Source: Spirochaetota bacterium | GTDB taxonomy: Bacteria; Spirochaetota; JAGLSM01; JAKPMW01 | Length of the DNA: 64,000 nt | NCBI GenBank assembly: GCA_031283155.1 | Contig: JAITCI010000018.1 | Span: forward strand, 13,690-77,689 | Direction of reading: 5' to 3' | Part shown: in pieces, positions 1 to 64,000 of the stretch | Layout of the letters: each line of letters opens with the position of its first letter | Position numbering within the stretch: the first letter of the stretch is position 1 | Made by a program: the position numbers and the translations under genes | Notes under the pieces: generated by a model | Seen by the model: the letters and a program-made list of their open reading frames with translations, nothing else | Told to the model about the DNA's origin: nothing | Databases searched by the model: none

Positions 1-678
1 CCAGGAGAGGGTATGCGCAACCGTTTTCTCCCTGGAGAGTACAAGACCGCCGCCGCCCGTTGGAGAAAAACGCACCTTCCTGATATCGGGCGCGGCAGTT
101 CCGGCATTTACGGAAGCCTGTTCGTTTTCTGCAACCGCAACCCGCATCCCGCGCTTTTCGAGAATGGCTTCGCCCTGCACAACATCCACCGTGAAATCAT
201 CGGACGAAGCACCTCTCCTGAAAACAGCATTCGCCTTGCCCAGGCTGAGAACGACATCGCCGCTGGTGATCTGAAACCCGGTATCCTTTTCTTCTTCCCT
301 GCCGGACGTCATTTTGGAGACGCCGCCATGTTTGAAATCCAGTCCCAGCCCGCGCCCGGTACGCACCAATTTGATCAGGGTTTCTTCGTCGAGATTAATC
401 CTGGTGCCGTCGTCGAGATCAATCCACGCTTCCGAATTCACGCCGGTATAAATGGAATCGTTTACATATACGATGGATCGCTCGGGTATGGTTTGCCAGA
501 TAACCTGCCCGTCATACTGCCGCTGCGCAACGCGCCTCTTTTGAATCAATTCGCCTATGGGTTCACCGTCCGTTTTTTCGATGCGGGCAGTGAGATCGGC
601 ATACAGCGCATATCCGAATACAACAAAAATGATCAGAATGACGGCGAAAAAGAGAAGATCCCTACTCGATGATCTCAT
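1..678 (-). CDS. FecR-domain membrane-anchored protein (runs off the window start; absent from the ORF track)
   Basis: My translation from ATG at 678: MRSSSRDLLFFAVILIIFVVFGYALYAD...DSIYTGVNSEAWIDLDDGTRINLDEETLIKL, open to base 1. N-terminal TM helix followed by a FecR-like motif; overlaps the cyclase stop by 17 nt. Confidence 0.75.
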   Translation of the reverse strand, partial: MRSSSRDLLFFAVILIIFVVFGYALYADLTARIEKTDGEPIGELIQKRRVAQRQYDGQVIWQTIPERSIVYVNDSIYTGVNSEAWIDLDDGTRINLDEETLIKLVRTGRGLGLDFKHGGVSKMTSGREEEKDTGFQITSGDVVLSLGKANAVFRRGASSDDFTVDVVQGEAILEKRGMRVAVAENEQASVNAGTAAPDIRKVRFSPTGGGGLVLSREKTVAHTLSW

Positions 679-2530
679 ACTTCACCTCGCCTTCATCCAC
701 ATCCTTGCCGAGATCAACATGGCTCATGTCAACACCAACAAGTTTGCGCACCGCATCCAGAGATCGCGGTGCCTGGGGATCGTCCCGCCTTCCAATGACA
801 GCATAGATACTCTGCGGCGCGGTTTTGCCCTTGACCTTGATCTTTTTCATGGCCTTGGTGATGTAGATATCGCGCACCCTTTCGTAGGCTTCCTGCGAGA
901 TAAGGATATCGGTACCGAAAGGCTTATTGAGCGATTCAATCCGCGATGCAAGATTCACCGCGTCGCCGATAACCGTATATTCCATTCTTTCATGGGAACC
1001 GATCTGCCCCGCGACAACCGGACCGACATTGATCCCGCAGCCGATTCGGATAATGGGCTTCCCGGGGCCGCCGCGATTGCTGTTGAATTCCAAAAGAGCG
1101 GTGCGCATCATCAGGGCGCCGTTTATGGCGTTTTCGATATCATTCCCGTAGGATACCGGAGTACCCCAGACCGCCATGATCGCGTCGCCGATAAATTTAT
1201 CCACAACCCCGTTTGTTTGATTTACACAGGCGACCATGCGCGTCATATAGTCGTTTAAGAATTCCACAACCTCTTCCGGAGAAAGCGATTCGGAGATAGC
1301 CGTAAACGAGCGGATATCGGAAAAGAAGATCGCCACGTCGCGAAGTTCTCCGCCAAGCTTCAGCTCGCCCTTCATTGCCCGTTCGGCGATTTCCTTGTTG
1401 ACGAATTTGCCAAATGCCTCTTTCATCCGCTCGCGCTCTGCCAGCCCCTGCGCCATTTCCACAAAGGAATCGGTCAGATTGCCGATCTCATCCCGCGTTG
1501 TGGCCTGGATGTCAAGAGCGTAATCGCCTTCCTTAACCTGCATGGCCGCGCCTACCAGACGTTTGACCGGACGGGTAATGGTTTTTGCGAAGAGGAAAAC
1601 GATCAGGATGGCAAGGTTGAGTACAAGCACCATAATTATGAAGTTACGGCGCTGAATGGAATAGACCGCCGCAAAGGCTTCATCTTCCTCAACGTATACA
1701 ACCGCGCCGACGCCGGCAAAATCGATTTTCTGGAAGGACCCGAGATAATAGCGCCCGTCTTCCTCATAGCGGATATGCTGGTTGGGGTTGCCGGATTTTT
1801 GCATGGCCTGCACTATGCGTTTATTGGAATAATCCCCGCCTTCCCGCACCTGGGATTGATCGAAATGGGCGAGGAGCCTGCCTTCGGCATTGACGATATA
1901 CGCCCGCATGATCCCTTCCGACCTGACGATATTCGCAAAGCGCTCCATTTGCACAAGAATGACGAGGATACTGGAAGCTTCGGAGGAACCGATCATCCGG
2001 TAGGGAACGGCAATCGCGAGAACATTCAAATCGAACTCGCTGAGTTCTGCCGTGGGATTCATTACCGTGTATTTTCCGGCGAAGCTCCCGTCAAAAACCG
2101 CAAGCAGGGGCTGAATCCTGTCCAGAATGAACCGGGGTTCCGCCGCAAGTCCGGGTACCAGACCGCTGTTGATAAGACTGTTTTGAATGTAGGGTTTTCC
2201 CGCATCGTTTTTCGCAGCGACAGCCGCAAAAACGATATCCTTGTCGTCGTTGAAAATTTCCTGCATTCTCTCCGCGTCCCCCCGGGATCCCTGCAGGATG
2301 GATCCAATGAGTCCTACCTTATCCACAATGGCCTTGAAATCAATGTCGACCTGCCGCCCCATGAGTTCGGCAAACTGCAGGGTATTCTCGCGTACCCGCA
2401 TCTCGTTATCGCTTCTGAAAAAATAGGAAGCAACGAAAATCATGGCACCAAGCGTCATCGCCAGAATAATGGACGTGATGGTAATGAGCTTAAAACCGAT
2501 GCTGAACCGGATTCTTTTCTTTTTATTCAT
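662..2530 (-). CDS. Class III adenylate cyclase with TM, extracytoplasmic sensor and HAMP domains
   Basis: FFSDIRSFT, DKFIGDAIM, EYTVIGDAVNLASRIE catalytic motifs (Lys/Thr ATP specificity); two TM segments; HAMP-like ITRPVKRL...RDEIGNL. Confidence 0.93.
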   Translation of the reverse strand: MNKKKRIRFSIGFKLITITSIILAMTLGAMIFVASYFFRSDNEMRVRENTLQFAELMGRQVDIDFKAIVDKVGLIGSILQGSRGDAERMQEIFNDDKDIVFAAVAAKNDAGKPYIQNSLINSGLVPGLAAEPRFILDRIQPLLAVFDGSFAGKYTVMNPTAELSEFDLNVLAIAVPYRMIGSSEASSILVILVQMERFANIVRSEGIMRAYIVNAEGRLLAHFDQSQVREGGDYSNKRIVQAMQKSGNPNQHIRYEEDGRYYLGSFQKIDFAGVGAVVYVEEDEAFAAVYSIQRRNFIIMVLVLNLAILIVFLFAKTITRPVKRLVGAAMQVKEGDYALDIQATTRDEIGNLTDSFVEMAQGLAERERMKEAFGKFVNKEIAERAMKGELKLGGELRDVAIFFSDIRSFTAISESLSPEEVVEFLNDYMTRMVACVNQTNGVVDKFIGDAIMAVWGTPVSYGNDIENAINGALMMRTALLEFNSNRGGPGKPIIRIGCGINVGPVVAGQIGSHERMEYTVIGDAVNLASRIESLNKPFGTDILISQEAYERVRDIYITKAMKKIKVKGKTAPQSIYAVIGRRDDPQAPRSLDAVRKLVGVDMSHVDLGKDVDEGEVKYEIIE

Positions 2531-2718
2531 GGTGCTGCGAACTTCCTTAATTGGTCGTCTGAAATCCCGATATCAGTCCTCGTTCACCCCTCGCCGACAC
2601 GCCGCTGCCGGGTGTGCGTGTCCATACCGCCATTTTAATATATACCAAGTCAGTTATAGAGTAAAATAATGAATCAGGGGCTTGAGATCAGCCGGGGAAC
2701 CGCCCGGAGCAGTCCTGT

Positions 2719-3693
2719 CTACGGCAGAGCGGGCAAAGCGGCAGGGCGATCGCGGTGCTGGAGCGTACTGTAGAGCATGGGATCAATCGCCTGCCCGCGA
2801 TGCTGCAGCTCAAAATGCAGATGCGGCCCGGTGGAATAGCCCGAACTGCCTACCCTGCCCAGCGCCTGCCCGGCGCGCAGGCGGTCTCCTGCATCAACAT
2901 CCCGCCGCGCGAGATGCCCATACAGGGTGCGGTATCCATAGGCATGGCGAATCACGACAAGATTCCCGTATCCGCCCGACCAGCCGGAAAATTCCACCAC
3001 CCCCTCCTTCGCCGCATATACGGGTGTGCCGGCAGCCGCCGCGAGATCCACGCCGCCGTGAAAGGCGCGATGCCCGGTGAAGGGATCATTCCGCGAGCCA
3101 AAGGCGGAGGAGAGCAACACCTCCTGCAGCGGGGACGCAAAGGCGGTTCCATAAAACATCCCCTGCTCAAGGGGATCCATGGACGCCCCCGGAACAAACA
3201 GCCTCTCCCCGCGCGCAAGACGATCGCGCACGAAGCCATTAAAGCGCATGATATCTCCCGCCGGAACGTCATATTTTTCGGCAAGCTCCGCAAGCGTACA
3301 GGAACCGGAACTCGCGTAACTGACGCCGTCAAAATTTGGGATCAGGATGCGATCCTGCGCTGCGGGCGCGTATACGAAGACCACGCCGCTTGCCGAAGCA
3401 ATCGCGTCCACGGAGATACCAAGCCGCGCGGCGACCGAGGGAAGCGAATCGCCCGGCTTCAGATAATATTCGGCGTACTCCAGCGCCGGAAACGCATATT
3501 CCCGCACATACCTGCCGCGGTAGCGTTTAGAAAGCGCGATCTCTTTTTTGAAACGCGCAAATACAGCGTCGCTCTCATGGAGTACATAGATGCGTTCCGG
3601 GATCGCGGCCTTTCCGCCGATCTGCGCGATGAGCGGTGCCGGAAAAATGAGAATAGCGAGAAGCAAAATTACACGATATACCGGCCTGGTCAT
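2719..3693 (-). CDS. LysM + M23 family metallopeptidase
   Basis: Signal peptide, LysM-like YYLKPGDSLPSVAARLG, M23 motifs HGGVD and STGPHLHFE. Confidence 0.9.
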   Translation of the reverse strand: MTRPVYRVILLLAILIFPAPLIAQIGGKAAIPERIYVLHESDAVFARFKKEIALSKRYRGRYVREYAFPALEYAEYYLKPGDSLPSVAARLGISVDAIASASGVVFVYAPAAQDRILIPNFDGVSYASSGSCTLAELAEKYDVPAGDIMRFNGFVRDRLARGERLFVPGASMDPLEQGMFYGTAFASPLQEVLLSSAFGSRNDPFTGHRAFHGGVDLAAAAGTPVYAAKEGVVEFSGWSGGYGNLVVIRHAYGYRTLYGHLARRDVDAGDRLRAGQALGRVGSSGYSTGPHLHFELQHRGQAIDPMLYSTLQHRDRPAALPALP

Positions 3694-3784
3694 ATCTAAT
3701 GCCTTCGGACGCTTTTCCGCTAAACTTTATTCTTATATAGTGTCGAAAATAGAGGGAGAGGAATGGGAAAAGAAGGGATTTTGG

Positions 3785-4585
3785 ATGCAGGAAAAGCTCT
3801 TTGCTGACTTTATCGCTGCCCTGGGAAGGAAAGGGAGCGATCGGGTCAATTACATCCTTGATTTATGCGCCCTCTTCTGGAAAGCCAGCCGCAGCCTGTT
3901 TGGTCAGAACCGAAGCGCGCGGAAGCTGATCCGAATCAACGCGATGAAGCAGATCCTCTTTACGGGCGTCGATGGCCTTTTTGTCATTTCGATTGTATCC
4001 GCCCTGCTCTCCATGGTCATCATCATCCAGGCGAATACGCTTATTCCCGGACTTGGCGGCGATATAACGGCTTCGCTCCTTGTGATTATCATCATCCGCG
4101 AGCTTGGCCCGGTATTGACCGCCTTTATCATCATTGGCCGCTCGGGTACCGCTGTCGCGACCGAACTTGGGAATATGCGCATCTCGCGCGAATTTGACGC
4201 GCTCTATTCGATGGGCATCGATCCTGTTCATTTTATAGTCGCGCCGCGCCTCGTGGGTATGATCATCTCGCTCCTGCTGCTCGGCATATACTTCAATATC
4301 ATAGGGATCATGGGCGGCTATATCGCCGCAAAACTACAGCTCGATCTTGCCTTTGATACCTTTATTCTGAGTATGCTTGAGGTTTTGAGTGTGTGGGATA
4401 TTTATATCAACCTGGTTAAAAACTTTTTCTTTGGTATCGTTATCTCCATTGTTTGCTGCTATCATGGATTCAGGGTTCGCTCGTCTGTCACCGAGGTTCC
4501 CCAGCAAACCACAAAGGCCGTAGTTAATTCGATATTCCTTTGTTTTTTCTTTGACGCAATCTCGGCTGTGTTTTTTTATATGTAA
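3785..4585 (+). CDS. mlaE: MlaE-family ABC permease
   Basis: RELGPVLTAFIIIGRSGTAVATELGNMR...DALYSMGIDP; start moved to ATG 3785. Confidence 0.9.
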   Translation: MQEKLFADFIAALGRKGSDRVNYILDLCALFWKASRSLFGQNRSARKLIRINAMKQILFTGVDGLFVISIVSALLSMVIIIQANTLIPGLGGDITASLLVIIIIRELGPVLTAFIIIGRSGTAVATELGNMRISREFDALYSMGIDPVHFIVAPRLVGMIISLLLLGIYFNIIGIMGGYIAAKLQLDLAFDTFILSMLEVLSVWDIYINLVKNFFFGIVISIVCCYHGFRVRSSVTEVPQQTTKAVVNSIFLCFFFDAISAVFFYM

Positions 4586-4602
4586 ACGAAAATACGGAGG
4601 AT

Positions 4603-5397
4603 GTGCATTTGGGCACAGCGATCTCATGCCGCCATGCCGATCTCTCCTATGGCAAACAGGAGGTATTACAGGATATCACGCTGGATATCCATGAGGGAAA
4701 ATTTGTTTTCATTCTTGGGGATAACGGCAAATCAAGTCTCCTGAAACTCCTGGGCGGTCTTGAGGAACCCAGACAGGGAACCCTGCTGCACGGCGAAAAC
4801 AACGTATTCAGGGGAGGAGACGCAAAAAGGATTGAATTACTCAGAAACACGGGACATCTCTTTCAGGAGGCGGCGCTGATCGCAAACCTTTCGATGTACG
4901 AAAATATCGCCTTGCCGCTCAGGTACCATACGCGCCTCCCGGAAAAAGAAATAAGGGAACGGGTTGCCGGCATGATGGAAGAACTTAAATTGCATATCCA
5001 AACCGATCTGCGGCCTGCGGTATTTCCCATAGGTGTGCGCAAGATAGCGGCTCTTGCGCGCGCGTTGATTATGGAACCTGCAATGATTTTTCTGGATGAT
5101 CCCTCAAGCGGAATTGAGCGCAGCGCGCGCGAAGCCATGCTTCGTATGCTTCTGAAGCTGAAGCAACAGGGAAAAACCACCGCCATGTTCGTCTCCGAAG
5201 ACGGGCGCTATATATCGCAGCTTGCGGATCGCGTACTTATATTGCATGATGGAAAAATCATTGCGGACGGCACAGATACAGAAGTTTTTGCTTCAAAGGA
5301 TCCCTATGTGCGCGAGATCGCTCTGCGCATCGGACAGGAAAATATGGCAAACACCATGCAAACAAAACCGGATACACGCGCCGGAGGGAACACATGA
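4603..5397 (+). CDS. mlaF: MlaF-like ABC ATP-binding protein with degenerate motifs
   Basis: ABC fold context (LFQEAALIANLSMYENIALPL, ALARALIMEP), but Walker A GDNGKS, signature FPIG, Walker B LDDP and H-loop SED all deviate from consensus. Confidence 0.8.
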   Translation: MHLGTAISCRHADLSYGKQEVLQDITLDIHEGKFVFILGDNGKSSLLKLLGGLEEPRQGTLLHGENNVFRGGDAKRIELLRNTGHLFQEAALIANLSMYENIALPLRYHTRLPEKEIRERVAGMMEELKLHIQTDLRPAVFPIGVRKIAALARALIMEPAMIFLDDPSSGIERSAREAMLRMLLKLKQQGKTTAMFVSEDGRYISQLADRVLILHDGKIIADGTDTEVFASKDPYVREIALRIGQENMANTMQTKPDTRAGGNT

Positions 5398-6239
5398 CCT
5401 TCAAATTCCGATACTACGACAAGATTGTGGGTTTTTTCGTTCTCATCGGACTCCTCTGTCTGCTTCTTGTCGTATTGCTCATGGCCAGCAATCAACGATG
5501 GTTTGAGGGCAGCCTGCCGCTTTTTACGGTATTCAACCGCGGAGAAGACCTCGCAAGCGGTATGGACGTAAAACTCAACGGCATAACCGTGGGGAAGGCG
5601 ACCAGGATTGCCCTCAATGAGGAAAACAGGATCCGGGTGGATTTTAAGATATACAATCAATTCCGGGACAGGGTAAAAAGCGACGCATCCATCCTGCTCG
5701 AAACACCCTCCCCTCTTGGAGGAGGATATCTGTCTATCGCCCTTAAAAAAACAGATGGCACCCATGCGGAGGCCACCGAAGGGCAATGGCTGCACTCGCA
5801 GGATGAAGACGACGTAAAAAAACTTCTTAATGCCGGCAATATCGAGAGAATCGGCGGTATCAATTCCATTATCCAGGATATCGCGTCTCTGGTCTCGACA
5901 CTCATGGCACCGGACAGCTCATTGAACGCCACACTCGATAATCTGAAGATTGTAACCGACGATATCGCCGATAAAGGAATCTCCAAAGCCCTGAGCCTCG
6001 AGGATACCATTAGCGGTATAAACAAGCTCCTCTCCGATCTTAATGTATTAAGCGCCACTCTCCGTTCGTCTTCGCCCCAGATCAAAAACATCATCGATAC
6101 CGCGCAAAGAAGTCTGAGCGATGCATCCGGTATCCTCACCGGACTACAGGACTTTTTGGGAACAGCGCCCGGCAGAAATACCGATCCCGAAACAGGCATC
6201 GGCATGATTCAGCATAACCAACGGGGGTATCAATACTGA
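5394..6239 (+). CDS. mlaD: MlaD/MCE-family substrate-binding protein
   Basis: N-terminal TM, GEDLASGMDVKLNGITVGK MCE motif, helical C-terminus; follows mlaEF. Confidence 0.85.
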   Translation: MTFKFRYYDKIVGFFVLIGLLCLLLVVLLMASNQRWFEGSLPLFTVFNRGEDLASGMDVKLNGITVGKATRIALNEENRIRVDFKIYNQFRDRVKSDASILLETPSPLGGGYLSIALKKTDGTHAEATEGQWLHSQDEDDVKKLLNAGNIERIGGINSIIQDIASLVSTLMAPDSSLNATLDNLKIVTDDIADKGISKALSLEDTISGINKLLSDLNVLSATLRSSSPQIKNIIDTAQRSLSDASGILTGLQDFLGTAPGRNTDPETGIGMIQHNQRGYQY

Positions 6240-6291
6240 TATGCGTACATACAGCCCCCGATATTCCGGCCGCAATAAACGGGGAGAATAT

Positions 6292-7230
6292 ATGCACATT
6301 ATAATGATTCTTTTCTTTGCGCTGACTATTCTCTCATGCGGCGGCTCTTCCGCAGGCGTAAAGCCCGATTACGTACCCGCAGGCCCCGTACAGGAACGCA
6401 TCCTCACCGAGGCGCGGGTATATGAAGCAAACGCTTTCGACCAGTACGAGAACCGTGACTATCAACCCGCGATTGGGAATTACCAGACTGCGCTGAGGCT
6501 TCTCACCCTCATTGACAACCAGCAAGAGATAGCCCTGGTGCGCCACAATATGGCAAACGTGCTTATCGCGCTGCATAACCATACGGGTGCCGAAAACGAA
6601 ATTGAACTCTCTCTCAGGGCAAACCGCAGCTTCGAATACCCGCTGCGTATTGCCGCAAATCTGGCCAGCCTGGGTACAATTTACGAGGCAAGATCTGACC
6701 TGGATAAAGCTCTTTCGTATTACAGTGAGGCGCTGGATCTTCTTCTGAAAAACAGAGGCTCAGCGAATATGACAGCACGGCAGTATAATAACTGCGGGTA
6801 TATATTGCTGAAGCAGAAAAAATACGACGAAGCAAAGAAGCAATTCGATCTTGCGCTGAGCAAGGCTAAATCTGCTTATGCGCATCTTGAGGCGGGAGCA
6901 GCCTACAGTGGTATCGGAAAATACCAGTTTGAGATGAAACAAATGGATTTGGCTCTGAGATCATTTGGAAACGCGCTCATTGCGTATAAAGCCGCCGAAT
7001 CATCCGAAAATATTGCCATCAGCCTGAAGGATCTCGCGCTCACATACGAAGCCCAGGGCGATACGGGAAAAGCCATTGATCATACCGAACGCGCCTATAA
7101 TATCAACAGGATGCTGCAGCTTGAAAACAGATGGCGGCAGGATCTGGATGTTCTGATTCGCCTGCATACAAACGCCGGAAATACCGCCAGAGCAGAGGAA
7201 TACCGACGCCTCCTCCGCTCAGGGCGATAG
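6292..7230 (+). CDS. TPR-repeat lipoprotein
   Basis: RBS GGGGAG, ATG 6292, lipobox ILSC, repeated TPR-like helices (NLASLGTIY...KALSYYSEAL). Confidence 0.75.
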   Translation: MHIIMILFFALTILSCGGSSAGVKPDYVPAGPVQERILTEARVYEANAFDQYENRDYQPAIGNYQTALRLLTLIDNQQEIALVRHNMANVLIALHNHTGAENEIELSLRANRSFEYPLRIAANLASLGTIYEARSDLDKALSYYSEALDLLLKNRGSANMTARQYNNCGYILLKQKKYDEAKKQFDLALSKAKSAYAHLEAGAAYSGIGKYQFEMKQMDLALRSFGNALIAYKAAESSENIAISLKDLALTYEAQGDTGKAIDHTERAYNINRMLQLENRWRQDLDVLIRLHTNAGNTARAEEYRRLLRSGR

Positions 7231-7304
7231 TGCGGCAAAGCCGCATCCATGGGGAATGCGTCCTGCTTGACCCGGAGGGACAGAATTTCGTAGATTGAAT
7301 AATC

Positions 7305-7868
7305 ATGGATGACTCTTCATTTGAACGTGTCGTTATAGAGAGCGTTTCATTTAATAACCTCGGCTTCGTCGTGCTTTTACGCAGGGAGGACAGCCGGGCT
7401 GTTCTCCCGATCTTCATCGGGGCAAGCGAAGCGCATTCCATCGCGCATGCCTTCAATAACCAAAGTTTTCCAAGACCGCTTACCCACGATCTCTTCACAA
7501 GCACCCTGCGTCTTTTGGACTGCAGCGTACCCTACGTAGCCGTTACCGATCTTATCGAAAATACATTTTACGCAAAGATATTTATCCTGCGGGAAGACGC
7601 GGAAAAATATCAAATCGACGCGCGTCCCTCCGACGCAATCGCGATAGCCCTGCGCTTTACCGCGCCCATATACGTAAGCAAAGCTGTTATGGAAAATGCG
7701 GCGATTATCCTCTCTCCGGACAATGAAGGGGAAGAGGAGGAAAATACCGAGAACACCGAACCCGCAAGTTCTCTCCGGCGTGAATTGGATATCGCAATCT
7801 CGGAAGAACGCTACGAGGATGCCGCGCGGCTTCGCGATGAACTGAAGAAAATACTCAATAAAAATTAA
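7305..7868 (+). CDS. Bifunctional nuclease family (DUF151) with C-terminal UVR motif
   Basis: LPIFIGASEA, RPLTHDL, DARPSDAIAIALR, AISEERYEDAARLRD. Confidence 0.9.
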   Translation: MDDSSFERVVIESVSFNNLGFVVLLRREDSRAVLPIFIGASEAHSIAHAFNNQSFPRPLTHDLFTSTLRLLDCSVPYVAVTDLIENTFYAKIFILREDAEKYQIDARPSDAIAIALRFTAPIYVSKAVMENAAIILSPDNEGEEEENTENTEPASSLRRELDIAISEERYEDAARLRDELKKILNKN

Positions 7869-7886
7869 AAGGCATAAGGCAGGATC

Positions 7887-9788
7887 ATGAAGATACGCAT
7901 ATCCATCATTCTGTTTTTTGCGCTTCTTTTCCCGATATCCCTGTCTGCGGCTTTCAACACCTCATTTATCCCGTCTCTCTTTCCGGCATTTGCCTCCGCC
8001 GATGAAGAAAAATTGGTGCGCGAATTAGAGAAAAAGAAACTGAGTTCTTTCACATTTCTCGACGCCTCGCTGATTGCCTCCGGAGCAAGTCCGGAGAGCC
8101 TGGATGGGTACAGGCAAAAATACCGCAGTCTCTCGGAAAAAATCCGGCGCGATTTGCCCACGCTTGGGCTTGACGCCATGAGCCGCGCGGCAAAAATATT
8201 TGAATTGATGTTCAAATACGCCATGTCCACATATAAATCCGAGCAAACCACGCTTTTGGAGATACTGAATGAGGGAAGTTTTAACTGCGTTTCCGCTACC
8301 CTTCTCTATAACCTTCTTGCGGAGGAATACGGTTATGAGACGCAGGCTGTGGTTGTTCCCGAACACGTCTATAGCCAGATTCGGATCGGCGGAAACTGGA
8401 TCGATGCGGAAACCACAGCATCCGGAGGCTTTCATCCCCTGCGGAAGCCGGAGAATGCGGTTTCAAACCGCTATTATATTGAAGATAAGGGTAAAAACGG
8501 ACAGAAAACATTTATGCCTGCGCAAAGACTCATTGCGCTTTTATACTATAACCGCGGAACACTCTCCCATCATCAAGGGAACGATCAGACCGCGCTTGGG
8601 CTGCTCTTCCGGGGACTCCTCATCTTTCCGGAGCATATTGAGTCACAGGAAAATTTTCTCTCCTTTTTGATTGATTGGGCACAAAAGGAAAGCAGGGCGG
8701 GGAGAAGTGCCGCAGCTCTCGGTATATGCGACGAAGCGGAGCGCGCTCTCGGAGCGCATAAGGATTTGATTCCTCTGCGCGAATATGTTGTTTTTGAAAG
8801 CGCGGAACAATCCGCCAAAAAGGGTGATTTTGCGGGCGCGGTTTCGGCAATAGAGCAATATCTGAACTCCCTGAAGAATAAAAAGCCTGACCATGTGATG
8901 ATCCTTCGCGGGTATCTGCTTGCCTGGGCGCAGCAAAGCCAACAGCAGCGCAGCTATGAAAAAATGCTTGATCTCATTAAACGAGCATCAAAGGAAGGGC
9001 TTGACGCCCAGGCGGATTCCATGAGCCTTTTCATCATTACGGAAGCGGCAAAGCAGATTGCGAAAGATGAAGGCTTTGAAAAAGGCTGCGCCTTTTACGA
9101 CAAGCAATATCCAAAAAAAAATGAGAGCCTTGCTGTACAGCAAAACCGCCTCTACCTTCACGGACTCTGGATTAATTCCCATGTGGCGTCAAAAAAATAT
9201 GAAGAGGCCTATCTTCTCTGCCGCAATCTGCAGCAAAGTTATCCGGACAACAAGGATATGCAGGGACTTGCTGTATGGATTGTGCAAAAATGGGCGGACG
9301 ACTGGGCAGCGGCCAGCAAAGACATTAATTATATAAACGGTATGTCGGCGCTCTACATGAGGCATCAGGATCCGGCTATCGCGAATGAACTGGTCAACCG
9401 CGCTATTCGGGACATAAACCAGCTTCAGCAAAATAAGTTTTTTGAGCGAGCCTGCGAGAATCTCAGGATACTTATATCCCTGAAGCTCGGCGCAGAAAAC
9501 ACACAATTGATTAACGAAATGTATCGCGTGGTTCTGAATAACTGGGGGATATACCACGCCGAGCGCGCCGAATTTGCCGAGGCCATCGAAATCGGGAAAC
9601 GCGCCCGAAAACTCTTTCCAGGCGATCCTGCTATCAATACCAACCTCGCAAATTTTTACTACAGCGCCGGGGTTGAAAAGCTTAACCGGCAGCAATATGA
9701 CGCTGCCGCGAAAATTGCGAACGAGGGACTTACGGAATTTCCCGGCAACGCCGGCTTGCTGAAATTACGTCAGCTTATTCCTCGTTAG
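7887..9788 (+). CDS. Secreted transglutaminase-like domain + TPR protein
   Basis: Signal peptide; FNCVSA / PEHVY / IDAETT suggest a Cys-His-Asp triad; TPR-like helices follow. Confidence 0.65.
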   Translation: MKIRISIILFFALLFPISLSAAFNTSFIPSLFPAFASADEEKLVRELEKKKLSSFTFLDASLIASGASPESLDGYRQKYRSLSEKIRRDLPTLGLDAMSRAAKIFELMFKYAMSTYKSEQTTLLEILNEGSFNCVSATLLYNLLAEEYGYETQAVVVPEHVYSQIRIGGNWIDAETTASGGFHPLRKPENAVSNRYYIEDKGKNGQKTFMPAQRLIALLYYNRGTLSHHQGNDQTALGLLFRGLLIFPEHIESQENFLSFLIDWAQKESRAGRSAAALGICDEAERALGAHKDLIPLREYVVFESAEQSAKKGDFAGAVSAIEQYLNSLKNKKPDHVMILRGYLLAWAQQSQQQRSYEKMLDLIKRASKEGLDAQADSMSLFIITEAAKQIAKDEGFEKGCAFYDKQYPKKNESLAVQQNRLYLHGLWINSHVASKKYEEAYLLCRNLQQSYPDNKDMQGLAVWIVQKWADDWAAASKDINYINGMSALYMRHQDPAIANELVNRAIRDINQLQQNKFFERACENLRILISLKLGAENTQLINEMYRVVLNNWGIYHAERAEFAEAIEIGKRARKLFPGDPAINTNLANFYYSAGVEKLNRQQYDAAAKIANEGLTEFPGNAGLLKLRQLIPR

Positions 9789-11472
9789 CGTAAGTTTTCC
9801 AGGCAGCGCGAAACCCCGTCTGCAAACCTTTGTATAGATTGAACAGAAGTCCAAGTACCAGCGCCAGCCCTCCAAGATACGCTCCCGCAATCCCGAGAAA
9901 ATCGCCATGCCGCGTATATACGCTCTGTCCATATCCGCGCATGAGTGAAATGTTACCGTCCAGAATACCGACCGTATGATTCGGAAGACGCGCCTGCATC
10001 CGTCCCCAGGCGTCAATGACGCAGGTGACTCCGGTATTGGCGGCGCGCACCATATACCGGCGGTTTTCTATCGCGCGCAGAATGGCCATCGCGGCATGCT
10101 GCTCCTGCGACTGTACGCTCCTTGACCAGTAATCATTTGTCGTATTGATCAGAAATTCAGCGCCGCCCAGAACAAATTGCCGACAGAGACCCCCAAATAT
10201 GTCTTCAAAACAGATAACCACGGAAAACGCCGTGTCTCTTTCCCGGAATACCGTATACCGCGTACCGGGCGTGAAATCACTTGCCACCGTATCCCGCAGA
10301 ATTTTTGCGACAAAAGGAAACTCTTTCTTGTACGGAAACCATTCCCCAAAGGGAACAAGGTTAATTTTGTAATAGCTATCCAGCACATTGGTGCCTGGAG
10401 TAACAAGGAAAGCGGCGTTATAGGATTGCATCTCCAAGCCGGGACTGCCGGTTACATTCGTCACCGCAACACGATCACGATGCGGTGCCGTCAAAAGCAC
10501 CGCCCGTCCGGCGCGGTCCGGCATACCCACAAACCACTCCGCAATCCGCCGGTCGGAATTGTCCTCCGGTGCCATCCTGAGATATTTCCAGTAATACATT
10601 CCGGGCGGATGCGAAAGGGTTTCCGGCCAGATAATCAGATCCCCCCCGCCCTTGCCTGCCTGCAGGGTCAGATCGGTGATTTTCTGCATGGTTTCGGCAT
10701 AGCGATCCCGCGCCCAATCTGTTTCCGGATCCACGAAAGCCTGAATGAGATGTACCTTGTACTCCGCACCTGACGGTTTCTCCGATAAACGCAAAGCCCC
10801 GTAAAGAAGAGAAAAACCAAGAAGCGCGCCGAGACAACAGAGCAATATCCGCTTTCGCCGCCGCGTGTCCTGTCGGAAGAGATACGCGACAACCGCATTG
10901 GCAAAGACCACCAAAAAGGAAACGCCCCATACGCCCGCGATATCAGCGATCTGCAATATGGGCAGAAAAGCTGTTTGCGAATATCCCGCCAGACCCCAGG
11001 AATAGCCAAGAAAACCCGTAGAGCGAAAATACTCAACGCCTGCCCAGAACAGGGAGAAGAGCAGAGGATCGAGCCATGGAAAACGATCACGGCTTATTCG
11101 CTGCCAGACAGAAAGAAAGAGAAAGGGCAGGGAAAAATAGAGCGCAAGGGCAGGAACTGCGGTAAAGAGCGCCATGACGTGAAAGACATGCATCCAGTAC
11201 GCAAGCACAAGCCAGAAAGACATCCCCGCCAGAAACGCAAACAGCCACATCCGCTTCACGGAAATGCCGCGCTGCATCACCAGCAGCGGAACAAAGGCTA
11301 TCCACGCAAGCGGGAAGATATCCGTGAGCGGGAAAGCCAGCCCAAGAGCCGCGCCGGAGATAATCGCGATAACCGCGCCCGCACAAAAAGCGAAGAAACG
11401 TCTGGGAAGAGGTTGTTCCTTATCATACCAGGGACGCCCAAAGGCAGAGAGGAAAATTCTCCGGAAAACCAT
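9775..11472 (-). CDS. lnt: Apolipoprotein N-acyltransferase
   Basis: Multiple TM helices; nitrilase triad IIWPE, YYKINLVPFGE, VICFED; RAIENRR..VRAANTG. Start uncertain; ATG 11472 has a GAGGT RBS. Confidence 0.92.
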   Translation of the reverse strand: MVFRRIFLSAFGRPWYDKEQPLPRRFFAFCAGAVIAIISGAALGLAFPLTDIFPLAWIAFVPLLVMQRGISVKRMWLFAFLAGMSFWLVLAYWMHVFHVMALFTAVPALALYFSLPFLFLSVWQRISRDRFPWLDPLLFSLFWAGVEYFRSTGFLGYSWGLAGYSQTAFLPILQIADIAGVWGVSFLVVFANAVVAYLFRQDTRRRKRILLCCLGALLGFSLLYGALRLSEKPSGAEYKVHLIQAFVDPETDWARDRYAETMQKITDLTLQAGKGGGDLIIWPETLSHPPGMYYWKYLRMAPEDNSDRRIAEWFVGMPDRAGRAVLLTAPHRDRVAVTNVTGSPGLEMQSYNAAFLVTPGTNVLDSYYKINLVPFGEWFPYKKEFPFVAKILRDTVASDFTPGTRYTVFRERDTAFSVVICFEDIFGGLCRQFVLGGAEFLINTTNDYWSRSVQSQEQHAAMAILRAIENRRYMVRAANTGVTCVIDAWGRMQARLPNHTVGILDGNISLMRGYGQSVYTRHGDFLGIAGAYLGGLALVLGLLFNLYKGLQTGFRAAWKTYANEE

Positions 11473-11512
11473 ATATGCACACCTCATCCTTGCCTCGCCA
11501 AAGTATCCGAAT

Positions 11513-12412
11513 CTATTGCTCAAGCGGATGGCACTCATTATACATCTTAAGAAGATACGCAGAGACGAGGTGCGTATACACCTGCGTTGTTCCGATATCG
11601 GCATGGCCCAGAAATTCCTGCACCGAGCGCAAATCGGCACCGCCCTCCAAAAGATGGGTAGCGCAGGAGTGCCGGAGGGTATGCGGCGAGAGGGGCTTGC
11701 CTATGCCTGCCCCGAGAGCGGCGGCATGCACAATCTTCCAGGCACCCATGCGCGACATTCTTTTTCCGCGGACATTCAGAAACACATAATGATTCCGTTC
11801 CTTCCCGAGAAGAGCCTGCCGCGCATACCCAAGATATTCGCGGAGCAAGTGCAGCGCGCTCTCCCCTGCCGGTACCACGCGTTCCTTTGAGCCCTTCCCC
11901 CGCACGGTCAGAAAACCGTCGGTAAAATCAATGTTATTCATGGACAGATCCAGAAGTTCCGAGATGCGCAGCCCGCAGGAGTAGAGAAGCTCGATCATGG
12001 CGCGATTCCGCAAGCCCGCGCTCGTATTGGGCTTGTTCCAGCTTATGAGCGCCTCGACCTCCTCGCGGGAGAGGAGCGAGGGCAGCGTACGCAGGCTCTT
12101 TGGGGAGTCGATGAAGGCGAGCGGATCGGCATTGATGGTGCCCTCCGTCAGAAGAAATTTATAGAACTGCCGGAGCGTGACCAACCGCCGCGCAGCTGTC
12201 GCCGGACGGGCGCCCTCCTGCCGCATCTTCCAAAGCCAGGCGACTATATCCGTCTCGCCGACAACAAGCCAATCCTTTTTCTGCGCGGCACAGAAGCGCA
12301 TAAAAAGAATCAGATCGCTCCTGTACGCTTCCAGGGTTGCGCGCGCGAGTCCCTTTTCCACCGCGAGGGTCGCGCAAAAATCGTCAAGAACGTGTACCGC
12401 GCCTGCCGGCAT
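11513..12412 (-). CDS. xerD: Site-specific tyrosine recombinase XerD
   Basis: RNRAMIELLYSCGLRISEL, HTLRH, LGHADIGTTQVYTH; chromosomal context. Confidence 0.88.
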   Translation of the reverse strand: MPAGAVHVLDDFCATLAVEKGLARATLEAYRSDLILFMRFCAAQKKDWLVVGETDIVAWLWKMRQEGARPATAARRLVTLRQFYKFLLTEGTINADPLAFIDSPKSLRTLPSLLSREEVEALISWNKPNTSAGLRNRAMIELLYSCGLRISELLDLSMNNIDFTDGFLTVRGKGSKERVVPAGESALHLLREYLGYARQALLGKERNHYVFLNVRGKRMSRMGAWKIVHAAALGAGIGKPLSPHTLRHSCATHLLEGGADLRSVQEFLGHADIGTTQVYTHLVSAYLLKMYNECHPLEQ

Positions 12413-12415
12413 GGT

Positions 12416-13633
12416 TTATCGCTCCTCGTCGGCTTTCCCGAGAAAGTGCTGCAGGCGATCACGCTTGGTTTCAAGATAAAACCTGTTTGTATCGCTGGGC
12501 TGGATGATCAGCGGGACGCGATCCCGGATGGAAAGCCCATAGCCCTCAAGCCCGATCAGCTTTTTAGGGTTATTCGTCATCAGCCGTATCGAGACAAGCC
12601 CGAGATCGCGCAGTATCTGCGCCCCGATACCGTAGTCCCTGAGATCGGCCGGAAAACCCAGAACCTCGTTGGCCTCTACCGTATCATAGCCCTTGTCCTG
12701 CAAATTATACGCGCGAATTTTATTGCCGAGACCGATCCCGCGCCCCTCCTGCCGCATATAGAGGATCACCCCGCTCCCCTCGCGCGCGATCATCCGCATG
12801 GCCTCGTGCAGCTGCTCCCCGCAGTCGCAGCGCAGCGAAGCGAATACATCGCCGGTCAGACACTCCGAGTGTACCCGCACAAGGATATTCTCGCCGCTGC
12901 CTGTATCGCCGTGGACAAGCGCGACGTGCTCGAGATCATCTATTTCGTTTTCGTAAATATAAATACGGAAATCGCCCATCGCCGTCGGCAGGGCGGCCTC
13001 GGCCCTTCGCGTAACGAGCTTCTCGGTCTGGCGGCGATGGCGGATCACCTGCTCCACCGACACGAGCTTTAATCCATGCCGATCCGCAAATGCCCTGAGA
13101 TCGGGCGCGCGCATCATCGTTCCATCGGGGTTCAGGATCTCGCAGATCGCCGCCGCAGGCCGCAGCCCCGCGAGGCGCATCAGATCCACCGAAGCCTCCG
13201 TATGGCCGGCGCGAACCAGAACGCCGCCGGGGCGGGCGGCAAGCGGAAAGATATGCCCGGGGCGTCTGAAATCGGCGGGCTTTGTGTCCGGCGAGGCCAA
13301 AAGCGTGATGGTGCGCGCGCGATCACTCGCGGAGATCCCTGTGGTCACGGATTTATCGGCGTCGATGGAAACGGTATAGGCGGTTCCCTTGGGGTCGGAA
13401 TTTTCGTGATCCTGCACCATCGGACGCAGCGCAAGGCGCTCTATCGCGGTATGCTCCAGCGGAACGCAGATAAGCCCGCGCCCCTCGGTGATCATGAAGT
13501 TGACCGCGTGAGGTGTGGCCTTCTCCGCCGCTATAACCAGATCCCCCTCATTCTCACGGGAATCATCATCGACCACGATGACCATCTCCCCGCGCACCAG
13601 AGCCAGAAGCGCGTCTTCGAGCGTATCGAGCAT
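12416..13633 (-). CDS. ribBA: DHBP synthase / GTP cyclohydrolase II
   Basis: [37 protein letters not shown]. Confidence 0.97.
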
Positions 13634-14278
13634 TTAATCCTCTTTCCGAATACCGGCATATTGTTCCATAACAAGATCACCGGGGGGATGCGCCTCGAGC
13701 CAGCGCGCGGCATAACGCGCGAGAACGTCCAATTCTATATTGACCTCGCGCCCCGCGCGCCATTCCCCAAGGGTGGTGCGCTGAACGCTCTCGGGAATAA
13801 TAACAAAAGACGCGAGATCGGATTCCAGCCCTTGCACGGTCAGCGATACCCCATCGACCGCAAGCGAACCCTTAACCGCGACCAGCGGGAGGAAAGCGCG
13901 CGGCAGTCGGAGCGTTATGCAGAGCGTATCTGAATTTTTTTGGATGCGCAGGACGCGCGCGGTTCCATCCACGTGTCCGGTCACAAAATGTCCATTGAGC
14001 CTGTCCGAGAGCGCGAGCGCGCGTTCAAGATGCACGGTGGCATTGGGTTTGAGTCCGCCCAGATTGGTCGCGCGCAGGGTTTCGTTGGAAGCGAAGGCAG
14101 AAAAATACTCCGTCTCGCGGGCGCTGACCGTCAGACAAACCCCGTTCACCGCTATGCTCTCGCCCTGCCGGGAGTCCGCGAAAAAGGAGGGTGCCGCCGC
14201 AAATTGCAGCTCCCGCCCGCCTGTGTGCGCGTGGCTCTGGGTGAGCTTCCCCACTATGCCCACAATTCCCGTAAACAC
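13634..14278 (-). CDS. ribE: Riboflavin synthase (alpha type)
   Basis: MFTGIV N-terminus, GESIAVNGVCLT, GHFVTGHVDG, KGSLAVDGVSLT. Confidence 0.95.
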   Translation of the reverse strand: MFTGIVGIVGKLTQSHAHTGGRELQFAAAPSFFADSRQGESIAVNGVCLTVSARETEYFSAFASNETLRATNLGGLKPNATVHLERALALSDRLNGHFVTGHVDGTARVLRIQKNSDTLCITLRLPRAFLPLVAVKGSLAVDGVSLTVQGLESDLASFVIIPESVQRTTLGEWRAGREVNIELDVLARYAARWLEAHPPGDLVMEQYAGIRKED

Positions 14279-14601
14279 TAGGAGTATATTCCTTCAAGCA
14301 CCTTGATAGTGGTGGCCTCGCTATCTCCGCCCGCATACAGCCAGAATACAGAGACCGCGATCAGAGCAAGAAAAAAGAGAATGGCCAGAATACGCGCCGG
14401 AATGCGCCAACCCCGCGCGGCCTGTTTCCGCTCCAGAAAATACCATGCGCCCGAGCAGAGGAAAAAAGCGAGCGCGGCTATCAATACGAACAGTTCCGGC
14501 AGACTCCCTTTCCCGAATAGTTGCAGGCATATACTCAGCGCAAATAAGAGCGACGCCAGGATCCATGCCCAAAAAGCCCATTTTTTCATAATCCCCTCCA
14601 T
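14278..14601 (-). CDS. Small hypothetical membrane protein (about 3 TM)
   Basis: Hydrophobic ORF whose stop overlaps the ribE start. Confidence 0.6.
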   Translation of the reverse strand: MEGIMKKWAFWAWILASLLFALSICLQLFGKGSLPELFVLIAALAFFLCSGAWYFLERKQAARGWRIPARILAILFFLALIAVSVFWLYAGGDSEATTIKVLEGIYS

Positions 14602-14714
14602 AAAAAACCCCCATCATCAAATCCCCGGCTCGAAAAAAATATCATTTTTTTGGCACTTTTGCACCCCTCAGGAACCTCTTAGTAAACAGAACAACACAAT
14701 AAAGGAGAATTTGC

Positions 14715-15299
14715 ATGAATCAAACGCTTTTTACCACCCTTTTCCTCCGGCACAGGCCGGATTGTATCCGCTTTGCGGTCTGGCTGACGCGCAATACCGA
14801 CGAGGCGGAGGATCTCGTCCAGGACGCCTATTGCTACGCCTTGCAGCGGCTGGAGAAAATTCCCGAGGGGGATCGCGCCTTCGTGAGCTGGATATTCGTG
14901 GGTATGCGCTTTTTGCGGCAAAACCGCCTTAGGACGCAGCAGCGCGAGGGCGCGGCCTATAAGCGCATGAGGAGCGCGGCGGAAAATTCCCTGTATGTGT
15001 GCCGGCCGGACAGCGACACGAACCTGCGCCCCTACCGTCTTATGGTCAACGACGCGCTCAGGCGTCTCCCGGGGATGTACCGCACCCCGCTTGTGCTCCA
15101 CGAGATGATGGACGTCGAATGCGGCGAACTTTCCGTCATCGAAAATATCGCCGAGGGAACGGTGAAGTCGCGCCTCTATCGCGGCAGAAAGATCCTGCGG
15201 AAACGCCTTGCCGGTCTCGCGCGCGAGGAGAATTTCGCGGTATCTTCACAGCCGCCGGAAAAGAAAGGCCAGATTATACCTTTCAGGATACCGGATTAA
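14715..15299 (+). CDS. ECF-type sigma-70 factor
   Basis: RBS AAGGAG; region 2 AEDLVQDAY, region 4 EGTVKSRLYRGR. Confidence 0.88.
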   Translation: MNQTLFTTLFLRHRPDCIRFAVWLTRNTDEAEDLVQDAYCYALQRLEKIPEGDRAFVSWIFVGMRFLRQNRLRTQQREGAAYKRMRSAAENSLYVCRPDSDTNLRPYRLMVNDALRRLPGMYRTPLVLHEMMDVECGELSVIENIAEGTVKSRLYRGRKILRKRLAGLAREENFAVSSQPPEKKGQIIPFRIPD

Positions 15300-15339
15300 C
15301 TCTCCTCCGCCCCGTGTGGGAGCAGGATGCGGACACGCC

Positions 15340-15999
15340 CTAGCTCTCCTCCGCCCCGTGGCTGCCGGTGATGGCATACTCAACCCACTCGCCGATATTG
15401 ACGGCGTGATCGCCAATGCGCTCGAGATATTTGGTAATCATCATAAAGAGTATCGCCTGCTCGGCAGTCGCGGGGTCTTTGCGGATCAGCTCGGTCAGAT
15501 CGCGCATCACCACCTTGAAGAGTTCGTCGACTTTGTCGTCCGCTTTTTCGAGGGAGCGCGCGAGGGCCAGATCGCGGTTTATATAGGCCAGCACACCGTC
15601 CTTGACCATCTGAATCGTGAGCACCGCCATTTGGGGGATGTGCTCCAGTTTTTTGATGTATTTCTCATCGCCGAATTGCATCGCAATCTCGGCGATATTG
15701 CGCGCCTGATCGCTGATGCGCTCGAGATCCGTGATCATCTTGAGCGCGGCCGTGATCTCCCGAAAGTCGCCGGCGACCGGATGCTCCATCAGCAGGATCT
15801 TGAAACAGCATTGCTCAATATCGTGCTCCAGGCCGTCAACCAGTTTGTCTTCCTTAAAAACCTCGGCTGCGATCACATTATCCCGCTGCACCAAAGCCTG
15901 GGTACATTTTTCAATCGCGATCTCGATATGCCGACACATCGAGATCAGATTGTCATACACCTGTTTGAGTTCCAGTTCGTAGCTTGCGCGCATAGGCAT
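15340..15999 (-). CDS. phoU: Phosphate uptake regulator PhoU
   Basis: DLERISDQA and YLERIGDHAVNIGEW repeats. Confidence 0.96.
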   Translation of the reverse strand: MPMRASYELELKQVYDNLISMCRHIEIAIEKCTQALVQRDNVIAAEVFKEDKLVDGLEHDIEQCCFKILLMEHPVAGDFREITAALKMITDLERISDQARNIAEIAMQFGDEKYIKKLEHIPQMAVLTIQMVKDGVLAYINRDLALARSLEKADDKVDELFKVVMRDLTELIRKDPATAEQAILFMMITKYLERIGDHAVNIGEWVEYAITGSHGAEES

Positions 16000-16053
16000 G
16001 GTTTTATCCCCTCCATGTATCAGGGCGTGTCCCTAAAGTATTACTTGGCAGCA

Positions 16054-16168
16054 TTTTCGTCATTGCGAACCCCGCGCGAAGCGGGGTGAAGCAATCCAGG
16101 GGGAACATTTTTACATGGATTGCTTCGGCTGCGCCTCGTACCCGCAGGGGCATAAACAATGACGAAAA
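16054..16168. repeat. Nested palindromic element between pstB and phoU
   Basis: TTTTCGTCATTG/CAATGACGAAAA outer arms, GAAGCAATCCA/TGGATTGCTTC inner stem, ACCCCGC/GCGGGGT hairpin. Confidence 0.85.
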
Positions 16169-16188
16169 AAACACTTTAGGGACACACC

Positions 16189-16947
16189 CTAGCCAAATCG
16201 TCCCGTTATATAACTTTCCGTGCGGCCGTCAAAAGGATTGGAAAACACCTTTTGCGTACCGCCGTATTCAACCAATTCGCCCAGCAGAAAGAATGCCGTT
16301 TTATCGGAGATGCGCGTCGCCTGCTGCATATTATGCGTCACGATAACGATGGTATACTCCGCCTTGAGTTCCATGATCAAGGCCTCAATCGTGCCGGTGG
16401 AGATGGGATCCAGGGCGCTGGTGGGCTCATCCATAAGCAGTATTCTGGGTTCGGCAGCCAGGGCGCGCGCGATGCACAAGCGCTGCTGCTGCCCTCCGGA
16501 GAGCCCCAGCGCGCTCTGATGCAGGCGATCCTTCACCTCGTACCAGAGTCCGGCGCGGTAGAGGGTGCGTTCGATGATCTCGCTCAATTCCGCTTTCTTT
16601 CGGATGCCGAATGTTCTCGGCGCGAAGGCGATGTTGTCGTAGATGCTCATCGGGAAGGGATTCGGCTTTTGAAACACCATACCGACTGTTTTGCGAAGCT
16701 GGATGACGTCAACCCCGCTCGCGTAGATATCATTTCCCTCGACTAAAATCTCGCCGGTAATCCGGCAGGACTCGATGAGATCGTTCATTCGGTTAAAGAT
16801 GCGCAAGAATGTGGATTTCCCGCAGCCCGAGGGCCCAATCAGCGCCGTCACCTTGCGCTCCCGAATATCCATCGTGACATTTTTGAGCGCCGGAACCGAT
16901 CCGTAATGCAGATTGCAATCCTTCACCGAAATGGCATTCTTACCCAT
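16189..16947 (-). CDS. pstB: Phosphate ABC transporter ATPase
   Basis: [30 protein letters not shown]. Confidence 0.97.
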
Positions 16948-17785
16948 GCATCAGTTCTCCCTTGCCGAATACCTTTCCGAGAAATACCGCGAGCAAATTG
17001 ATGCCAATCATCACAATAAGCAAAACAACCCCGGTTGCGGCCGCCTGTTCGGGATAGCCGTTTGATCCGAAATAATAAACGTCCAATGCGAGCGAGGTTC
17101 CGGGACTCATAAGGCTCTCGGGCATCTTGTTGACCACCATCCCGATTGTTAAAATCAGGACTGCGCTTTCCGATATGACGCGCCCCGCCGCGAGGATCAG
17201 CGAGGTCAGTATCCCGCTCATCGCGCACGGCAGCACAATCGTAAAAATCATGCGCACCTTGCTCGCGCCCAGGGCGAGGCTTGCCTCCCTGAGCGACTGC
17301 GGCACGGCCAGCAGGCTCTCCTCGGTGGAACGCACGACAAGCGGGAGAATCATAATCGCAAGCGTGATACCGCCGCCCAAAAGAGAATACTTAAACCCGA
17401 GCGCCACCGCAAAAACAAGATAACCGAAAATTCCGTACACGATTGAGGGGATGCCGGACAGGGTTTCGCTCGCGATGCGGATCGCGCGGATGAGATGGCT
17501 CCGGGTGCGGGTATATTCCGTCAGAAAAAGCGCGGTGCCGATACCGATGGGCGCGGCGATAACAAGCGCGAGAAGGGTCAGGCTGAGGGTACCCAGAAGC
17601 GCCGGTTTGATGGATGGGTATTTCCCGTAATCGCCGAAGAGGAGCTGCATATTTATATGCGGAAGCCCGCTCGCCAAAATAAAAATGACGATGCCCGAGA
17701 GCATAAGCAGCGTGAGGAACAGCATCCCCTGGGCGAATATGCGCAGGAGCTGCGCGCGGCGAATCTGCCGTTGGTGGCGGGTCAT
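16940..17785 (-). CDS. pstA: Phosphate ABC transporter permease PstA
   Basis: [22 protein letters not shown]. Confidence 0.94.
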
Positions 17786-18651
17786 GCCTTCTCCCTTTTC
17801 AAGAGCGAAAAACTGATATTCAAAAACAGGGTAAACACGAAAAGAACAACCCCCGTCGCGACGAGCGCCGTCACCGCGTCGCCGAAGAGTTCGGTCGCGC
17901 CCATCGCGATATTGGCGGTCAGGGTGCGCACACTCTGGAAGAGGCTCTCGGGCATCACGGGGGAGCCCCCGATCACCATGATGACCGCCATGGTCTCGCC
18001 TATCGCCCGCGCTATCGACAGCACCACAGCCGCCAGAATACCGCTCTTGGCCGCAGGCACCATAACCGTAAAAACAGTTTGCTCGCGGGTCGCGCCGAGC
18101 GCAAGGGATCCCTCGTAATAGCTTTTGGGCACGGCGTCCAGGGCGTCGAGGCTTACGCTCACAATCGTGGGCAGCACCATGATCCCGAGAATGACGCTCG
18201 CGGCCAGCACCCCGTACCCCACCCCATTCGGGGATATATATTCGCGCAAAAAGGGTACCAGCACAATCATGCCGAAGAGGCCGTAGATAACCGAGGGGAC
18301 GCCCGCAAGGAGATTCACCAGCTGGCGAATCGGATGCACCATTTTTTTGGGGCAGAATTTGTACAGCGCAACGGCGGTACCCAGCCCCGTAACGACGCCG
18401 ATAAGGGTCGCGAGTCCCGTAACATACAGGGAGGCGATGATCATCGGGAGAATGCCGTAGAGGTTTTCATGCAGATTCCATGTTGTGCCGAAAAAATTGG
18501 CCGCGCCCACCCGCGCAATGAAAGGCAGCCCATCCATAAGCAAAAACGCGCAGATACATCCCAGAGCCAGAAGGCAAAAGAGGGCGCAGGCAAAAAAGAC
18601 GCCCCGCATCAGGGAATCACGCGCTCGGATAAAACGATAGATCGTCCGCAT
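17782..18651 (-). CDS. pstC: Phosphate ABC transporter permease PstC
   Basis: YGILPMI, LAGVPSVIYG, RAIGETMAV. Confidence 0.94.
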   Translation of the reverse strand: MRTIYRFIRARDSLMRGVFFACALFCLLALGCICAFLLMDGLPFIARVGAANFFGTTWNLHENLYGILPMIIASLYVTGLATLIGVVTGLGTAVALYKFCPKKMVHPIRQLVNLLAGVPSVIYGLFGMIVLVPFLREYISPNGVGYGVLAASVILGIMVLPTIVSVSLDALDAVPKSYYEGSLALGATREQTVFTVMVPAAKSGILAAVVLSIARAIGETMAVIMVIGGSPVMPESLFQSVRTLTANIAMGATELFGDAVTALVATGVVLFVFTLFLNISFSLLKREKA

Positions 18652-18661
18652 GGAACCGACC

Positions 18662-19522
18662 TCAGTTAGTTTGCTGATCCTTTACAAGCTGATTCCATTT
18701 CTGTACGCTCTTCCCTGCGCCATAAATCCCCTGTAGTTCCGCAAGCGTAATGGAATCCAGCGGATTGGCTTTGTTCACGATAACGGCAATACCGTCCCGC
18801 GCAACAGGGAAATGCGTACAACCCGCCGCCTTCTCGGGCATAAACTCTTCGCTTATCATACCAAATATACTCACCCCTTCAACAGCGCTCTTATAGCCCG
18901 TGCCGCTCCCGCCGCCGGAGACGCTCAGCTTGATCCCGGGCTGGAGCTTTTCAAAGGCCGCCGCCAGCTCGATCATCAGCGGCTGCAACGAGGTGGAACC
19001 GGAAATATCGATGCTGCCGGAGAGCGTGCCGATCACATACCCCTGCGGATCCTCGCTCATCGGGACATAGCCATTTTCCGTGATAATATCGGCGGCTTCC
19101 CGGCTCCCGAGAAAGGCAAGAAAGGCGGCATATACCGCATTCTCAGCGGAGGCCTGCCTGTACACGACGGACAGAGGGCGCGCGAGTATATACGCGCCGC
19201 TCCGGATGTTCTCAACGGTCGCCGCAACGCCCTCCAGTTGCAGAACCTTGACGTCCTTGCCGGTATAGCCCAGGCTCTCGTAGGCGATAGCGGCGGGATT
19301 CCCCCGCACCTCGGCCAGAACGCCGGCGGTTCCGGTTTGAATCACAACCCCGGCAGGATCCGGCTTGCCCTGAAGCCCGATATGCGCCATAAAGGCCGTT
19401 TTCGTGCCGCTCCCGTCCTCGCGCGCGACTACCCCGATATTCCTGGAGGCGTCAAACCCCGAAACCCCGCAGGCCGCGCACACCGCCATACAAACGAAGG
19501 TACATACCGCAAACCTTTTCAT
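18662..19522 (-). CDS. pstS: Phosphate-binding lipoprotein PstS (domain order permuted)
   Basis: Lipobox CAAC; REDGSGT half precedes the ISGSTS half. Confidence 0.9.
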   Translation of the reverse strand: MKRFAVCTFVCMAVCAACGVSGFDASRNIGVVAREDGSGTKTAFMAHIGLQGKPDPAGVVIQTGTAGVLAEVRGNPAAIAYESLGYTGKDVKVLQLEGVAATVENIRSGAYILARPLSVVYRQASAENAVYAAFLAFLGSREAADIITENGYVPMSEDPQGYVIGTLSGSIDISGSTSLQPLMIELAAAFEKLQPGIKLSVSGGGSGTGYKSAVEGVSIFGMISEEFMPEKAAGCTHFPVARDGIAVIVNKANPLDSITLAELQGIYGAGKSVQKWNQLVKDQQTN

Positions 19523-19651
19523 ATTTTCTCCTTAAATCCCGCTCCCCCGCCAACCCCTGAATTTTACTTTATCCGGCGGGCAAGAGACAGAAAAAAGAAT
19601 GGCTTGACGGCATGGACGATATTGCCGACGATAGGGGTGAAGGATAGCCGC

Positions 19652-20143
19652 ATGAAACCTCGATCCATGCTCTCGCCCGTCATCGGGCTCTTGTGCATCA
19701 CGGGATTGCTCGCAGGCGCAGCACCCGGCCCGCTCACGCCCGACAACGCGGTGGAAATCCTGTATACGCACGTGAAGCGCAGCGACTATAGGCCGCTGCT
19801 TGGCCTCTGCATCGATCCCGAACGCAAACGCCTCGATACGCTCCTGCAAAAAATTGAAGCGAACCGCGGCACGCTGGAGGAAGCGCGGAAAAGAGCCGCC
19901 GCGCTTGAGGGCTATACCATCCACTCAACCGAAAAATATGATACGGTGGCGGTGATCATGTTCTCATGGAAATACCGCAACGACTATCAGGCGCCGCAGC
20001 CCGACATCAAAAACCCGAATTTCATCGAACGGGGATGCGAGGCGCTGCTCCTCAGGGAAAATAACGTCTGGAAGCTCGCGGCCACCCGCCCCTGGATACC
20101 CGAGAGCGAGCGCGGACCGGCGTCTTTGCAGCGGCAAAACTGA
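19652..20143 (+). CDS. Hypothetical secreted protein
   Basis: ATG 19652 with GAAGGA RBS, signal peptide MKPRSMLSPVIGLLCITGLLAGA; the upstream part of ORF 18812 is pstS antisense shadow. Confidence 0.65.
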   Translation: MKPRSMLSPVIGLLCITGLLAGAAPGPLTPDNAVEILYTHVKRSDYRPLLGLCIDPERKRLDTLLQKIEANRGTLEEARKRAAALEGYTIHSTEKYDTVAVIMFSWKYRNDYQAPQPDIKNPNFIERGCEALLLRENNVWKLAATRPWIPESERGPASLQRQN

Positions 20144-20471
20144 AGCAGAGGAATACTCGCGGAGCTATTGCGCGTGGATGCCGGGAGCAGCGTTCTTATC
20201 GGCGGCGGCGTAAAGTTTTTCTTTGGGGAACAGTTATCGCATACGGAAAGGAAACGCGCACAACCGCCATTGCGGCGAAACGCTCCGCCGCTCTGCCTGT
20301 GCACCGAAGCTCCTTACGGATTGAAAACGTCCCGCGAAACAAAAAAAGCAAATACATATGCCGCGAAAAAGACCGAATAGATGCGAAACCTGCTTTACGC
20401 GCAACAGCACACAGGAAGCATGATGCACCCTGCGTACTATTACAATCCATGCGCCGGATATGGGTACGCCC

Positions 20472-23400
20472 TTATGGCGGCGGCGTGGACGAGGTATTGA
20501 ACGCTATCTGATACGTACCGCTGTTGCTTGAGTTGTACGGCCATACGCGGAGGTAATAGGTTTGCCCTTCCGTGAGCGTGTAGCTTGCCCACGTATAGCT
20601 TTCATACAGATTTGGTGTGGTCGATGTAGTGCCGCCCTTCTCTGTGCCGGTCAGTACAGTGCCGCTCTGATTAAGCACCTGGATATACAGATCGGTTAAT
20701 GTGCCGTAGGTGACATGGATATATTGCGTTGCCGCCGTTGCGGTAAAGCTGAACCACTGGGCTCCATAGGAAGCAATGCTGCCGTTTTCCCAGACATTTG
20801 CGGTGAGTATGGCCGCGCCGCCGGGCGGCAAAAAGCTTGCGTTGAACCCTATCTGGTATGTCCCTGTATAACTGTTGTCATAAGGCGTTACTCTGACGTA
20901 GTAAACCTGCCCAACCGTAAGCGTTCGCGAATCATACGCAGTGCTGCTATATACCGATTGGCTCCCCACAGCCGTTCCGGCCTGGTCGTACACTTGCACA
21001 CGCAGAGCAGTCAGCGTACCAAAAGCGACATGGATATACTGCGTTACTGCCGTAGCGGTAAAACTGAATCCTTGCGTCCCGCCGGAAGCAAGGCTGCCGT
21101 TGGCGAAGGTATCTGCGGTGAGCGGAGTAATGCTTGTACCCGGAGGCCAGTGCGTTGTGGTATACGCCATCTGGTATGTACCGCTACTTGTGCCATTCCA
21201 TACCCGGATGTAATAGACTCGTCCGCTTGTGACTGTTTGCGCGGCATACAAAGTGCTGCTATCTAACTTCGATTGGTTCCCGACCGCTGTACCGCTTTCG
21301 TCATACATCTGCATATACACGCCATACGAAGAACTCAATGTGCCGAAAGCGGCGTGGATGTACTGCGTACCGGAATTTGCGGTCAACCGGAACCACTGAT
21401 ATCCTCCGGAAGCAAGGCTGCCATTCGCCCAGGAGTCAGCGGAAAGCGCTACAGGATTGATGGGCGGAAAAACTTCGCCGGACTGAAACGGCGGCAGACT
21501 TGATGCATTAAACGCTATCTGATACGTACCGCTGCTGCTTGAGTAGTACGGCCATACGCGGAGGTAATAGGTTTGCCCTTCCGTGAGCGTGTAGCTTGCC
21601 CACGTATAGCTTCCATACAGATTTGGGGTGGTCGATGTATTGCCGCCCTCCCTTGTGCCGGTCAGTACAGTGCCGCTCTGATTAAGCACCTGGACATACA
21701 GATCGGCTAATGTGCCGTAGGTGGCATGGATATATTGCGCCGCTGCCGTGGCGGTAAAGCTGAACCACTCTGCCCCGCCGGATGCAATGCTGCCACCAGC
21801 AAAGGTATTTACGGTGAGCGGAGTGACGCTTGTGCCGGGCGGCAAAAAGCCCGCATTGAATCCTATCTGGTACGTCCCTGTATAACTGTTGTTATAGGGC
21901 GTTACTTTGACGTAGTATTCCTGCCCAACCGTAAGCGTTCGCGAGGCATACGCGGTGCCGCTGTATAAACGCGATTGGCTCTCTACAGAAGTGCCGTCCC
22001 CGGCATATACCTGCATATACACACCATAGCTTGAATTCAGCGTACCAAATGCGGCGTGAATATATTGGGTTGCTGCCGTCGCGGTAAAGCTGAACCACTC
22101 TGCCCCGCCGGATGCAATGCTGCCACCAGCAAAAGTATTTACGGTGAGCGGAGTGACGCTTGTGCCGGGCGGCAAAAAGCCCGCATTGAACCCTATCTGG
22201 TACGTCCCTGTATAACTGTTGTTATAAGGCGTTACTTTGACGTAGTAAACCTGCCCAACCGTAAGCGTTCGCGAGACATACAAGGCACCGCTGTATAAAC
22301 GTGATTGGCTCTCTACAGAAGCGCCGTCCCCGGCATATACTTGCATAAGCGCACCATAGCTTGAATCGAGCGTACCAAAAGCGGCGTGGATATATTGCGC
22401 CGCTGCCGTGGCGGTAAAGCTGAACCATTGCACCCCGCCGGCAGCAAGGCTGCCATTAGCGAAAGTATTTGCGGTGAGCGAAGTGATACTTGTACCGGGC
22501 GGCAAAAAGCCCGCATTGAACCCTATCTGGTACGTCCCTGTATAACTGTTGTTATAGGGCGTTACTTTGACGTAGTATTCCTGCCCAGCCGTAAGCGTTC
22601 GCGAGACATACAAGGCACCGCTGTATAAACGTGATTGGCTCTCTACAGAAGTGCCGTCCCCGGCATACACCTGCATAAGCGCACCATAGCTTGAATCGAG
22701 CGTACCAAAAGCGGCGTGGATATATTGCGTATTGGAATTTGCTGTAAAACGGAACCACTGGATCCCGTCTGAAACAAGACTGCCGCTTTTCCAGGCATTT
22801 GCGGTGAGTATGCTCGTATCCGGCGGCCAGAGAGCTGTGTTAAACCCTATCTGATACGTCCCGGTATAGCTGTTATTATAAGGCGTTACTTTGATGTAGT
22901 ATACCTGCCCAACCGTAAGCGTTCGCGAATCATACACAGTACCGCTGTATAAACGCGATTGGCTTCCTGTTGTTGTACCGCCTTCGGTATACACCTGCAT
23001 AAGTACGCCATAGCTTGAATTGAGCGTACCAAAAGCGGCATGGATATATTGCGTACTGGAATTTGCGGTCAAACTGAACCACTCTGTCCCGCCGGAAGCC
23101 AGACTGCCATTGGCGAAAGTATCTGCGGCGAGCTGCGTGATGCTTGTGCCGGGCGGCAAAAAACAAGTATTAAAGCCTATCTGGTATGTACCGGTATAAC
23201 TGCTGCTCCATGGCCATACCCGGATGTAATAGATCTGCCCGGGAATGAGCGCGCGGGAGATATATGCGGCACTGCCGATTATATTCGACTGCTCCCCTAT
23301 CGCATACCCAATGCTGTTATACACCTGTACGGTTATGCCATAATAAGAATTTAATGTGCCAAAAATGGCATGGATATACTGCGTGTTGGAATTCGCCGTA

Positions 23401-24128
23401 AAACGAAACCATTGGTCGCCATTCTCCAGAAAACCATTATCTGTCCAGGTATTTTCGGTTAAATCGGTTATACCGAATGCGGGCAGCGTTATCGGCAGCG
23501 TAGGATATCTGTTGAATAATATGGTGTATGTTCCGCTGCCGATATTCGACCATACACGGATAAAATACACCTGCCCGGGAATAAGCGGGCGGGAGGCGCT
23601 TTGCGTACTGCCGTAAAGATTTGAGTTGCCTCCGGCTACATTGCCGGCATTGTCATACACTTGTATATACAAATTGCTGAGCGTACCAAAAGCCACATGA
23701 AAATACTGCATACCTGCCGTCGCGGTAAAACGGAACCACTGCTCTTCGCTCGGGGCAATATTGCCATTGGTCCAGACGTCCTCCCTCAGAGGAATTGCGC
23801 CTGCCTGCGTTTTACCGTCGGCGGAACTGGCTGAACTGGTGAATTGCGATGAACCTGTAAAATCGACAGAACTGGCGAATTGCGATGACCCCATAGAATC
23901 GACAGAATTGGCTGAAACAGACGCAGCCGACGCGGAATCGACAGAATTGGCTGAAACAGACGCAGCCGACATGGAAGTATTCAAATCTGCGGAACTGGCT
24001 GAGCTTGATGATGCTGTCAAATCTTCATCTTCGCCGCCGCAAGCCGCAAACAAGCAGCAAAACGCAATGAAAACAGAAAAGATTGGGCAAAAAACAACGC
24101 CTTTTTTGTTTTGCGCAAAAATTTTCAT
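20472..24128 (-). CDS. Large surface lipoprotein with 10 tandem PPC-like beta-sandwich repeats
   Basis: Lipobox FAAC, Ser-rich linker, 10 units of about 105-110 aa (QWF.FTA...QYIH..FGTL...GQ.YY.RV.PY...G.YQI.FN); no catalytic domain recognised. Confidence 0.8.
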   Translation of the reverse strand: MKIFAQNKKGVVFCPIFSVFIAFCCLFAACGGEDEDLTASSSSASSADLNTSMSAASVSANSVDSASAASVSANSVDSMGSSQFASSVDFTGSSQFTSSASSADGKTQAGAIPLREDVWTNGNIAPSEEQWFRFTATAGMQYFHVAFGTLSNLYIQVYDNAGNVAGGNSNLYGSTQSASRPLIPGQVYFIRVWSNIGSGTYTILFNRYPTLPITLPAFGITDLTENTWTDNGFLENGDQWFRFTANSNTQYIHAIFGTLNSYYGITVQVYNSIGYAIGEQSNIIGSAAYISRALIPGQIYYIRVWPWSSSYTGTYQIGFNTCFLPPGTSITQLAADTFANGSLASGGTEWFSLTANSSTQYIHAAFGTLNSSYGVLMQVYTEGGTTTGSQSRLYSGTVYDSRTLTVGQVYYIKVTPYNNSYTGTYQIGFNTALWPPDTSILTANAWKSGSLVSDGIQWFRFTANSNTQYIHAAFGTLDSSYGALMQVYAGDGTSVESQSRLYSGALYVSRTLTAGQEYYVKVTPYNNSYTGTYQIGFNAGFLPPGTSITSLTANTFANGSLAAGGVQWFSFTATAAAQYIHAAFGTLDSSYGALMQVYAGDGASVESQSRLYSGALYVSRTLTVGQVYYVKVTPYNNSYTGTYQIGFNAGFLPPGTSVTPLTVNTFAGGSIASGGAEWFSFTATAATQYIHAAFGTLNSSYGVYMQVYAGDGTSVESQSRLYSGTAYASRTLTVGQEYYVKVTPYNNSYTGTYQIGFNAGFLPPGTSVTPLTVNTFAGGSIASGGAEWFSFTATAAAQYIHATYGTLADLYVQVLNQSGTVLTGTREGGNTSTTPNLYGSYTWASYTLTEGQTYYLRVWPYYSSSSGTYQIAFNASSLPPFQSGEVFPPINPVALSADSWANGSLASGGYQWFRLTANSGTQYIHAAFGTLSSSYGVYMQMYDESGTAVGNQSKLDSSTLYAAQTVTSGRVYYIRVWNGTSSGTYQMAYTTTHWPPGTSITPLTADTFANGSLASGGTQGFSFTATAVTQYIHVAFGTLTALRVQVYDQAGTAVGSQSVYSSTAYDSRTLTVGQVYYVRVTPYDNSYTGTYQIGFNASFLPPGGAAILTANVWENGSIASYGAQWFSFTATAATQYIHVTYGTLTDLYIQVLNQSGTVLTGTEKGGTTSTTPNLYESYTWASYTLTEGQTYYLRVWPYNSSNSGTYQIAFNTSSTPPP
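21730..22760 (-). repeat. Near-identical 330-bp intragenic tandem repeats
   Basis: TATATTG anchor recurs at 21731, 22061, 22391, 22721. Confidence 0.9.
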
Positions 24129-24473
24129 AATCTCTCCTAATCGTCAAGGGGTTTTTCATTGCTTGGCACCACTGCGGGAGTATGGATAAAAATTCGCTTA
24201 CAACCTTCGCGGGCATTGGCATCCGTGCCAATGCCATATTCAGGCGTACATGGACGAAATTTCCCCGCTTGTATTTCCGCAAACAGTTCCGTTGTGTTCG
24301 CTTTGTATGCGCTTGTGTTCTGTGGGGAGCGCGTCGTTGAATATAGTCGTTTCCGGATTCATCGTTGGAATCCTGAGCATGGCAAGTCTCTCTTCCGCAC
24401 AGACAGTATACCACACAATTCAGATTTTCATCACGGTTTGTGCTCAAATTTTGCCTTTTTGCAACACCCACCG

Positions 24474-25232
24474 TCAGCCTTGCCCACGCCAGATCACCAG
24501 TTCCATGTCGTAGCGTGTTATTGAAAGATACTTCCCCGAGGCCTCGTCGCGGAATTGCTCAAGATATTCGCGGATGATATGCGCATCCGGCGCCGCCCCG
24601 GCAGCCTCGACCACTGTAATGGCGTTCGTCGTCATTTCCTCCGGTGTAAAATACGCGCGGCGCTCCCCTTGCAGCGGATACACGGTAAAGGGAATGTTTG
24701 CGTCGCGGAGCCAGTCCTGGAGAACGCTGTAATCTGTTTTTGTTTTTCGCGCAACGCCGTGGAGTTCCAGCAGCGCGCTTCCGAGGGTGTGGGTATCGGA
24801 GGCGCGGGCCTCCCCGGAAAAATGCAGGAGTATCCCCCACCCGGACAAGGCGCTGCAGGCTTTCCGCAAATCCGCCGGATCCCTTATGGCGGGTGAACGC
24901 GAGCAAAATACAATATCGAATTTTTCATTTACTTTGTATTCCGCCCAGTCGCATTCCGCATAGCGGATGTTGGTAATGCAAAGCGCCGCCGCCTGGCTCC
25001 GCAGCCGATCAAGCATAACGGGCGATATGTCCAGGGCTGTAACCAGCCTCGCGGCCTGCGCGAAGGGTACCGCGTAGGAACCCGCGCCGCAGCCCAGATC
25101 AAGCACGTGGGCGTCCGAAAGATCCACCCCATGCCTGCGTATGGTCTCCAGCACCCTTGCCTGAAACTCGTCCCCGCTGCGGTATCCGGGAAAGGATCGT
25201 CCCCGTATATCCCAGTATTTTTTGTCGCACAT
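24474..25232 (-). CDS. Class I SAM-dependent methyltransferase
   Basis: VLDLGCGAGS motif I, VTALDIS, KFDIVFC; start set at ATG 25232. Confidence 0.88.
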   Translation of the reverse strand: MCDKKYWDIRGRSFPGYRSGDEFQARVLETIRRHGVDLSDAHVLDLGCGAGSYAVPFAQAARLVTALDISPVMLDRLRSQAAALCITNIRYAECDWAEYKVNEKFDIVFCSRSPAIRDPADLRKACSALSGWGILLHFSGEARASDTHTLGSALLELHGVARKTKTDYSVLQDWLRDANIPFTVYPLQGERRAYFTPEEMTTNAITVVEAAGAAPDAHIIREYLEQFRDEASGKYLSITRYDMELVIWRGQG

Positions 25233-25333
25233 ATGCAGCCCCTCAGTCGCGCGCAACTAAAACGTACCCTGCGTTCAAATTTTCCGCTGTACGCCCCTCG
25301 TTCACCCTCGCTGCGCTGCAGCAAGGGCATAGA

Positions 25334-25369
25334 GCGTACATTACCCTACGGGCACTTCGCCATGTACGC
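25334..25369. repeat. Palindromic family core module
   Basis: GCGTAC-attaccctacgggcacttcgccat-GTACGC, homologous to 56724-56759 inside murT. Confidence 0.8.
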
Positions 25370-25459
25370 GCTCGGGACACGACATCCTGGTCGTAGCCTT
25401 CCGAAAATAGCCTCAGCATGATAGAATGGCAAGCCGCAGACAGCCGAAATGGAGGATAT

Positions 25460-26590
25460 ATGCGCATCAGCACGATAGAAGAGGCCGTGCAGTCGGCGCT
25501 GCAAGAGGCGCGCGCCGCCGAGGCAAAAGGTACCTACGGCGTTGGGGGCGCGCTGATCGATCTTCGGAGCGGCAGGCTGCTCAAAACCATGGAGAGTTCC
25601 GTTGTCGTGAACGGAAGGCTTATCGATCCGACCGCCCACGGCGAACGGAAATTGGTTGACTGGTATTTCGCGCAGGAGAATCGCGCGGATCTGGTCAAAC
25701 CGCAGGACGCCGCTATTATAACCTCATTGGATCCCTGCTGTATGTGTACGGGTTCCATATTGATCGGCGGTTTCCGCGCGATCATCGCCGCGCCGGACGA
25801 CAAGGCCGGAATCAATTATGACGGAACGAATAGCTTTCTGCCCTTTGACCGGCCTCTGCAAACATTTTACTACCCCGGGGTTCGCGATGGGGAATTCGCG
25901 CGGGAGGAATACGGCGTGCCGCCGGATATCTTTCAGCAAACCGATCTGCGCGCGGAAACCCACCGCGCTTGCCTGGACGCCTTTGTGTCCGGCGCGGCCA
26001 ACGCGAGGCGCGTCATCAGGGAGATGAACATCCCCGTGGAAAAGCTGCAGGATCTTGCGGCAAGCGCCGAAACCCCGCTGCGCGCGCTCTATCCGTATGC
26101 ACTCGGATACAGAGCGCCCAAACGCGGCTGCCCTGACCGCAAACTGCTGCCGTATCTCGAAGAAGCCGCCCATGCCGACGCGGCAAACGGAGGCGACGGC
26201 GACGCCGCCGCGTTTTTGGATTATTTCGGCAATCTGCTCATCTGTATGCCCGGGCAAAAAAACCGCTCCCCCATCCGCACCGCCTATATGGAAATGATCC
26301 GCGCCTACTCCCGTCTGCGGTATGATCTCGCGCAGGAAAACGCAAGCGCGCTCGCCTGGCTGCATGAGCCAAAACACGGTACCATTGTACTCTATCGGGG
26401 CTTCGACAAGGGCGCGCGCGGGCTGGTGGATCTCGGCGCGTATGGTTCCACGATTTCAGGCGGACGCCCTGTAGACCGGAATCTCCTCTGCGTCCATGAA
26501 CGCATCCCGGGCGATGCGCTTGCGACATTCATCGCGAATATGCCCCCGCGCTACCGCGATTTAATACGGCCGCAGCGGATGTTTGCCTGA
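25460..26590 (+). CDS. Zn-dependent nucleoside/nucleotide deaminase with long C-terminal extension
   Basis: DPTAHGE and LDPCCMC (HxE / PCxxC) motifs; GGAGG RBS before ATG 25460. Confidence 0.85.
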   Translation: MRISTIEEAVQSALQEARAAEAKGTYGVGGALIDLRSGRLLKTMESSVVVNGRLIDPTAHGERKLVDWYFAQENRADLVKPQDAAIITSLDPCCMCTGSILIGGFRAIIAAPDDKAGINYDGTNSFLPFDRPLQTFYYPGVRDGEFAREEYGVPPDIFQQTDLRAETHRACLDAFVSGAANARRVIREMNIPVEKLQDLAASAETPLRALYPYALGYRAPKRGCPDRKLLPYLEEAAHADAANGGDGDAAAFLDYFGNLLICMPGQKNRSPIRTAYMEMIRAYSRLRYDLAQENASALAWLHEPKHGTIVLYRGFDKGARGLVDLGAYGSTISGGRPVDRNLLCVHERIPGDALATFIANMPPRYRDLIRPQRMFA

Positions 26591-26601
26591 ACCGCAGAAA
26601 A

Positions 26602-26690
26602 AATTCAATATGCCAAAAATGGCATGAATACAGCGCACTGAAATTTGCTGTACAACGAAACCATTGATCCCCATTTTCCAGAAAGCCATT
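26602..26690 (-). pseudogene. Degenerate relic of one PPC-like repeat
   Basis: Aligns to 23348-23438 (GFLENGDQWFRFTANSNTQYIHAIFGTLN) with substitutions and a frameshifting deletion of about 2 bp. Confidence 0.8.
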
Positions 26691-26707
26691 TTGTGCTACC
26701 CTGCGGT

Positions 26708-27244
26708 ATGCGATACGTCATTATTACCGGTCCCCGAAAGGCCGGAAAAAGCTGCAGCCTGCTGAAAACGGCGGAAAAATTACAAGCGTCCGGAATGCCT
26801 CTGGGAGGCGTTATCACCAGACGGGTACCGGGACACAGCGAAGGCGACGACCGCGAAATTGTTAAGCCCGGCGGCACAGAGGCGATACCCTTCTGTTCCC
26901 GAATCGAATGGGGCGCGCGCGATGATGTATTTAAGGAAGGTCATTTTTATTTTTCAAAATCCGCTTTTGCGAAGGGCAACGCATGGATCCGCGCCGGTCT
27001 GGAGAGCGGCGTTTTATTTATCGATGAAATAGGCGGTCTGGAAATGGCGGAGAATAATGAATATAAGTGGGATTTTGCGCTTCCTCTGGCGCAGGACAGG
27101 GGGAAAAAGCAAACGCTCCTGTTTTCCGTAAAGGAAAATCTGGTTGACGGATTTATTGAAAAATATAAATTCAGTTGGAAAATTATAAGAGCGGAAAACG
27201 GCGAGGACATAAGCGATAGGATTCTTGCAGAAATAGAATACTAA
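26708..27244 (+). CDS. P-loop NTPase (NTPase_1/DUF2478-like)
   Basis: IITGPRKAGKS Walker A, LFIDEIG Walker B; start moved to ATG 26708 because the upstream codons are the repeat relic. Confidence 0.8.
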   Translation: MRYVIITGPRKAGKSCSLLKTAEKLQASGMPLGGVITRRVPGHSEGDDREIVKPGGTEAIPFCSRIEWGARDDVFKEGHFYFSKSAFAKGNAWIRAGLESGVLFIDEIGGLEMAENNEYKWDFALPLAQDRGKKQTLLFSVKENLVDGFIEKYKFSWKIIRAENGEDISDRILAEIEY

Positions 27245-27326
27245 AGCCGTGAAAAACCAGGGCGCGTCCCTGAAATGTTTTTTCGCCAATTGCGGGCAGC
27301 ATACCGCTTAGCCAATACAGGAGAGT

Positions 27327-29816
27327 TTATTTCGCCTTTTTTGCGTCGGCTGCGCTGATAGACGTGTCGTAAAGACCGATGTCCTCTCCTTCGTGCCGAT
27401 TGATTCCAGTATACTCCAGCGAGGAATCCTCATAGCGCTTGAACTTATACACTGCGTCGTTCATAAGGGCGCTATTGAATACGCCCAGCGATACGAGCAA
27501 CTCGAAATCTTTGATTTCCAAACCGGTCGTCTTTTTGAAAAGCCCCGGCTCTAATTGCGTAATAACGTCCTTCAGCGAGCGCTCGCGGTAGTCCGTCAGA
27601 TACATAAAGACGGGAATACGCGTTGCGAATTTAATAAGTTTCTCCTGAATTTGCTTGCGGACGCTCTTATATTCTTTTTCTTCCTCGGTAAGCTGTTTCT
27701 TCTCTTTTTCGGAAAGTTCCTTCTCGTTCGCTTTTGTTTTGAGTTTATTTACGCTCTCGGACTTGTTGATAATCGTTTCTATATCCTGATTGAGATTGCG
27801 GAAACCTTCGATATTCATAAGGGCTTCCATCGCTTTCGGATTGTCCATCAAGCGGCGAAGAGTATTGTTATCTACGTTGACGAGCAAGGCGCTTTCCCAG
27901 CGGCGGGCGAGTAAGGTCGCCGTCGTACCGGCCATCGCCATATCGAGAACTCCGGCTGCGTCGATTTGTTTCATAGAACTTCCGTCGTAGGCGAGGACGG
28001 GCAGGAAATTGATAAACTCCGCAACCTTCTTCTCGGGATTGCTTTCGTTCAGGTCGAGACGGCAACTATATTCCGCAATCTGCTTCAACGCGCGGTCGGG
28101 CGCGAAATCAAACACGTAGCAGTCCTCTTTGAGTATCGTATCCGTTCCGTCGGGGTTCTTCGTCGTCCACGGCGTTTGAACGCGGAAGGCGGCCTGGAAG
28201 TAGGTCTCGGGGCTTGACGAGTTGCGGAGCATAAAGATACCCGACCACGGCTTTACCGATACCCCGGTCGTCAGTTTGCCGCAGGAGAGGGTTATCGTCT
28301 TTGTTTTGAGCGGGTCGTCCATTCCCTTGAATACGGGGAAAAGCGCTTGCACCCCAATACCGGCTTCGCTGCCGGCGGCGACGATAACCTGATAATCCTT
28401 GTAAAAGATATTTTGCCGTTTATCCAAAAGATTTTTCATAGCATAGCAACTGGCGACGGACGGCAAGAACCAGAACGTATGGGTGAGCAGCCCGAGCAAT
28501 CGAGCGTCCGAGAATGGCATAGGCGGTTTTTGAGTGCCGAGTTTCAAACTGTCGATAGTCGTTTCCATAAACGCGCCGCGAATGAGGTCGAGCCATTTTT
28601 GAACTTCGCTCTCGTGCATGAATTTCGCCTTGTCCGCAGCGTCGGCAGCCGAGAAAAACTCGTTGAGGTCGAACTCGTTAAACTCGCCTTGCAGGGCAAC
28701 ATCGCGGATTGCATCCGGCAGTTGATAGGTAAGCATAACCATTCGCGGAAGCGAACTGTAGGGGTTAGTATTCTTCCTGTCCTTCCATGCATTTTTTTCA
28801 CGCTGCTCGTCGGAATACGTCCAGTTATAGATTTGTTCTTCGATAAACTCGCCGCTTGCGATGGCGCGAAACGGCGTACCGGACAGATACAAATACGCGC
28901 CGGTAGTTATGGGCATATTGTTTTCGTCGTAGTAATCCAGCCCCGCGCCTTCTTCCCGCTTGTCTTCCGCTTCAAATAAATCCTTAGCGTTTTCGCGCCA
29001 CGCGCCGTAATGGTATTCATCCAGAATCACGCAGTCCCAGTTCGCAGAATGGACCCATTCGTTTTTCGCCTTGATACCGCCGACTTTGTTCTTTCCGAGT
29101 AAATCCTGAAACGAGCCGAAGGCAACCATCGGACCGGCTTTGCGCGGCCTGGAAAACGACGCTTCCCCGGTATGCTCTTTGCAAACTATGAACTGCCAAC
29201 CGTCAAAGTCGGTATGGGATTTCAAATCATCCTCCCATGCGTTTTGAGCGGCGGGCTTGAAGGTAAGGACAAGTATCTTCGTCCAGCCCATCGCCTTTGC
29301 GAGTTGGTAAGCGGTGAAAGTTTTGCCAAAACGCATTTTGGCGTTCCATAGAAAATGCGGGGTCTTATGCGGGTTTTCTTTTTTGTAACTTTGGAAATAC
29401 GCCATTGTCTTTTTGACGGCGGCTTCCTGCTCGGGCCGCATTCCAAAGGTGTTCGTGCGCGGCATATCGAACTCTTTGCGCTCGCGCAGGGCAACGCAGG
29501 CGGCCTTTACGTCGCGGACGGAGCATTTGAACCATTCGCCCTCGGGGTTCAGGAACTTCCGATTGCGAAGATAGCGGTGAACATCGTGGTCGGTAAAAGA
29601 CGAGCCATCCTCGCGCATTGCGGTTTCTATCAATACGATTTTATAAGGGGCTTTGCCTGGACGCTTGGTCGGGTATTGCTGGGCGACGCGCTCTTCGGCG
29701 GACTGGGCGGATGTATAGCCGACTTTTAATAGTCCGGCATACTGCGGGTTTGTATCCTCATAGGCATAGATTGTCGGGCAAGCCTCGGGGCGCTTTGGGA
29801 AAAAGTCCTTATTCAT
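27327..29816 (-). CDS. T5orf172/GIY-YIG nuclease fused to SF2 (ResIII-like) helicase
   Basis: IYAY...LLKVGYT...EGEWF; AKMRFGKT, LDEYH, LSGTP, KLTTGV, YFQAAFR. Confidence 0.85.
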   Translation of the reverse strand: MNKDFFPKRPEACPTIYAYEDTNPQYAGLLKVGYTSAQSAEERVAQQYPTKRPGKAPYKIVLIETAMREDGSSFTDHDVHRYLRNRKFLNPEGEWFKCSVRDVKAACVALRERKEFDMPRTNTFGMRPEQEAAVKKTMAYFQSYKKENPHKTPHFLWNAKMRFGKTFTAYQLAKAMGWTKILVLTFKPAAQNAWEDDLKSHTDFDGWQFIVCKEHTGEASFSRPRKAGPMVAFGSFQDLLGKNKVGGIKAKNEWVHSANWDCVILDEYHYGAWRENAKDLFEAEDKREEGAGLDYYDENNMPITTGAYLYLSGTPFRAIASGEFIEEQIYNWTYSDEQREKNAWKDRKNTNPYSSLPRMVMLTYQLPDAIRDVALQGEFNEFDLNEFFSAADAADKAKFMHESEVQKWLDLIRGAFMETTIDSLKLGTQKPPMPFSDARLLGLLTHTFWFLPSVASCYAMKNLLDKRQNIFYKDYQVIVAAGSEAGIGVQALFPVFKGMDDPLKTKTITLSCGKLTTGVSVKPWSGIFMLRNSSSPETYFQAAFRVQTPWTTKNPDGTDTILKEDCYVFDFAPDRALKQIAEYSCRLDLNESNPEKKVAEFINFLPVLAYDGSSMKQIDAAGVLDMAMAGTTATLLARRWESALLVNVDNNTLRRLMDNPKAMEALMNIEGFRNLNQDIETIINKSESVNKLKTKANEKELSEKEKKQLTEEEKEYKSVRKQIQEKLIKFATRIPVFMYLTDYRERSLKDVITQLEPGLFKKTTGLEIKDFELLVSLGVFNSALMNDAVYKFKRYEDSSLEYTGINRHEGEDIGLYDTSISAADAKKAK

Positions 29817-31344
29817 TATCCGCCCCTTTTGCGTTCGCGTCCATCGGGCGAATCATGGAATCTATAAAGGCGATTTCGTCTTTGGTGAGGTCGTATTTTT
29901 TATAGAGTTTTTCGTCCGTCCATTCTTCGGAGAAGTCTTGCATGGGGACGAAATTATAAACTCGTTTCGGCGCGTCCTGTGTATTCTTTATTTGCAAAAC
30001 CAAAAAGCGGAAGAATTCAGTAGTAATATATTTTAAGGCGTTCTCCGCCATTGTCTTTGTTTTGAATGGCCCTATAAGCAAAAATGTTTCCGTGCAACAC
30101 GAATTCGGCTCTCCGACGAAAGGTTTGCCAAGAACTAAATAAGGGAACGATCCGCGTTCGCCATAGGCTCTTGAAATGTATAATTTCCAAGAATCTATCC
30201 ATTGCTGATTTTCAACAACTTCTTCTTTGGTAATAAAACTTTCTTCTTTGCAAATGTTTCTATTGGCATATAATTTGACAGAATTTTTGTCTTTTGTTTT
30301 CTTCCCTTGGACGTAAGTTCTTAAACCAAACGGCTTTTGCGAGCTAACGATTTCGGCAAAACTTTTTTCTTTCAATTTATGCGCTTTTTTTACAATACTG
30401 ATAGCCTCGTTAAATCTTATAAATGTGTCGCTATTATCTTCCAATAGCGGTCGGGTCATAACAGATTCCTGCCCAGCGCGAACCGATTTGATTTCGCACT
30501 CGCCCTTGTTGTCCCTGTCCCAAAGGAAATAACAAACGCCGCCAGAAATATCCACGCCAGGGAAACATTCTGTGGAATCAAAATAATCAACTATTTTTCG
30601 CACTCTGTTATCGTGCAACATTTCGGATCGAAACTTATCAAGGCCGCGTCCGCCGGCATACCAACGCGCCGGAACGATCATTGTAAGATAGCGCGGATTT
30701 AGCTTTTGCGCTTGTTGTATAAATTTATGATACAAAGGAATTGCGCTCGCCTGTGCGCCGCCGTCGCCGAGCTGATATGGCGGATTTCCTATAATTACGT
30801 CAAACTTCATATTGAATAACTCCTCTGGCTTCTTTGTGTGGATAAACTGGTATGCGTGGCTTTCAAGTCCGTCGTCGCGTTTATATTCGGACTCGGACGC
30901 GCCACAATACTCGCATCGGCCGCCAACCCAGTTATGTTTTGTCGGCGTATACCGGATATTGCCTTGCTCGTCCTTAAACTCGGTGCATAGCGAATACTGC
31001 GTATGATCGGCCTTCTTCGCGCAATAGACGCTCCGCCGCGATAGCAAACCCGTCATTTCCGTTATCGCAAGCCCGAAAACCTGATTTGTAAGAATATGGT
31101 TTATCCGCTTTTGCAGATCGGGGATTTCCTTTTTCAAACCCTCGTTCAGGCGCTTTACTATCTCGCGCAGGAATACGCCGGACTTACAGCAAGGGTCGAG
31201 AAAGGTCGCGTTTTTATCTTTCCAAATTTTCCCGGGCAACAGGTCGAGCAAGTTGTTCGCCATCTGCGGCGACGTGAATACCTCGTCGTTAGACAGGTTT
31301 GCCAAACAGGTGAGAACGTCGGGGTTATAGTTAGTCCTGAACAT
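29809..31344 (-). CDS. Eco57I-type N6-adenine DNA methyltransferase with TRD
   Basis: FLDPCCKSGVF motif I, IIGNPPY motif IV, AT-richer C-terminal TRD. Confidence 0.88.
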   Translation of the reverse strand: MFRTNYNPDVLTCLANLSNDEVFTSPQMANNLLDLLPGKIWKDKNATFLDPCCKSGVFLREIVKRLNEGLKKEIPDLQKRINHILTNQVFGLAITEMTGLLSRRSVYCAKKADHTQYSLCTEFKDEQGNIRYTPTKHNWVGGRCEYCGASESEYKRDDGLESHAYQFIHTKKPEELFNMKFDVIIGNPPYQLGDGGAQASAIPLYHKFIQQAQKLNPRYLTMIVPARWYAGGRGLDKFRSEMLHDNRVRKIVDYFDSTECFPGVDISGGVCYFLWDRDNKGECEIKSVRAGQESVMTRPLLEDNSDTFIRFNEAISIVKKAHKLKEKSFAEIVSSQKPFGLRTYVQGKKTKDKNSVKLYANRNICKEESFITKEEVVENQQWIDSWKLYISRAYGERGSFPYLVLGKPFVGEPNSCCTETFLLIGPFKTKTMAENALKYITTEFFRFLVLQIKNTQDAPKRVYNFVPMQDFSEEWTDEKLYKKYDLTKDEIAFIDSMIRPMDANAKGADNE

Positions 31345-32017
31345 CTGCCAGCCTTAAATAATGGATTACATCGTGTTCCTTTATCGGCTTTGGGATAAAG
31401 ACCTCTTCGCCCAAATCCGAAAAAAGATTTTTTTCTTCCATTTCAGGAAACAGACCAGCGCCGGCGAAAGGGTTTGCATTGACGAGATGGGTAAACTTGA
31501 AATCGCGCCGTTTCATGAAACTGCCATTGACGGGCGACCATTCGGAGAAGATGATAAAGTCATCGGGAGCGTCAATGCGGCGGAAGGTCAAGGCGTCGCC
31601 TAAAACGATATTTTTTTTCAGGATAAACCTGGCGCTGGCCGCGCAATCTGACGGCGCGTCCGTCTTATAGGTTTTCCGGTAAAAGTCGTTAAATACTCCG
31701 AACAGGCGCTCGCGGCAGTTTTCAACATTGTCCGGCAAAATATCGATTCCATAGATACTCGACACAACGAGGACGGCATAGCGGTCATATTCTGCCGGGG
31801 ACTTCGCGTAGCGGCCGGCAACAACGCCCAGTTTGCGCTTTAAGACCTCTGCCAGGAAGTTGCCCTTGCCGCAAGCGGGTTCAAGGAAACGGGAATCTAT
31901 CCGTTCGGTTTCGGACTTCACCAAATCGAGCATGGCGTTGACCTCGCGCCCGGCGGTATACACTTCGCCGTGATCGCGGGTGCGCTGTCTTGATACAATT
32001 TGTTGCTCGGTTTCCAT
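31331..32017 (-). CDS. Truncated methyltransferase-fold protein (motif I only)
   Basis: GEVYT, FLEPACGKGNFL, IYGIDIL, NIVLGDAL, but no NPPY/DPPY before the stop. Confidence 0.8.
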   Translation of the reverse strand: METEQQIVSRQRTRDHGEVYTAGREVNAMLDLVKSETERIDSRFLEPACGKGNFLAEVLKRKLGVVAGRYAKSPAEYDRYAVLVVSSIYGIDILPDNVENCRERLFGVFNDFYRKTYKTDAPSDCAASARFILKKNIVLGDALTFRRIDAPDDFIIFSEWSPVNGSFMKRRDFKFTHLVNANPFAGAGLFPEMEEKNLFSDLGEEVFIPKPIKEHDVIHYLRLADVQD

Positions 32018-32265
32018 TTCTTTTTATTCCGCGCCAGGGGTGAGTAGTTTCGTATATTCGCCACAGGCGTGTTTGGGAAATGTCTCCGCCAGAGTGGGTG
32101 CTTGCTGATTGGCGGCATCCGCAGGTTTCTGGGCATAATCTTCAATAATATATTGATTGCTAATTATATGCGCATGGACGTTCAGGGGATTTATGGAGGG
32201 AAATGCGTATACAACGCCGCTCAAAAATCGCGGCAAACGAAATTTATAATTAGAAGAGGGAATTA

Positions 32266-32277
32266 CCCCCCCCCCCC
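32266..32277. repeat. C12 homopolymer tract upstream of the RM-like locus
   Basis: 12 consecutive C, about 250 bp upstream of the 32017 start. Confidence 0.85.
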
Positions 32278-32457
32278 ATCTGGCAAATTTGGTGTATGCT
32301 TTTGCGCACACGGCTTCATGCCCGAAAGGCGAGGACGAATGGAAATTCGAAGCGGGCATCGTTTTGCGTGTCATATCTTTACAGTATATCTACATTGCCC
32401 AATTTTGCAAACAAAAATTTTCGCGGCGGAAATTCAGCCGCGAAAAGGCACGAAAAG

Positions 32458-32609
32458 CCCCGCGCCAAGCGCAACATCCTGTTGCGCGCGGGGTGCTTGC
32501 GTCCTGCAAGCACAACTACAAGGCATTTGGCCACGAAAAATGCCGAATAAAGTCCCCGCGCCGGTCGCAACATCCTGTTGCGCGCGGGGTGCTTGCATCG
32601 TGCAAGCAC
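32458..32609. repeat. Two tandem copies (96-bp period) of the modular palindromic element
   Basis: CCCCGCGC..GCAACATCCTGTTGC.GCGCGGGG-TGCTTGC(GTCCT/ATCGT)GCAAGCAC at 32458 and 32554; a TTTTCGCGGC/GCCGCGAAAA hairpin lies just upstream. Confidence 0.9.
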
Positions 32610-32919
32610 GAATAAGGCAAAAAACACCAGGAATGTTTTTTACTCAAACTCACGGCTTTTGGCCGCCGATACCTTTGATCTGTAGCTTCTATGATTTCTC
32701 CTCATACGTGGTTCGGGAGCGAATGAGTACCGTAAAATAAAACAGACCAATAACACCTGCGTCACGGGCACGCTAAACGAAAAAGAGAAGCGACCAATGG
32801 GTGCCTCTCTTATACACAAAATTACATACACCTATTTTCCAATCGAAGCCTGCGCGGCCGCGAGAGCGGCGAGGGCTAATATTTTTCTTTGGAACAGAAG
32901 CCGCCCTCGCATCATGCGC

Positions 32920-33918
32920 CTACCGGGAAACCGCAAGCACCGCGATGCGCGTATGTCCCGCGAGATCCTGCCTGGTCTCGCAGGAGAAACCGGCCTCGCG
33001 CGCGAGGCGCAGCACCCCCGTCAGAACGCTGTCGCTGATCTCAAAAACCGCTCTTCCCTGCGGCGCGAGTATTTTCGGTAAAGCGTTTATAAGCCTGCGA
33101 TAGAGCGCGAGCCCATCATCCTCTGCTGTCCCTCGCGCTTGTGCCCGAAAGGGTATACTTGCGCCATCCCCGCTTTGCGCGTTTCGCGTGGCTTCGCTCG
33201 GGATGCAACATCCTGTTGCTATCAGAGCCTGCGCGGGTTCGTATATGCGGACGTCGGGCATACAGGCATGATACTCCGCGGTGCCGAGATACGGCGGGTT
33301 GGAGACAATGAGATCAAAATTTCCTTCAATCCCCGCGAAGAGATCGCCCAGCACAAATGCGCAGCGCGCGCGTTCGCCCGCATCGAGCAACCTCTCGGCG
33401 TTACGCTTGGCCCAGGCGAAGGCGTCGGGAGATATCTCCGTCGCCCACACCTCAGCCTCCGGAAAAATACGCGCGAGACAGATCGCAAGCGCGCCGCTGC
33501 CCGTACCCACATCGATGATCCGACGCGGAGTAATCGTGAACGCGCGCGTGATATCGATAATCAATTCGGTTTCCGGGCGCGGGATCAGCACCTCCGGGCC
33601 GACCGCAAACGAAAGCCCATAAAATTCGCGTTCTCCGGTTATATAGGCAATCGGCTCAAACGCGGCGCGGCGCGCGAGCACAGCCTGATATTTTTCCGTC
33701 TCTTCGGCGTCAAGAGCGCGCTCGGGATGCGCGTAGAGATCGGATCGCCCCGAGCGCAGTACAAACGCGAGCAGCACTTCCGCGTCGAGGCGGGCGTTAT
33801 AATCGGTTTCTTGAATTGGCGAATGGGCTGCCCATGCACTATGAAGCCGGAGCGCGCCCGCGTCCAGCGCGTCGCGCACAGTCTTTGCGTGGCTTACGGC
33901 GTGGTCAGAGGCTTTCAT
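32920..33918 (-). CDS. prmC: Release-factor glutamine methyltransferase with a 30-aa insertion
   Basis: LIPRPETE, DVGTGSG, SNPPY; downstream of prfA; start ATG 33918. Confidence 0.93.
   Translation of the reverse strand: MKASDHAVSHAKTVRDALDAGALRLHSAWAAHSPIQETDYNARLDAEVLLAFVLRSGRSDLYAHPERALDAEETEKYQAVLARRAAFEPIAYITGEREFYGLSFAVGPEVLIPRPETELIIDITRAFTITPRRIIDVGTGSGALAICLARIFPEAEVWATEISPDAFAWAKRNAERLLDAGERARCAFVLGDLFAGIEGNFDLIVSNPPYLGTAEYHACMPDVRIYEPAQALIATGCCIPSEATRNAQSGDGASIPFRAQARGTAEDDGLALYRRLINALPKILAPQGRAVFEISDSVLTGVLRLAREAGFSCETRQDLAGHTRIAVLAVSR
33130..33219. repeat. Palindromic element inserted in frame in prmC
   Basis: Contains GTGCCC-GAAA-GGGTA, CATCCC/GGGATG and GCAACATCCTGTTGC modules shared with intergenic copies. 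Confidence 0.8.
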
Positions 33919-34996
33919 CGGCGCCGATATACGAGGCAAGAATCTTCTCGCGGCGGTCGCGTTCGAGAGCATCGACCACCTCGCTTAAATCGCCCGCCAT
34001 GATCGCCTGCAGCCTGTACCAGGTTTCATGGATGCGATGATCGGTCACGCGGTTTTCGTTAAAATTATATGTACGAATACGCTCCGAGCGATCCCCCGTA
34101 CCCACCTGGCTGCGGCGCATGGCCGACATCTCGCTCTGCCGCTCCGCCTCCTGCCGTTCCGCGAGCCGCGCGCGCAATACCTTCAGGGCGCGCGCCTTGT
34201 TTTTGTGCTGGCTCTTCTCATCCTGGCAAGTTACCACCAAACCCGTAGGCAGATGGGTCACGCGCACGGCGCTGTCGGTGGTATTGACGCTCTGCCCGCC
34301 GGGACCGGAGGAACGGAAGACGTCGATCCGGAGATCCTTTTCGGCGATTTCGATTTCGCTCTCCTCCGCCTCGGGCATCACCGCAACGGTCGCGGCGGAG
34401 GTATGGGTGCGCCCGCCGCTTTCGGTTTCGGGAACGCGCTGCACACGATGTGTGCCGGATTCAAACCGAAAGAGTTCCCAGGCGCGGTCGCCCGCTATGT
34501 TCAGAATGATTTCCTTGAAACCGCCGAGACCCGTTGGATGCGACGAGAGTATCTCAAGCGCGAGCTTCTGATCCTCCGCGAAGCGGCTGTACATGCGCAA
34601 AAGATCGGATACAAATAAGGCGGACTCGTCGCCGCCCGTACCCGCGCGCAACTCCACAATGATATCCTTGCCCGCCTGCGGATCCGGCGGGATCAGAAAC
34701 AGCCGCACCTCGCCCGCAATGGTTTGCTCTTCGCCCTCCGCCTGCGCGAGTTCCTCCGCCGCAAGCGCGCGCATCTCGGGATCATGCTCGGCTGTGAGCA
34801 ATTCCTGCGCCTGGGCAATCCGGCGCGCCGCCGCAAGATAGCGCGTATGCAGTTCCCCGCCGCGCGAAAGACGCCCATGTTCGCGCGCGAGTTCGCGGTA
34901 GCGCCGCATATCGTTGGTTATATCGGGCTGCGAAAGTAATCCCTCTACCTCAAGACGGCGGCGGGTAACCTCTTCGAGCCTATCGACGAGGGACAT
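33905..34996 (-). CDS. prfA: Peptide chain release factor 1
   Basis: GGQ motif, PET tripeptide, ERIRTYNF. Confidence 0.97.
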   Translation of the reverse strand: MSLVDRLEEVTRRRLEVEGLLSQPDITNDMRRYRELAREHGRLSRGGELHTRYLAAARRIAQAQELLTAEHDPEMRALAAEELAQAEGEEQTIAGEVRLFLIPPDPQAGKDIIVELRAGTGGDESALFVSDLLRMYSRFAEDQKLALEILSSHPTGLGGFKEIILNIAGDRAWELFRFESGTHRVQRVPETESGGRTHTSAATVAVMPEAEESEIEIAEKDLRIDVFRSSGPGGQSVNTTDSAVRVTHLPTGLVVTCQDEKSQHKNKARALKVLRARLAERQEAERQSEMSAMRRSQVGTGDRSERIRTYNFNENRVTDHRIHETWYRLQAIMAGDLSEVVDALERDRREKILASYIGADESL

Positions 34997-35040
34997 GACT
35001 CCCCCAAAATTCTGAAAGGATTGCGATCAACAGGATGATC

Positions 35041-35307
35041 TTATGATTGCGCGTCGTTGGGGTAAACGCTGATCTGCCTTTTATTGCCATGATATTTTTC
35101 GAAGGCGATGCGCCCCGTGACCTTGGCAAAGAGGGTATCATCGCTCCCCTTGCCAACATTTTTGCCCGGATAGAATTTCGTGCCGCGCTGGCGCACAAGG
35201 ATGGAACCGCCCGGAACCACCTCGCCCGCAAAGCGCTTTACCCCAAGCCGCCTCCCGGCGGAATTGCGGCCATTTTTCGCGCTGCCCTGCCCTTTTTTAT
35301 GTGCCAT
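35041..35307 (-). CDS. rpmA: 50S ribosomal protein L27 (short form)
   Basis: [14 protein letters not shown]; an in-frame TGA upstream excludes an N-terminal extension. Confidence 0.97.
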
Positions 35308-35323
35308 GATGCTTTCTCCTCAG

Positions 35324-35662
35324 CTATTTGCGCCTGCGCTCGACGCGGATCTCAGCGCTTGGATCCATTTTGGGGAGATCCTTTAAACCCCGCTCGGCGA
35401 TATGAAAAAGGAAATCGACTTTTTCCTGCTGCGGAGGAAGGAGCATATTGGTAATATGGCAGCTGAGTTCGCCGTTTTCGCCCTGCTTGACGTTGACGAA
35501 AACGAAGAGTTCGTCCTTGATGGCGGTAATAAGCATCTGCGTTAAAAACGACGCCGCCGCGCACCCGGGATTTTCGCCCTTTCCAAAAACGCCGACATGC
35601 CCCTGCGCCTCAAAACCGACGGCCTGTCCTTCTTTGTCTTCGAGAATAGTGAAAGTAAACAT
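35324..35662 (-). CDS. prp: Ribosomal-processing cysteine protease Prp-like
   Basis: Located between rplU and rpmA; QGHVG...NPGCAA keeps His and Cys; ATG overlaps the rplU TAA. Confidence 0.8.
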   Translation of the reverse strand: MFTFTILEDKEGQAVGFEAQGHVGVFGKGENPGCAAASFLTQMLITAIKDELFVFVNVKQGENGELSCHITNMLLPPQQEKVDFLFHIAERGLKDLPKMDPSAEIRVERRRK

Positions 35663-35976
35663 TAGCCCTCTATGCTTTCGATTTGAAGCATGGAATGATA
35701 CTGCCTGTGTCCACGCTTCTTCTTTGAATCCTTGCGTTTGCGGTAAAAGAAAACGAGAACCTTGCGCGCGCGGAATTCGCGCGCGAGCTTCGCATGTACC
35801 ACCGCGCCTTCCAGATATGGCTGACCAAGCCTGACCTGCCCATCGTCGGCGCGAATCATACATATCTTATCAATATTGATGGACGCGCCCTCGGGAGCGT
35901 CGAGGCGATCAACCGCTACGGTTTTGCCCTGCTCAAGGATATACTGCTTACCGGCTATCTCTGCGACTGCGTACAT
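35662..35976 (-). CDS. rplU: 50S ribosomal protein L21
   Basis: MYAVAEIAGKQY...KKRGHRQ. Confidence 0.96.
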   Translation of the reverse strand: MYAVAEIAGKQYILEQGKTVAVDRLDAPEGASINIDKICMIRADDGQVRLGQPYLEGAVVHAKLAREFRARKVLVFFYRKRKDSKKKRGHRQYHSMLQIESIEG

Positions 35977-36003
35977 ATACTGCCCCTGAATGGATGTCTC
36001 ATT

Positions 36004-36032
36004 AAGATAGCGCCCGGCAGTATAAAGGTCAA
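36004..36032 (-). promoter_or_regulatory. Putative sigma-70 promoter of rplU-prp-rpmA
   Basis: TTGACC-N17-TATCTT. Confidence 0.55.
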
Positions 36033-36045
36033 GAAATTCCGGCTA

Positions 36046-38160
36046 TTAGCGATTACCGCCCTCGGTGGCTCTGTTCAGCCATTTTCCGCGTTCCTGGTAC
36101 TCGCGCACCTGGGTCTCCATCGTGGCAAACTGATTGCGGAGTTGCTCCTCGTAGGCCTTCACGGACGCCTCGCCGCGTTCGAGCGATTTCTTTTTATCGC
36201 TGACCGTACGATCAATCGTGCGCGTCTTTCCCGCGATCACCCCGGCATTGCCGGGCTGCGTATAGGTGCGCAGCAATTCAAACAGCTTGAACGCCGCACC
36301 CTGATCAACCACCTGATTGCCGGTGGAATCGCTCCCGAAAAGCTGCGAGAGCGCGATCACGTCTCTCTCAATGATGCTGTTCAGGGCAGCCGTGTCGAGT
36401 TCCAGAGTCCCGGAGGCCTTGCGCAGATCATCCCAGCTCGCCCCGGGCTTGCCCGTCGAGATACCGGCCTGCAGCAAAAGCGCGAGTTCCCTCTTGAGGC
36501 GCGTGTCGTATGCGCTCATCATGATCGTACTCATGCTGCTCTTGAGCTGGTTCATCACCATTTCCCCCGCGAGCTTGCCGCGATGGCGATCCTCGTCCGC
36601 TTTATCCTTATCCTCAAGCGCGCGCATGAGTTCGCTCTTGTTCTTCATTTCTCTGTCCAGCTTTTCCTTCTCTTCGCGGGTAAGCGCGGTACTCACGGCG
36701 TTCATGTACACAATAGTCTGGTTATAGGCCTCGATAAAACTCAGGATGTCCCGCGCGATCATATCGGCGTCGTAATGCACCCGCAGATCCGCCTCTTCGC
36801 CCGCCTTTATCAGCTTGAGGGTCACGCCGGGGATCGCGTCGGTAACGGCATTTTCCGGACGCCTGATCTCCACCCCGTCCATGGTCAGGATACTCTCGCG
36901 CGGAGCGGCCAGTTGGTTTTTGAATCCGTTTCCGTCCTCACCGTTTTTCTGAAAGGATATATCGCGGAACCGCACATTGATGGCGGTGTTATCGTTTGCC
37001 AGCACCAGGCGCGCGCCGGACGCGAGCCCGGCGATATTTTTCAGCGGAACCTCCGCCTCCTGCCAGCTTCCATCCGCAAACGAGACGGGAACAGCAAATT
37101 CGGTCCGCTGCCCATTCTCCTGCACAAGCAGAAAAACCTTCGTATCCGGCGTTTCCTCGTCGCTGCTTGCCGGTTCCTTTGTGTCCGCAAGCGGCGCTTC
37201 CGGTTCCATATCGAGACCGGAGAGGAGCCTGTTTCCGTCTATCGAAAGACCCTCTATCCGAAGCAGTTCCTTCGGGCCAAGCTGCACGTCGCCTATCGGC
37301 TTTCGCTCCTCCTGCGGTTCCGCAGCGGGTTCCTCGCCGCCCCTGGGTGCTGCGTCAAAGCGCACGGTAAATCGCGCCGTCCAGCCGTCCGCCGCTTCAA
37401 GGCGCTTGGGTAATGCGTACTCAAAGCGCTTGCCGGGCGCAAGAAGCAATGCGCCGTCCTCTACCGTAAAACCCGCGCGATCCAGGCGCGCCCCGCGATA
37501 CCCTGCCCAGCCCGAGGTGAACGGAACGGCGATATCCTCCGCGCCCTTATTCCCGAGAAAACCGGCCTCGATGAGCGTTTTCAGATCGCCGTCAAAGCGG
37601 AACCCGTTCTCCGGCCCGCCCTTTTGCGCCTCCAGCACCATGACCGCGGTATCCAGGGTATTATTGGCAAGCGAAATGCGCGCGATTTCCTTCGCGTTCG
37701 CGTCCATAATGGTTTTCAGATCCGCGAGCGTCCCGCCAAAACTGAAATCGATCTTCGCCTTTTTGCCGCCCGATTCTATGGTAAAAACGCTGCCCGGGAG
37801 ACGCTGGTCGCGGCGGATCGAGTCGGAAGAGATGCGCTCCGCCTGGGCGGTCTGGAGTACCTGTACGCGATGCTCGCCCTCGACCGCCCCGCGCTCCGCC
37901 ACCGCCGTAAATGAAGCGGGGTCGCCGGATTCCGCCTGAAGCGCGCCAAAGGGGCTTGTGTAATCGTAGAGATGTTTCGCCATATCGCCCAGATTGGCAA
38001 GCCGCTTGCGCAGAGCATCCCAGACTTCCTTTTGGAGTCCGAGCGCTTCCATCTCGTTCTCAATGCGCTGTAGCGGCTCGCGCTTGACCGCAACGAGCTT
38101 CTCGATGGTTTTATTGATGTCGAAGTTTTGGACGGCAAGTCCCGGGGTTGGTATAGCCAT
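36046..38160 (-). CDS. fliD: Flagellar filament cap protein
   Basis: FliD-like N-terminus (DINKTIEKLVAVKREPL), DGVEIRRPENAVTDAIPGVTLKL, coiled-coil C-terminus; start ATG 38160. Confidence 0.9.
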   Translation of the reverse strand: MAIPTPGLAVQNFDINKTIEKLVAVKREPLQRIENEMEALGLQKEVWDALRKRLANLGDMAKHLYDYTSPFGALQAESGDPASFTAVAERGAVEGEHRVQVLQTAQAERISSDSIRRDQRLPGSVFTIESGGKKAKIDFSFGGTLADLKTIMDANAKEIARISLANNTLDTAVMVLEAQKGGPENGFRFDGDLKTLIEAGFLGNKGAEDIAVPFTSGWAGYRGARLDRAGFTVEDGALLLAPGKRFEYALPKRLEAADGWTARFTVRFDAAPRGGEEPAAEPQEERKPIGDVQLGPKELLRIEGLSIDGNRLLSGLDMEPEAPLADTKEPASSDEETPDTKVFLLVQENGQRTEFAVPVSFADGSWQEAEVPLKNIAGLASGARLVLANDNTAINVRFRDISFQKNGEDGNGFKNQLAAPRESILTMDGVEIRRPENAVTDAIPGVTLKLIKAGEEADLRVHYDADMIARDILSFIEAYNQTIVYMNAVSTALTREEKEKLDREMKNKSELMRALEDKDKADEDRHRGKLAGEMVMNQLKSSMSTIMMSAYDTRLKRELALLLQAGISTGKPGASWDDLRKASGTLELDTAALNSIIERDVIALSQLFGSDSTGNQVVDQGAAFKLFELLRTYTQPGNAGVIAGKTRTIDRTVSDKKKSLERGEASVKAYEEQLRNQFATMETQVREYQERGKWLNRATEGGNR

Positions 38161-38213
38161 AGCTCCCTCCTTGGTGAGGCAAAAATGCGCATCCAACGCA
38201 GCCTCTGCGATAC

Positions 38214-38240
38214 AAATCGGCTGTTTTTGAATATACTTGA
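38214..38240 (-). promoter_or_regulatory. Putative sigma-28 (FliA) promoter of fliD
   Basis: TCAA-N15-GCCGATTT versus consensus TAAA-N15-GCCGATAA. Confidence 0.65.
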
Positions 38241-38263
38241 GTGTTTTTTATAGCCGCCGTCCC

Positions 38264-38303
38264 GCAAAAAAACAGGGAATCCCGCGATCCCCTGTTTTTT
38301 TGC
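38264..38303. terminator. Bidirectional intrinsic terminator
   Basis: GCAAAAAAACAGGG...CCCTGTTTTTTTGC hairpin with T tracts, downstream of the 38340 gene. Confidence 0.8.
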
Positions 38304-38339
38304 TCAATCATCGAAAACCATTGCTTCGATACCCTGCTT

Positions 38340-39278
38340 TCACTTTTTGCCTGGACGCTTCAGGCTGCTCTGGGGCATTCGTGCCTTACCCGGAGATAAC
38401 GACGGCGCGGTGGCGGATTTGTTATACGAAAGCATGACAGTGCCGGCATCGTCGGTGTAATACGCCCACACGCGGAGATAGTATGTTCCTCCGCTCACAA
38501 GCGACGTCCATCGCGCAGATGGTTCATCTTCGGGGACATAATATATGAAAAGGTTTTCTATTTCCCCTTCAAGCGCGCCAGATCCGGTAAACATCTGCAC
38601 ATATATATCATACACCGAAGAGTCCTCGTAGAGATGTATATAATGCGTCGCCGCTGTCGCGGTAAACTTAAACCACCATACTCCGCCTGCATTCAGATGC
38701 CCGCCCAGCCACTCGCCTTCAGTAAGCTCGGTAGTGATAGAATTTGCCGGTGGCCAGGTTTCACCCGGCAGCATAGGAGATCCGTTAATTGTCATTTGGT
38801 ATGCGCCGACGTCGGAGTCATCATATGCCCACACGCGCATATAATACGTCTGCCCAATTTCAAGCGTCCGCGCCATAACCAACTGAGAGCCATACTCTTC
38901 ATCATCGAACAGATTTTCCTCATCGCCGACAACAGCGCCGGTACCGGCATACACCTGCAGCAATACGTCCGACAGAGTGCTGGGCTTAAAATGTATATGC
39001 TGCGTTGCTGCCGTCGCTGTAAAGCGAAACCACTGTGTTCCGCCTGCGGCAGTGATATTCCCGTTTACCCATGTGTTGAAACTCAACTCCGTCACGGACG
39101 CCGACGCCCAGGGAAGAGAAGAATCGCCGCCGCTGTCGGATGAGCCGCCGCCTGGTATACTGCTGCTTCCGCCCTCATCATCGCCGCCACAGGCAGCACA
39201 CAGAGCGCAGAAGACGATCAGAATTAAGGACAGAAAAATGAAGCGGGAAGAAAAACCACTCCTGGTATCGATCTTCAT
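38340..39278 (-). CDS. Lipoprotein with two PPC-like repeats (paralogue of 20472-24128)
   Basis: Lipobox CAAC, GGTQWFRFTATAATQHIH, GQTYYMRVWAY; ATG 39278 with GAGGTGG RBS. Confidence 0.8.
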   Translation of the reverse strand: MKIDTRSGFSSRFIFLSLILIVFCALCAACGGDDEGGSSSIPGGGSSDSGGDSSLPWASASVTELSFNTWVNGNITAAGGTQWFRFTATAATQHIHFKPSTLSDVLLQVYAGTGAVVGDEENLFDDEEYGSQLVMARTLEIGQTYYMRVWAYDDSDVGAYQMTINGSPMLPGETWPPANSITTELTEGEWLGGHLNAGGVWWFKFTATAATHYIHLYEDSSVYDIYVQMFTGSGALEGEIENLFIYYVPEDEPSARWTSLVSGGTYYLRVWAYYTDDAGTVMLSYNKSATAPSLSPGKARMPQSSLKRPGKK

Positions 39279-39485
39279 ATTCCACCTCGCTTTGTTATTT
39301 ATTGCAATAAGAGCATTATAGCTTATCCGGAGCCTGTATTCAGAAAAATATTTCACGGCTGACACAATGTCAGTATCCGGCTTCGCGGCGGCAGAGCATA
39401 CAACACTGAAAACGGATGCCCGCTATAGAGTATGCGAACATCCGCCCCCGAAGAAAATTCAATGACCGCCAAACAATACTGCGCT

Positions 39486-40643
39486 TTAGCGCCGCGGATA
39501 TTTCCTGAGAAAAGCCGGGATGTCGATATTATCGCTGCTGACGCCGGTATATGCCGCGCCCGGGAAAGGCGGCAATTCGCGCAGAACCGGTTCCCCCCGT
39601 GTGCCGACGGCCGCAGGCTGCTTCATTCCCATAAAAAATTCGTTACCGGATACCATCTCCTCGCTCTTTTGGGCGCGCTCCTGAACCCTCTTAAAACCGG
39701 TAGCGATAACGGTCACCAGTACCTCGTCCTTGTAGCGGTCGTCAAATACATTCCCACAGATAATCTCGGCGTCGTCCGAAACCTTCTCGCGTACCGTTTC
39801 CACGATCTCCTGGTAGTCAACAATGGAAAAACCATAGCCGCTCGTGATATTGATCAGCACAGCCTCCGCGCCGTCTATACAGGAATCCTCAAGCAGGGGA
39901 TTGTTGATGGCTATGTGCGCGGCAACGGCGGCTTTATTATCTCCGCTGGCGAGACCCACCCCCATCAATGCCTGCCCGCGGTTGGCTATAACCTTGCGGA
40001 CGTCGGCAAAATCGACATTGACGTGTCCTGTTTTGGTGATGAGGTCGGAAATACCCTGCACCGCCTGCCGCAGCACATCGTCGGCCTGGCGGTAGCATTC
40101 CTCAAGGGTATGCTTGCGTGTGGAGTTGGTAATAAGGTTTTGATTCGGGATGGTGATGAGCGCGTCGACGTGCTCGATCAGTTTCCGGATGCCTTCCTCC
40201 GCATGCTCCATGCGCGGTCTGCCCTCAAAATGAAAGGGCTTGGTGACAATGCCTACTGTTAAAATACCGAGGCTGCGGGCAATCCGCGCGATCAGCGGTG
40301 CCGCTCCGGTACCGGTTCCGCCGCCCATGCCTGCTGTGACAAATATCATGTCCGCGCCCTTAAGCGCTTCAGTGACGCGTTCCTGGGCTTCCTCGCAGGC
40401 CTTCTCGCCGATCTCAGGACTCGCGCCCGCGCCAAGACCCTTGGTCAGTTTCTGACCAAGCTGGATCTTTTCAAGCGCGTTTGACTTAAAGAGCGCCTGG
40501 GCGTCGGTATTGGCCGCAATGAATTGGATGTTGTCGAGACGGCAGGATATCATGCGGTTCACCGCATTGCATCCGCCGCCTCCAACCCCAATGACCTTGA
40601 TGACCGTCGGACTGCACACCTGTTCAACCATTTCAATCGTCAT
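39486..40643 (-). CDS. ftsZ: Cell division protein FtsZ
   Basis: GVGGGGCNA, GMGGGTGTG, NVDFAD, IDIPAFLR. Confidence 0.98.
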   Translation of the reverse strand: MTIEMVEQVCSPTVIKVIGVGGGGCNAVNRMISCRLDNIQFIAANTDAQALFKSNALEKIQLGQKLTKGLGAGASPEIGEKACEEAQERVTEALKGADMIFVTAGMGGGTGTGAAPLIARIARSLGILTVGIVTKPFHFEGRPRMEHAEEGIRKLIEHVDALITIPNQNLITNSTRKHTLEECYRQADDVLRQAVQGISDLITKTGHVNVDFADVRKVIANRGQALMGVGLASGDNKAAVAAHIAINNPLLEDSCIDGAEAVLINITSGYGFSIVDYQEIVETVREKVSDDAEIICGNVFDDRYKDEVLVTVIATGFKRVQERAQKSEEMVSGNEFFMGMKQPAAVGTRGEPVLRELPPFPGAAYTGVSSDNIDIPAFLRKYPRR

Positions 40644-40715
40644 TTTCCCCTCCTTAAACGACGCAAGACTTGCCTTCCGGCCCCATCCGCCGGAAGACAG
40701 ATTGTATTGTATAGA

Positions 40716-41948
40716 TCAGAAAAATTCGCTGAGCCATTCCTTTGCCCTGCGGCTCATTTTTTTTAACAAACCGTCGCGGCTGTCTCTCGCGAGTTCGCCG
40801 TATTCGATATCCTCAAGCCCGCAATGACAGAGACCGACCGCCGTTGCGTAGAGCGGGTTGCTCACCATATCCCTGAGTCCGCTTATCGCGCGCGGCACCC
40901 CAATCCGCACCGGCAGCTTGAACATCCCTTCGCCCAGTTCGACCGAACCCTCCAGCAAGGAAGCGCCTCCGGTTATAATGACTCCGCCCGCGATCAGTTC
41001 GTCAAAGCCTGTCATATGGATCTCGCGGTTCGCGAGGTTGAAGATCTCTTCCATACGCGGCTGGAGTATCTCCGCTATAAGGGTGCGCGCCACGCGCTGC
41101 GGCATACGCCCGCCGACTGCGGGAACCTCGACCATTTCGGCGGGATTTACGAGTTCGCGCAAGGCGTTGCCGTATTTCTTTTTTATCACCTCGGCGGAAA
41201 CAGTTGAGGTGCGCAGCCCAACCGTGAGATCGTTTGTAACCTGGTTGCCCCCCAGGGAGAGTACACCCGTATGCCAGACAGCGCCGTCGACAAACACAAG
41301 CACGTCGGTGGTGCCGCCGCCGATATCCACCAGAATACAGCCCAATTCTTTTTCGTCGTCGGAGAGTACCGCATAAGACGCAGCCAGGGGCGACAAAACC
41401 ATATCCCTGATGACCAACCCGGCACGGCGTACACTTTTTTCCATATTTTGGATGGCGCTGGTAAGCCCCGTAATGATATGGATTTCGGCCTCAAGACGAA
41501 CACCGCACATACCCACGGCGTCCTTTATCCCGTCCTGTTCGTCAACGATAAACTCCTGCGGAAGAACGTGCAGCACCCTGCGCGCGCCCGGTATCTTGAC
41601 CGCGCGGGCGGCGTCGATTACCCGCTCAACCTCGGCGGGCGTGATCTCGCGTTCCCGGCCGGAAACGGCAATAACGCCGCGCGAATTCATGCCCTCGATA
41701 TGGTTGCCGGAAATGCCGACGTACACGTCTTTGATGGTGAGTCCGGCCATGAGTTCCGCTTCTTCGATTGCCTTGCGAATCGAATCCACGGTAGCGTCGA
41801 TATTGACGACCACGCCCTTACGGAGACCATTGGATGGGGCTGTTCCCACACCCTTGATCTCGATATTGCCGTTTACGTCGCGCTCGCCAACCACTACCGA
41901 GACCTTAGTCGTCCCGATATCCAGCCCCACCGCAATGGTACTCTCCAA
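40716..41948 (-). CDS. ftsA: Cell division protein FtsA
   Basis: GLDIGTTK, DIGGGTTD, ITGGAS; TTG start 41948 with GGAGG RBS. Confidence 0.97.
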   Translation of the reverse strand: MESTIAVGLDIGTTKVSVVVGERDVNGNIEIKGVGTAPSNGLRKGVVVNIDATVDSIRKAIEEAELMAGLTIKDVYVGISGNHIEGMNSRGVIAVSGREREITPAEVERVIDAARAVKIPGARRVLHVLPQEFIVDEQDGIKDAVGMCGVRLEAEIHIITGLTSAIQNMEKSVRRAGLVIRDMVLSPLAASYAVLSDDEKELGCILVDIGGGTTDVLVFVDGAVWHTGVLSLGGNQVTNDLTVGLRTSTVSAEVIKKKYGNALRELVNPAEMVEVPAVGGRMPQRVARTLIAEILQPRMEEIFNLANREIHMTGFDELIAGGVIITGGASLLEGSVELGEGMFKLPVRIGVPRAISGLRDMVSNPLYATAVGLCHCGLEDIEYGELARDSRDGLLKKMSRRAKEWLSEFF

Positions 41949-41986
41949 AACACCCCTCCCCCAAAAACCATTGCCGGAATTTAACC

Positions 41987-42015
41987 ATTCTACTGAATAC
42001 ATACCCAATATTCAA
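41987..42015 (-). promoter_or_regulatory. Putative internal sigma-70 promoter for ftsA-ftsZ
   Basis: TTGAAT-N17-TAGAAT. Confidence 0.65.
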
Positions 42016-42025
42016 GCAGTTTTTT

Positions 42026-42088
42026 GCCGACAGGACGTCAGCACCCCGCATGGTACCCTGTGAGTAATGGCACCGTATTTATGCGGGG
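42026..42088. repeat. Palindromic element overlapping the ddl stop and abutting the ftsA promoter
   Basis: GCCGACAGGACGTCAGC hairpin plus CCCCGCAT/ATGCGGGG stem; similar to 52604-52676. Confidence 0.8.
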
Positions 42089-43035
42089 CTGCTATCCGCC
42101 AAAGCCGATTCCAGGATGCGCTCCACAAGCGCGTCAAAGTCAATCCCGGCTTCTCTTGCCTCGGCGGGAATATCGCTCGTTTCCGTCATTCCCGGCAGAG
42201 TATTCACCTCAATGATCCACACCTCGCCGTTTTCATCCACAATGGCGTCCACACGCGAGAGCCCCCGGCATCCGAGGAGCCGATGCACCCGGAGCGCAAG
42301 ACTCTGCGCATGGGCGTATACCATCGGCGGAAGCGCTGCCGGAAGAACAAATCGCGTGAGACCTGCGGTATATTTTGCTTCGTAATCATAAAATTCCCTG
42401 CCGCCCATAGGTTCCAGCCCAAGCACAGGCAGAGCAAAGGCCTCGCAGCCCGTGCCGAGGATGCCGGTGGTGATCTCCTTACCGCATATATATTGCTCGA
42501 TGATCGTTTGCGGATATAGCTCCGCGACCTCGTTTGCTGCGGCAAAAAGCGCATCGGCGTCATGCGCAATCCGCACCGCGATGGAGGATCCCTCCTCGGT
42601 GGGCTTCACAACCAGCGGAAAACCAAAATGCTCGCGCGCCTCCGTGCAGCTTGCCGCCCTGTTCTGCCCGATGAGTACACAGGGAGGCTGCCGGATGCCC
42701 TCCGCCGCCAGAAAGCGCTTTGTGGAGAGCTTATTCATGGCGATGGCCGAGGTAAGCACCCCCGATCCGGTATAGGGAATATCCATGCACTCCAGAAGCC
42801 CCTGAATACAGCCGTCCTCTCCATAGCGTCCATGCAGCGCGATATAGGCAAGCTGCACCCCTTCCTCGCGCAGTCGGAAAGCAATCTCATTATCCACGTC
42901 TATCTGTACCGCGTCCAGCCCCAGGCGTTTGCAAGCCGCAAATACATTCGCGCCGCTCCGGAGAGAAACCTCGCGCTCGCGGGATTTCCCCCCGCAGAGT
43001 ACCCCCACGCGGAGGGCGCAGAGTCCCTCAGTCAT
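42079..43035 (-). CDS. ddl: D-alanine--D-alanine ligase
   Basis: GGKSREREVSL, LHGRYGEDG, GSSI, YDYEAKY, EVNTLPG. Confidence 0.97.
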   Translation of the reverse strand: MTEGLCALRVGVLCGGKSREREVSLRSGANVFAACKRLGLDAVQIDVDNEIAFRLREEGVQLAYIALHGRYGEDGCIQGLLECMDIPYTGSGVLTSAIAMNKLSTKRFLAAEGIRQPPCVLIGQNRAASCTEAREHFGFPLVVKPTEEGSSIAVRIAHDADALFAAANEVAELYPQTIIEQYICGKEITTGILGTGCEAFALPVLGLEPMGGREFYDYEAKYTAGLTRFVLPAALPPMVYAHAQSLALRVHRLLGCRGLSRVDAIVDENGEVWIIEVNTLPGMTETSDIPAEAREAGIDFDALVERILESALADSSPA

Positions 43036-44155
43036 GCGCATCCTCCGTTTGCGGGAGCTTCGGGGTATGCGCTTCCCGCGCGATCTCTTCGGCAATATCC
43101 GCCATCCGGCAGAGCGTTAAGGGATCATATAACCTGGAAGCGGCTTTTCGCATCTCGAGAAGCGCCGCGCGATTATTGATTAAGCCGTCCAGAACCTCTT
43201 CGAGGCGATCCGAAAAATCCAGCCCCTCCGTAACAACCACTGCGGCACCGGCTTCCTCCCAGGCGCGCGCGTTTCTGCGCTGGTGATCGTCTGCGGCATA
43301 GGGATACGGCACAAGGATGGAGGGCGTTTTGCAGGCCGCGAGCTCCGAGAGCGAGGTCGCGCCGGCGCGCGAAATGACCAGAGCGGAGGCGGAAAGGAAA
43401 GCCGCCATGTCGTCCACAAACGGGAAGAGGTGCACGTCCTTCATGCCCGAGATATCGCGCTCCAGCTCTTCGTAGTTATTGCGTCCGCAGCTCCAGAGAA
43501 CGGTGATTTTTTTTTGCCTGCGTACAATGGTAAGCAGGGCATTGTTGAGTTCGCGCGCGCCCTGACTCCCGCCCGTAATCCCAAGAACAAATTTACTGCC
43601 GTCAATGCCCATGCGCTTCATGGCCTCCGCCTGCGACACCCCGCCAAAACTCGGGCGCACGGGATTTCCTGTAATCAGGGCACGTTTACGCGCGCGCGCG
43701 GAGAAGAGATCCAGCGCCTCGCGGAAATTCAAAAAGAGCGCCGCCGCTTTTTTCGCAAAATGCCTGTTGGCGCGCCCCGGCCAGGCGTTCTGCTCCGCAA
43801 CGCAATAGGGCGTACGGCTTCGCCGGCAGGCAATCAAAAGGGGGGCGCTCGCATAGCCCCCAAACCCAATGCAGAGATCCGGACGCATCGCCTGGATGAG
43901 GCTTCGCGCTTTCCGCACGGAAACAAGAAGGCAGCAGAGACTCTTAATATTCCGGTATATTTTTTTCCGGTAGAGCTGCTGCACGGGAAAACCCACAAAA
44001 CGGTTCCCGAGGCGCTCCAGATACTCAAATTTCCCATAATCGGCGCGCGCGCCCACAAAGAACACCTCATGCCCGCGCCTAAGCAGTTCCTGATAGAGGG
44101 CAAGCCCCGGGAAGATATGCCCGCCGGTGCCTCCGGCAGTTATAAAAAAAATCAT
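43028..44155 (-). CDS. murG: MurG glycosyltransferase
   Basis: GGTGGHIFPG, GFGGY, TGNPVR, GGSQG, SRAGA. Confidence 0.97.
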   Translation of the reverse strand: MIFFITAGGTGGHIFPGLALYQELLRRGHEVFFVGARADYGKFEYLERLGNRFVGFPVQQLYRKKIYRNIKSLCCLLVSVRKARSLIQAMRPDLCIGFGGYASAPLLIACRRSRTPYCVAEQNAWPGRANRHFAKKAAALFLNFREALDLFSARARKRALITGNPVRPSFGGVSQAEAMKRMGIDGSKFVLGITGGSQGARELNNALLTIVRRQKKITVLWSCGRNNYEELERDISGMKDVHLFPFVDDMAAFLSASALVISRAGATSLSELAACKTPSILVPYPYAADDHQRRNARAWEEAGAAVVVTEGLDFSDRLEEVLDGLINNRAALLEMRKAASRLYDPLTLCRMADIAEEIAREAHTPKLPQTEDAHD

Positions 44156-45246
44156 GCTCTCACCTCGTGTCGTGAAATATTAAGCACTACACCGAGCGCA
44201 ATGCAGTTTGCCACCAGCGATGAGCCGCCATAGCTCAGGAACGGGAAGGGCAAACCGGCTATAGGCAGGAGTCCCGTGATCATGCCGGCGTTGATGAGCG
44301 TCTGCCACGCAATAAACATCGCAATCCCAAAACAAAAAAGCCGCGCAAAATTATCCTGTGTGCGCAGGGCGATGCGGAATATCCGCCAGACAAGCGCGAG
44401 GATAAGCAAAAGCAGAAAGCTCACGCCAAGCGCGCCTATCTCCTCCGCATGTGCCGCCAGAATAAAATCGGTGTGCGCTTCGGGGAGTGCGCCCATCTTC
44501 TGCACACCCCTGCCGATCCCGCGCCCGATGTAGCCGCCGTTTTGAAACGAGAGAAGAGACTGCACAACCTGATAGCCCATATTTTCAGGGTCGGCCAGGG
44601 GATCGAGATGCGCAAAGATGCGCGTACGCAGATAGTCGCGGCCAAAAAGAAGAACAATGAGAAAGGGGACGGCGGAAAGCGCAAGCCCGATGATATGCCT
44701 CATCGGCACTCCGCCCATTAAAAGCAGCGTGATTCCGACAATGAGGACCAGAATAGCGGTCGAAAAATCGGGTTCAAAATAGATTAAACATACAAAGCAA
44801 AGGGTAATCAGAAGCGGAGGCAAAAAACCGCGCAGACTTCCCTCGAGACCCTGCTCATGTTTCTTGCTCATGATCCCCGCGAGGTAGAGAACGAGCGCGA
44901 TCTTCGCAAATTCCGAAGGCTGCATCTGCAAGACCGGAAGGCTGATCCAGCGGCGCGCGTTGTTGACCAAATGCCCGACCCCGGGGATCAGAACGAGAAC
45001 AAGCAGCGCAAGACATGAAAGAACTATGGGCAGGGTAAGCGGCTGGATCCGCATATACGGAATAAAAATCAACCCGACCATGCAGGCGATGCCGATCCCC
45101 GCCGCTATGCCCTGGCGGATCAGGAAGGCGTTCGCGTTATCGTAATAGCGCTGCGCGGTATTCGTGCCGGCGCCGTAGACAAGCAGCACCCCCAAAAACA
45201 CGAGGACGAGCGCCAGAACAAAAAGAAGAATATCGGGTTTATCCAC
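44152..45246 (-). CDS. ftsW: SEDS protein FtsW
   Basis: QPSEFAK, EPDFST, LPEAHTDF, SYGGSS; GTG start with GGAGG RBS. Confidence 0.95.
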   Translation of the reverse strand: MDKPDILLFVLALVLVFLGVLLVYGAGTNTAQRYYDNANAFLIRQGIAAGIGIACMVGLIFIPYMRIQPLTLPIVLSCLALLVLVLIPGVGHLVNNARRWISLPVLQMQPSEFAKIALVLYLAGIMSKKHEQGLEGSLRGFLPPLLITLCFVCLIYFEPDFSTAILVLIVGITLLLMGGVPMRHIIGLALSAVPFLIVLLFGRDYLRTRIFAHLDPLADPENMGYQVVQSLLSFQNGGYIGRGIGRGVQKMGALPEAHTDFILAAHAEEIGALGVSFLLLLILALVWRIFRIALRTQDNFARLFCFGIAMFIAWQTLINAGMITGLLPIAGLPFPFLSYGGSSLVANCIALGVVLNISRHEVRA

Positions 45247-46669
45247 CTTTTGCCTCCGCGCCCTGTTTCCGCACCCAATCCCTGAAGAAATCTCCGCGAA
45301 CCTCAAAATTATCGAATTCATCGAATGAGGTACATCCGGGGGAGAGGACTACCTCGCCCGCTTTGCGGTCGAGCGCGCTTGCATACGCGCGCTTAATCGC
45401 GGATTCCAGACGCGCCTCCACAGGCGAGAGCGCGGCGTCGCTTCCCAGGGCGGCGGCAAGCTGCGCGCGTATCTTCGCGCCGGCCTCTCCGAATGGAAAA
45501 ACCTTAAGCCCCTTCGCGCGGATCGATGCCGCGAGGGGCGTGAAATCCAGCCCCTTGTCGCGCCCCCCGAGAAGAATGGACGCACCCGCGCCCGCCGACT
45601 CTGCCGCGCTCATAACGGCGGATACCGTGGTGGCCTTCGAGTCGTTGATAAAGCGCACCCCCGAGACGACACCTGCGTATTCATATCTGTGCGGGAGTCC
45701 GGAAAAATCCGCGAGCCCCGCGCGGATCTCCGCGTCCGGTATCCCGAGCGCATGGCTTATCGCAGCCGCCGCGAGCGCGTTGGTGCTATTATGCTGCCCA
45801 AAAACCCTGAGTTCGGAGAGCGGCATAATCGGCGTATCCTGCCGCATGATCCATGCCCGGGAATCCGCCTGATCCGCGCTCCCGCGAGACAGGTGTACTG
45901 CCCCGCCCGCCCCAAAGGGGATATGCGTCACCCCGTCCGGCACGGCGCTCGCAAAGCGCCCGGTGTATGCCGAATCCAGCGGATAGACCGCCTTCGCGCC
46001 GCGCGCGAGATGCGTAAAGAGCCGGAGCTTTGCCTGAAGATAACTTTCCATATCGGGATAGCGATCCAGATGATCGGCGCCAAAGTTCAGGATAGCTCCC
46101 AGCTCCGGTGAAAATTCGTCTATCGATTCCAGCATGAAGCTCGAGAGTTCCAGCGCGAGGATCTGATCCTGCGGAATCTCTTCAACAACATTCAGAACAG
46201 GAATACCGATATTCCCCGCGATACACCCCCGGCTCTGCTGCGCAAGAATGCTCCCGACCATCGAAACAACCGTGGACTTGCCGTCTGTTCCCGTTATGCC
46301 TGCGATGCGGCAATGCGCAAAATGCCAGGCAAGCTCGATATCGCCGATAACCGGAATCCCGCGCCGCGCGGCCTCATCACAGAGTTCGCCCGTACGCGGA
46401 ACCCCCGGGGAGAGGATCATCAGCGCGGCGTTATCAAGCGCGCGCGCGGGCTGCTCGCCGGCGATGAGTTCAAAATTGCGGAGAAACTCCGGCGGCATAT
46501 CCTGCCCGAGTTCGGCAAGCGCGGCGGTGTGCGCGTCTTTCGGTTTTTTGTCCACAGCGATAACCCGCGCGCCCTTTTTGAGCGCGAAGCGCGCCGCCGA
46601 TACGCCGGTCCTTGGGCTGAACCCAAATACAACAAGTTTTTTTCCGGCGAGATCGAGCATGGGCATCAC
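45239..46669 (-). CDS. murD: UDP-MurNAc-L-Ala--D-Glu ligase
   Basis: SPGVP, TGTDGKST, ELSSF, DHLDRY, NDSKAT, SPGC. Confidence 0.96.
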   Translation of the reverse strand: MMPMLDLAGKKLVVFGFSPRTGVSAARFALKKGARVIAVDKKPKDAHTAALAELGQDMPPEFLRNFELIAGEQPARALDNAALMILSPGVPRTGELCDEAARRGIPVIGDIELAWHFAHCRIAGITGTDGKSTVVSMVGSILAQQSRGCIAGNIGIPVLNVVEEIPQDQILALELSSFMLESIDEFSPELGAILNFGADHLDRYPDMESYLQAKLRLFTHLARGAKAVYPLDSAYTGRFASAVPDGVTHIPFGAGGAVHLSRGSADQADSRAWIMRQDTPIMPLSELRVFGQHNSTNALAAAAISHALGIPDAEIRAGLADFSGLPHRYEYAGVVSGVRFINDSKATTVSAVMSAAESAGAGASILLGGRDKGLDFTPLAASIRAKGLKVFPFGEAGAKIRAQLAAALGSDAALSPVEARLESAIKRAYASALDRKAGEVVLSPGCTSFDEFDNFEVRGDFFRDWVRKQGAEAKGG

Positions 46670-47751
46670 CTTACCTTGAGGGTGGCGAGCGCAAGGATCG
46701 CGAGCAGGAGACCCACAATCCAGAATCGGGTGATCACCTTATTCTCGTGCCAGCCCCCGAGTTCATAATGGTGGTGCAGGGGCGCCATGCGAAAAACGCG
46801 CCGCCCCTTGAGCTTGAAGTAGCCCACCTGGATGATCACCGAGAGCGCTTCCGCGACAAAAACTCCGCCCACCAGTACCAGGAGCATCTCTTTTTTAAGC
46901 ATCAGCGCGATCAGACCGAGCGCGCCGCCCAATGCGAGGCTGCCGGTGTCGCCCATAAATACCTCCGCAGGATGCGCGTTATACCAGAGGAATCCGACTC
47001 CCGCGCCAAAGAGCGCCCCGCAAAAAACCGCGAGTTCGGCACTGCCGGGCAAAAACGGAATTTTGAGATAGGTCGCGATATTAAAATGCCCCGTAACATA
47101 GGCAATCGCGGCAAAGGCGGCAGCGACTATGAGCGTGAGCCCTATCGCGAGACCATCGAGTCCGTCGGTCAGATTGACCGAATTGCTGGAACCGATAAGC
47201 AGAACAATCGCAAAGGGAATATACAGCCAGTCCAAATCTATCGAAAATTCGGCAAAAAACGGAATGGAAATTTTAGTCAGCTCCGTGGACTGCAGGGGAT
47301 TCAGATAGAGCGCCCCGACGACCGAAAGGGAAACGATGCACTGCATCAGTATCTTGTAGCGCCCCGGGAGACCGCGGGTATCCTTGCGCACAATCTTGAG
47401 ATAGTCGTCCAGAAAACCGATGAGCCCGAACTGCAGGGTGGCGATAAGCGCGATGATAACGTAGGGATTGCCGAGATTCCCAAAGAGGAGCATCGCGAGA
47501 ACGAGTCCCGCGAGGATCAGGAGGCCGCCCATGGTGGGCGTCCCGGATTTGCTCTTGTGCGTGTCGGGACCATCCGAGCGGATATTCTGGCCGGCCTTGA
47601 CGCGCGCGAGAAAACGGATGAGCCTGGGCCCGATAAAAAAACAGACAAAGAGCGCGCATACCAATGCGGCGCCCGTCCGGAATGTAATATACCGGAAGAT
47701 ATTCAAAGCGGAAAAATATTTTATCAGCGGCAGAAAAATCTCAAGCAACAT
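46666..47751 (-). CDS. mraY: Phospho-MurNAc-pentapeptide transferase
   Basis: KSGTPTMGG, NLTDGLDGLA, FMGDTGS, MAPLHHHYE. Confidence 0.97.
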   Translation of the reverse strand: MLLEIFLPLIKYFSALNIFRYITFRTGAALVCALFVCFFIGPRLIRFLARVKAGQNIRSDGPDTHKSKSGTPTMGGLLILAGLVLAMLLFGNLGNPYVIIALIATLQFGLIGFLDDYLKIVRKDTRGLPGRYKILMQCIVSLSVVGALYLNPLQSTELTKISIPFFAEFSIDLDWLYIPFAIVLLIGSSNSVNLTDGLDGLAIGLTLIVAAAFAAIAYVTGHFNIATYLKIPFLPGSAELAVFCGALFGAGVGFLWYNAHPAEVFMGDTGSLALGGALGLIALMLKKEMLLVLVGGVFVAEALSVIIQVGYFKLKGRRVFRMAPLHHHYELGGWHENKVITRFWIVGLLLAILALATLKVR

Positions 47752-47835
47752 AGAGCGTCACTCCAGTCATCGGGATAGTCGGCGAAGATGCAGACCATCA
47801 GACAGAAACTTCGGGGAAAATGCGCCGCACAGATT

Positions 47836-49242
47836 TTAAGATTCAAGCAGCGGCAGCATTTCCTCCAGGCGCATGGCATGGGATCCCTTCAGGAACACGG
47901 TATCCCCCGCGCGGACAAAACCGGGCAGCCAGGACTTGGCTTCGCCGCATGAGGGAAAGATATGTAGACGCTCCGCGCAAAACCCGCGTGCGCGCGCCTC
48001 GCTCGCGCATCCCGCCATGGCAGGCCCGATTGCCACGAATTCATCGCACACCTCTTCGCCGCTTATCCATGCCCCGAGCTCGCCATGAATACGCGCCGAA
48101 TCCCCCCCGAGTTCGAGCATATCGGCAAGCACGGCAATACGCCGCGAACCCCGAACCGACGCGAGAAGGGTAAGCCCTGCCCGCATGGATTCGGGGTTCG
48201 CATTATAACAGTCGTTGATGATCGCTACCCTCCCGCCGACGACCTGCGACCGGGATTCGACCGCGCGGATATACGATATCCGTCCGGCAATAACGCTTTT
48301 GGCAAGGCCCAGCTTATCTGCGGCGGCTGCGGCGGCGGAGAGATTCATGAGATTATGCGCCCCTCCCAAGGCAAAACTCACTTCCCCGCCGGCACAGCCG
48401 AGCATATACCCATCAAGACCGCGATCCCGGGCGACGGTAAAACCCTCCGGAATCGCTCCGAAGGGAATGATCGTACCCGGAACCTCAGCCCGGAGAAAAT
48501 CAAAATAGGGATCGTCCCTGTTCAGCACAGCGGCGCAGTTTGCGTCAAAATACGACAGCGCCTCTTTCTTCGCGCGCGCGATGGCTTCCCGGCTCCCGAA
48601 ATTTTCGATGTGCGCGGTTCCGATATTGGTGATGATCACGAGTACGGGGCGCGCGATCTCCGCCAGCCGCGAGAGTTCGCCGACGTGATTCATTCCCATC
48701 TCGAGCAGGAGCATCTCGTCATTGTCTTCGAGCGAGAAGATGGTGAGCGGCACCCCAATATCGTTATTGTAATTTTTGGCGGCGTTCCGTACCGCAAACC
48801 GCGCGGAGAGCAGGGTATACAGAATATTGCGCGTGGTGGTTTTTCCGCTCGAGCCCGTCACCGCGATAACCGGAACGCGCCAGGCTGCAAGCGCGATGGC
48901 CGCCATATCCCCGAGCGCGCGGCGCGCATCACAGGCGGCGATTATAATCCGCGTGTGCCGACCGGCATATTCGAGGATACGCGCGCGCGCGGGATGATCC
49001 GCAAATGCGCGGGCGTCAACCACAGCGGCAAGCGCGCCCTGCAAGAGCGCGTCCATGACATAGTCATGCCCATCGGCGCGTTCGCCCCGCAATGCAAAGA
49101 AGAGCTTGCCGCGCTGATCCTCGCGCGAGTCGATAGAGACGCCCGAGAGTATCAGCGGTTCGCCCGAATGCAGAGCGTCCGCTCCGGCGAGGACTTCCGC
49201 CGAAAGCGTATTCAGGAGAATGCGGAGGTTGATCTTTCTCAT
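47836..49242 (-). CDS. murF: UDP-MurNAc-tripeptide--D-Ala-D-Ala ligase
   Basis: TGSSGKTT, NNDIGVP, DCYNANP, DMLELG, KGS. Confidence 0.95.
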   Translation of the reverse strand: MRKINLRILLNTLSAEVLAGADALHSGEPLILSGVSIDSREDQRGKLFFALRGERADGHDYVMDALLQGALAAVVDARAFADHPARARILEYAGRHTRIIIAACDARRALGDMAAIALAAWRVPVIAVTGSSGKTTTRNILYTLLSARFAVRNAAKNYNNDIGVPLTIFSLEDNDEMLLLEMGMNHVGELSRLAEIARPVLVIITNIGTAHIENFGSREAIARAKKEALSYFDANCAAVLNRDDPYFDFLRAEVPGTIIPFGAIPEGFTVARDRGLDGYMLGCAGGEVSFALGGAHNLMNLSAAAAAADKLGLAKSVIAGRISYIRAVESRSQVVGGRVAIINDCYNANPESMRAGLTLLASVRGSRRIAVLADMLELGGDSARIHGELGAWISGEEVCDEFVAIGPAMAGCASEARARGFCAERLHIFPSCGEAKSWLPGFVRAGDTVFLKGSHAMRLEEMLPLLES

Positions 49243-50735
49243 AGAGCGGCCAATGCCTCCGCCGCGATTTCGCGGTCGTCAAAATGGATAGTCCGATCCG
49301 CAAAGATCTGATAATTCTCATGCCCTTTTCCGGCGATCAGAACGATGTCGCCCTTTCGCGCCTCGCGAAGCGCGGCACGGATGGCCGAGGCGCGATCAAC
49401 GCATACCCGCGCGCGGTTGGTATCTGTTATCCCGGGCAGGATGTCCTGTATGATCGCCTCGGGGTTTTCGGTGCGCGGATTGTCGCTTGTCACAATAACC
49501 ATGTCGGAGAGCGAGGAGGCCGCGCGCGCCATTTTGGGGCGCTTCGCGCGATCCCTGTCGCCGCCGCAGCCGAAAACCGTGATGATACGCCCGGGCTCAA
49601 GGCGGCGCGCGGAGGAAAGCAGATTCGCGAGCGCGTCGTCGGTATGGGCATAATCCACGGCGACCAAAAAGCCGCGATCATTCGGAACAAGCTCAAAGCG
49701 CCCGGGGATGCGCACCTCGGCCATGCCGCGCGCGATGATATCCGGTGCGATCCCGAGCGCCAGGGCGGCGCTCGCGGCGGCAAGCGAATTATAAATGTTG
49801 AAATATCCGCGCGACGCGAGTTCTGTGCGCGCAAGCGCGGTCTCTCTCCGGCAAAGCATATATGATGTTTCATGGAGGCTCGCCACCGCATCGCGCGCGA
49901 GAATATACTCTGCGCCTGTCCCGCGCGGATCGGCTCCGGCGTCTCCCTCGCCGAAGTACCAGATCGGCAGCCCGCTCTTCCGCAGCCGCGCCTTGACCGT
50001 ATCGGCATACTGGATATCGCGGTTACAGCAATACCACGTATTGGATTTCGCGCTGCGCTCCAGTTGATCGGCGAAGAGCAGTTTTGCGGCGAGGTACTCT
50101 TCCATCGTTTTATGAAAATCGAGATGATCCTCGGTGATATTCGTGAAGATCGCGCCGTCAAATTCAATTCCTTCCGTCCGGCCCAGCGCGAGCCCGTGCG
50201 AAGAGACCTCCATCACCGCAGCGCGCATACCGGCGTCGCGCATCCGCGCGAAGAGTTCCTGTAATTTGAGACCATCGGGCGTGGTATTGGCCGCCGGCTC
50301 GCGTTCACTCCCGATGATATGCTCTATGGTGCCTATGAGACCCGTCGGTATTCCGGCGGCCTCAAGAATCGCCTTCAGATAATATGTTGTGGAAGTTTTC
50401 CCGTTGGTTCCGGTGACCCCGATAACGGTCAACGCGCGCGTGGGATTGCCGTAAAAACGCGCCGCAAGTCCGGCGAGCTGCTTGCGGATATCCGCGCACA
50501 CGACGCACGGTACCGCGCATTTTGCCGGAATGAAGCCCGCGTCCTCAAGGATGATCGCGGCAGCGCCCTGTTCGATGGCCTGCGGGATAAAGGTATGCCC
50601 ATCGGACTTCACCCCTTTGAGCGCGATAAAGAGCGTACCGGGCGCGACGCGGCGCGAATCGGTCGTAACGGCGCTTATTTCGCAGTCACGATCATACCCG
50701 GGCGCAATCGCGCCCATCAGTTCGACAAACCGCAT
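49239..50735 (-). CDS. murE: UDP-MurNAc-dipeptide ligase
   Basis: TGTNGKT, EVSSH, DYAHT, DNPR, GKGHE; ATG 50735. Confidence 0.96.
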   Translation of the reverse strand: MRFVELMGAIAPGYDRDCEISAVTTDSRRVAPGTLFIALKGVKSDGHTFIPQAIEQGAAAIILEDAGFIPAKCAVPCVVCADIRKQLAGLAARFYGNPTRALTVIGVTGTNGKTSTTYYLKAILEAAGIPTGLIGTIEHIIGSEREPAANTTPDGLKLQELFARMRDAGMRAAVMEVSSHGLALGRTEGIEFDGAIFTNITEDHLDFHKTMEEYLAAKLLFADQLERSAKSNTWYCCNRDIQYADTVKARLRKSGLPIWYFGEGDAGADPRGTGAEYILARDAVASLHETSYMLCRRETALARTELASRGYFNIYNSLAAASAALALGIAPDIIARGMAEVRIPGRFELVPNDRGFLVAVDYAHTDDALANLLSSARRLEPGRIITVFGCGGDRDRAKRPKMARAASSLSDMVIVTSDNPRTENPEAIIQDILPGITDTNRARVCVDRASAIRAALREARKGDIVLIAGKGHENYQIFADRTIHFDDREIAAEALAAL

Positions 50736-50801
50736 ATCCGATCCTCTTACCGTTTTCCCAAAAAGCCGTGCCGCGCAATCCCTCAATCGCGCGATACCGC
50801 C

Positions 50802-51089
50802 CTACTTCCGTTCCCGCTCCTGCATTCCCAAAACGTCCTGCGCCAAAGACTTGATCCGTTCCGGACTCTTGAGCTGCTCAATCCGCCAGTCGAGCTGGTT
50901 CAGATTCTTGATCGCCTCCGCCTGCTCCTGCTTAAGCCGCGCGATCTCCTGATCGAGTTCGCGGCTCTTGATCCGCTGCATCAGAAACAGAAAGAGTACC
51001 GACATCACCAGGAGTACGATACATAGCACCCGCAGGCAGAGCCGCAGTACACTCTTCTCTTCCGGATGCGTGTGCGCGCGCGGGATCAT
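50802..51089 (-). CDS. ftsL: Cell division protein FtsL
   Basis: Single TM plus coiled coil ending SPERI..LA...LGM; position after rsmH. Confidence 0.8.
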   Translation of the reverse strand: MIPRAHTHPEEKSVLRLCLRVLCIVLLVMSVLFLFLMQRIKSRELDQEIARLKQEQAEAIKNLNQLDWRIEQLKSPERIKSLAQDVLGMQERERK

Positions 51090-52030
51090 GCCTCTATCCT
51101 TTCCGCAACGCGCAACCTAGCGCTCCGCGCGCGCGGATTTTTGCGCACCTCTTCCGCATCGGCGGTGATCGCGCGGCGCGGAACCGCGCGCAGTTTTCCC
51201 GGGCAGCCGCAGGTGCAGCGCAGCGCCCCGCGCGGGCAGACGCAATGCGGCTCATTCCCGCGCATATATTGTTTCACGATGCGATCCTCAAGCGAATGGA
51301 AGCTGATCACGCAAAGGCGCGCCCCCACAAGGAGTAGATCCAGCACCCCGTCCAGAAAATTGCGCAGGACATCAAGTTCGCGGTTCACCTCGATCCGCAG
51401 CGCCTGAAAAACCCTCGTGGCCGGATGGATGCGCCCGTGGGCATATTGCGCCGGAACATTTTTGGTGATGAGAGAGGCGAGTTCCTGCGTCCTCTGCAGC
51501 GCCGCGTCCGCCCTCTGCCGGACTACCGCGCGCGCTATCCGCGCGGCGTAGCGCTCCTCGCCATAGTCGCGGAACACGCGGACGAGTTCATCCTCGCTAT
51601 AAGTTCGCAGAACGTCCGCCGCCGAGAGCCGCGCGGTCACACCAAGCCGCATATCCAGCGCCTCGTCGCGCTGAAACGAAAAGCCGCGCCCGCCCGCCTC
51701 ATAATGGAAGGAAGAAATCCCGAGATCGAGCAGGATCCCGTCCAGACGCCGCACCCCCTCCTCGCGGAGAACATTGGGCAGCTCTTCAAAATTGACCTCA
51801 TGGATATGGATGCGGTCGCCGTATTCCGCGAGCCGCATACGCGCAACCTCGGCTATCGCGGCGTCCTGTTCGCAGGCGATAACGCGGCAGCGCGGCTCGC
51901 GCCGCAGGATGAGTTCGGAGTGTCCGCCCTCGCCCAGCGTACCGTCCAGATATACCCCATCCGCCTTCAGCGCCAAACCCTCCAGCACCTCGCGGGGCAT
52001 CACCGGTTCATGAATATATTCCGTTTTCAT
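51086..52030 (-). CDS. rsmH: 16S rRNA m4C1402 methyltransferase
   Basis: DGTLGEGGHS, DLGISS, HPATRVFQALRIEVN, SFHSLEDR, NPRARSARLR. Confidence 0.97.
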   Translation of the reverse strand: MKTEYIHEPVMPREVLEGLALKADGVYLDGTLGEGGHSELILRREPRCRVIACEQDAAIAEVARMRLAEYGDRIHIHEVNFEELPNVLREEGVRRLDGILLDLGISSFHYEAGGRGFSFQRDEALDMRLGVTARLSAADVLRTYSEDELVRVFRDYGEERYAARIARAVVRQRADAALQRTQELASLITKNVPAQYAHGRIHPATRVFQALRIEVNRELDVLRNFLDGVLDLLLVGARLCVISFHSLEDRIVKQYMRGNEPHCVCPRGALRCTCGCPGKLRAVPRRAITADAEEVRKNPRARSARLRVAERIEA

Positions 52031-52041
52031 TCCGCCCCGCT

Positions 52042-52521
52042 CTACAGGTCCAGCCGCGAAAGCGTGTCGCCAATCGCGTCCAGATCGCCGTTCTCCCGTA
52101 AATCGCGCTCGTAGGCGTCCTTGTCCCATATCTCGATGCGCCGCCCCACGCCCACCACCACGCAATCCCTGGTGATCGAGGCATAGTCGCACAGAACCTG
52201 CGGTATCAAAATCCGCCCCTGTTTATCCGCCGCGAGTTCAACCGCCGGCCCGATGAATTTGCGCTGAAAAATGCGATGTTCGCGGTTGCCCATCGAGAGC
52301 CCCGCGAGCTTGTCCTGCAGCATCTCCTGCCAGGCCTCTGCGGTAAACAGATACAGGCAGGCCTCAATGCCCTTGGTGACGACCCACAGCTCGCGGCCAT
52401 CGATCCAGGATGCATACCCCCGAAATCTTGCCGGCACGGCAAGCCGCGATTTCTCGTCGAGGGTATGGAGATTTTCGCCGGAAAAAAGGTCTATTCTGCG
52501 AGTTCCATTGGGAGATTCCAC
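52042..52521 (-). CDS. mraZ: Division/cell wall cluster repressor MraZ
   Basis: LDEKSRLAVP, DKQGRILIP, RIEIWD; GTG start with GAGG RBS (TTG at 52524 also possible). Confidence 0.93.
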   Translation of the reverse strand: MESPNGTRRIDLFSGENLHTLDEKSRLAVPARFRGYASWIDGRELWVVTKGIEACLYLFTAEAWQEMLQDKLAGLSMGNREHRIFQRKFIGPAVELAADKQGRILIPQVLCDYASITRDCVVVGVGRRIEIWDKDAYERDLRENGDLDAIGDTLSRLDL

Positions 52522-52594
52522 CAAATTTCCTCATAATTCCCCAAATTTCCCCACCCACAACCACAAGTCTAGCTTCCATGCCCGGGTTTGTCAA
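52517..52594 (-). promoter_or_regulatory. dcw promoter with MraZ boxes
   Basis: TTGACA-N17-TAGACT followed by 10-nt periodic TGG(G/T) boxes (GTGGTTGTGG GTGGGGAAAT TTGGGGAATT ATGAGGAAAT TTGGTGG). Confidence 0.8.
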
Positions 52595-52603
52595 TGCTTT
52601 TTT

Positions 52604-52676
52604 GCTGACAGGACGTCAGCACGCAGCCCGCAACATGGCTTGTGCCCTGTGGGTAAGGTTGCGTATCTGGGCTGCG
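52604..52676. repeat. Palindromic element abutting the dcw -35 box
   Basis: GCTGAC-aggac-GTCAGC plus GCAAC-atggcttgtgccctgtgggtaag-GTTGC. Confidence 0.8.
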
Positions 52677-52718
52677 GGCGTTCCGAAAGGTTTTCTCCAC
52701 TTGTATGAGAGGCATGGT

Positions 52719-52837
52719 GGAAAGGGCGTCCAAAGTCTTGCCACTTTCACAAAGCTGCGCGAACGGGAGCGCTTGCTTTCCCGTGTTGCAGCGAAAAACG
52801 ACCGCTGAACCGCGAACATGGCGCGCGCGGCAATTTT
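52719..52837 (+). repeat. Direct repeat copy 1 (about 118 bp)
   Basis: Near-identical to 54951-55067 (a few substitutions and a 2-bp indel). Confidence 0.92.
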
Positions 52838-52973
52838 AGTGAAATGTGCAAATCTTCTGAACATGGCACGAAGTGTGCAGAGCAACGCGAAGCGCGCGGA
52901 GCAGTCTGCTCGAAAAGTTATGCCCTCGCTCTGCGCGCTTCGCGTCGGACATTGCCGTAAGAATGGATTGTAT

Positions 52974-53020
52974 CGTCGCTTGTACCCTTACCCCCGCAGG
53001 GGGTAAGGGTACAAGCGACG
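52974..53020. repeat. Perfect 22-bp inverted repeat with 3-nt loop
   Basis: CGTCGCTTGTACCCTTACCCCC-GCA-GGGGGTAAGGGTACAAGCGACG. Confidence 0.95.
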
Positions 53021-53224
53021 AACGTCAGCACAACCGGGATTCGCGGGCAGCCCAATTATGCGTTTGTTTGCCGCGAAAAAACCGAAAAAGAATCGAATAA
53101 AATCCAACAACAAAAAAGGGATTACAGCTTAGAACACAGCAAAGTGTCCTGTGGGTACGAGACCACAAAAATGACTAAAAGGGTAATTGTAGTTTTGTTA
53201 AGGCTCCACAAACCCCATTTTACA

Positions 53225-54829
53225 TTATTCTCTTATCATTTCAACATAATTCAAAGGGTTTATCAATACTGATACACCATCTGTTGTCTTCCCTGTCTTA
53301 AATACGTGTTTCCAAAAATCATAATTATTTTTTCCTGAAAATATTGTGCTTGCCATGCCTCTATCTTTCCATAGAGGCAATTTAACTAAATTTTTTACAA
53401 ATATTTCCAAGTTATGCCACAATTGATCATCAAAAGGTGTTTGGAATAATTTATTTTTATCAAATATCTTGCCAGTAGTAGAAAAATAACTTTCAACAAC
53501 TTTTTGTAGAAATAACAACCAATTATAAATTATTTCTTCTTTACTGATTCTATATGCAATTAAATGATCATCGGTTATATCTGCATCTTTTTTATCAATG
53601 ATCTTCTGCTCAATTCTGGACACACCTATATCAGGGTTGAATTTCCCGATATATATTACTTCAGCTATTATATTCAATAATTTCACAAGTTGATATATTT
53701 CAAGTTCTCTTGGGTTATTTCCCTCGTCAGTCTTATACCCGATATTTGTAGTTAAAATCAACTTTGAATCTAAAAATATTGAAAGAAATGTTTTTTCAAA
53801 GGCACTATATGATAAAGGGAGTCCTTTAGCTTTACCTTCAAAATCGATATAATCTTTTAATTTATTATCAGCAGAATAAGTTATTGAATGTTTTAAGCTG
53901 TCAATAATATATTTACGTATATTTATTCTTTCTCCTTTAAAATAATCTACCAATTGTTGCTCTGAAAAATCAAAATTATCGTCGCCAAAACTATGTTCTG
54001 ACTGATACCTCTTTATACGCTCATAATATAAGGTATTATTTAATTGGCGCATAATGGATTTATCAAATGCAATTTGCCGCAGAATACTGCCTGCATTTGT
54101 ATTTGTTTCTGTTAAGCGATCAACATCTGGACTCAAAAACAACCTTAAAAGCAATTTTTTACTATTCAATAAAATTTGTGCAACTGCCTTATGCTGCCCA
54201 TCAAAAATAACTATCTTTCCATCTTTAATGCGAGCCAACGAAATGTGCAACTGCGGATTACCCTTATAAAACTCTTTTACTAATAATGAGACGCTATTAT
54301 TGATACCACGAGGATTAATAAGACGATCATGAAACAGATATTCAATAGGTATATGTAAGAATACAGTTTTTTCATTGGACAAATTGTCTTCAAATATCTC
54401 AGAATAATAAATTTTGTTATCATTAATATCTGGAAACGAGTAAGAAAGTTTATTGTCTTCTATTTTATATTTAAATTCATACGAAGAACCGCCATAAAAT
54501 TTTAATACATCTTCGAGCGAGGCAGACCGACCATTATCCTTCTCGGATACATCCTTTTGAATTTTTCTTAATTTTGCCAATATTCTGGAAATCCTTAGAT
54601 CAGAGTCCTGTTTAGACTTATTGCAAGAAGCATGTGTAACAGCAAAATTTTCTTCAATATCTTTCCCTTTATTCGCCAAAGGAATAATATGGTCAATATT
54701 AGTATCATGTAAAACCAAATCTATAGATTCTTGGCATATATAACAGATATTGCTTTGAATTTTCAATAATTTTGCGGTTAAATCTTTATATTCGTCATTC
54801 GTTAATGCCTCTAAATATTTTGAAACCAT
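53225..54829 (-). CDS. HNH endonuclease fused to a ParB/DGQHR-like domain (AT-rich)
   Basis: CYIC...DHIIP...N...H..CN at the N-terminus; INPR...IFDGQHKAVAQ centrally; GGAGG RBS before ATG 54829. Confidence 0.8.
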   Translation of the reverse strand: MVSKYLEALTNDEYKDLTAKLLKIQSNICYICQESIDLVLHDTNIDHIIPLANKGKDIEENFAVTHASCNKSKQDSDLRISRILAKLRKIQKDVSEKDNGRSASLEDVLKFYGGSSYEFKYKIEDNKLSYSFPDINDNKIYYSEIFEDNLSNEKTVFLHIPIEYLFHDRLINPRGINNSVSLLVKEFYKGNPQLHISLARIKDGKIVIFDGQHKAVAQILLNSKKLLLRLFLSPDVDRLTETNTNAGSILRQIAFDKSIMRQLNNTLYYERIKRYQSEHSFGDDNFDFSEQQLVDYFKGERINIRKYIIDSLKHSITYSADNKLKDYIDFEGKAKGLPLSYSAFEKTFLSIFLDSKLILTTNIGYKTDEGNNPRELEIYQLVKLLNIIAEVIYIGKFNPDIGVSRIEQKIIDKKDADITDDHLIAYRISKEEIIYNWLLFLQKVVESYFSTTGKIFDKNKLFQTPFDDQLWHNLEIFVKNLVKLPLWKDRGMASTIFSGKNNYDFWKHVFKTGKTTDGVSVLINPLNYVEMIRE

Positions 54830-54879
54830 AAATCTTTTCCTCCAAAGCATCATACGATGTATTTATTTCTATATGCTTC

Positions 54880-54940
54880 ATTATTTCACAGGAAATATCT
54901 TTTGTCAACTGTTTTTCCCATATTTGTTTTTCCCATATTT
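54880..54940 (-). promoter_or_regulatory. Putative promoter of the HNH gene preceded by a 15-bp tandem repeat
   Basis: TTGACA-N17-AATAAT; GTTTTTCCCATATTT x2 at 54911-54940. Confidence 0.55.
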
Positions 54941-54950
54941 ATACATTTTT

Positions 54951-55067
54951 GGAAAGGACGTCCAAAGTCTTGCCACTTTCGCAAAGCTGCGCGAACGGGA
55001 GCGCTTGCTTTCCCGAGTTGCAGCGAAAAACGACCGCTGAACCGCGAATGACGCGCGCGGCAATTTT
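54951..55067 (+). repeat. Direct repeat copy 2
   Basis: Near-identical to 52719-52837. Confidence 0.92.
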
Positions 55068-55114
55068 CGCCTGACCGATGGAATAAAAAGCAAAAGCAGT
55101 GGCCGCGCCCTGCG

Positions 55115-55333
55115 TCAGACGACCTGGTAAATGATCGGGCGGTACTGAGGTTTCGGAATCGGGATATTGCTGTTTTTTGCCTCTTCAAGCCAAAGTTTTT
55201 GGGCGATTAAGACCTGTTGCAGAGCGTCATTCGGCGTTTTTCCAAAAGCGCTGCAATTCTTCAAGTCCGGAATATCCGCAATATATCCTTCGTCGTCATC
55301 ACTGTAAAAAATATTTATATGATAGTCCTTCAT
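55115..55333 (-). CDS. hicB: HicB-family antitoxin (short)
   Basis: YIADIPDLKNCSAFGKTPNDAL; no C-terminal DNA-binding domain. Confidence 0.88.
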   Translation of the reverse strand: MKDYHINIFYSDDDEGYIADIPDLKNCSAFGKTPNDALQQVLIAQKLWLEEAKNSNIPIPKPQYRPIIYQVV

Positions 55334-55335
55334 GA

Positions 55336-55587
55336 TCAGTCCTCCATTTTCAAATTATATTTTTCAATCAAGGCAAAGAACTGCCTTACCTGATACGGCT
55401 TAGCTTCACCATGGACATTTTGAATGTTCATAATTTCTTTAACTGAGTCATTCCTGAATATAGTATGGCTTCCTTCTGTCCTCGCGAGATAAAATCCATA
55501 CGCTTCAAGAATAGTTACAAAGTCATTGTATTTAACATTCTTTTGATTGGAGAGTATTTGCTGAAGCAGTTTTTGCTTATTCAACAA
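55336..55587 (-). CDS. hicA: HicA-family toxin
   Basis: LEAYGF..RTEGSH.IF...AKPYQVRQ. Confidence 0.88.
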   Translation of the reverse strand: MLNKQKLLQQILSNQKNVKYNDFVTILEAYGFYLARTEGSHTIFRNDSVKEIMNIQNVHGEAKPYQVRQFFALIEKYNLKMED

Positions 55588-55829
55588 TATGCTCCTTTAT
55601 TCCCCGCGACGCCGTTTATAACAGCGGCTGCGTTTCCATTATAGACAAAAGAGCCGCTGCTGGCAAGCTCGCCGCCGCCCGGGGCACATTCAGAGACGGA
55701 ACGATTTTTGTACTGGTTCCCGCGTATCTTTTATCCGGGATTATGCCTTTCAGGTATTACGGCACACAACTTCGCGGCTATGTAGTCTTGTCGTCCCCGC
55801 TCGCGGAACGCTTGCTTTCGGCGGGAAGT

Positions 55830-55892
55830 GCCCCGCACTTTTCGACATCCGTGTCAGTGCGGGGTGCTCCCCTTCCAGGTACGCATGTTTGG
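55830..55892 (+). repeat. Palindromic element, direct-repeat partner of 60151-60214
   Basis: CCCCGCAC-ttttcGACATCCGTGTCa-GTGCGGGG-tgctccccttccaggtac. Confidence 0.85.
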
Positions 55893-56104
55893 TTCACACG
55901 CGGGACGGCAGAACAGATATCAATACGATCAGGATCGCTGACTATTTTCGTATGCGCCATCTGCTCCCCAAAAAAATATCTGCCTGTAAACATGGATTTT
56001 TATGACGCAGCGGCTCTGCGCTGGCATAATGTGCGGTTTGTTTTGCCGCACAGGCGCGCGGCGTTAAATTTAACCGTATCGCAGTCCGGATCGAGGAGCG
56101 CGGT

Positions 56105-57532
56105 TTGATACAGGCACAGAGGCGTCTTTTGGCCGTATGGATATGCAAGATGCTCATCATCGCCGGGAAGCTGCTCGGGAAGCGCGGCTCCGCGACCCCG
56201 GGCAAATTCGCGCTACGCATCGCGCCGGATATCCTGCGGCATCTCGCGGCGCAGGTCCGGCAGGGGATTATTGCCGTATGCGGCACAAACGGCAAAACCA
56301 CAACAAATAATTTTATATACACCCTGCTCCGCGCCGGAGGGTATACCCTGGTTTGCAACCGCGTGGGCGCGAATATGCTCTATGGCGCGGTAACGGCGTT
56401 CGCGGACGCGGCGGGATACGGCGGCAGGCTCAACGCCGATTTCGCGTGCATAGAGGTGGACGAACTCTCCGCCGTTAAGGTGTTTGCGCATTTCACGCCA
56501 AATATTATTGTGATTACAAATTTGTTCCGCGATCAGCTTGACCGGTACGGCGAGATCGATATCACCATCGAAAGCCTGAAGCGCGCTGCTGCGCAAGCGG
56601 GGAAAGCAACGCTCCTCCTGAATGCCGACGACCCCATGCTCGCCGCGTTTGGCAGGGAAGTACGCGCGCAGGGACACGCGAACATAAAATATTTCGGCTT
56701 GCGCGATGCCCCGCTCGGTCAAAGCGAACCTTACCCACAGGGCACTTCGCCATGTTCGCAGCGCGGGGTGCAGCCTCCGTGCTGCACAAGCATCGAAACC
56801 AGGGAGGGGCGCTTCTGTCGGCTCTGCGGCGCTGAACTCAAATACGATGCGTATTATTACAGCCAGCTAGGCCGCTACGCCTGCCCGCGCTGCGGCTTCA
56901 CGCGCCCCGAACCGGACTACACCGCCGAAAATATAACCCTCGATGGCGGCATCGCCTTTGATCTGGACGGTACGCATATCGCGGCGGACTATCGCGGCCT
57001 CTACAATATTTATAATATGCTCGCCGCCTGCGCGGTGCTGTGGGAATACGATATACGCGCTGTGGATATCAACAAAGCCTTTGCCGGATACCGCCCGCAG
57101 ATCGGCAGGATGGAAACCTTTACGATTGGCGGCAAGCAGGTTATCCTGAACCTCTCCAAAAATCCCGCCGGCTTCAATCAGGCCATCGCCGCCCTGCGTA
57201 CCGACACGCGAAGCAAGACTGTGGTTATCGTGATCAACGACAACGATCAGGACGGGCGCGACGTTTCCTGGCTCTGGGACGTTGATTTTGAGCGCCTTGA
57301 CAACATCCCGGATATTATCACAAGCGGCCTGCGCGCCGCCGATATGCGGGTGCGCATGAAGTACGCGGGCAATATGGCGCGCATACTGCCCGAAATCAAG
57401 GAGGCGATCCGCGCCGCGCTTCTGTGCGATTCCGATGTCGTGTATACGCTTGTGAATTATACCGCGCTCTTTTATACGCACGATTTGTTAGAGAAATTAT
57501 CAAAGCGGCGAACGAGGTTTATATGGAAATAA
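56105..57532 (+). CDS. murT: Lipid II isoglutaminyl synthase subunit MurT
   Basis: GTNGKTT, NLFRDQLDRYGE, Cys4 finger CRLC/CPRC, DUF1727 LSKNPAG...DGRDVSWLWD. Confidence 0.92.
   Translation: MIQAQRRLLAVWICKMLIIAGKLLGKRGSATPGKFALRIAPDILRHLAAQVRQGIIAVCGTNGKTTTNNFIYTLLRAGGYTLVCNRVGANMLYGAVTAFADAAGYGGRLNADFACIEVDELSAVKVFAHFTPNIIVITNLFRDQLDRYGEIDITIESLKRAAAQAGKATLLLNADDPMLAAFGREVRAQGHANIKYFGLRDAPLGQSEPYPQGTSPCSQRGVQPPCCTSIETREGRFCRLCGAELKYDAYYYSQLGRYACPRCGFTRPEPDYTAENITLDGGIAFDLDGTHIAADYRGLYNIYNMLAACAVLWEYDIRAVDINKAFAGYRPQIGRMETFTIGGKQVILNLSKNPAGFNQAIAALRTDTRSKTVVIVINDNDQDGRDVSWLWDVDFERLDNIPDIITSGLRAADMRVRMKYAGNMARILPEIKEAIRAALLCDSDVVYTLVNYTALFYTHDLLEKLSKRRTRFIWK
56708..56787. repeat. Palindromic element inserted in frame in murT
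   Basis: CCCCGC...GCGAAC-cttacccacagggcacttcgccat-GTTCGC..GCGGGG-TGCAGC-ctccgt-GCTGCAC. Confidence 0.85.
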
Positions 57533-58257
57533 CCATCGGGCATTTGTACCCTGATTTGCTGAACCTCTACGGCGACCGCGGCAATATCATGGCGCTGGTG
57601 CGCCGCCTGGAGTGGCGCGGGATCGGTGCGAAAATACGCGAATACCGCCTGCATGACGATATCGATTTCGCGGCGCTCGATATCGTATTCCTCGGCGGCG
57701 GCTCTGATCGCGAACAGATGCTGGTCTGCGCACGCCTCCGCGAGATCCGCAGCGCCTTCGCCGATTACGTGGAAAGCGATGGCGCGGTCATCGCGATCTG
57801 CGGCGGCTATCAGCTTTTGGGCGAATACTACCGCATGGGCGACGCGGTCATCGAGGGCTTGCGCATCCTGGACGTCCGCACCGAGAATGAGCCCGGCCGC
57901 CTCATCGGGAACGTCGTCATTCGCTCGCCCCTCTCTTCCATGCCGATAGTTGGTTTTGAGAATCACGGCGGACGGACATATATCGGCGAACACACGCCGC
58001 TTGGCCGCGTTATCACGGGCGGCGGCAATAACGGCAAAGACGGACACGAGGGCGTACAATACAAAAATGTCCTCGGCACCTATTTACATGGGCCGCTCCT
58101 GCCCAAAAATCCGGAACTCTGCGACTGGATATTGCGCGCGGCGCTTTTGCGCAAGGGCTATACATCGGAGCTTGCGCCGCTGGACGACACGATGGAGATT
58201 ACCGCGAATCGCGCGGTCGCGGAGAGGTTCGCGGGGAAGATGGCGAAGCGACCGTAG
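57523..58257 (+). CDS. gatD: Glutamine amidotransferase subunit GatD
   Basis: HLYPDLLNLYGDRGN, AICGGYQ, GFENH, TYLHGP; ATG overlaps the murT end. Confidence 0.92.
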   Translation: MEITIGHLYPDLLNLYGDRGNIMALVRRLEWRGIGAKIREYRLHDDIDFAALDIVFLGGGSDREQMLVCARLREIRSAFADYVESDGAVIAICGGYQLLGEYYRMGDAVIEGLRILDVRTENEPGRLIGNVVIRSPLSSMPIVGFENHGGRTYIGEHTPLGRVITGGGNNGKDGHEGVQYKNVLGTYLHGPLLPKNPELCDWILRAALLRKGYTSELAPLDDTMEITANRAVAERFAGKMAKRP

Positions 58258-58430
58258 GGGCTACGACAGGAAGTCGTGTCCCGCGAGCGTACATGGATGT
58301 ATGCTCTTGCGCAGGGGGAGGCGCAAATAATTCTGTTTTTTTTTGTGACAGGTATCGCACACTGAAATAACTGCGCAAAAATACATTTATAAGCAGCGCT
58401 CTGCCGCCGCAAACACGAGGTTTGCGACTG

Positions 58431-58465
58431 GCGCGCAACAGGATGTTGCGACCGGCGCGGGGACT
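58431..58465 (-). repeat. Exact 35-bp reverse-complement copy of 32551-32585
   Basis: GCGCGCAACAGGATGTTGCGACCGGCGCGGGGACT. Confidence 0.92.
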
Positions 58466-58510
58466 ACGAATTAACCTCAGATACGATCCATATTGGAAAC
58501 GTCCCGCTGG

Positions 58511-58882
58511 CTATGAACCGAGTAATATACATAAATGCGCAAGAGCTAAAGCAAACAATGAGTAAATAATTGCCTTTGAATAATATGCTGAAAAGCCATT
58601 GCTGTTATGGTTTCTGAAACCATAATGAAGAATTGCGTGTCCTATAAGGAAAATATCAATGCTCACTTTCAATATATACCCTGATTGCATACTCTCGTTA
58701 CATAAAACATAAAATGCCGCTATATACAGCGGAAAATGTATGAACAAAAATACTTTATACGCCGTCTCCTCGGACATATCTTTAAGCACAATAAACATTT
58801 TCCATTCCCTTGCCCGTATCGCATCCATCTCATGAAGCAGCAAAAGAGAAATAATGACTACAAACAATATATATTCTGTCAT
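58511..58882 (-). CDS. Small AT-rich membrane protein (DUF6713-like)
   Basis: LLLHEMDAIRAREWKMF...F.FIHFPLY; 4 hydrophobic segments. Confidence 0.65.
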   Translation of the reverse strand: MTEYILFVVIISLLLLHEMDAIRAREWKMFIVLKDMSEETAYKVFLFIHFPLYIAAFYVLCNESMQSGYILKVSIDIFLIGHAILHYGFRNHNSNGFSAYYSKAIIYSLFALALAHLCILLGS

Positions 58883-59211
58883 ATAGCTGCACCACCAATA
58901 ATCACATTACGCATATTATTCATCCGCCTGCTATAAAGATCTGATAAAATATACAAACGCTTGGCAGGGGATATTTAATAAGTATACCATGTTCTGTCAA
59001 AACACAAGGAAAGAATCTCACTTTAGAGCTATTCTTACTGGAGAAAGTTAAAACTGCACTGGAAGGGTCATATAGGAGAAGCCTTCTATGCGAAAGCGCC
59101 TGACTATGGTCTCAAGCCCATTGGGAAAATTCCCTTAGAAGGAAGTCCTGACGCGAAAGACTACCGCAATATGAAATACATAAAGCTGTAACAACAGTGC
59201 AAGGAAAACCC

Positions 59212-59718
59212 ATGACTACAACCTTAAAAATATACCCGTGCCTTGTGCTTATGGCACTTCTACTCAACTGCGGGACTAAGGCTTCCGCGCCCGCGAACTT
59301 TGGGGAGTTCCCTGCTGACTTACATATAACTCTTCCTAAAGATACACAAATATCACTAAGGGAACTTTTGAATGGCTCAAGGTTCAGAACACAGATAGCT
59401 CAAACTGGAGCACCCATAACAGTGCTTTTAGAATCATCCTCTGGAAAAGAAAAATATTTTACCACTAATTTCTCGTATTCAACAGAGGATAGCCTCACAA
59501 AAGAGACGATAAAAAAGAAAATACAAATAATCTTCTATATTGTAACTGGCCGAGAAGGAAACGAGTCCATAACTATCAGTGCAATAAGAATTGTTGATCC
59601 TAAAACTGGAGAAGAAAATTCTTTAGGAGAGCATAGCGCGGCAGCCACTATGATCAAACAAATATCACCTCTTTTCAATGATGAAACTTGCAGGGCTTTC
59701 TATAACGCAATTAACTAA
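59212..59718 (+). CDS. AT-rich hypothetical lipoprotein
   Basis: AAGGA RBS, lipobox LLNC. Confidence 0.6.
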   Translation: MTTTLKIYPCLVLMALLLNCGTKASAPANFGEFPADLHITLPKDTQISLRELLNGSRFRTQIAQTGAPITVLLESSSGKEKYFTTNFSYSTEDSLTKETIKKKIQIIFYIVTGREGNESITISAIRIVDPKTGEENSLGEHSAAATMIKQISPLFNDETCRAFYNAIN

Positions 59719-60150
59719 CTCACCCCCAAAAAGCTACACTAACCTCTCCTGCTTAATACAGAAGCCGCGCTGCGAGCATCACTTGCCTGAATTTTCGCAC
59801 CGCCCTTCGCAAAAGTAAGGAATCCCGCTTCCGCAAATTATAGAACTCCAGGCGGCGGTGACTTTCGTCAGTATAGCTCCCGTAAACATTGCTATAGGAT
59901 TACTTTCTACTACATTTCATCCTGTGCCAGGTGAAACATAAAACCGGGCGGAAAATGTTCTCTGTGGCGCTTAACGGCTTGATTCAGAGCCTTAAGCTCA
60001 GCTCTGTATAATTCCGCTCAATCACGGCCAAGCATGACTTTTGACCCGTGAATTTCGTCCCGCTCGCGTTGTGCGCGTTGCGCAGGGATTTCATGGCCAG
60101 AAATTTCTTTGCTTTTGCATATCCTGCGGAACGGCATTTTCGGAGGCTAT

Positions 60151-60214
60151 GCCCCGCACTTTTCGACATCCATGTCGGTGCGGGATGTTCCCCTTCCTGG
60201 TACACAACGTTTGG
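60151..60214 (+). repeat. Palindromic element within a repeat cluster (about 60050-60430)
   Basis: Matches 55830-55892; the cluster also holds GTGCCCTGTG, AGTCCCCGCGC and a TTCCGAAGT/ACTTCGGAA hairpin. Confidence 0.85.
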
Positions 60215-60436
60215 CACATCCGCAGTCCCCGCGCTCGCCTTGCGCGACTTGTGCCCTGTGTGTATTCGCGTCCGACATCCTTTTCCGAAGTGCGTACTCC
60301 TACTTCGGAAGGCGCGGGACGGTTGCCTTGCACGCTTCGCGCCGCATCCAGCTTCGCGACGGCAGAACGCTCCCCTTGCACTCAAGACTCGCAAACCACA
60401 AAAATGTGCAGCAACTGCTCCCCAAAAGAAAATACG

Positions 60437-61285
60437 CTACCAATTCTTTATCAGCACCTCGTCCACTTCCCCGCGTCCCGCGCCGTCAGAATTGATAGCG
60501 CGCCTGGCTTTGATGCTGACGATTTCAAACCCGCTGTACAGTTCACGTATAAATGGCGTATCCGAATTGCTTAATAAACAGCGTGCGCCGACGTTTGTCC
60601 GCGCGATAAATACGTCCCGCAGCCTGCGTTGTTCGTCATCGCCGAATCCGCCGGGCTGATAGCCTGTAAAATGGGTATTGTCCGCGCTGTGGTACGGCGG
60701 ATCAAAATATATGCACGCGCCCCGCCCCGCGTTTTTAACCGCAGCCGCAAAATCGCAGTTAAGAATTTCAATTTCAGTATTTTCGTGATTCAAATATGTA
60801 TGAATGGCGCGCAATACAGGTTCTTCGCAGATCGCCGAATTGGGGTATCGTCCATACGGAACATTAAATAATCCCTGCGAATTGACTCTGTATAAGCCAT
60901 TATAACAGGTTTTATTGAGGTACATGAGCCGCGCGGCTTTTTGGACGTCTGGAAATTGCGCATAGCTTTCGCGGCCGCGATCCTGCGCTCGTATTTGATA
61001 ATAGTATTCTTCGCTGTTATTCGTCTTATGCGTCTGAAGCGCTTCAATGAGTTCGTCAATATGTTCCCGGATGGCTTGGTAGGTAAGAATAAGCTCCGCG
61101 TTGCAATCGTTAATCACAGCTCTCTCAGGTTGGCTCGCAAGGAACAGCGCGCCGGCGCCAACGAACGGTTCAAAATAGCGCAGGCTATCAAAATTCTCGG
61201 GGAGATGCTTTTGCAGCTCCGGCAAGAGCTGCCGTTTCCCACCCGCCCATTTCAGATACGGCTTGATCAGAGGATCCCTGCGCAA
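60437..61285 (-). CDS. dam: Dam-family N6-adenine DNA methyltransferase
   Basis: KWAGGKRQL, EPFVGAGA, NKTCYNGLYRVN, YFDPPY. Confidence 0.92.
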   Translation of the reverse strand: MRRDPLIKPYLKWAGGKRQLLPELQKHLPENFDSLRYFEPFVGAGALFLASQPERAVINDCNAELILTYQAIREHIDELIEALQTHKTNNSEEYYYQIRAQDRGRESYAQFPDVQKAARLMYLNKTCYNGLYRVNSQGLFNVPYGRYPNSAICEEPVLRAIHTYLNHENTEIEILNCDFAAAVKNAGRGACIYFDPPYHSADNTHFTGYQPGGFGDDEQRRLRDVFIARTNVGARCLLSNSDTPFIRELYSGFEIVSIKARRAINSDGAGRGEVDEVLIKNW

Positions 61286-61290
61286 AACGT

Positions 61291-63165
61291 CTACTTCTCC
61301 GTCATGGTGATCGTCGCGTCCCAGTCGGGCGGCGGCGGATTTGCCTGAAACTCCGATATTCGCTCGAGATAAAGCGCGGAGAGATAATCCTCAACGCCTG
61401 TTTTTTCGAATATCGAAAGTGTTTTCTGAAAGTACTGTTTTGCGGTCTCCCATTCGCGCATCGCGTAGAGTTTTAATCCCTTGTTGTAATTATCGAGTGC
61501 CTCGTACTCAATGACCAGGATCTCCGGCATATTGTCTGCAGCTTCGCCCCGCCAGGCAGCGTAGACCGTATAGAGTCCGACCGGCTGATCCTTGCCCTTC
61601 ACACGCACACTGTCGGCCTTTCGGAATATAAAATCATTCTTTGCCGCGCCGTAGGCGTTTTCGGAAACGATGATACTCTGATGGTAATATTTCGTGATGC
61701 CCTCCAGCCTCGACGCGAGATTGACGTTATCGCCTATGACCGTGTAGTCCAGCTTGTCCTGAAAGCCAATATTCCCGACAACGCAGTCCCCGAAATTGAT
61801 CCCTATACCCGCGCCGAAGCCGCCCGGAGGCAGCGTGATGCCCGCCGTATCCACGCTGGAAATTGCCTGTACCATTTTTATGGCGGCGCGGATGGCGGAA
61901 GAGGATGCGTTTTCGAGCGTTTTCGGAGCGCCGAATATCGCCATGATCGCGTCGCCGATGAATTTATCGATATTGCCGCCCTCGCTCACAATCTCGTTGC
62001 CCATGACGGTAAAATAGATATTCAAAAAATTAACAAGCTCCTGCGCGGGCGTTTTCTCGGATATTTTTGTAAAGCTCCGTATATCCGAAAAGAGGATCGC
62101 CACATTGCGCGTCTCGCTCTGGCTGGACTGGGTTTCCGATTTTTTGATGATCTCATCCATAACGTCTATGGGAACGTAGCGCGCAAACGCGGCGCGCGTT
62201 TTCTTTTGCAATATCTCCATCTGCCGGATGCGCAAAACATTCGCGAGGATCGGCGCCGCCGCCGCAAGAAAGACGCGCAGATTTTCGGTAATCACGGGAG
62301 AGAAATATTCCTTAATGGGCGTGCCTATATGGATCGTGGCAAATTCCTCGCCGGAGCTCGCGAGCGGAATGAATATATAGGACTCCATCCTTTTGCCCTT
62401 TTTCCCGGGCGGATACAGCTCTTGTACGTCCTTTGTCTGCACCTTATAATCGGAAAAGTGCGCGTTAAAATCGGCAATCGTGATGGCGCCAAAATCTTCG
62501 GCTATCGCCTCGGTCAATCCGGCGGTATTGGCGTTATAGATAAGCAAACCGCTGTCCGCATCCTTTATAATTATGGAACATATTTCATACTGGCAGACGT
62601 TATTGAGGAGCTGTATGATCCCCGCCACTGTGTCCGGAAGCGAGCTGACCTTTGCGGACAGCTCCGCGAGCAAACCCACAAGGGTCGTCTGAAAGAGTTT
62701 ATTGTCCAGAAGGCTGTTGATCATTTCGATGAGGGAGTCGTCCGTAATCCTTCGGGCTTCCCTCTTTATCAATTCGTAATCAACAGGCGGGCTTTCCTGC
62801 AAAAGCCGCTGTATCTCGCGCGCGAGCTTCTCAAAATTTTCAGGCGCTTTTTCGACGTAACAGTCCGCGCCGGCCTGCTCGCCCCAGAATTTATCCTTCG
62901 ACTCGCCAAGTGACGTAAACATGATGATGGGGATCTTTTGCGTGGCAGGGCGCGACTTTAAGAGGCGTGTGGACTGGTACCCCTTGAAGAGCGGCATCTC
63001 GACGTCGGTGACAATGATCTCGGGGAAAAAACTGTATACCATCTTTATGCCTTCAAGGCCGTTCTCCGCGCGCGCCGTCTCATACCCCTGTTCATTCAGG
63101 AATTCCAGGAGCATATCGGCAAATATTTCCGAATCCTCAAAAATCAATACCCGTCTCTTATCCAT
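61291..63165 (-). CDS. Response regulator receiver + GAF-like + class III adenylate cyclase
   Basis: REC (IFEDS, VTDVEMP), LFSDIRSFT, DKFIGDA, DYTVIGDNVNLASRLE. Confidence 0.9.
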   Translation of the reverse strand: MDKRRVLIFEDSEIFADMLLEFLNEQGYETARAENGLEGIKMVYSFFPEIIVTDVEMPLFKGYQSTRLLKSRPATQKIPIIMFTSLGESKDKFWGEQAGADCYVEKAPENFEKLAREIQRLLQESPPVDYELIKREARRITDDSLIEMINSLLDNKLFQTTLVGLLAELSAKVSSLPDTVAGIIQLLNNVCQYEICSIIIKDADSGLLIYNANTAGLTEAIAEDFGAITIADFNAHFSDYKVQTKDVQELYPPGKKGKRMESYIFIPLASSGEEFATIHIGTPIKEYFSPVITENLRVFLAAAAPILANVLRIRQMEILQKKTRAAFARYVPIDVMDEIIKKSETQSSQSETRNVAILFSDIRSFTKISEKTPAQELVNFLNIYFTVMGNEIVSEGGNIDKFIGDAIMAIFGAPKTLENASSSAIRAAIKMVQAISSVDTAGITLPPGGFGAGIGINFGDCVVGNIGFQDKLDYTVIGDNVNLASRLEGITKYYHQSIIVSENAYGAAKNDFIFRKADSVRVKGKDQPVGLYTVYAAWRGEAADNMPEILVIEYEALDNYNKGLKLYAMREWETAKQYFQKTLSIFEKTGVEDYLSALYLERISEFQANPPPPDWDATITMTEK

Positions 63166-64000
63166 GAGCCTCTCCGATCAATTCACGAACGGCGCTTATC
63201 AGAGTATGTGTGTTAAAGGAACTCTTTATTATGTACCGGTTGGCACCCAGAGCCGCCGCCCTGTTCTGATCGCTTTCATCCATTTTGGAGGTGATAACAA
63301 TAATGGGAATATCCTTCAAAGCCTCGTTCTTGCGGATATTCTCCACAAGCATGAAGCCGTCCATATTCGGCATCACAACATCGGTACAGATGAGATCGTA
63401 ATGGAAATTTTTTGCGGCGGCAAGCGCCTCCGAGCCGTCGCAGGCCGTACCGACCTTATAGCCCTCGGCCTCAAGGATATCGCGTTCAATATCCCGCGTG
63501 GGGGCGGAATCGTCCACCACCAAAATGGATTTGCGCAGCCGCTCAAAATCGTAATCGCGTTTTTTCAGATCTATGGACCTGGTCTTCCGCGCGAGCCGTA
63601 TGACCGAGGGAATGTGCAGAGACGGGATCATCTCATAGTCTTCGGTGAGCACAACCCCTGAAAAAATTTCCATCTCTTCCATAAATTTCGGGAGAGTTTT
63701 CAGTATCACCTGCCGCATACTGCTTATGCGGCTGACCGCAAGCGCAATGGTTTCTTCATAGGCCTGCACAATCACCGCCGAGATGGCGGTATCCTCTGTT
63801 TTTTTCGCGGCGTCGGTGATTTTCAGGATATTATGCAGGTAAAAGAGCTTGATAATCTTGCCGTTGTACTGAATACATGGACGATCCACAACCGTAATTA
63901 TATCCTCTGCGTTAACGAGCATGATGGTATGCACAAAATTTGCGGGGATGATAAATTTCATGCCGCCGGACGCTATCGGAAAGCCCATCATGGAGGCCAG
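63158..64000 (-). CDS. C-terminal CheW + REC part of a CheA-like hybrid kinase (begins beyond the window)
   Basis: Frame open to base 64000; CheW-like region then ILVVDDS...CTDVVMPNMDG. Confidence 0.75.
   Translation of the reverse strand: MASMMGFPIASGGMKFIIPANFVHTIMLVNAEDIITVVDRPCIQYNGKIIKLFYLHNILKITDAAKKTEDTAISAVIVQAYEETIALAVSRISSMRQVILKTLPKFMEEMEIFSGVVLTEDYEMIPSLHIPSVIRLARKTRSIDLKKRDYDFERLRKSILVVDDSAPTRDIERDILEAEGYKVGTACDGSEALAAAKNFHYDLICTDVVMPNMDGFMLVENIRKNEALKDIPIIVITSKMDESDQNRAAALGANRYIIKSSFNTHTLISAVRELIGEAHG

Follow-up and report, generated by a model that had tools for sequence, protein, structure and literature searches.

A family of mosaic palindromic elements with covarying stems and TCC loops in an uncultured Spirochaetota bacterium

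A 64-kb stretch of DNA (the window) from an uncultured Spirochaetota bacterium, the genome of which is 2.5 Mb in size and 15% non-coding, carries short palindromes that recur with altered stems. What kind of element are they, and what keeps their arms complementary? A sequence-only reading of the window had described ten copies as a dispersed, modular palindromic family. All ten are present and fold as described, each giving 5–64 genome matches by blastn. The basic unit has a polarity and spans about 55 nt. Its outer stem, 5'-CCC(C)-NNNN...NNNN-(G)GGG-3', encloses a 4–6 nt bulge on the 5' side and an inner hairpin in which CA/TG closes the loop (A)TCC(N); a second, simple hairpin follows, its loop being TCC or TCG. 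A further module, M2 (TACCC-N3-GGGCA(CTTCGCC)), recurrently replaces the TCC loop. Folded with DNA parameters, each window copy forms the compound hairpin followed by a second one; the z-scores are -2.0 to -5.9. In the list below, bit scores refer to our covariance model R1, and the copies at 24212 and 60212 come from scans of the window for hairpins and modules, respectively.

24212..24235, plus strand: solo 10-bp hairpin GGCATTGGCA-TCCG-TGCCAATGCC, unlisted in the sequence-only reading; its stem is also present at a second genome site.
25334..25398, plus strand: unit in a divergent intergenic region; GCGTACA/TGTACGC hairpin with M2 (TTACCC-TAC-GGGCAC-TTCGCC) replacing the TCC loop, then CTCGGGAC and the second hairpin ACGAC-ATCCTG-GTCGT; DNA fold -13 kcal/mol, z -2.15; 64 genome matches (blastn).
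32457..32513, plus strand: canonical two-hairpin unit; CCCCGCGC, bulge caa, inner hairpin GCGCAACA-TCC-TGTTGCGC, then GCGGGG and the second hairpin GTGCTTGC-GTCC-TGCAAGCAC; 50.8 bits; z -5.35.
32553..32609, plus strand: second canonical unit, 96 nt 3' of the preceding one, with TCG as second-hairpin loop; direct repeat family D13; 49.7 bits; z -5.93.
33128..33222, plus strand: composite element within the minus-strand PrmC/HemK gene; in order CCCTCGC, reversed M2, a CGCTTTGCGCG module, GCTCGGG and the hairpin GCAACA-TCC-TGTTGC.
42026..42095, minus strand: unit filling the 70-nt spacer upstream of ftsA; outer stem CCCCGCAT/ATGCGGGG, bulge aaatac, inner GGTGCC stem with an M2-like loop insert, second hairpin GCTGAC-GTCCT-GTCGGC; z -2.80. 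Intact relatives elsewhere in the genome read CCCCGCGT-aaatac-GGTGCC-ATCCA-GGCACC-ACGCGGGG.
52603..52680, minus strand: unit with outer stem GCAGCCC/GGGCTGC, bulge agatac, inner GCAAC/GTTGC around TTACCCACAGGGCAC, second hairpin TGCTGAC-GTCCT-GTCAGCA; z -4.15; 35 genome matches (blastn).
55829..55885, plus strand: unit with CCCCGCAC, bulge tttt, inner hairpin CGACA-TCCG-TGTC(A), GTGCGGGG and a degenerate second hairpin; 45.7 bits; z -3.89; in direct repeat family D16 with 60150 (89% identity).
56708..56790, plus strand: unit inside MurT; outer stem CCCCGC.C/G.GCGGGG, inner GCGAAC/GTTCGC with M2 loop, second hairpin GCAGC-CTCCG-TGCTGC; z -2.54.
58263..58312, minus strand: directly 3' of the murT-gatD operon, a reverse-oriented unit of the 25334 type without M2; GCATACA-TCCA-TGTACGC, CTCGCGGGAC, then ACGAC-TTCCT-GTCGT; inverted repeat I3, 90% complementary to 25360–25389.
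58408..58465, minus strand: copy of the 32553 type in which the 3' outer arm has decayed, GCGCCAG replacing GCGCGGGG; second hairpin CGCAAAC-CTCG-TGTTTGCG; z -3.63; inverted repeats I1 and I2, 85–91% complementary to 32551–32602.
60150..60206, plus strand: sister of 55829, also in D16; CCCCGCAC, bulge tttt, inner hairpin CGACA-TCCA-TGTCG, GTGCGGG; 45.1 bits; z -4.01.
60212..60360, plus strand: trailing module mosaic of CCCCGCGCTCGCC, the M2-like TGTGCCCTGTGTGTA and TTGCCTTGCACGCTTCGCGC, the last being module M5, which recurs next to TCC hairpins across the genome.

The modularity extends beyond the window. Genome-wide, M2 occurs inside the loops of at least eight different TCC-type stems, which fits an 18-nt insertion at A-T^CC-A, and adjacent hairpins share one orientation in 74 cases against 9, as befits the polarity of multi-hairpin units.

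The stem changes themselves were verified. The outer arms read CCCCGCGC/GCGCGGGG at 32458 and 32554, CCCCGCAC/GTGCGGGG at 55830 and 60151, and CCCCGCAT/ATGCGGGG at 42026. GCGTAC/GTACGC (25334) and GCGAAC/GTTCGC (56708) both enclose a TTACCC-N3-GGGCAC core, and TTGC/GCAA, TGAC/GTCA and AGC/GCT are indeed stems of TCC loops. In samples chosen independently of pairing, the inner stem gave a covariation score of 0.378 against 0.159 (sd 0.013) after shuffling, none of 500 shuffles scoring as high, and 0.11–0.15 with slid partners as a control. Of 118 variable outer-stem segments, 58 were exactly complementary (9.6 expected), with 12 distinct Watson-Crick variants. The exception is a subfamily of at least 25 copies, CCC-TCGC...GCTC-GGG, in which a fixed 2x2 mismatch forms no pair. 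Covariation shows a constraint on pairing, and to that extent the earlier proposal of selection on ssDNA or RNA structure holds; by itself it is compatible with functional selection or with a copying mechanism that requires or regenerates hairpins, and does not distinguish between the two.

Such a mechanism might be template switching or gene conversion between the arms of an element. Since arm conversion would regenerate perfect palindromes, "compensatory" changes would then be uninformative on function, and both the discrete subfamilies and the mostly perfect Watson-Crick stems, with no excess of G.T intermediates, are what one might expect from it. It leaves unexplained, however, a TCC loop that stays constant amid diverging stems, the fixed mismatch of the subfamily above, and an asymmetric 5' bulge that subfamilies share with one another and with the genome of another family; we consider it very improbable. 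Because the stems vary at nearly all positions between subfamilies yet still pair, with the loop remaining TCC, a folded single strand with this loop is probably the feature recognised.

The genome scan with a covariance model that had been suggested from the window was carried out with R1 and yielded at least 97 compound units (E≤0.01). When stems of 6 bp or longer are counted, the two strands carry 178+229 TCC-loop hairpins, compared with 38–91 for control triplet loops. The genome-wide excess of TCC-loop hairpins is about 250, and TACCC-N3-GGGCA cores number 137. At intergenic CATCC(N)TG sites, 47–64% had at least three further base pairs; among the control heptamers ten of 11 gave 0–5% and CTTCCTG 15%. 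By our own crude gene caller, 75–90% of the copies are intergenic, compared with 15% of the genome being non-coding, and convergent spacers hold 1.5–3.5 times as many as divergent spacers despite offering less sequence.

The family has spread as DNA, with hundreds of copies in the host genome and 0–2 R1 matches in each of 40 relatives; among 400 genomes of the phylum only two others had matches. A 400-kb sample of a same-genus genome lacks the TCC-loop excess, and an exact 36-mer was not found in the scanned collection (185,579 species genomes per the collection description). FtsZ identity is only 74% even with the nearest genomes. The expansion is a lineage-specific burst.

Family elements are also nested into one another and inserted in conserved genes. 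Translation runs in frame through the PrmC/HemK copy and adds 32 residues (IATGCC...AQARGT) which are missing from five aligned homologs, the nearest at 63–69% identity. At this site, the sole insertion with a readable empty site (in L111), there was no sign of a transposition event, and neither a target-site duplication nor a terminal inverted repeat was found. The MurT copy, likewise in frame, adds approximately 20–24 residues immediately before the Cys4 zinc ribbon; in an alignment with three MurT homologs the insert is confined to the source genome, and the BLAST match is interrupted precisely at residues 186–227. At least two further proteins encoded elsewhere, a radical-SAM protein and an IorA-like protein, have in common a repeat-encoded peptide, ARSVQGN-ASRAA, and FtsK contains a piece of another repeat module, M4. 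Copies within ORFs lie in both orientations.

These cases recall the Rickettsia palindromic elements (RPEs; Ogata et al. 2000; reviewed in PMC10969869), which are in-frame palindromic insertions in unrelated housekeeping genes, translated as an extra peptide, one element giving the same peptide in different proteins. PrmC, MurT, the radical-SAM protein and the IorA-like protein are the counterparts here, so that the RPE analogy drawn earlier proves stronger than could be seen then. The differences are size (55–95 nt against approximately 100–150 nt), an unrelated phylum, a free-living-type genome of 2.5 Mb, and the small minority of copies that are intragenic. With in-frame copies inside essential genes, the family behaves in the manner of selfish insertion elements such as REPs or RPEs. 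We regard it as rather probable that these are lineage-specific, non-autonomous, mosaic palindromic insertion elements, of the REP/BIME kind in function and RPE-like in their in-frame copies, in which the folded TCC-loop strand is recognised. A trans-acting protein would probably bind this strand, perhaps cutting within or beside the loop.

Resemblance to the REP/BIME elements of enterobacteria and the REPIN-RAYT system of Pseudomonas extends to hundreds of short, GC-rich imperfect palindromes, mainly extragenic and enriched near the 3' ends of genes and between convergent genes, to BIME-like mosaics with other short motifs and to species-specific sequence. In the spirochaete family, however, the loop and not the stem is the conserved part, and there are insertions in coding regions. 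One might also think of a classical RAYT-mobilised REP/REPIN family, or of an SRM family served by a GIY-YIG ssDNA nuclease, with the responsible gene lying in the unassembled 5–6% of a 94% complete assembly. GIY-YIG ssDNA nucleases bind the NTS/dRS3 and Ssn-related motifs (Chenal et al. 2025, PMC11893778), in which, as in the Neisseria NIMEs, hundreds of hairpin repeats work as folded single-stranded DNA and a small nuclease reads both sequence and structure. Like the NTS repeats and NIMEs, our family forms mosaic intergenic arrays; the likeness to the SsnA-bound Neisseria NTS belongs to the separate repeat M4, CGTCATT...AATCCAGG. This explanation seems to us extremely unlikely. The units have neither a GTAG head nor an HGTCWY head (or the HGTCWY...RNCYNB frame), neighboring hairpins are direct rather than inverted doublets (74 vs 9), and the replication strands are used without preference (205 against 241), i.e., without lagging-strand bias. 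The REP/REPIN likeness noted earlier is thus one of analogy and not of membership.

The window had been said to contain no mobilizer gene, and none was found there. In the genome there is neither a RAYT/IS200 Y1 transposase (no match to PF01797) nor TnpB, nor an Ssn (cd10448) gene. The sole small GIY-YIG protein is, by our reading, YhbQ/UPF0213-like and its gene has no flanking repeats, so the association with RAYT/TnpA or GIY-YIG genes raised in the sequence-only reading did not materialize. The binding protein would presumably be of another kind than RAYT/Y1, TnpB or Ssn.

Ssn nuclease genes are flanked by their own repeats, and the same pattern is seen at the Rpn-family nuclease genes of this genome, of which there are about 30 copies, significantly repeat-flanked. 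A hairpin lies within 400 nt upstream of 35% of them (8% of other genes), within 400 nt downstream of 55% (9%), and on both sides of 25% (0.9%); the hairpin orientation is 21:4 at Rpn genes and 206:217 at other genes, Rpn copies and their flanks being non-independent observations. The same-genus genome G001 has two R1 matches, one of which is on the same strand as an Rpn gene and 570 nt downstream of it. Relatives with 18–50 Rpn genes have no R1 units, and the association could reflect mere shared residence in variable islands. Rpn proteins are currently seen as toxin-antitoxin or anti-phage nucleases and not as transposases (bioRxiv 10.1101/2023.05.02.539157). We infer that this roughly 30-copy PD-(D/E)XK nuclease family would be the best candidate in the genome for the trans-acting protein.

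Read on the other strand, the loop suggests a different function. Its complement, ACA(N)GGATGT, fits the SELEX consensus for CsrA, which Dubey et al. (2005) reportedly gave as RUACARGGAUGU, and the copies might be host RNA elements binding CsrA, as a distributed sponge or as 3'-UTR sites with ACA(N)GGAUGU, the high-affinity CsrA site, in the GGA-sense loop. The gene for CsrA is encoded in this genome, and each unit has two sites with a spacing suited to the CsrA dimer. All 11 hairpins directly downstream of eight tRNA genes are in the GGA sense, and GGA-sense hairpins lie nearer stop codons (median 87 nt vs 162 nt). These orientation signals hint at an RNA-level role. Against this, orientation is otherwise random, both relative to co-directional genes (37 against 35) and near genes generally (206:217), so that about half of the copies would show UCC instead of GGA, and both orientations occur within ORFs. 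No enrichment was found at Shine-Dalgarno or start regions, the strands show no G.U versus A.C asymmetry (16 vs 24), and the expansion is missing in same-genus and other relatives. A CsrA element is, in our view, unlikely. [quoted passage not shown]

The excess in convergent spacers and 3' of genes, together with some hairpins that begin between positions -3 and 0, counted from a tRNA 3' end, might instead indicate passively duplicated host 3'-end elements, that is, factor-independent terminators or blockers of 3'-exonucleases with a loop kept for an RNA-processing enzyme. The REP elements of E. coli have secondary 3'-end roles of this stabilizer or terminator type. This too appears improbable: the hairpins have no consistent U-tract behind them, either orientation is found downstream of genes, copies lie in ORFs and in divergent promoter spacers (25334, for example), near-identical discrete subfamilies and mosaic shuffling would be unexpected for locally evolved terminators, and relatives lack them. 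For insertion elements, secondary effects on the host, whether as 3'-end hairpins or through titration of CsrA by GGA-sense transcripts, are possible and are unnecessary to account for the data.

The closest architectural match is the Bacillaceae-1 RNA motif (RF01690; Weinberg et al. 2010, PMC2864571), an orphan motif of uncertain strand that is multi-copy in its hosts, with eight copies in B. subtilis (PMC8208703). The architecture agrees across all 67 positions of the model: a 5' internal loop separates the outer stem (7 bp) from the inner hairpin (5 bp, RUCCU loop), and a short linker leads to the second hairpin, also with a RUCCU loop; the A-rich lead (AAAG) is common to both as well. The unit at 32457 aligns full-length with 30.7 bits (E 4e-4) and that at 32553 scores 26.3 bits, the spirochaete scores being 26–34 bits, under the gathering score of 35. 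They differ in their host phylum, in lacking the 3' internal loop and in numbering approximately 100 or more rather than a handful. They are also shuffled with other modules and found within ORFs, which argues that in the spirochaete this is a repeat-element module rather than an sRNA gene in its own right. The architecture is also present, as a single copy, in a genome from another family with 41% GC, which would be compatible as well with a functional RNA that is old and conserved. Both the Bacillaceae-1 architecture and the correspondence of the loop complement to the CsrA-binding consensus had been overlooked in the sequence-only reading.

Palindromic units are present at each of the ten positions that the sequence-only reading had named in the window (25334, 32458, 32554, 33130, 42026, 52604, 55830, 56708, 58431 and 60151), and the stem variants it quoted are exact. 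Under DNA parameters each copy forms a compound hairpin with a second hairpin after it (z −2.0 to −5.9), and blastn searches with the ten copies gave 5 to 64 matches per copy in the genome, an assembly of 2.50 Mb (53.9% GC, 89 contigs, 94% complete, 15% non-coding) whose closest FtsZ relatives, at 74% identity, are metagenome-assembled genomes of Spirochaetota. The commonest non-simple 11-mers genome-wide are cores of these repeats: TACCCACAGGG (74 occurrences), AACATCCTGTT (70), GACATCCTGTC (57) and AGCGTACATCC (53).

The family is marked by its loop. TCC-loop hairpins whose stem is 6 bp or longer occur 178 and 229 times on the two strands, as against 38–91 for other triplet loops, an excess of about 250; with 75–90% of motif matches intergenic in a genome that is 15% non-coding, the earlier description of a dispersed palindromic family is borne out. 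Counted over all perfect hairpins of the genome, loops are most often TCC/GGA (132), TCCA (61), TCCT (60) and TCG (60). At least three further base pairs flank 47% of intergenic CATCCTG sites (n=233), 64% of CATCC(A/G/C)TG sites and 47% of CATCGTG sites, while ten of eleven control heptamers gave 0–5% and the remaining one, CTTCCTG, 15%. Chance GC-rich palindromes are ruled out by these loop-specific controls together with shuffles. The conserved TCC loop is likely to be a recognition or cleavage point.

The loop is constant, reading (A)TCC(N) with a CA/TG closure; the stems around it form discrete subfamilies that differ at nearly all positions: CGTACA (49), GCGACA (42), GCAACA (36), CGCCA (24), AGAACA (21), AAAACA (16), GCGGCA (14) and about 30 rarer ones. 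In 92 cases genome-wide a perfect outer stem encloses the TCC hairpin; most of these stems read 5'-CCC(C)-NNNN...NNNN-(G)GGG-3', and the bulge, confined to the 5' side, measures 3–7 nt (mostly 4–6 nt). A nested unit is usually followed by a second, simple hairpin with a TCC or TCG loop. Because neighbouring hairpins share one orientation in 74 cases and are opposed in 9, we regard the multi-hairpin unit as polar. A second module, TACCC-N3-GGG(C/T)A, is present in 137 copies, usually with a CTTCGCC or TAAAC tail. It replaces the TCC loop in at least eight stem subfamilies (GCGTACA about 15 times; also GGTGCC, GCGAAC, CGCAAC, TGGGCA and others), is found as well between the inner hairpin and the 3' outer arm, and has junctions that fit an 18-nt insertion at A-T^CC-A; the window copies 25334, 42026, 52604 and 56708 are of this type. 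Since additional modules, for example TGCCTTGCACGCTTCGCG, recur alongside, the family is a mosaic, and the modular construction from shared, recombined parts seen in the window extends to the genome.

Covariation of the inner stem was measured on intergenic CATCCTG sites (150 of 207 distinct sequences), counting flank pairs; the sites were taken without regard to pairing, because ascertainment bias was to be avoided. The score was 0.378, a value reached in none of 500 shuffles, against 0.159 (sd 0.013) with shuffled partners; partners slid out of register scored only 0.11–0.15, and cells in which both sides had changed numbered 251 where 119 were expected. For the outer stem, with the test anchored on the invariant C-run and G-run alone, 58 of 118 units had a perfectly complementary variable segment (expected 9.6), with 12 distinct Watson-Crick versions (GCGC, TCGC/GCGA, GCGT/ACGC, GAGC/GCTC, GCAC/GTGC, GCAT/ATGC and others). 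A large subfamily, TCGC...GCTC, retains a fixed 2x2 mismatch. The compensatory changes first read from the window copies thus hold for both stems, and the element family is under structural constraint. In its essentials the sequence-only reading was right: this is a structurally constrained mosaic palindromic family resembling REP, BIME and Rickettsia palindromic elements (RPE). What is added here is the Bacillaceae-1 architecture, the TCC loop, two genes (PrmC and MurT) with in-frame insertions, the lack of a RAYT or Ssn gene, and an association with Rpn genes.

At gathering thresholds Rfam gave no matches in the window, which also has no tRNAs. Under relaxed thresholds the units at 32450–32510 and 32545–32606 align over all 67 positions of RF01690, Bacillaceae-1, with 30.7 and 26.3 bits; the genome's top score, 33.6 bits, is likewise below the gathering score of 35. 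Units and motif share an identical design consisting of an outer stem, a 5' internal loop, an inner RUCCU hairpin, a linker and a second RUCCU hairpin, and in the alignment both loops of the window units read as UCCU/UCGU. Our unit is a fold-alike of Bacillaceae-1 and not a formal member. The complement of the loop, ACA(N)GGATGT, equals the CsrA SELEX consensus. Two features of the CsrB/Rsm-type RNAs which sequester CsrA are present, namely A(N)GGA in multiple hairpin loops and a csrA gene (C18:10395-10550, on contig C18 of this genome), and Gardner and Eldai proposed that the reverse complement of Bacillaceae-1, whose strand is uncertain, holds two CsrA-binding motifs (PMC4333381). Bacillaceae-1 itself was presented as a candidate Bacillaceae sRNA (PMC2864571), with 8 copies in B. 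subtilis (PMC8208703).

CsrB/Rsm-type RNAs are, however, discrete, strand-specific and highly expressed sRNA genes, and the random orientation of the present units relative to genes (37 against 35 where neighbouring genes are co-directional) argues against such a role. Gene positions for these statistics came from a crude gene caller based on codon usage (1919 genes, 85% coding) and are approximate. Wobble asymmetry of the kind that would mark one RNA strand was not seen, G.T pairs not being in excess over A.C mismatches (16 against 24 of 137); the copies do not cluster at start codons, nor are GGA hairpins placed to occlude the Shine-Dalgarno sequence or start enriched near starts. Copies are 1.5–3.5 times more frequent in convergent than in divergent spacers, though there is less convergent sequence. 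GGA-sense hairpins lie nearer stop codons, part of which may be due to ORFs extending into the element. Hairpins are found within 60 nt downstream of 8 of the 44 tRNA genes, all 11 of these hairpins being in GGA sense and 3 of them starting at −3 to 0 of the tRNA end. The tRNA genes followed by hairpin units include, among others:

C2:1017-1088, tRNA-Gly
C47:124-199, tRNA-Arg
C70:15073-15143, tRNA-Gln
C87:15477-15547, tRNA-Gly

Roles in CsrA binding and at RNA 3' ends are possible as secondary effects.

Several copies lie inside genes, in both orientations. Copy 33130 adds 32 residues to PrmC/HemK between EPAQAL and EDDGL; these are absent from five homologues, and the DNA of the one at 63–69% identity shows an uninterrupted site, comparison with which revealed no evident target-site duplication. 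As regards the features of a MITE, the element is palindromic overall and defined terminal inverted repeats were not found. In MurT, copy 56708 accounts for some 20–24 extra residues just before the Cys4 zinc ribbon, absent in three homologues. A radical-SAM protein and an IorA-like protein have in common the repeat-encoded peptide ARSVQGN-ASRAA..., in the same frame. The analogy to RPEs drawn from the window is strengthened by these translated insertions, since in-frame insertion into protein genes followed by translation is shared with RPEs (PMC10969869); phylum and base composition differ, and the likeness is one of behaviour. We have here a non-rickettsial instance of the RPE phenomenon, with palindromic repeats translated within the conserved PrmC and MurT. 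The finding also puts an orphan Rfam family in a new light. Bacillaceae-1 has counted as a candidate sRNA confined to Bacillaceae, with a published CsrA-sponge hypothesis; in another phylum the same fold is the building block of a mosaic element in high copy number, one that can insert inside essential genes.

A covariance model based on 44 units (R1; 11 pairs) recovered at least 97 units in the study genome at E<=0.01, with 150 of about 3000 candidates scored. In 40 relatives it gave only weak matches (2, 1 and 1), in two genomes of the same genus and in G004, a 41%-GC genome from another Spirochaetota family; among 400 genomes of the phylum, under shallow scoring, G004 and G099 alone were matched. 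The same-genus loci carry units of the same style (CCCCGCGC-catt-GGCC-GTCCTT-GGCC-TGCGCGGG plus TTACCCTTCGGGCA), and 400 kb sampled from a same-genus genome had no TCC-loop excess. An exact-pattern scan of a genome collection described as 185,579 species found no match beyond the study genome, and an Rfam search of the relatives' loci gave none. The single GC-rich copy of G004 is as follows:

G004:C434:182963-183017 (1501-1555 of locus L017), CCCCGTGC-agtt-TGCGCCA-TCCG-TGGCGC-GCACGGGG, then ATGTTC-GTCG-TGAACAT

It follows the two-hairpin design of the study family, in gene-poor surroundings, with another compensated outer stem (CCCCGTGC/GCACGGGG) and with the bulge, the TCCG loop and the second TCG hairpin shared with the study genome, and may represent either an ancestral or a functional single-copy form. 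From the few weak matches in relatives and the units of the same style we conclude that the expansion is a lineage-specific burst of an older design.

On the whole evidence the copies are probably, if with appreciable doubt, selfish DNA elements recognised as single strands and served by a mobiliser. A replication-strand bias was looked for because it is expected of Y1-type single-strand mechanisms, and none was seen relative to local GC skew (205 against 241), which genes follow in 78% of cases. Like REPs, the family consists of imperfect palindromes that are short, mostly extragenic and present in many copies. The REPIN, however, is a mobile doublet of two inverted REPs, and here co-oriented neighbours outnumber opposed ones by 74 to 9; likewise a RAYT gene is usually flanked by REPs, and PF01797 (RAYT/IS200 Y1 transposase) had no match in the 94%-complete genome, control genomes being positive. 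TnpB (PF07282) is absent from the genome. The only classical transposase-like genes among the families searched are single-copy and without link to the repeats:

C11:115-546, borderline IS110-family match
C16:366-680, rve-family match

Contig C11 also bears several R1 units. Ssn systems (PMC11893778) comprise a cd10448 GIY-YIG gene of about 94 aa, usually flanked by its motif, and no gene of this type was found in the assembly: the GIY-YIG matches are a 638-aa frame, taken for UvrC, and a protein of about 105 aa on C45, the only small one in the genome, which looks YhbQ/UPF0213-like and whose gene has no flanking repeats. Nor do the units have the GTCWY head of the Ssn-related motif HGTCWYN(0-2)YYVSBRH...RNCYNB. 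Integron attC sites, with boxes R''/L''-L'/R' in a tandem cassette array beside intI, were rejected on dispersal and geometry, the copies being scattered over the contigs of the 89-contig assembly and inside housekeeping genes, with loops of 3–5 nt. The earlier statement that the window holds no mobiliser gene therefore stands, and the genome too is without a RAYT/Y1, TnpB or Ssn match; this is a REP-like system without RAYT.

The only large multi-copy gene family is Rpn (TIGR01784, PD-(D/E)XK nuclease or "putative transposase"), with 29–33 copies in three subfamilies; same-genus genomes have only 4–5. Examples of Rpn genes, many of which are at contig ends, are C69:24956-25861, C37:7386-8267 and C12:8701-9561. 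Twenty have complete flanks, and around these TCC hairpins are enriched.

TCC hairpins within 400 nt of 20 Rpn genes with complete flanks and of other genes (Fisher test)
Upstream: Rpn 35%, other genes 8%, p 8e-4
Downstream: Rpn 55%, other genes 9%, p 5e-7
Both sides: Rpn 25%, other genes 0.9%, p 2e-6

Hairpins close to Rpn genes are in TCC sense by 21:4, those close to other genes by 206:217. Co-duplication is not the whole cause of this association, because the flanking units vary in stem type and distance between copies. In the same-genus genome G001 one of the two R1 matches shares its strand with an Rpn gene and lies 570 nt downstream of it. The statistical link to flanking repeats of fixed orientation makes Rpn genes a concrete and testable mobiliser candidate. 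Against this, relatives with 18–50 Rpn genes have no R1 units, and Rpn proteins are currently read as toxin-antitoxin or anti-phage nucleases (bioRxiv 10.1101/2023.05.02.539157); the association could also come from shared residence in variable islands. We think it unlikely that the RUCCU-loop double hairpin, known so far only as the orphan "Bacillaceae-1 sRNA," is the recognition module of cross-phylum single-strand hairpin elements with an Rpn nuclease as the cognate enzyme here, an enzyme that would attach to the folded TCC strand and cleave within the loop or beside it (T^CC). If true, it would make a partnership analogous to RAYT-REPIN and Ssn-NTS and provide a DNA substrate for the enigmatic Rpn "transposases."

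The repeats inflate ORFs, break assemblies and yield spurious "hypothetical proteins," so that a covariance model would better the annotation of such metagenome-assembled genomes.

A different repeat of the same genome, M4 (16055–16155 in the window), consists of CGTCATTGCGA, a variable covarying hairpin and GAAGCAATCCAGG, in this order; it occurs genome-wide, usually as inverted pairs of about 100–170 nt, its motif halves being present 74–132 times, and a piece of it is translated within FtsK (PDCFAALAMT). Its frame, CGTCATT...AATCC(A/T)GG, is similar to the Neisseria NTS (CGTCATTCCCGCG..CGCGGGAATCYRG), to which the ssDNA nuclease SsnA binds.

The genome is CGCGCG-rich: runs of at least 11 C/G are its commonest 11-mer (229 occurrences), CGCGCGCGCGC-type words are strongly over-represented, and a k=11 repeat map of the window was too noisy. 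The window (C56:13690-77689) carries a dcw/fts cluster, fliD, murT-gatD, an Eco57I-type methylase and an HNH gene, and has these further repeats:

20472-24128, minus strand, 1218-aa ORF with tandem repeats of about 330 nt (families D1-D10), Neuralized-like and PPC domains
26599-26695 and 38635-39054, repeat units related to those of the 1218-aa ORF
52718-52827 and 54950-55059, two 110-nt direct repeats of 94% identity bracketing the AT-rich HNH gene (53225-54853)

The whole stretch from 52.6 to 60.4 kb is a hotspot of accessory genes with repeat clusters between them.

Follow-up and report, generated by a model that had tools for sequence, protein, structure and literature searches.

The three overlapping genes at positions 27,327 to 32,017 of the analysed DNA (a 64,000-nucleotide stretch from an uncultured spirochaete, hereafter the window) very likely form an intact restriction-modification (R-M) system of the DrdVI family, a kind of system that is already catalogued and not new. 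Plasmid pDrdVI of Deinococcus wulumuqiensis NEB 479 carries genes of 212, 539 and 851 aa in the same order as the three genes found here (g1, g2 and g3), and BLASTP against their translations gave near full-length matches for g1 (42% identity, E 7e-48), g2 (49%, E 0) and g3 (56%, E 0). The encoded domains agree as well: a half-methylase, an Eco57I-type NPPY methylase with a target-recognition domain (TRD), and a GIY-YIG/T5orf172-translocase, DrdVI having been described as 'a fused translocase and REase' with a GIY-YIG domain (PMC4996451).

An earlier note on this DNA had proposed an atypical, unclassified system and had named REBASE as a place to check it. There, the DrdVI family is listed under Type IIG as 'split methylase/RM genes', with the small protein designated M1. 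Because the three genes match, one by one, a family that REBASE already catalogues, the locus is ordinary and the proposal was not borne out. The note had allowed that a match to a characterised R-M type would overturn it, and the DrdVI match largely does so, the restriction activity and the role of M1 being unpublished. The Type IIG filing itself is a label of convenience.

When M1 and M2 were cloned, m6A was found at GCAGCC for DrdVI and at GCACY for its relative MaeIV of Methanococcus aeolicus (PMC6430315, PMC10113651). The host phylum of the present locus differs from that of DrdVI. The TRD of g2 has diverged from that of M2.DrdVI (residues 281-400, ~40% identity), which makes recognition of a motif other than GCAGCC probable. 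No restriction, ATPase or cleavage data for any DrdVI-family member were found in the literature, which is why the cutting mechanism proposed below rests on analogy.

Organization of the locus

In the ORF listing of the window, g1, g2 and g3 are co-oriented, overlapping genes on the minus strand, as the earlier note had read them, and they make up one unit. The first, g1 (31331-32017, 228 aa), encodes an M1.DrdVI-like half-methyltransferase; g2 (29809-31344, 511 aa) encodes an M2.DrdVI-like gamma-class N6-adenine DNA methyltransferase with TRD; and g3 (27327-29816, 829 aa) encodes a DrdVI-like restriction subunit. The g1/g2 overlap is 14 nt long (ATGTTCAGGACTAA) and the g2/g3 overlap 8 nt (ATGAATAA). 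The gene order was kept in all 70 loci in which the three genes were detected, g1 and g2 overlapping in about 60 of them, and a search from g3 in 401 Spirochaetota genomes found both g1 and g2 in 6 of 6 retrievable split loci.

A terminator-like hairpin with a T-run, located by a consensus scan only, lies just past the g3 stop codon (27257-27273, minus strand). About 370 nt upstream of g1 there is a promoter-like site (TTGCAA, 16 nt, TATACT; 32383-32411, minus strand; 9/12 matches), which is weak evidence, as promoter-like sites in the region are no more numerous than in shuffled sequence. A 116-aa ORF at 32024-32374 had no Pfam match. The ORFs upstream of g1 in 65 full loci formed no clusters except for four serine recombinases, and a fourth gene or conserved upstream regulator was dropped on this ground.

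The small half-methylase

The g1 protein corresponds to only the SAM-binding lobe of an adenine methyltransferase. It has motifs X (HGEVYT), I (FLEPACGKGNF), II (YGIDI) and III (LGDAL) and contains no (N/D)PP(Y/F), i.e. motif IV is absent. In 38 g1 homologues the place of motif IV, after motif III, is taken by a conserved hairpin (FSEW...KRRDF), and the tail carries a conserved LFSDxGE; residues E46, G50, G52, D92 and D141 are invariant or nearly so. Resemblance to the N-terminal half of g2, which the earlier note had pointed out along with the missing motif IV, was evident both by BLASTP (29% identity over 77 aa, E 2e-7) and by profile-profile comparison, in which g1 residues 18-98 aligned to g2 residues 24-102 (96.5% probability, E 7.8e-10).

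The AlphaFold2 (AF2) model of g1 has a mean pLDDT of 81.6, with the tail at low confidence, and gave weak Foldseek matches to the methylase regions of LlaBIII and LlaGI (E 0.4-1.4). Searching PDB sequences with the g1 profile returned marginal matches only, at motifs X and I. The family comprises more than 8000 homologues of 215-240 aa, ~60% identical across phyla over the full length, and dozens of residues are invariant, including in the unique C-terminal half. This conservation agrees with the earlier view that the small gene is not broken and encodes a conserved partner limited to the SAM lobe.

From the conservation of its motifs we infer that g1 would be an obligate non-catalytic subunit carrying the only canonical S-adenosylmethionine pocket of the system. 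In published work M1 and M2 were always cloned together, which leaves the obligate part of this reading a prediction, and there is so far no published account of what the half-methylase does. The earlier note suggested a regulatory or structural pseudo-methyltransferase; REBASE treats M1 as part of a split methylase and not as a regulator.

The large methylase

The g2 protein matched Pfam Eco57I (1.4e-35) and contains the catalytic motif IV, FDVIIGNPPYQ (residues 181-191; 30772-30804, minus strand). Its motif I precedes motif IV, the order of the gamma class, and is non-canonical (FLDPCCKSGVF, residues 48-58; 31171-31203, minus strand), with a Lys in place of the first Gly of GxG that is invariant in 41 homologues. 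More generally, in g2 and every other large-subunit variant the N-lobe has the form D/E-x3-K-x-G and lacks both a motif II acid at the canonical position and motif III. Where motif III/beta3 would fall there is a four-Cys, Zn-ribbon-like insert (residues 108-147; 30904-31023, minus strand), whose C108, C120, C144 and C147 are conserved and for which AF2 gave a pLDDT below 50 over residues 96-135. The canonical SAM motifs are kept in the small protein and lost from the N-lobe of g2.

A variable region at residues ~281-440 (30025-30504, minus strand), with a column conservation of 0.32-0.57 versus ~0.8 in the N-terminal 240 residues, is the likely TRD and, judging from sequence, likely sets the methylated motif. 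The g2 profile had no match among PDB sequences at E up to 1, and the only MmeI hit in the domain search, MmeI_Mtase, scored below threshold (E 0.055). Foldseek matched the AF2 model of g2 to CamA, BrxX/PglX, BseCI, TaqI and MmeI, with E down to 1.9e-16. Because AF2 places beta1 and beta2 of g2 itself confidently (pLDDT ~96) and these matches are to complete methylases, g2 alone may be able to bind SAM through unusual residues.

The nuclease-motor subunit

Pfam assigned the N-terminal domain of g3 to T5orf172/MUG113, of the GIY-YIG clan (PF10544, 1.4e-9; residues 17-107; 29496-29768, minus strand), and its motifs IYAY, LKVGYT and GEWF could be aligned across split and fused relatives. It is followed by an SF2 motor (residues ~125-560; 28137-29444, minus strand) with intact motifs, namely Walker A AKMRFGKT, DEYH, LSGTPF and QAAFRVQ, of which residues 125-283 were covered by Pfam ResIII. 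The fusion of T5orf172 to an SF2 helicase was therefore read correctly in the earlier note; what had been called a coiled-coil tail was, as read directly from the sequence, a charged helical stretch (residues 685-727; 27636-27764, minus strand), after which ~100 further residues form a C-terminal domain. By co-linearity, the charged stretch is the counterpart of the segment that links motor to methylase in fused relatives. The g3 family, also with more than 8000 homologues, is ~75% identical across phyla, a level of conservation that implies the motor-nuclease is under strong purifying selection.

Proposed mechanism

Homology and the published cloning of relatives indicate that g1 (M1) and g2 (M2) together would write N6-methyladenine on a short asymmetric motif chosen by the variable TRD of g2. 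Through their overlapping stop and start codons, g1 would be made in step with g2. Domain content and the co-linear single-chain relatives point to g3 as the restriction subunit, an ATP-driven SF2 dsDNA translocase with a T5orf172/GIY-YIG-type nuclease, which would dock on the methylase/recognition module at unmethylated sites and cut after translocation. The overall scheme would resemble that of a Type ISP enzyme split over several subunits, in which another nuclease has taken the place of Mrr.

Architectures and alternative readings

The fused relatives of this system are single chains of 1318-1393 aa that contain T5orf172, helicase, MTase and TRD, co-linear with g3 followed by g2. They are distant (28-36% identity) and match the PADLOC model REase_MTase_IIG (PDLC03626). 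A dedicated model for the split form was found in neither PADLOC nor NCBIfam, the PADLOC profiles dealing with fused and permuted variants only. The small lobe is a separate gene in four architectures, including 11 of 11 loci with a motor-methylase fusion.

Other arrangements of the lobes also occur. At one locus (L115), the catalytic/TRD half is a protein of its own, 344 aa long and beginning at motif IV (MKFDFCIGNPPY); the 1118-aa nuclease-motor protein ends in the degenerate N-lobe, and a small lobe is encoded upstream; the PADLOC 'MTase_II' profile PDLC03375 (348 positions) likewise begins at motif IV. In five single-chain methylases a g1-type N-lobe is joined directly to a g2-type NPPY half, with a different junction in each case, and the g1 tree has these hybrids nested in five different places. 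The same hybrid is found in B. trehalosi (PMC4996451), and on one contig (P0011) g1 and g2 are fused in frame.

It is possible, though we consider it improbable, that these arrangements reflect a composite or 'time-share' methylase, in which the SAM lobe of g1 would complete the Rossmann fold of the NPPY/TRD half of g2 in trans. The degenerate N-lobe of g2 would then mainly have a docking function, holding the recognition half to the motor, and one catalytic half would alternate between two N-lobes, thereby deciding between modification and restriction. The retention of SAM motifs in the small lobe and their loss from the large N-lobe across all four architectures would fit such a division. 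However, g2 has the degenerate lobe and the catalytic half in one covalent chain, and the confidently modelled beta1 and beta2 of g2 leave no obvious room for g1. Moreover, the g1 tree is built on ~145 columns with no support values shown, and the single-chain hybrids, which are found in orphan contexts, may have arisen by decay.

Classical Type I and Type III restriction requires AdoMet, and this offers a comparison for another, unlikely reading, that g1, as a non-catalytic subunit, senses SAM or has a licensing role, coupling the availability of the cofactor, or the state of the g2-DNA complex, to the activation of g3 and acting outside the methyl-transfer site. The invariance of the SAM-contacting residues, of the FSEW...KRRDF surface hairpin and of the LFSDxGE tail motif would suit such a role, as would the low confidence of the modelled tail, expected of a docking peptide, and the persistence of a separate g1 in all 11 loci with a motor-methylase fusion. 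On the other hand, REBASE curators, after its co-cloning with M2, named the small protein M1 of a split methylase, and the independent fusions of a g1 lobe to a catalytic half fit a direct catalytic role better.

We think it quite unlikely that the cassette no longer restricts and has become an epigenetic methylase relic. This was the conclusion for DnmA-YeeB-YeeC of B. subtilis, a functionally analogous MTase/helicase/T5orf172 cluster that, in the conditions used, restricted neither phage nor plasmids (PMC9973331), a result that counts against restriction by the present cassette. Decayed DrdVI copies also exist, with g2 split in one locus (L006), a g2-g3 deletion hybrid in another (L059) and fragments in two more (L070 and L072). 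In the window, however, all three ORFs are full length with intact catalytic motifs, and the identity of g3 across phyla argues against decay.

Finally, the earlier note raised the idea that g1 might be a dispensable fragment, left by a frameshift or truncation of a longer methylase. In its favour, g1 resembles only the N-terminal half of methylases and matches PADLOC MTase_II PDLC03313 over residues 5-109 only. The idea can be dismissed as exceedingly improbable in view of the full-length conservation of g1 across phyla, the conserved synteny and translational coupling with g2, and the fact that nothing is missing from g2, which has its own complete N-terminus.

Distribution and significance

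The DrdVI-type cassette was found in 592 or more GTDB species, spread over more than 20 phyla. The family is among the most widespread ATP-dependent R-M-like cassettes. Within Spirochaetota its occurrence is patchy (26 of 401 genomes), and it was undetected in two sampled genomes of the same genus; in one same-genus genome (G002), where an empty site was looked for, the contig ends ~330 nt past prmC. The GC content is 0.43-0.51 at the locus and 0.57-0.61 in the flanks, and copies of the cassette occur on plasmids and on one phage genome. It is probably a mobile defence islet outside the core genome of this uncultured spirochaete. In relatives, the gap between M2 and R holds genes for Bro-N, YhcG/DUF1016, AbiEi/Eii, Fic, RhuM, Schlafen, ORF6N and PIN; such genes are cargo typical of Type I R-M operons.

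The locus itself adds little: it is a further copy, from an uncultured spirochaete, of an R-M family already catalogued. The conserved, catalytically dead half-methylase, an obligate pseudo-enzyme or split Rossmann-fold partner of a kind seldom seen in prokaryotic DNA methylation, is of wider interest; its role, once settled, would explain how DrdVI-type systems choose between modifying and cutting.

Comparison with known systems

The Type ISP enzymes LlaGI and LlaBIII likewise combine a nuclease, an SF2 dsDNA translocase, a linker, a gamma-class N6A methylase and a TRD, and the fused relatives of the present system have the same single-chain domain order. Asymmetric targets with one methylated strand are common to Type ISP and the characterised DrdVI relatives. 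However, Type ISP is one polypeptide where three separate ORFs are found here, its nuclease is an N-terminal Mrr/PD-(D/E)xK domain instead of the T5orf172/GIY-YIG-like domain of g3, and LlaGI has no half-methylase, so that g1 is an extra subunit. No sequence homology to LlaGI/LlaBIII was detected, either with the g2 profile against the PDB (E up to 1) or with a fused Lactococcus relative (1e-3); the weak Foldseek matches of g1 are the only link. The earlier label of a split ISP-like system is apt as to the resemblance to a Type ISP enzyme in pieces and the existence of fused g3-g2 relatives, but the system is already catalogued as the DrdVI family. TDE0911/TdeIII of Treponema denticola was considered as a possible characterised fused relative and dropped, being described as an ordinary Type II enzyme. 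Active 'I SP' enzymes are mentioned, without detail, in lactococcal plasmidome papers.

Type III systems such as EcoP15I Mod/Res also place methylation and recognition in one subunit and an ATP-dependent helicase-nuclease in another, with asymmetric sites and modification of one strand, and the motor of g3 is called ResIII by Pfam. The nuclease of Res, however, is a C-terminal PD-(D/E)xK domain, whereas that of g3 is N-terminal and GIY-YIG-like. Mod is a beta-class homodimer with motif IV before motif I, while g2 is of the gamma class with motif I first, and the second 'Mod-like' subunit here, g1, is a truncated paralogue.

DnmA (YeeA)-YeeB-YeeC of Bacillus subtilis and Vibrio crassostreae, a trio of asymmetric-site m6A methylase, SF2 helicase and T5orf172 protein, resides in defence islands (PMC9973331). 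It has a long MmeI-type methylase (MmeI_N/hel/Mtase/TRD/C) and no half-methylase, and keeps helicase and T5orf172 apart, whereas g3 joins the two. Classical Type IIG enzymes (Eco57I/MmeI), under which the DrdVI family is filed, carry R and M in one chain and cleave at a fixed distance without NTP hydrolysis; the present system has an SF2 ATPase and divides nuclease and methylase between separate proteins.

The three-gene locus

The ORF scan placed three co-oriented genes on the minus strand: g1, encoding a small half-methylase (31331-32017, 228 aa), g2, encoding an Eco57I-family NPPY methylase with a TRD (29809-31344, 511 aa), and g3, encoding a T5orf172 nuclease and SF2 motor (27327-29816, 829 aa). 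The stop-start overlaps are ATGTTCAGGACTAA (g1/g2) and ATGAATAA (g2/g3). Pfam searches assigned Eco57I to g2 (1.4e-35), and T5orf172 (residues 17-107) and ResIII (residues 125-283) to g3, whose Walker A, DExH and SGTP motifs are intact, as are its conserved T5orf172 residues. For g1, the sole Pfam match, to MmeI_Mtase at motif I, fell below threshold. Its product resembles g2 over the N-terminal 100 residues of the latter (BLASTP E 2e-7; hhalign with the g2 start, 96.5%, E 7.8e-10), and motifs X, I, II and III are present while NPPY is absent. Therefore, the earlier note was accurate in describing overlapping co-oriented genes, a first product resembling the N-terminal part of the second without motif IV, and a T5orf172-SF2 helicase fusion, except that its "coiled-coil tail" of g3 is better termed a stretch of charged helix (residues 685-727), after which the protein continues for ~100 residues.

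A terminator-like hairpin lies 3' of g3, and ~370 nt ahead of g1 there is a weak promoter-like site. Between this site and the operon, at a distance of ~250 nt from the g1 start, there is a 12-G run (32266-32277, minus strand) within a 116-aa ORF (32024-32374) that has no Pfam match. G tracts are common in the source genome (259 overlapping 10-mer matches, many at contig ends), and this one may be a general slippage-prone feature rather than an R-M-specific phase switch.

Membership in the DrdVI family

In pDrdVI (NZ_CP031164) of Deinococcus wulumuqiensis NEB 479, genes of 212, 539 and 851 aa (M1, M2 and R) are arranged in the same order as g1, g2 and g3, which are 42%, 49% and 56% identical to them, respectively. 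Because of this gene order, these identities and the three papers describing the family (Fomenkov et al.; Anton et al.; Fomenkov et al.), the locus is a new member of the catalogued DrdVI family, in which methylation has been characterised but restriction has not. The split ISP-like system with a pseudo-methyltransferase subunit proposed in the earlier note is a reasonable functional description, but of a locus belonging to a known family; thus, the match to a characterised R-M type that the note itself regarded as counting against its proposal was largely found. Within its variable region, residues 281-440, g2 shares only ~40% identity with M2.DrdVI, and the motif recognised here probably differs from that of DrdVI. 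The locus itself is ordinary, and the biochemical question about M1 is a matter of the whole family.

Conservation, mobility and cargo of the cassette

Together, the three genes form a single unit that is conserved and mobile. Homologues of g1 were always followed by an Eco57I methylase of ~500-530 aa and then a T5orf172-ResIII protein of ~830 aa. A scan of GTDB species representatives revealed at least 592 such loci, spread over more than 20 phyla. Gene order was constant in all 70 loci with the full set of three genes detected, and g1 and g2 overlapped in ~60 of these. Homologues of g3 are ~75% identical across phyla, and a g3 relative was present in 26 of 401 Spirochaetota genomes and in neither of the two sampled same-genus genomes. 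GC content is 0.43-0.51 within the cassette and 0.57-0.61 outside. Complete copies also occur on plasmids and in one 64.8-kb human-gut Caudoviricetes genome (L121, phage NatCom_35866, PV036449, 4995-10226), with genes of 260, 506 and 974 aa and a motor 64% identical to g3.

The phage copy adjoins an excisionase-like gene. In several unrelated hosts (L001, L002, L006-L009, L023, L073 and L120), a small serine recombinase (resolvase/invertase) adjoins the cassette, mostly just upstream of g1 and, on pDrdVI, just downstream of the R gene, which hints at one mobility route. Decayed copies were also observed, including a hybrid formed by deletion, in which g2 residues 2-215 run into g3 residues 655-826 (L059, 6160-7341), a g2 broken into 380 and 159 aa (L006, 7514-9113), and fragmentary g2 and g3 (L070 and L072).

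In some relatives g2 and g3 overlap; in others, 0.8-2.4 kb of cargo lies between them. Approximately one third of the related cassettes have cargo at this position, and the g1/g2 junction is very rarely broken by it (cargo in either gap: L003, L016, L018, L020, L025, L034, L044, L050, L081, L085 and L087). Cargo types are Bro-N (9 loci), YhcG/DUF1016 nuclease (8 ORFs in 7 loci), AbiEi/AbiEii, Fic, RhuM, Schlafen/AlbA_2 with HATPase_c_4, ORF6N, PIN and an IS200 transposase, the same hitch-hikers as found within Type I R-M operons.

The small lobe as a probable methylase subunit

That g1 is a fragment, such as the dispensable frameshift product considered in the earlier note, was ruled out by at least 8000 matches of 215-240 aa from many phyla in a search of 5.8 billion proteins, ~60% identical over the whole length, and by 57 invariant columns among 38 aligned homologues. 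Invariant positions include the SAM-contacting E46, G50, G52 and D92, the hairpin FSEW...KRRDF and the tail motif SDxG. An exhaustive representative search gave 3285 clusters at E up to 1e-3. The AF2 model is a confident half-Rossmann (mean pLDDT 81.6), whose sole Foldseek neighbours, all of them weak, are N-terminal portions of CamA, LlaBIII/LlaGI and BrxX/PglX.

The comparative pattern of the small lobe is the most informative new result. Besides the split form, with the small lobe separate, three architectures were identified. Same-phylum relatives have a single 1318-1393-aa protein co-linear with g3 then g2 (T5orf172, SF2 motor, charged linker, methylase, TRD; PADLOC REase_MTase_IIG PDLC03626), immediately preceded in 11 of 11 loci by a 311-337-aa small-lobe relative that matches PADLOC MTase_II (PDLC03390, 1e-124) and has weak homology to g1. 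In a permuted form (L115, G319:C27:45000-54000, minus strand), the small lobe (5877-6812) precedes a free 344-aa catalytic/TRD half beginning exactly at motif IV (4846-5880; PDLC03375 profile) and a 1118-aa T5orf172-helicase nuclease-motor ending in a degenerate methylase N-lobe (1488-4844); in this arrangement, separate polypeptides must come together to form the methylase fold. The fourth, on Lactococcus lactis plasmid NZ_CP065987 (L118), has a 230-aa g1-like lobe (5992-6684) directly upstream of a 1452-aa DUF4145-ResIII-Eco57I chain (6686-11044), and was also found on 22 Enterococcus and 9 Lactococcus plasmids. The 1452-aa enzyme had no sequence match to LlaGI/LlaBIII in PDB; this type is another ISP-like lineage retaining a separate small lobe.

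A defence islet of another spirochaete (L099, G005:C21:1-14000) carries an 871-aa MmeI-family enzyme, a weak RES-domain ORF, a small lobe with a 1320-aa fused DrdVI-like enzyme and a PIN-domain gene; a second contig of that genome bears a split DrdVI-type cassette.

In all four architectures, the acid and Gly of motif I, the acid of motif II (G[IF][DE]) and the Asp of motif III are retained in the small lobe, whereas the large-subunit N-lobe has D/E-x3-K-x-G and lacks both motif III and an acidic residue where motif II canonically has one. In the AF2 model of g2, a low-confidence four-Cys insert fills the place of the missing motif III. Five single-chain methylases of 483-580 aa (P0305, P0337, P0362, P0368 and P0389; L090, L091) join a g1-type N-lobe directly to a g2-type NPPY/TRD half, each at a different junction, and fall at five distinct points within the g1 tree. 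No nuclease-motor gene was found near them within the sequence examined, and the M1/M2 pair appears to have collapsed repeatedly into orphan methylases of this kind. A similar hybrid is known from B. trehalosi (PMC4996451). In addition, a 1.5-kb Logan contig (P0011) has a complete g1 homologue in frame with the start of a g2 homologue via a 9-residue linker, which could be a natural fusion or an assembly/sequencing error.

Motif retention in the small lobe against loss in the large N-lobe, together with the hybrids and the fusion, supports the view that the methylase has g1 as its obligate SAM-binding subunit. The same pattern would be compatible with a composite or "time-share" active site involving g1, which is less likely; against it, beta1 and beta2 of g2 itself were modelled with high confidence, the g2 fold matches complete methylases and the single-chain hybrids occur in orphan contexts.

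Proposed mechanism and comparison with Type ISP enzymes

By analogy with Type ISP enzymes, g2 together with g1 would recognise and methylate the site; at unmethylated sites, the g3 motor would translocate DNA and its GIY-YIG-type nuclease would then cut. Cleavage by g3 is what we infer here, and we found no published cleavage measurements for the DrdVI family in the literature. Both characterised family motifs have adenine on one strand only, and on our reading of these motifs just one strand is therefore modified, a property shared with Type ISP, Type III and Type IIL systems. No sequence similarity to LlaGI or LlaBIII was detectable. Type ISP enzymes have the same domain order as the fused relatives, but in the latter the Mrr nuclease is replaced.

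Follow-up and report, generated by a model that had tools for sequence, protein, structure and literature searches.

The analysed window, a stretch of 64,000 nt, carries on its minus strand the gene prmC (32920..33918), which encodes the release factor N5-glutamine methyltransferase, and, directly upstream of it, prfA (33905..34996, minus strand), which encodes peptide chain release factor 1, the substrate of PrmC. In the ORF list, the open frame of prmC extends over 32920..33972 of the minus strand, and translation probably starts at the ATG 33918-33916, giving a 14-nt overlap with the stop region of prfA. The ORF 32920..33918 is PrmC/HemK, an assignment on which motif, domains, fold (see below), and neighbouring gene agree. 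It contains the catalytic motif NPPY, its product matches PrmC/HemK proteins in the PDB (E = 2e-36), and Pfam detects the domains PrmC_N (PF17827) and MTS (PF05175) on the cluster representative P0001. Moreover, the prfA product shares 51-61% identity with RF1 proteins from Spirochaetota and from other bacteria, and the order prfA–prmC is the same on contig L031 of a relative, where the orthologous prfA contains the PCRF and RF-1 domains. The gene is single-copy, since it is the sole prmC match in the genome, and the closest relative of its product, the nearest match in the protein search, is P0002, with 63% identity.

This PrmC contains extra residues between ...EPAQALIA and EDDGL, which are encoded by an in-frame insertion of 93 nt, i.e., 31 codons, located at 33124..33216 (minus strand). 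The insertion encodes TGCCIPSEATRNAQSGDGASIPFRAQARGTA, a stretch that includes NAQSGDGASIPFR. These limits come from a codon alignment with the closest relative, in which the DNA of P0002 follows both flanks codon by codon and has a clean 93-nt gap between them, flank identity being 71.5% upstream of the insert and 60% downstream. An initial annotation of this DNA had described about 30 additional residues after ALIA; the peptide is indeed present, although the count is 31 and the aligned limits differ from the coordinates that it gave (33130-33219), which are instead correct as the limits of the repeat motifs, from the start of CCCTCGC to the end of GCAACATCCTGTTGC. The boundary is ambiguous by 4 nt because TGCT is present at both ends, as a left direct repeat at 33124..33127 and a right direct repeat at 33217..33220 that overlaps the 3' arm of hairpin 2 (both read from the sequence, plus strand), and the limits 33128-33220 are thus equivalent. 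This pair could be a target-site duplication or a microhomology. The DNA bordering the insert is GCTCTGATAGCA on one side and GAGGATGATGGG on the other, and the insert contains no stop codon in any of its six reading frames.

The same annotation held that a typical PrmC runs directly from EP..AL.A to.DGL, which the comparison confirms: in a 70-sequence alignment, this segment measures 9 residues in 69/69 homologues versus 40 in the PrmC studied here. The insert is also missing from the PrmC of 28/28 related genomes, two of them of the same genus, so that no equally long loop was found in either set of relatives, and it is missing from the PrmC structures in the PDB. The insertion site is not an obviously variable loop but a turn of invariant length that bears a motif and lies between invariant A/L and G residues. 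Scans of JGI metagenome contigs with the repeat core and with the prmC flank returned no matches, and the collections searched hold a single genome of this species.

The inserted DNA can be resolved into parts of a short repeat, given here on the plus strand. CCCTCGC (33130..33136) is the 5' end motif of a 55-nt unit, invariant in 40/40 aligned units save for one C-to-T change, and is followed at 33137..33157 by a nested hairpin module of the unit spacer, GCTTGTGCCCGAAAGGGTATA, with a GTGCCC/GGGTAT stem and a GAAA loop. This module occupies the same position in the copies C7:3047-3086, C42:19414-19447, and C77:11302-11337, and also stands alone in C29, C49, C5, and C28. Hairpin 1 (33160..33195) is disrupted, a 5' arm and loop, TGCGCCATCC, being followed by a second nested module, CCGCTTTGCGCGTTTCGCG (33170-33188), and then by a 3' arm, which in this copy is degenerate (TGGCTTC). 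This assignment of the arms is putative and was made by comparison with a canonical hairpin 1, TGCGACATCCATGTCGCA, taken from 100 regex matches; a related module, CCGCTTTGCGCGCAAGCG, occurs in the copies C9 and C52. The central motif GCTCGGGAT (consensus GCTCGGGAC) lies at 33196..33204 and precedes hairpin 2, GCAACATCCTGTTGC, at 33205..33219, which is intact, with a 5-bp stem and an ATCCT loop, and reads GCAACAGGAUGUUGC on the mRNA strand.

Judged by this motif architecture and by a blastn match, the prmC insert belongs to the repeat family of its own genome. The motifs common to both are CCCTCGC, GCTCGGGA(C/T), GCAACATCCTGTTGC, and the module GTGCCCGAAAGGGTAT, and the 5' 40 nt of the insert are identical at 39/40 positions to the copy C7:3047-3086 (E = 6e-14 in the genome search), which is itself in frame within a metallo-hydrolase gene. 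Furthermore, the module matches greatly exceed chance: the window contains four exact occurrences of GCAACATCCTGTTGC, or five when up to two mismatches are allowed (versus 0.1 expected), and the whole genome contains 28 exact ones. The proposal that modules of the insert recur elsewhere is thereby upheld, and its comparison with the repeat model yielded the same end motifs and the same internal modules. On account of the nested modules, the prmC copy gives a weak match to the family HMM (E = 0.028, positions 23-52). The MFE fold of the mRNA strand of the insert retains hairpin 2, while the whole-insert RNA fold is no more stable than shuffles (z = -1.16), in keeping with a copy that is decayed and composite.

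The 55-nt unit of this family consists of CCCTCGC, hairpin 1, GCTCGGGAC, and hairpin 2, and smaller hairpin modules lie nested in it. The family has many copies and is specific to the lineage; among the genomes compared (60 relatives), it is found in this one only. In the 2.5-Mb genome, nhmmer detects 119 matches with a cut-off of E<1e-3, or 133 regions after merging when E<0.05 is allowed, and the regex finds 100 matches versus 1-5 in shuffled genomes. The pattern CCCTCGC-N18-32-GCTCGGGAC occurs 41 times versus 0-1 in each of the 60 relatives, where the matches to this strict pattern look like chance and have no hairpins; the family has no matches in JGI metagenome contigs. At least 17 different stems of hairpin 2 follow GCTCGGGAC, all of them perfectly paired around a conserved NTCCT loop, i.e., stems vary with compensatory changes and loops are conserved. 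These stems were counted directly after RNAalifold, run on a MAFFT alignment, had yielded usable covariation for hairpin 2 alone, the gaps of hairpin 1 being misplaced. Most copies are intergenic and located preferentially at gene 3' ends (30 at convergent versus 8 at divergent gene pairs), a minority lie inside genes, and tandem arrays also occur. The window additionally contains two intergenic copies of a sister family on the plus strand: the first, at 32453..32518 downstream of prmC, is composed of CCCCGCGCC..GCAACATCCTGTTGC..GCGCGGGG and a second hairpin, and the second, at 32549..32614, is 86% identical to it and lies 96 nt away.

Because GC-rich codon repeats and paralogous domains dominated a k-mer census of in-gene repeats (k = 12, 15), in-gene copies were taken from the HMM and module searches. 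Repeat-derived in-frame segments are present in at least 11 further genes with Pfam-confirmed domains, which comprise purH, nnr, an iorA-like gene, recC, argH, comEC (twice), a PDDEXK_2 gene, and genes for an Eco57I-type RM (restriction-methylase), an MBL metallo-hydrolase, a radical-SAM protein, and a B12-radical-SAM protein. PurH and Nnr are 57 and 46 aa longer, respectively, than their PDB homologues, and in ten further genes the Pfam domains flank or span the insert. The in-gene cases contain neither stops nor frameshifts, and their lengths are all multiples of three. Moreover, the PDDEXK_2 family provides a filled/empty pair, with one paralogue that carries a 57-nt unit and 11 paralogues that do not.

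Very probably, then, prmC tolerates in frame a composite and decayed copy of a lineage-specific, non-coding hairpin repeat. The repeat would have multiplied to well over 100 copies in the genome, mostly between genes, and a minority of copies would have landed in genes, the survivors being those with a length that is a multiple of three, no stops, and a loop-tolerant site. The copy in prmC would be read on the reverse strand of the element. In the catalytic domain it would form a loop that separates the EPxxAL segment from the DGL helix cap and leaves the remainder of the protein preserved. Copy number and lineage restriction suggest a “selfish” self-propagation of the repeat.

Regarding the protein, PrmC appears intact. 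The AlphaFold2 model of PrmC has a mean pLDDT of 90.8, with values of 45-73 in the insert and at least 92 in its flanks, and the insert is the only low-confidence part; by Foldseek, the model superimposes on E. coli PrmC in the RF1 complex (2b3t_A) with a TM of 0.91 and an rmsd of 2.5 Å. The peptide, which is presumably made, is of low complexity and rich in Ala, Gly, Ser, Thr, and Arg, and the 31-residue insert is probably a disordered loop. The fold is predicted to be kept despite the insert, and activity on RF1/RF2 is most likely preserved. The insertion would bring no benefit and be neutral or mildly deleterious, and it may have a functional cost for PrmC because of the length-invariant, motif-bearing turn that it occupies.

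Inactivation or crippling of PrmC by the insert, which would make prmC a young pseudogene or the gene of a poor enzyme that has not yet acquired stops or frameshifts, is unlikely. The site, fixed in length in all 69 homologues, lies between the near-invariant HemK signature residues EPxxAL...DGL, and loss of prmC is viable in some bacteria, as seen in E. coli K-12 prmC mutants, both of which would be compatible with a damaged enzyme. Nevertheless, no stop interrupts the frame anywhere in the gene, insert included, and the part downstream of the insert retains 60% identity to the nearest relative. The copy itself is decayed, with hairpin 1 disrupted and a weak HMM match, which suggests age, so that a gene no longer in use should by now be damaged at other places as well. 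In addition, the predicted fold is unperturbed, the genome has no second prmC, and eleven other genes tolerate similar inserts.

At the RNA level, the repeat resembles the Rfam family RF01690 (Bacillaceae-1), which consists of two hairpins with RUCCU loops and whose reverse complement has been proposed as a CsrA-binding sRNA (PMC4333381). Both present two hairpins with AUCCU/CUCCU terminal loops and, on the reverse strand, CsrA-type ACA-GGA-UGU hairpins, whereas RF01690 is a single-locus motif of Bacillales and the spirochaete repeat is dispersed in more than 100 copies. Membership in RF01690 was rejected, as every copy scores below the 35-bit gathering threshold (30.7 and 26.3 bits for the first and second sister copies in the window, 33.6 bits for the best copy in the genome). 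CsrA has the SELEX consensus RUACARGGAUGU, the GGA of which lies in a hairpin loop (PMC4347634), and the reverse strand of the unit matches it in sequence, hairpin 1 reading GUACA(A/U)GGAUGUAC and hairpin 2 ACAGGA(U/G)GU. The mRNA strand of hairpin 2 in the prmC insert likewise matches the CsrA-binding core ACA-GGA-UGU. The genome encodes csrA, and about 9/11 in-gene copies are oriented with the GGA hairpins in the mRNA. These matches admit a speculative and improbable reading, in which the reverse strands of the units would be dispersed CsrA-binding sites or sponges, with two hairpins ~26 nt apart whose loops display the high-affinity consensus (RU)ACA-R-GGA-UGU and whose spacing would suit one CsrA dimer, and in-gene copies would put housekeeping mRNAs under CsrA control. 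If this were true, transcribed copies and tandem arrays would act as CsrA sponges and the prmC mRNA would be under CsrA control. To our knowledge, no CsrB-like RNA is known in the phylum Spirochaetota, and the CsrA-consensus hairpins provide a concrete and cheap hypothesis.

It is very doubtful that the prmC insert has been co-opted, so that its loop or mRNA hairpin now functions as a new protein–protein contact or a regulatory RNA hairpin. Such a role would agree with the match of the family's reverse strand to the CsrA consensus, together with the presence of CsrA and the orientation of in-gene copies, and with an intact hairpin 2 on the mRNA strand of a copy that is otherwise decayed. However, the orientation of intergenic copies with respect to transcription is not significantly biased (28 versus 19), about a quarter of the hairpin loops genome-wide are CGA instead of GGA, the peptide is of low complexity and predicted to be disordered, and nothing sets the prmC copy apart from the other tolerated insertions. 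Finally, a repeat path mis-threaded between the two halves of prmC during assembly is extremely improbable. In its favour, the genome is a MAG of 89 contigs with many short repeats, of a kind that often break or confuse short-read assemblies, and the PDDEXK_2 copy has one junction that reappears at the end of a contig, where the sequence continues differently. Against it, the insert is exactly 93 nt long, in frame, and stop-free, and it lies in mid-contig (86 kb), flanked to either side by unique sequence. Its own composite sequence is unique and therefore does not represent a collapsed consensus. Moreover, a false path needs junction k-mers, which are present only where some molecules truly contain the junctions, and twelve independent in-frame cases, all multiples of three, would not result from random mis-threading.

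As for the spread of the hairpin repeat that prmC appears to tolerate, three junction pairs display flanking duplications of different length, namely TGCT (4 nt) in prmC, GA (at most 2 nt) in the PDDEXK_2 paralogue, and 20 nt in nnr, of which the short ones may be due to chance. Terminal inverted repeats are missing, as the first 12 nt of the consensus and the reverse complement of its last 12 nt match at 6/12 positions, and a search for the Y1 transposase (RAYT, Pfam PF01797) gave 0 matches in the assembly itself (94% complete) and matches in control genomes. Since the duplications vary (2, 4, and 20 nt) and both terminal inverted repeats and a RAYT gene are missing, these three junctions tentatively favour a hairpin- or microhomology-mediated copying (template switching or repair capture), which may fit better than a cut-and-paste transposase.

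Several known classes of elements were considered and rejected. A MITE is ruled out by the missing terminal inverted repeats, and an intein or intron by the wrong size and the lack of a motif. The repeat is not classified as a REPIN (REP/RAYT) because the assembly has no Y1 transposase, and none of the hairpin ends in the consensus CCCTCGC...GTTCTAG bears a GTAG/CGTC tag. The consensus of the BoxC/PIT/TMECO triplex, CCCTCNCCC-N3-6-GGGNGAGGG-N3-GGGNGAGGG (PMC4666352), has 0 matches in the genome, and its loosened pattern yields a poly-G artefact.

Among known systems, the parallel drawn by the initial annotation with the Rickettsia palindromic elements is supported by the at least 11 further genes with in-frame segments. 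RPE-1 to RPE-10 (Ogata et al. 2000/2002, summarised in PMC10969869) are inserted in frame in unrelated genes, and both they and the spirochaete repeat are multi-copy palindromic non-coding repeats, a sizeable minority of which lie in frame in metabolic and housekeeping genes that remain unbroken and gain a loop, with protein folds that appear compatible with the insert. The spirochaete unit differs in its length, 55 nt versus roughly 100-150 bp, in its modular organization, with small hairpins nested in one another and also tandem arrays, and in its host, a 2.5-Mb environmental member of the Spirochaetota versus a reduced obligate intracellular alphaproteobacterium. The repeat is RPE-like in behaviour, its sequence is presumably unrelated, and homology to an RPE family is not claimed, as unit length and host phylum set the two apart.

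Wolbachia palindromic elements and QMITE1/QMITE2 of Coxiella are also small repeats located in frame in ORFs, where they alter the protein sequence (PMC1779305; PMC5896051). QMITEs have terminal inverted and direct repeats and affect mostly hypothetical genes or gene ends, whereas the spirochaete unit lacks terminal inverted repeats and lies mid-domain in conserved enzymes. REP/BIME sequences with RAYT (REPINs) are palindromes tagged with GTAG/CGTC (PMC3733652; PMC3184786), and the spirochaete repeat shares with them its short, GC-rich, imperfect palindromes of high copy number, mostly extragenic and at gene 3' ends or convergent pairs, as well as its clustered or tandem copies and covarying stems. 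Nevertheless, it has neither the tag nor a RAYT gene, its loop sequences are conserved and not the stems alone, and its insertions inside genes are frequent.

In-frame colonisation by palindromic repeats is documented mainly in Rickettsia and a few other intracellular bacteria, and the same phenomenon is found here in an environmental spirochaete whose genome is of normal size, where at least 12 genes are affected and one insertion lies in a length-invariant signature turn of PrmC. The genome thus constitutes a natural experiment on the amount of additional loop that conserved enzymes can accommodate, and it illustrates how new protein sequence can arise from non-coding repeats. Moreover, the nested architecture, with hairpins in hairpin loops, offers internal filled/empty comparisons for the copying mechanism. 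For annotation, such inserts should not be taken for frameshifts, inteins, or novel domains. Repeat copies also occur near the PDDEXK_2 (Rpn-like) genes, 5/12 of which have one within 600 nt versus ~1.3 expected, a suggestive association of these genes with the repeat as a possible mobilising enzyme.

The prmC gene (window 32920-33972, minus strand; NPPY motif), encoding the release-factor N5-glutamine methyltransferase PrmC/HemK, lies directly downstream of prfA (33905-34996), which overlaps it by 14 nt. The best solved-structure matches of this open reading frame are the E. coli and Thermotoga HemK proteins. The initial annotation had placed a repeat inserted in frame in this gene, and alignments to HemK structures are interrupted exactly at the proposed break point, as in the 4dzr chain, where query residues 250 to 285 face chain residues 133 to 137. 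The closest PrmC found anywhere, a protein from a JGI metagenome contig with 63% identity and the same L27-prfA-prmC gene order, matches codon by codon on both flanks and leaves between them a clean gap of 31 codons, which defines a 93-nt insert at 33124-33216. A TGCT direct repeat at its ends (33124-33127 and 33217-33220) allows the boundary to shift by up to 4 nt, while the limits proposed earlier, 33130-33219, coincide exactly with those of the repeat's own motifs. The extra segment, TGCCIPSEATRNAQSGDGASIPFRAQARGTA, is unique to this protein among the PrmC sequences of 28 related genomes, two of them congeneric, all of which pass from EPxxALxA directly to (D/E)xGL. Likewise, in all 69 other homologues of a 70-sequence database alignment the segment comprises 9 residues, compared with 40 here.

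The host is a deep-branching uncultured spirochaete, whose RF1 shares no more than 61% identity with that of any named genome among those retrieved, and its assembly (2.5 Mb, 89 contigs, 54% GC) is crowded with short structured repeats of a single family. The canonical 55-nt unit, CCCTCGC-AAGA-[GCGTACATCC(A/T)TGTACGC]-GCTCGGGAC-[AGAAC(A/C)TCCTGTTCT]-AG, consists of a conserved 5' motif followed by two hairpins whose (N)TCC(N)T loops are conserved. A profile built from 36 units yields 119 genomic matches at E<1e-3 and, with the cut-off relaxed to E<0.05, 133 merged regions; a loose regular expression finds 100 matches, compared with 1-5 in shuffled genomes. Stem sequences vary without loss of pairing: at least 17 distinct, perfectly paired 5-bp stems were counted after GCTCGGGAC, and across 40 units three pairs of hairpin 2 have 10-18 double compensatory changes. 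Units occur singly or in 55-nt tandem arrays, such as the head-to-tail arrays of two to four units without spacers at C55:8436-8650 and C68:13026-13135, and many hold extra hairpin modules of 18-28 nt within spacers or loops, at times nested to a depth of three. Just downstream of prmC, the two intergenic copies at 32453-32518 and 32549-32614 belong to a sister family built in the same way (CCCCGCGCC..GCAACATCCTGTTGC..GCGCGGGG and a second hairpin). The same modular hairpin families are also intergenic at 25333-25395, 55829-55885, 58261-58311, 58414-58465 and 60150-60206 of the window. Intergenic copies number 30 at convergent and 8 at divergent gene pairs, a convergent preference shared with REP-like elements.

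The prmC insert carries the three fixed motifs of the unit in the correct order, namely CCCTCGC at 33130, GCTCGGGAT at 33196 and an intact hairpin 2, GCAACATCCTGTTGC, at 33205. Moreover, a GCTTGTGCCCGAAAGGGTATA module occupies its spacer, as it does at the matching place in copies on contigs C42 and C77, and a second module lies within hairpin 1. Since these nested modules weaken the match to the plain 55-nt HMM (E = 0.028), membership in the family rests on this architecture and on a specific blastn match, in which the first 40 nt of the insert are identical at 39 of 40 positions to the copy at C7:3047-3086 (E = 6e-14, genome search). The original observation is confirmed and its interpretation as a repeat insertion supported.

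This genome has the strict pattern CCCTCGC-N18-32-GCTCGGGAC 41 times. Relatives have it 0-1 times per genome, and the 3 of 60 with a match include one of the two congeners. These single matches are without hairpins and look like chance occurrences. The contig that encodes the closest PrmC relative lacks the pattern, and a scan of JGI metagenome contigs gave no match to the repeat core. On these comparisons, the family has expanded exclusively in this species or in a very narrow clade. This restriction, combined with an empty site in every relative, indicates that the prmC insertion is the derived state.

The insert is open in all six frames and therefore brought no stop into prmC, the sole such gene in the assembly. 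Identity to the closest relative is 60% downstream of the insert and 71.5% upstream. An AlphaFold2 model from the 70-sequence alignment (mean pLDDT 90.8, pTM 0.87) dips in pLDDT only over the insert, where the block means are 73, 51, 45 and 71, compared with at least 92 on either side, and superimposes on the E. coli PrmC of the RF1 complex with a target-normalised TM of 0.91 and an rmsd of 2.5 Å. The extra residues lie between the EPxxAL segment and the DGL that caps the following helix, at a turn whose length does not otherwise vary. As modelled, the insert is most likely a tolerated surface loop, and an enzyme impaired by it is an unlikely outcome.

Copies of the repeat spanned by open frames with coding-like flanks were screened genome-wide, and the candidates were checked by Pfam and PDB alignments. 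In-frame copies were found in PurH (+57 aa of two units within the AICARFT domain), Nnr/YjeF (+46 aa, splitting YjeF_N), an IorA-like oxidoreductase, an Eco57I-type restriction-methylase (directly before its NPPY), a metallo-beta-lactamase-fold hydrolase and a radical-SAM/DUF2344 protein. A search with the modules extended the list to RecC, ArgH, ComEC (two copies), a B12-radical-SAM protein and a PDDEXK_2 nuclease or putative transposase. The last provides an internal control, as 11 paralogues read ...LYYWAR|EY... and one carries at this point 57 additional nt that form a canonical unit; the 12 PDDEXK_2 (Rpn-like) paralogues are spread over contigs C5, C21, C23, C33, C36, C46, C59, C69, C79 and C89. 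The hydrolase copy and the PrmC insert both encode the peptide ASIPFRAQARG, because they are mutual closest relatives read in the same frame. The reverse strand of the element is read in about 9 of 11 in-gene cases, which is not significant at such small numbers. Palindromic repeats are established as in-frame colonisers of genes in Rickettsia (RPEs, with 44 insertions in R. conorii genes), and MITEs of Wolbachia and Coxiella are further known examples (PMC10969869, PMC5896051, PMC1779305). The parallel with RPEs drawn in the initial annotation thus extends to further genes. The spirochaete repeat behaves in the same way as these elements, but it differs in its modular 55-nt unit with nesting, in its lack of both terminal inverted repeats and a RAYT, in its environmental spirochaete host, and in one insertion within a length-invariant motif turn of a translation-termination enzyme.

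With respect to the mode of spread, flanking direct repeats at the three readable junction pairs measure 4 nt (prmC), at most 2 nt (PDDEXK_2 paralogue) and 20 nt (nnr). The nnr repeat is host sequence, CCAGGCGCGCAAAGACTGCG, in copies 132 nt apart (C4:29133-29284), visible in the protein as QARKDC twice, and does not resemble a short target-site duplication of fixed length; the left junction falls within a TGCG common to the host and the repeat's hairpin arm. Hairpin-driven template switching or repair capture may copy the repeat, and we tentatively infer from these three junctions that such a process fits better than a fixed-stagger transposase, because the duplications vary, microhomology is present and modules are nested in hairpin loops. 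A REP/RAYT system was rejected (no Y1 transposase in the 94%-complete assembly, no GTAG or CGTC tag), as were a typical MITE, the unit being devoid of terminal inverted repeats, and a BoxC/triplex motif, whose consensus (PMC4666352) is absent. A repeat copy lies within 600 nt of five PDDEXK_2 genes out of 12, compared with about 1.3 expected, a weak hint that these genes might encode a partner enzyme of the repeats.

The hairpins could also be putative CsrA-binding RNA sites. The Bacillaceae-1 motif (Rfam RF01690) has two hairpins with RUCCU loops, and its reverse complement was proposed as a CsrA binder by Gardner and Eldai (PMC4333381). Against this model, the sister copies adjacent to prmC reach 30.7 and 26.3 bits and the best copy genome-wide 33.6, all below the 35-bit threshold. 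In the CsrA SELEX consensus, RUACARGGAUGU, ACA and GGA are invariant, with GGA in a hairpin loop (PMC4347634). On the reverse strand of the unit, hairpin 1 reads GUACA(A/U)GGAUGUAC and hairpin 2 ACAGGA(U/G)GU, so that two matches to this consensus lie about 26 nt apart in each unit; the GGA version, GCAACAGGAUGUUGC, is carried by the prmC mRNA, and csrA is present at C18:10395-10550. However, the orientation of intergenic copies relative to flanking genes (28:19) is not significant and about a quarter of such loops genome-wide carry CGA instead of GGA, and a CsrA role is judged very improbable. The GGA strand of the C55 and C68 arrays would resemble a multi-hairpin CsrB-type RNA.

Other features of the assembly and the window were also recorded. 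The commonest 12-mer in the assembly is poly-C/poly-G (199 occurrences), which points to long homopolymer tracts or to sequencing artefacts where contigs end (e.g., C53:70). Tandem repeats of about 330 nt (110 codons; 60-92% identity) form a long array, with related units 15 kb away (20478-23814 and 38635-39054), in an apparent very large repetitive surface-protein gene. Just downstream of the intergenic repeat cluster next to prmC, adjacent overlapping reading frames of 511 aa (GNPPY motif) and 228 aa (29809-32017, minus strand) resemble DNA methyltransferase/restriction-modification-type genes and are probably an acquired restriction-modification module.
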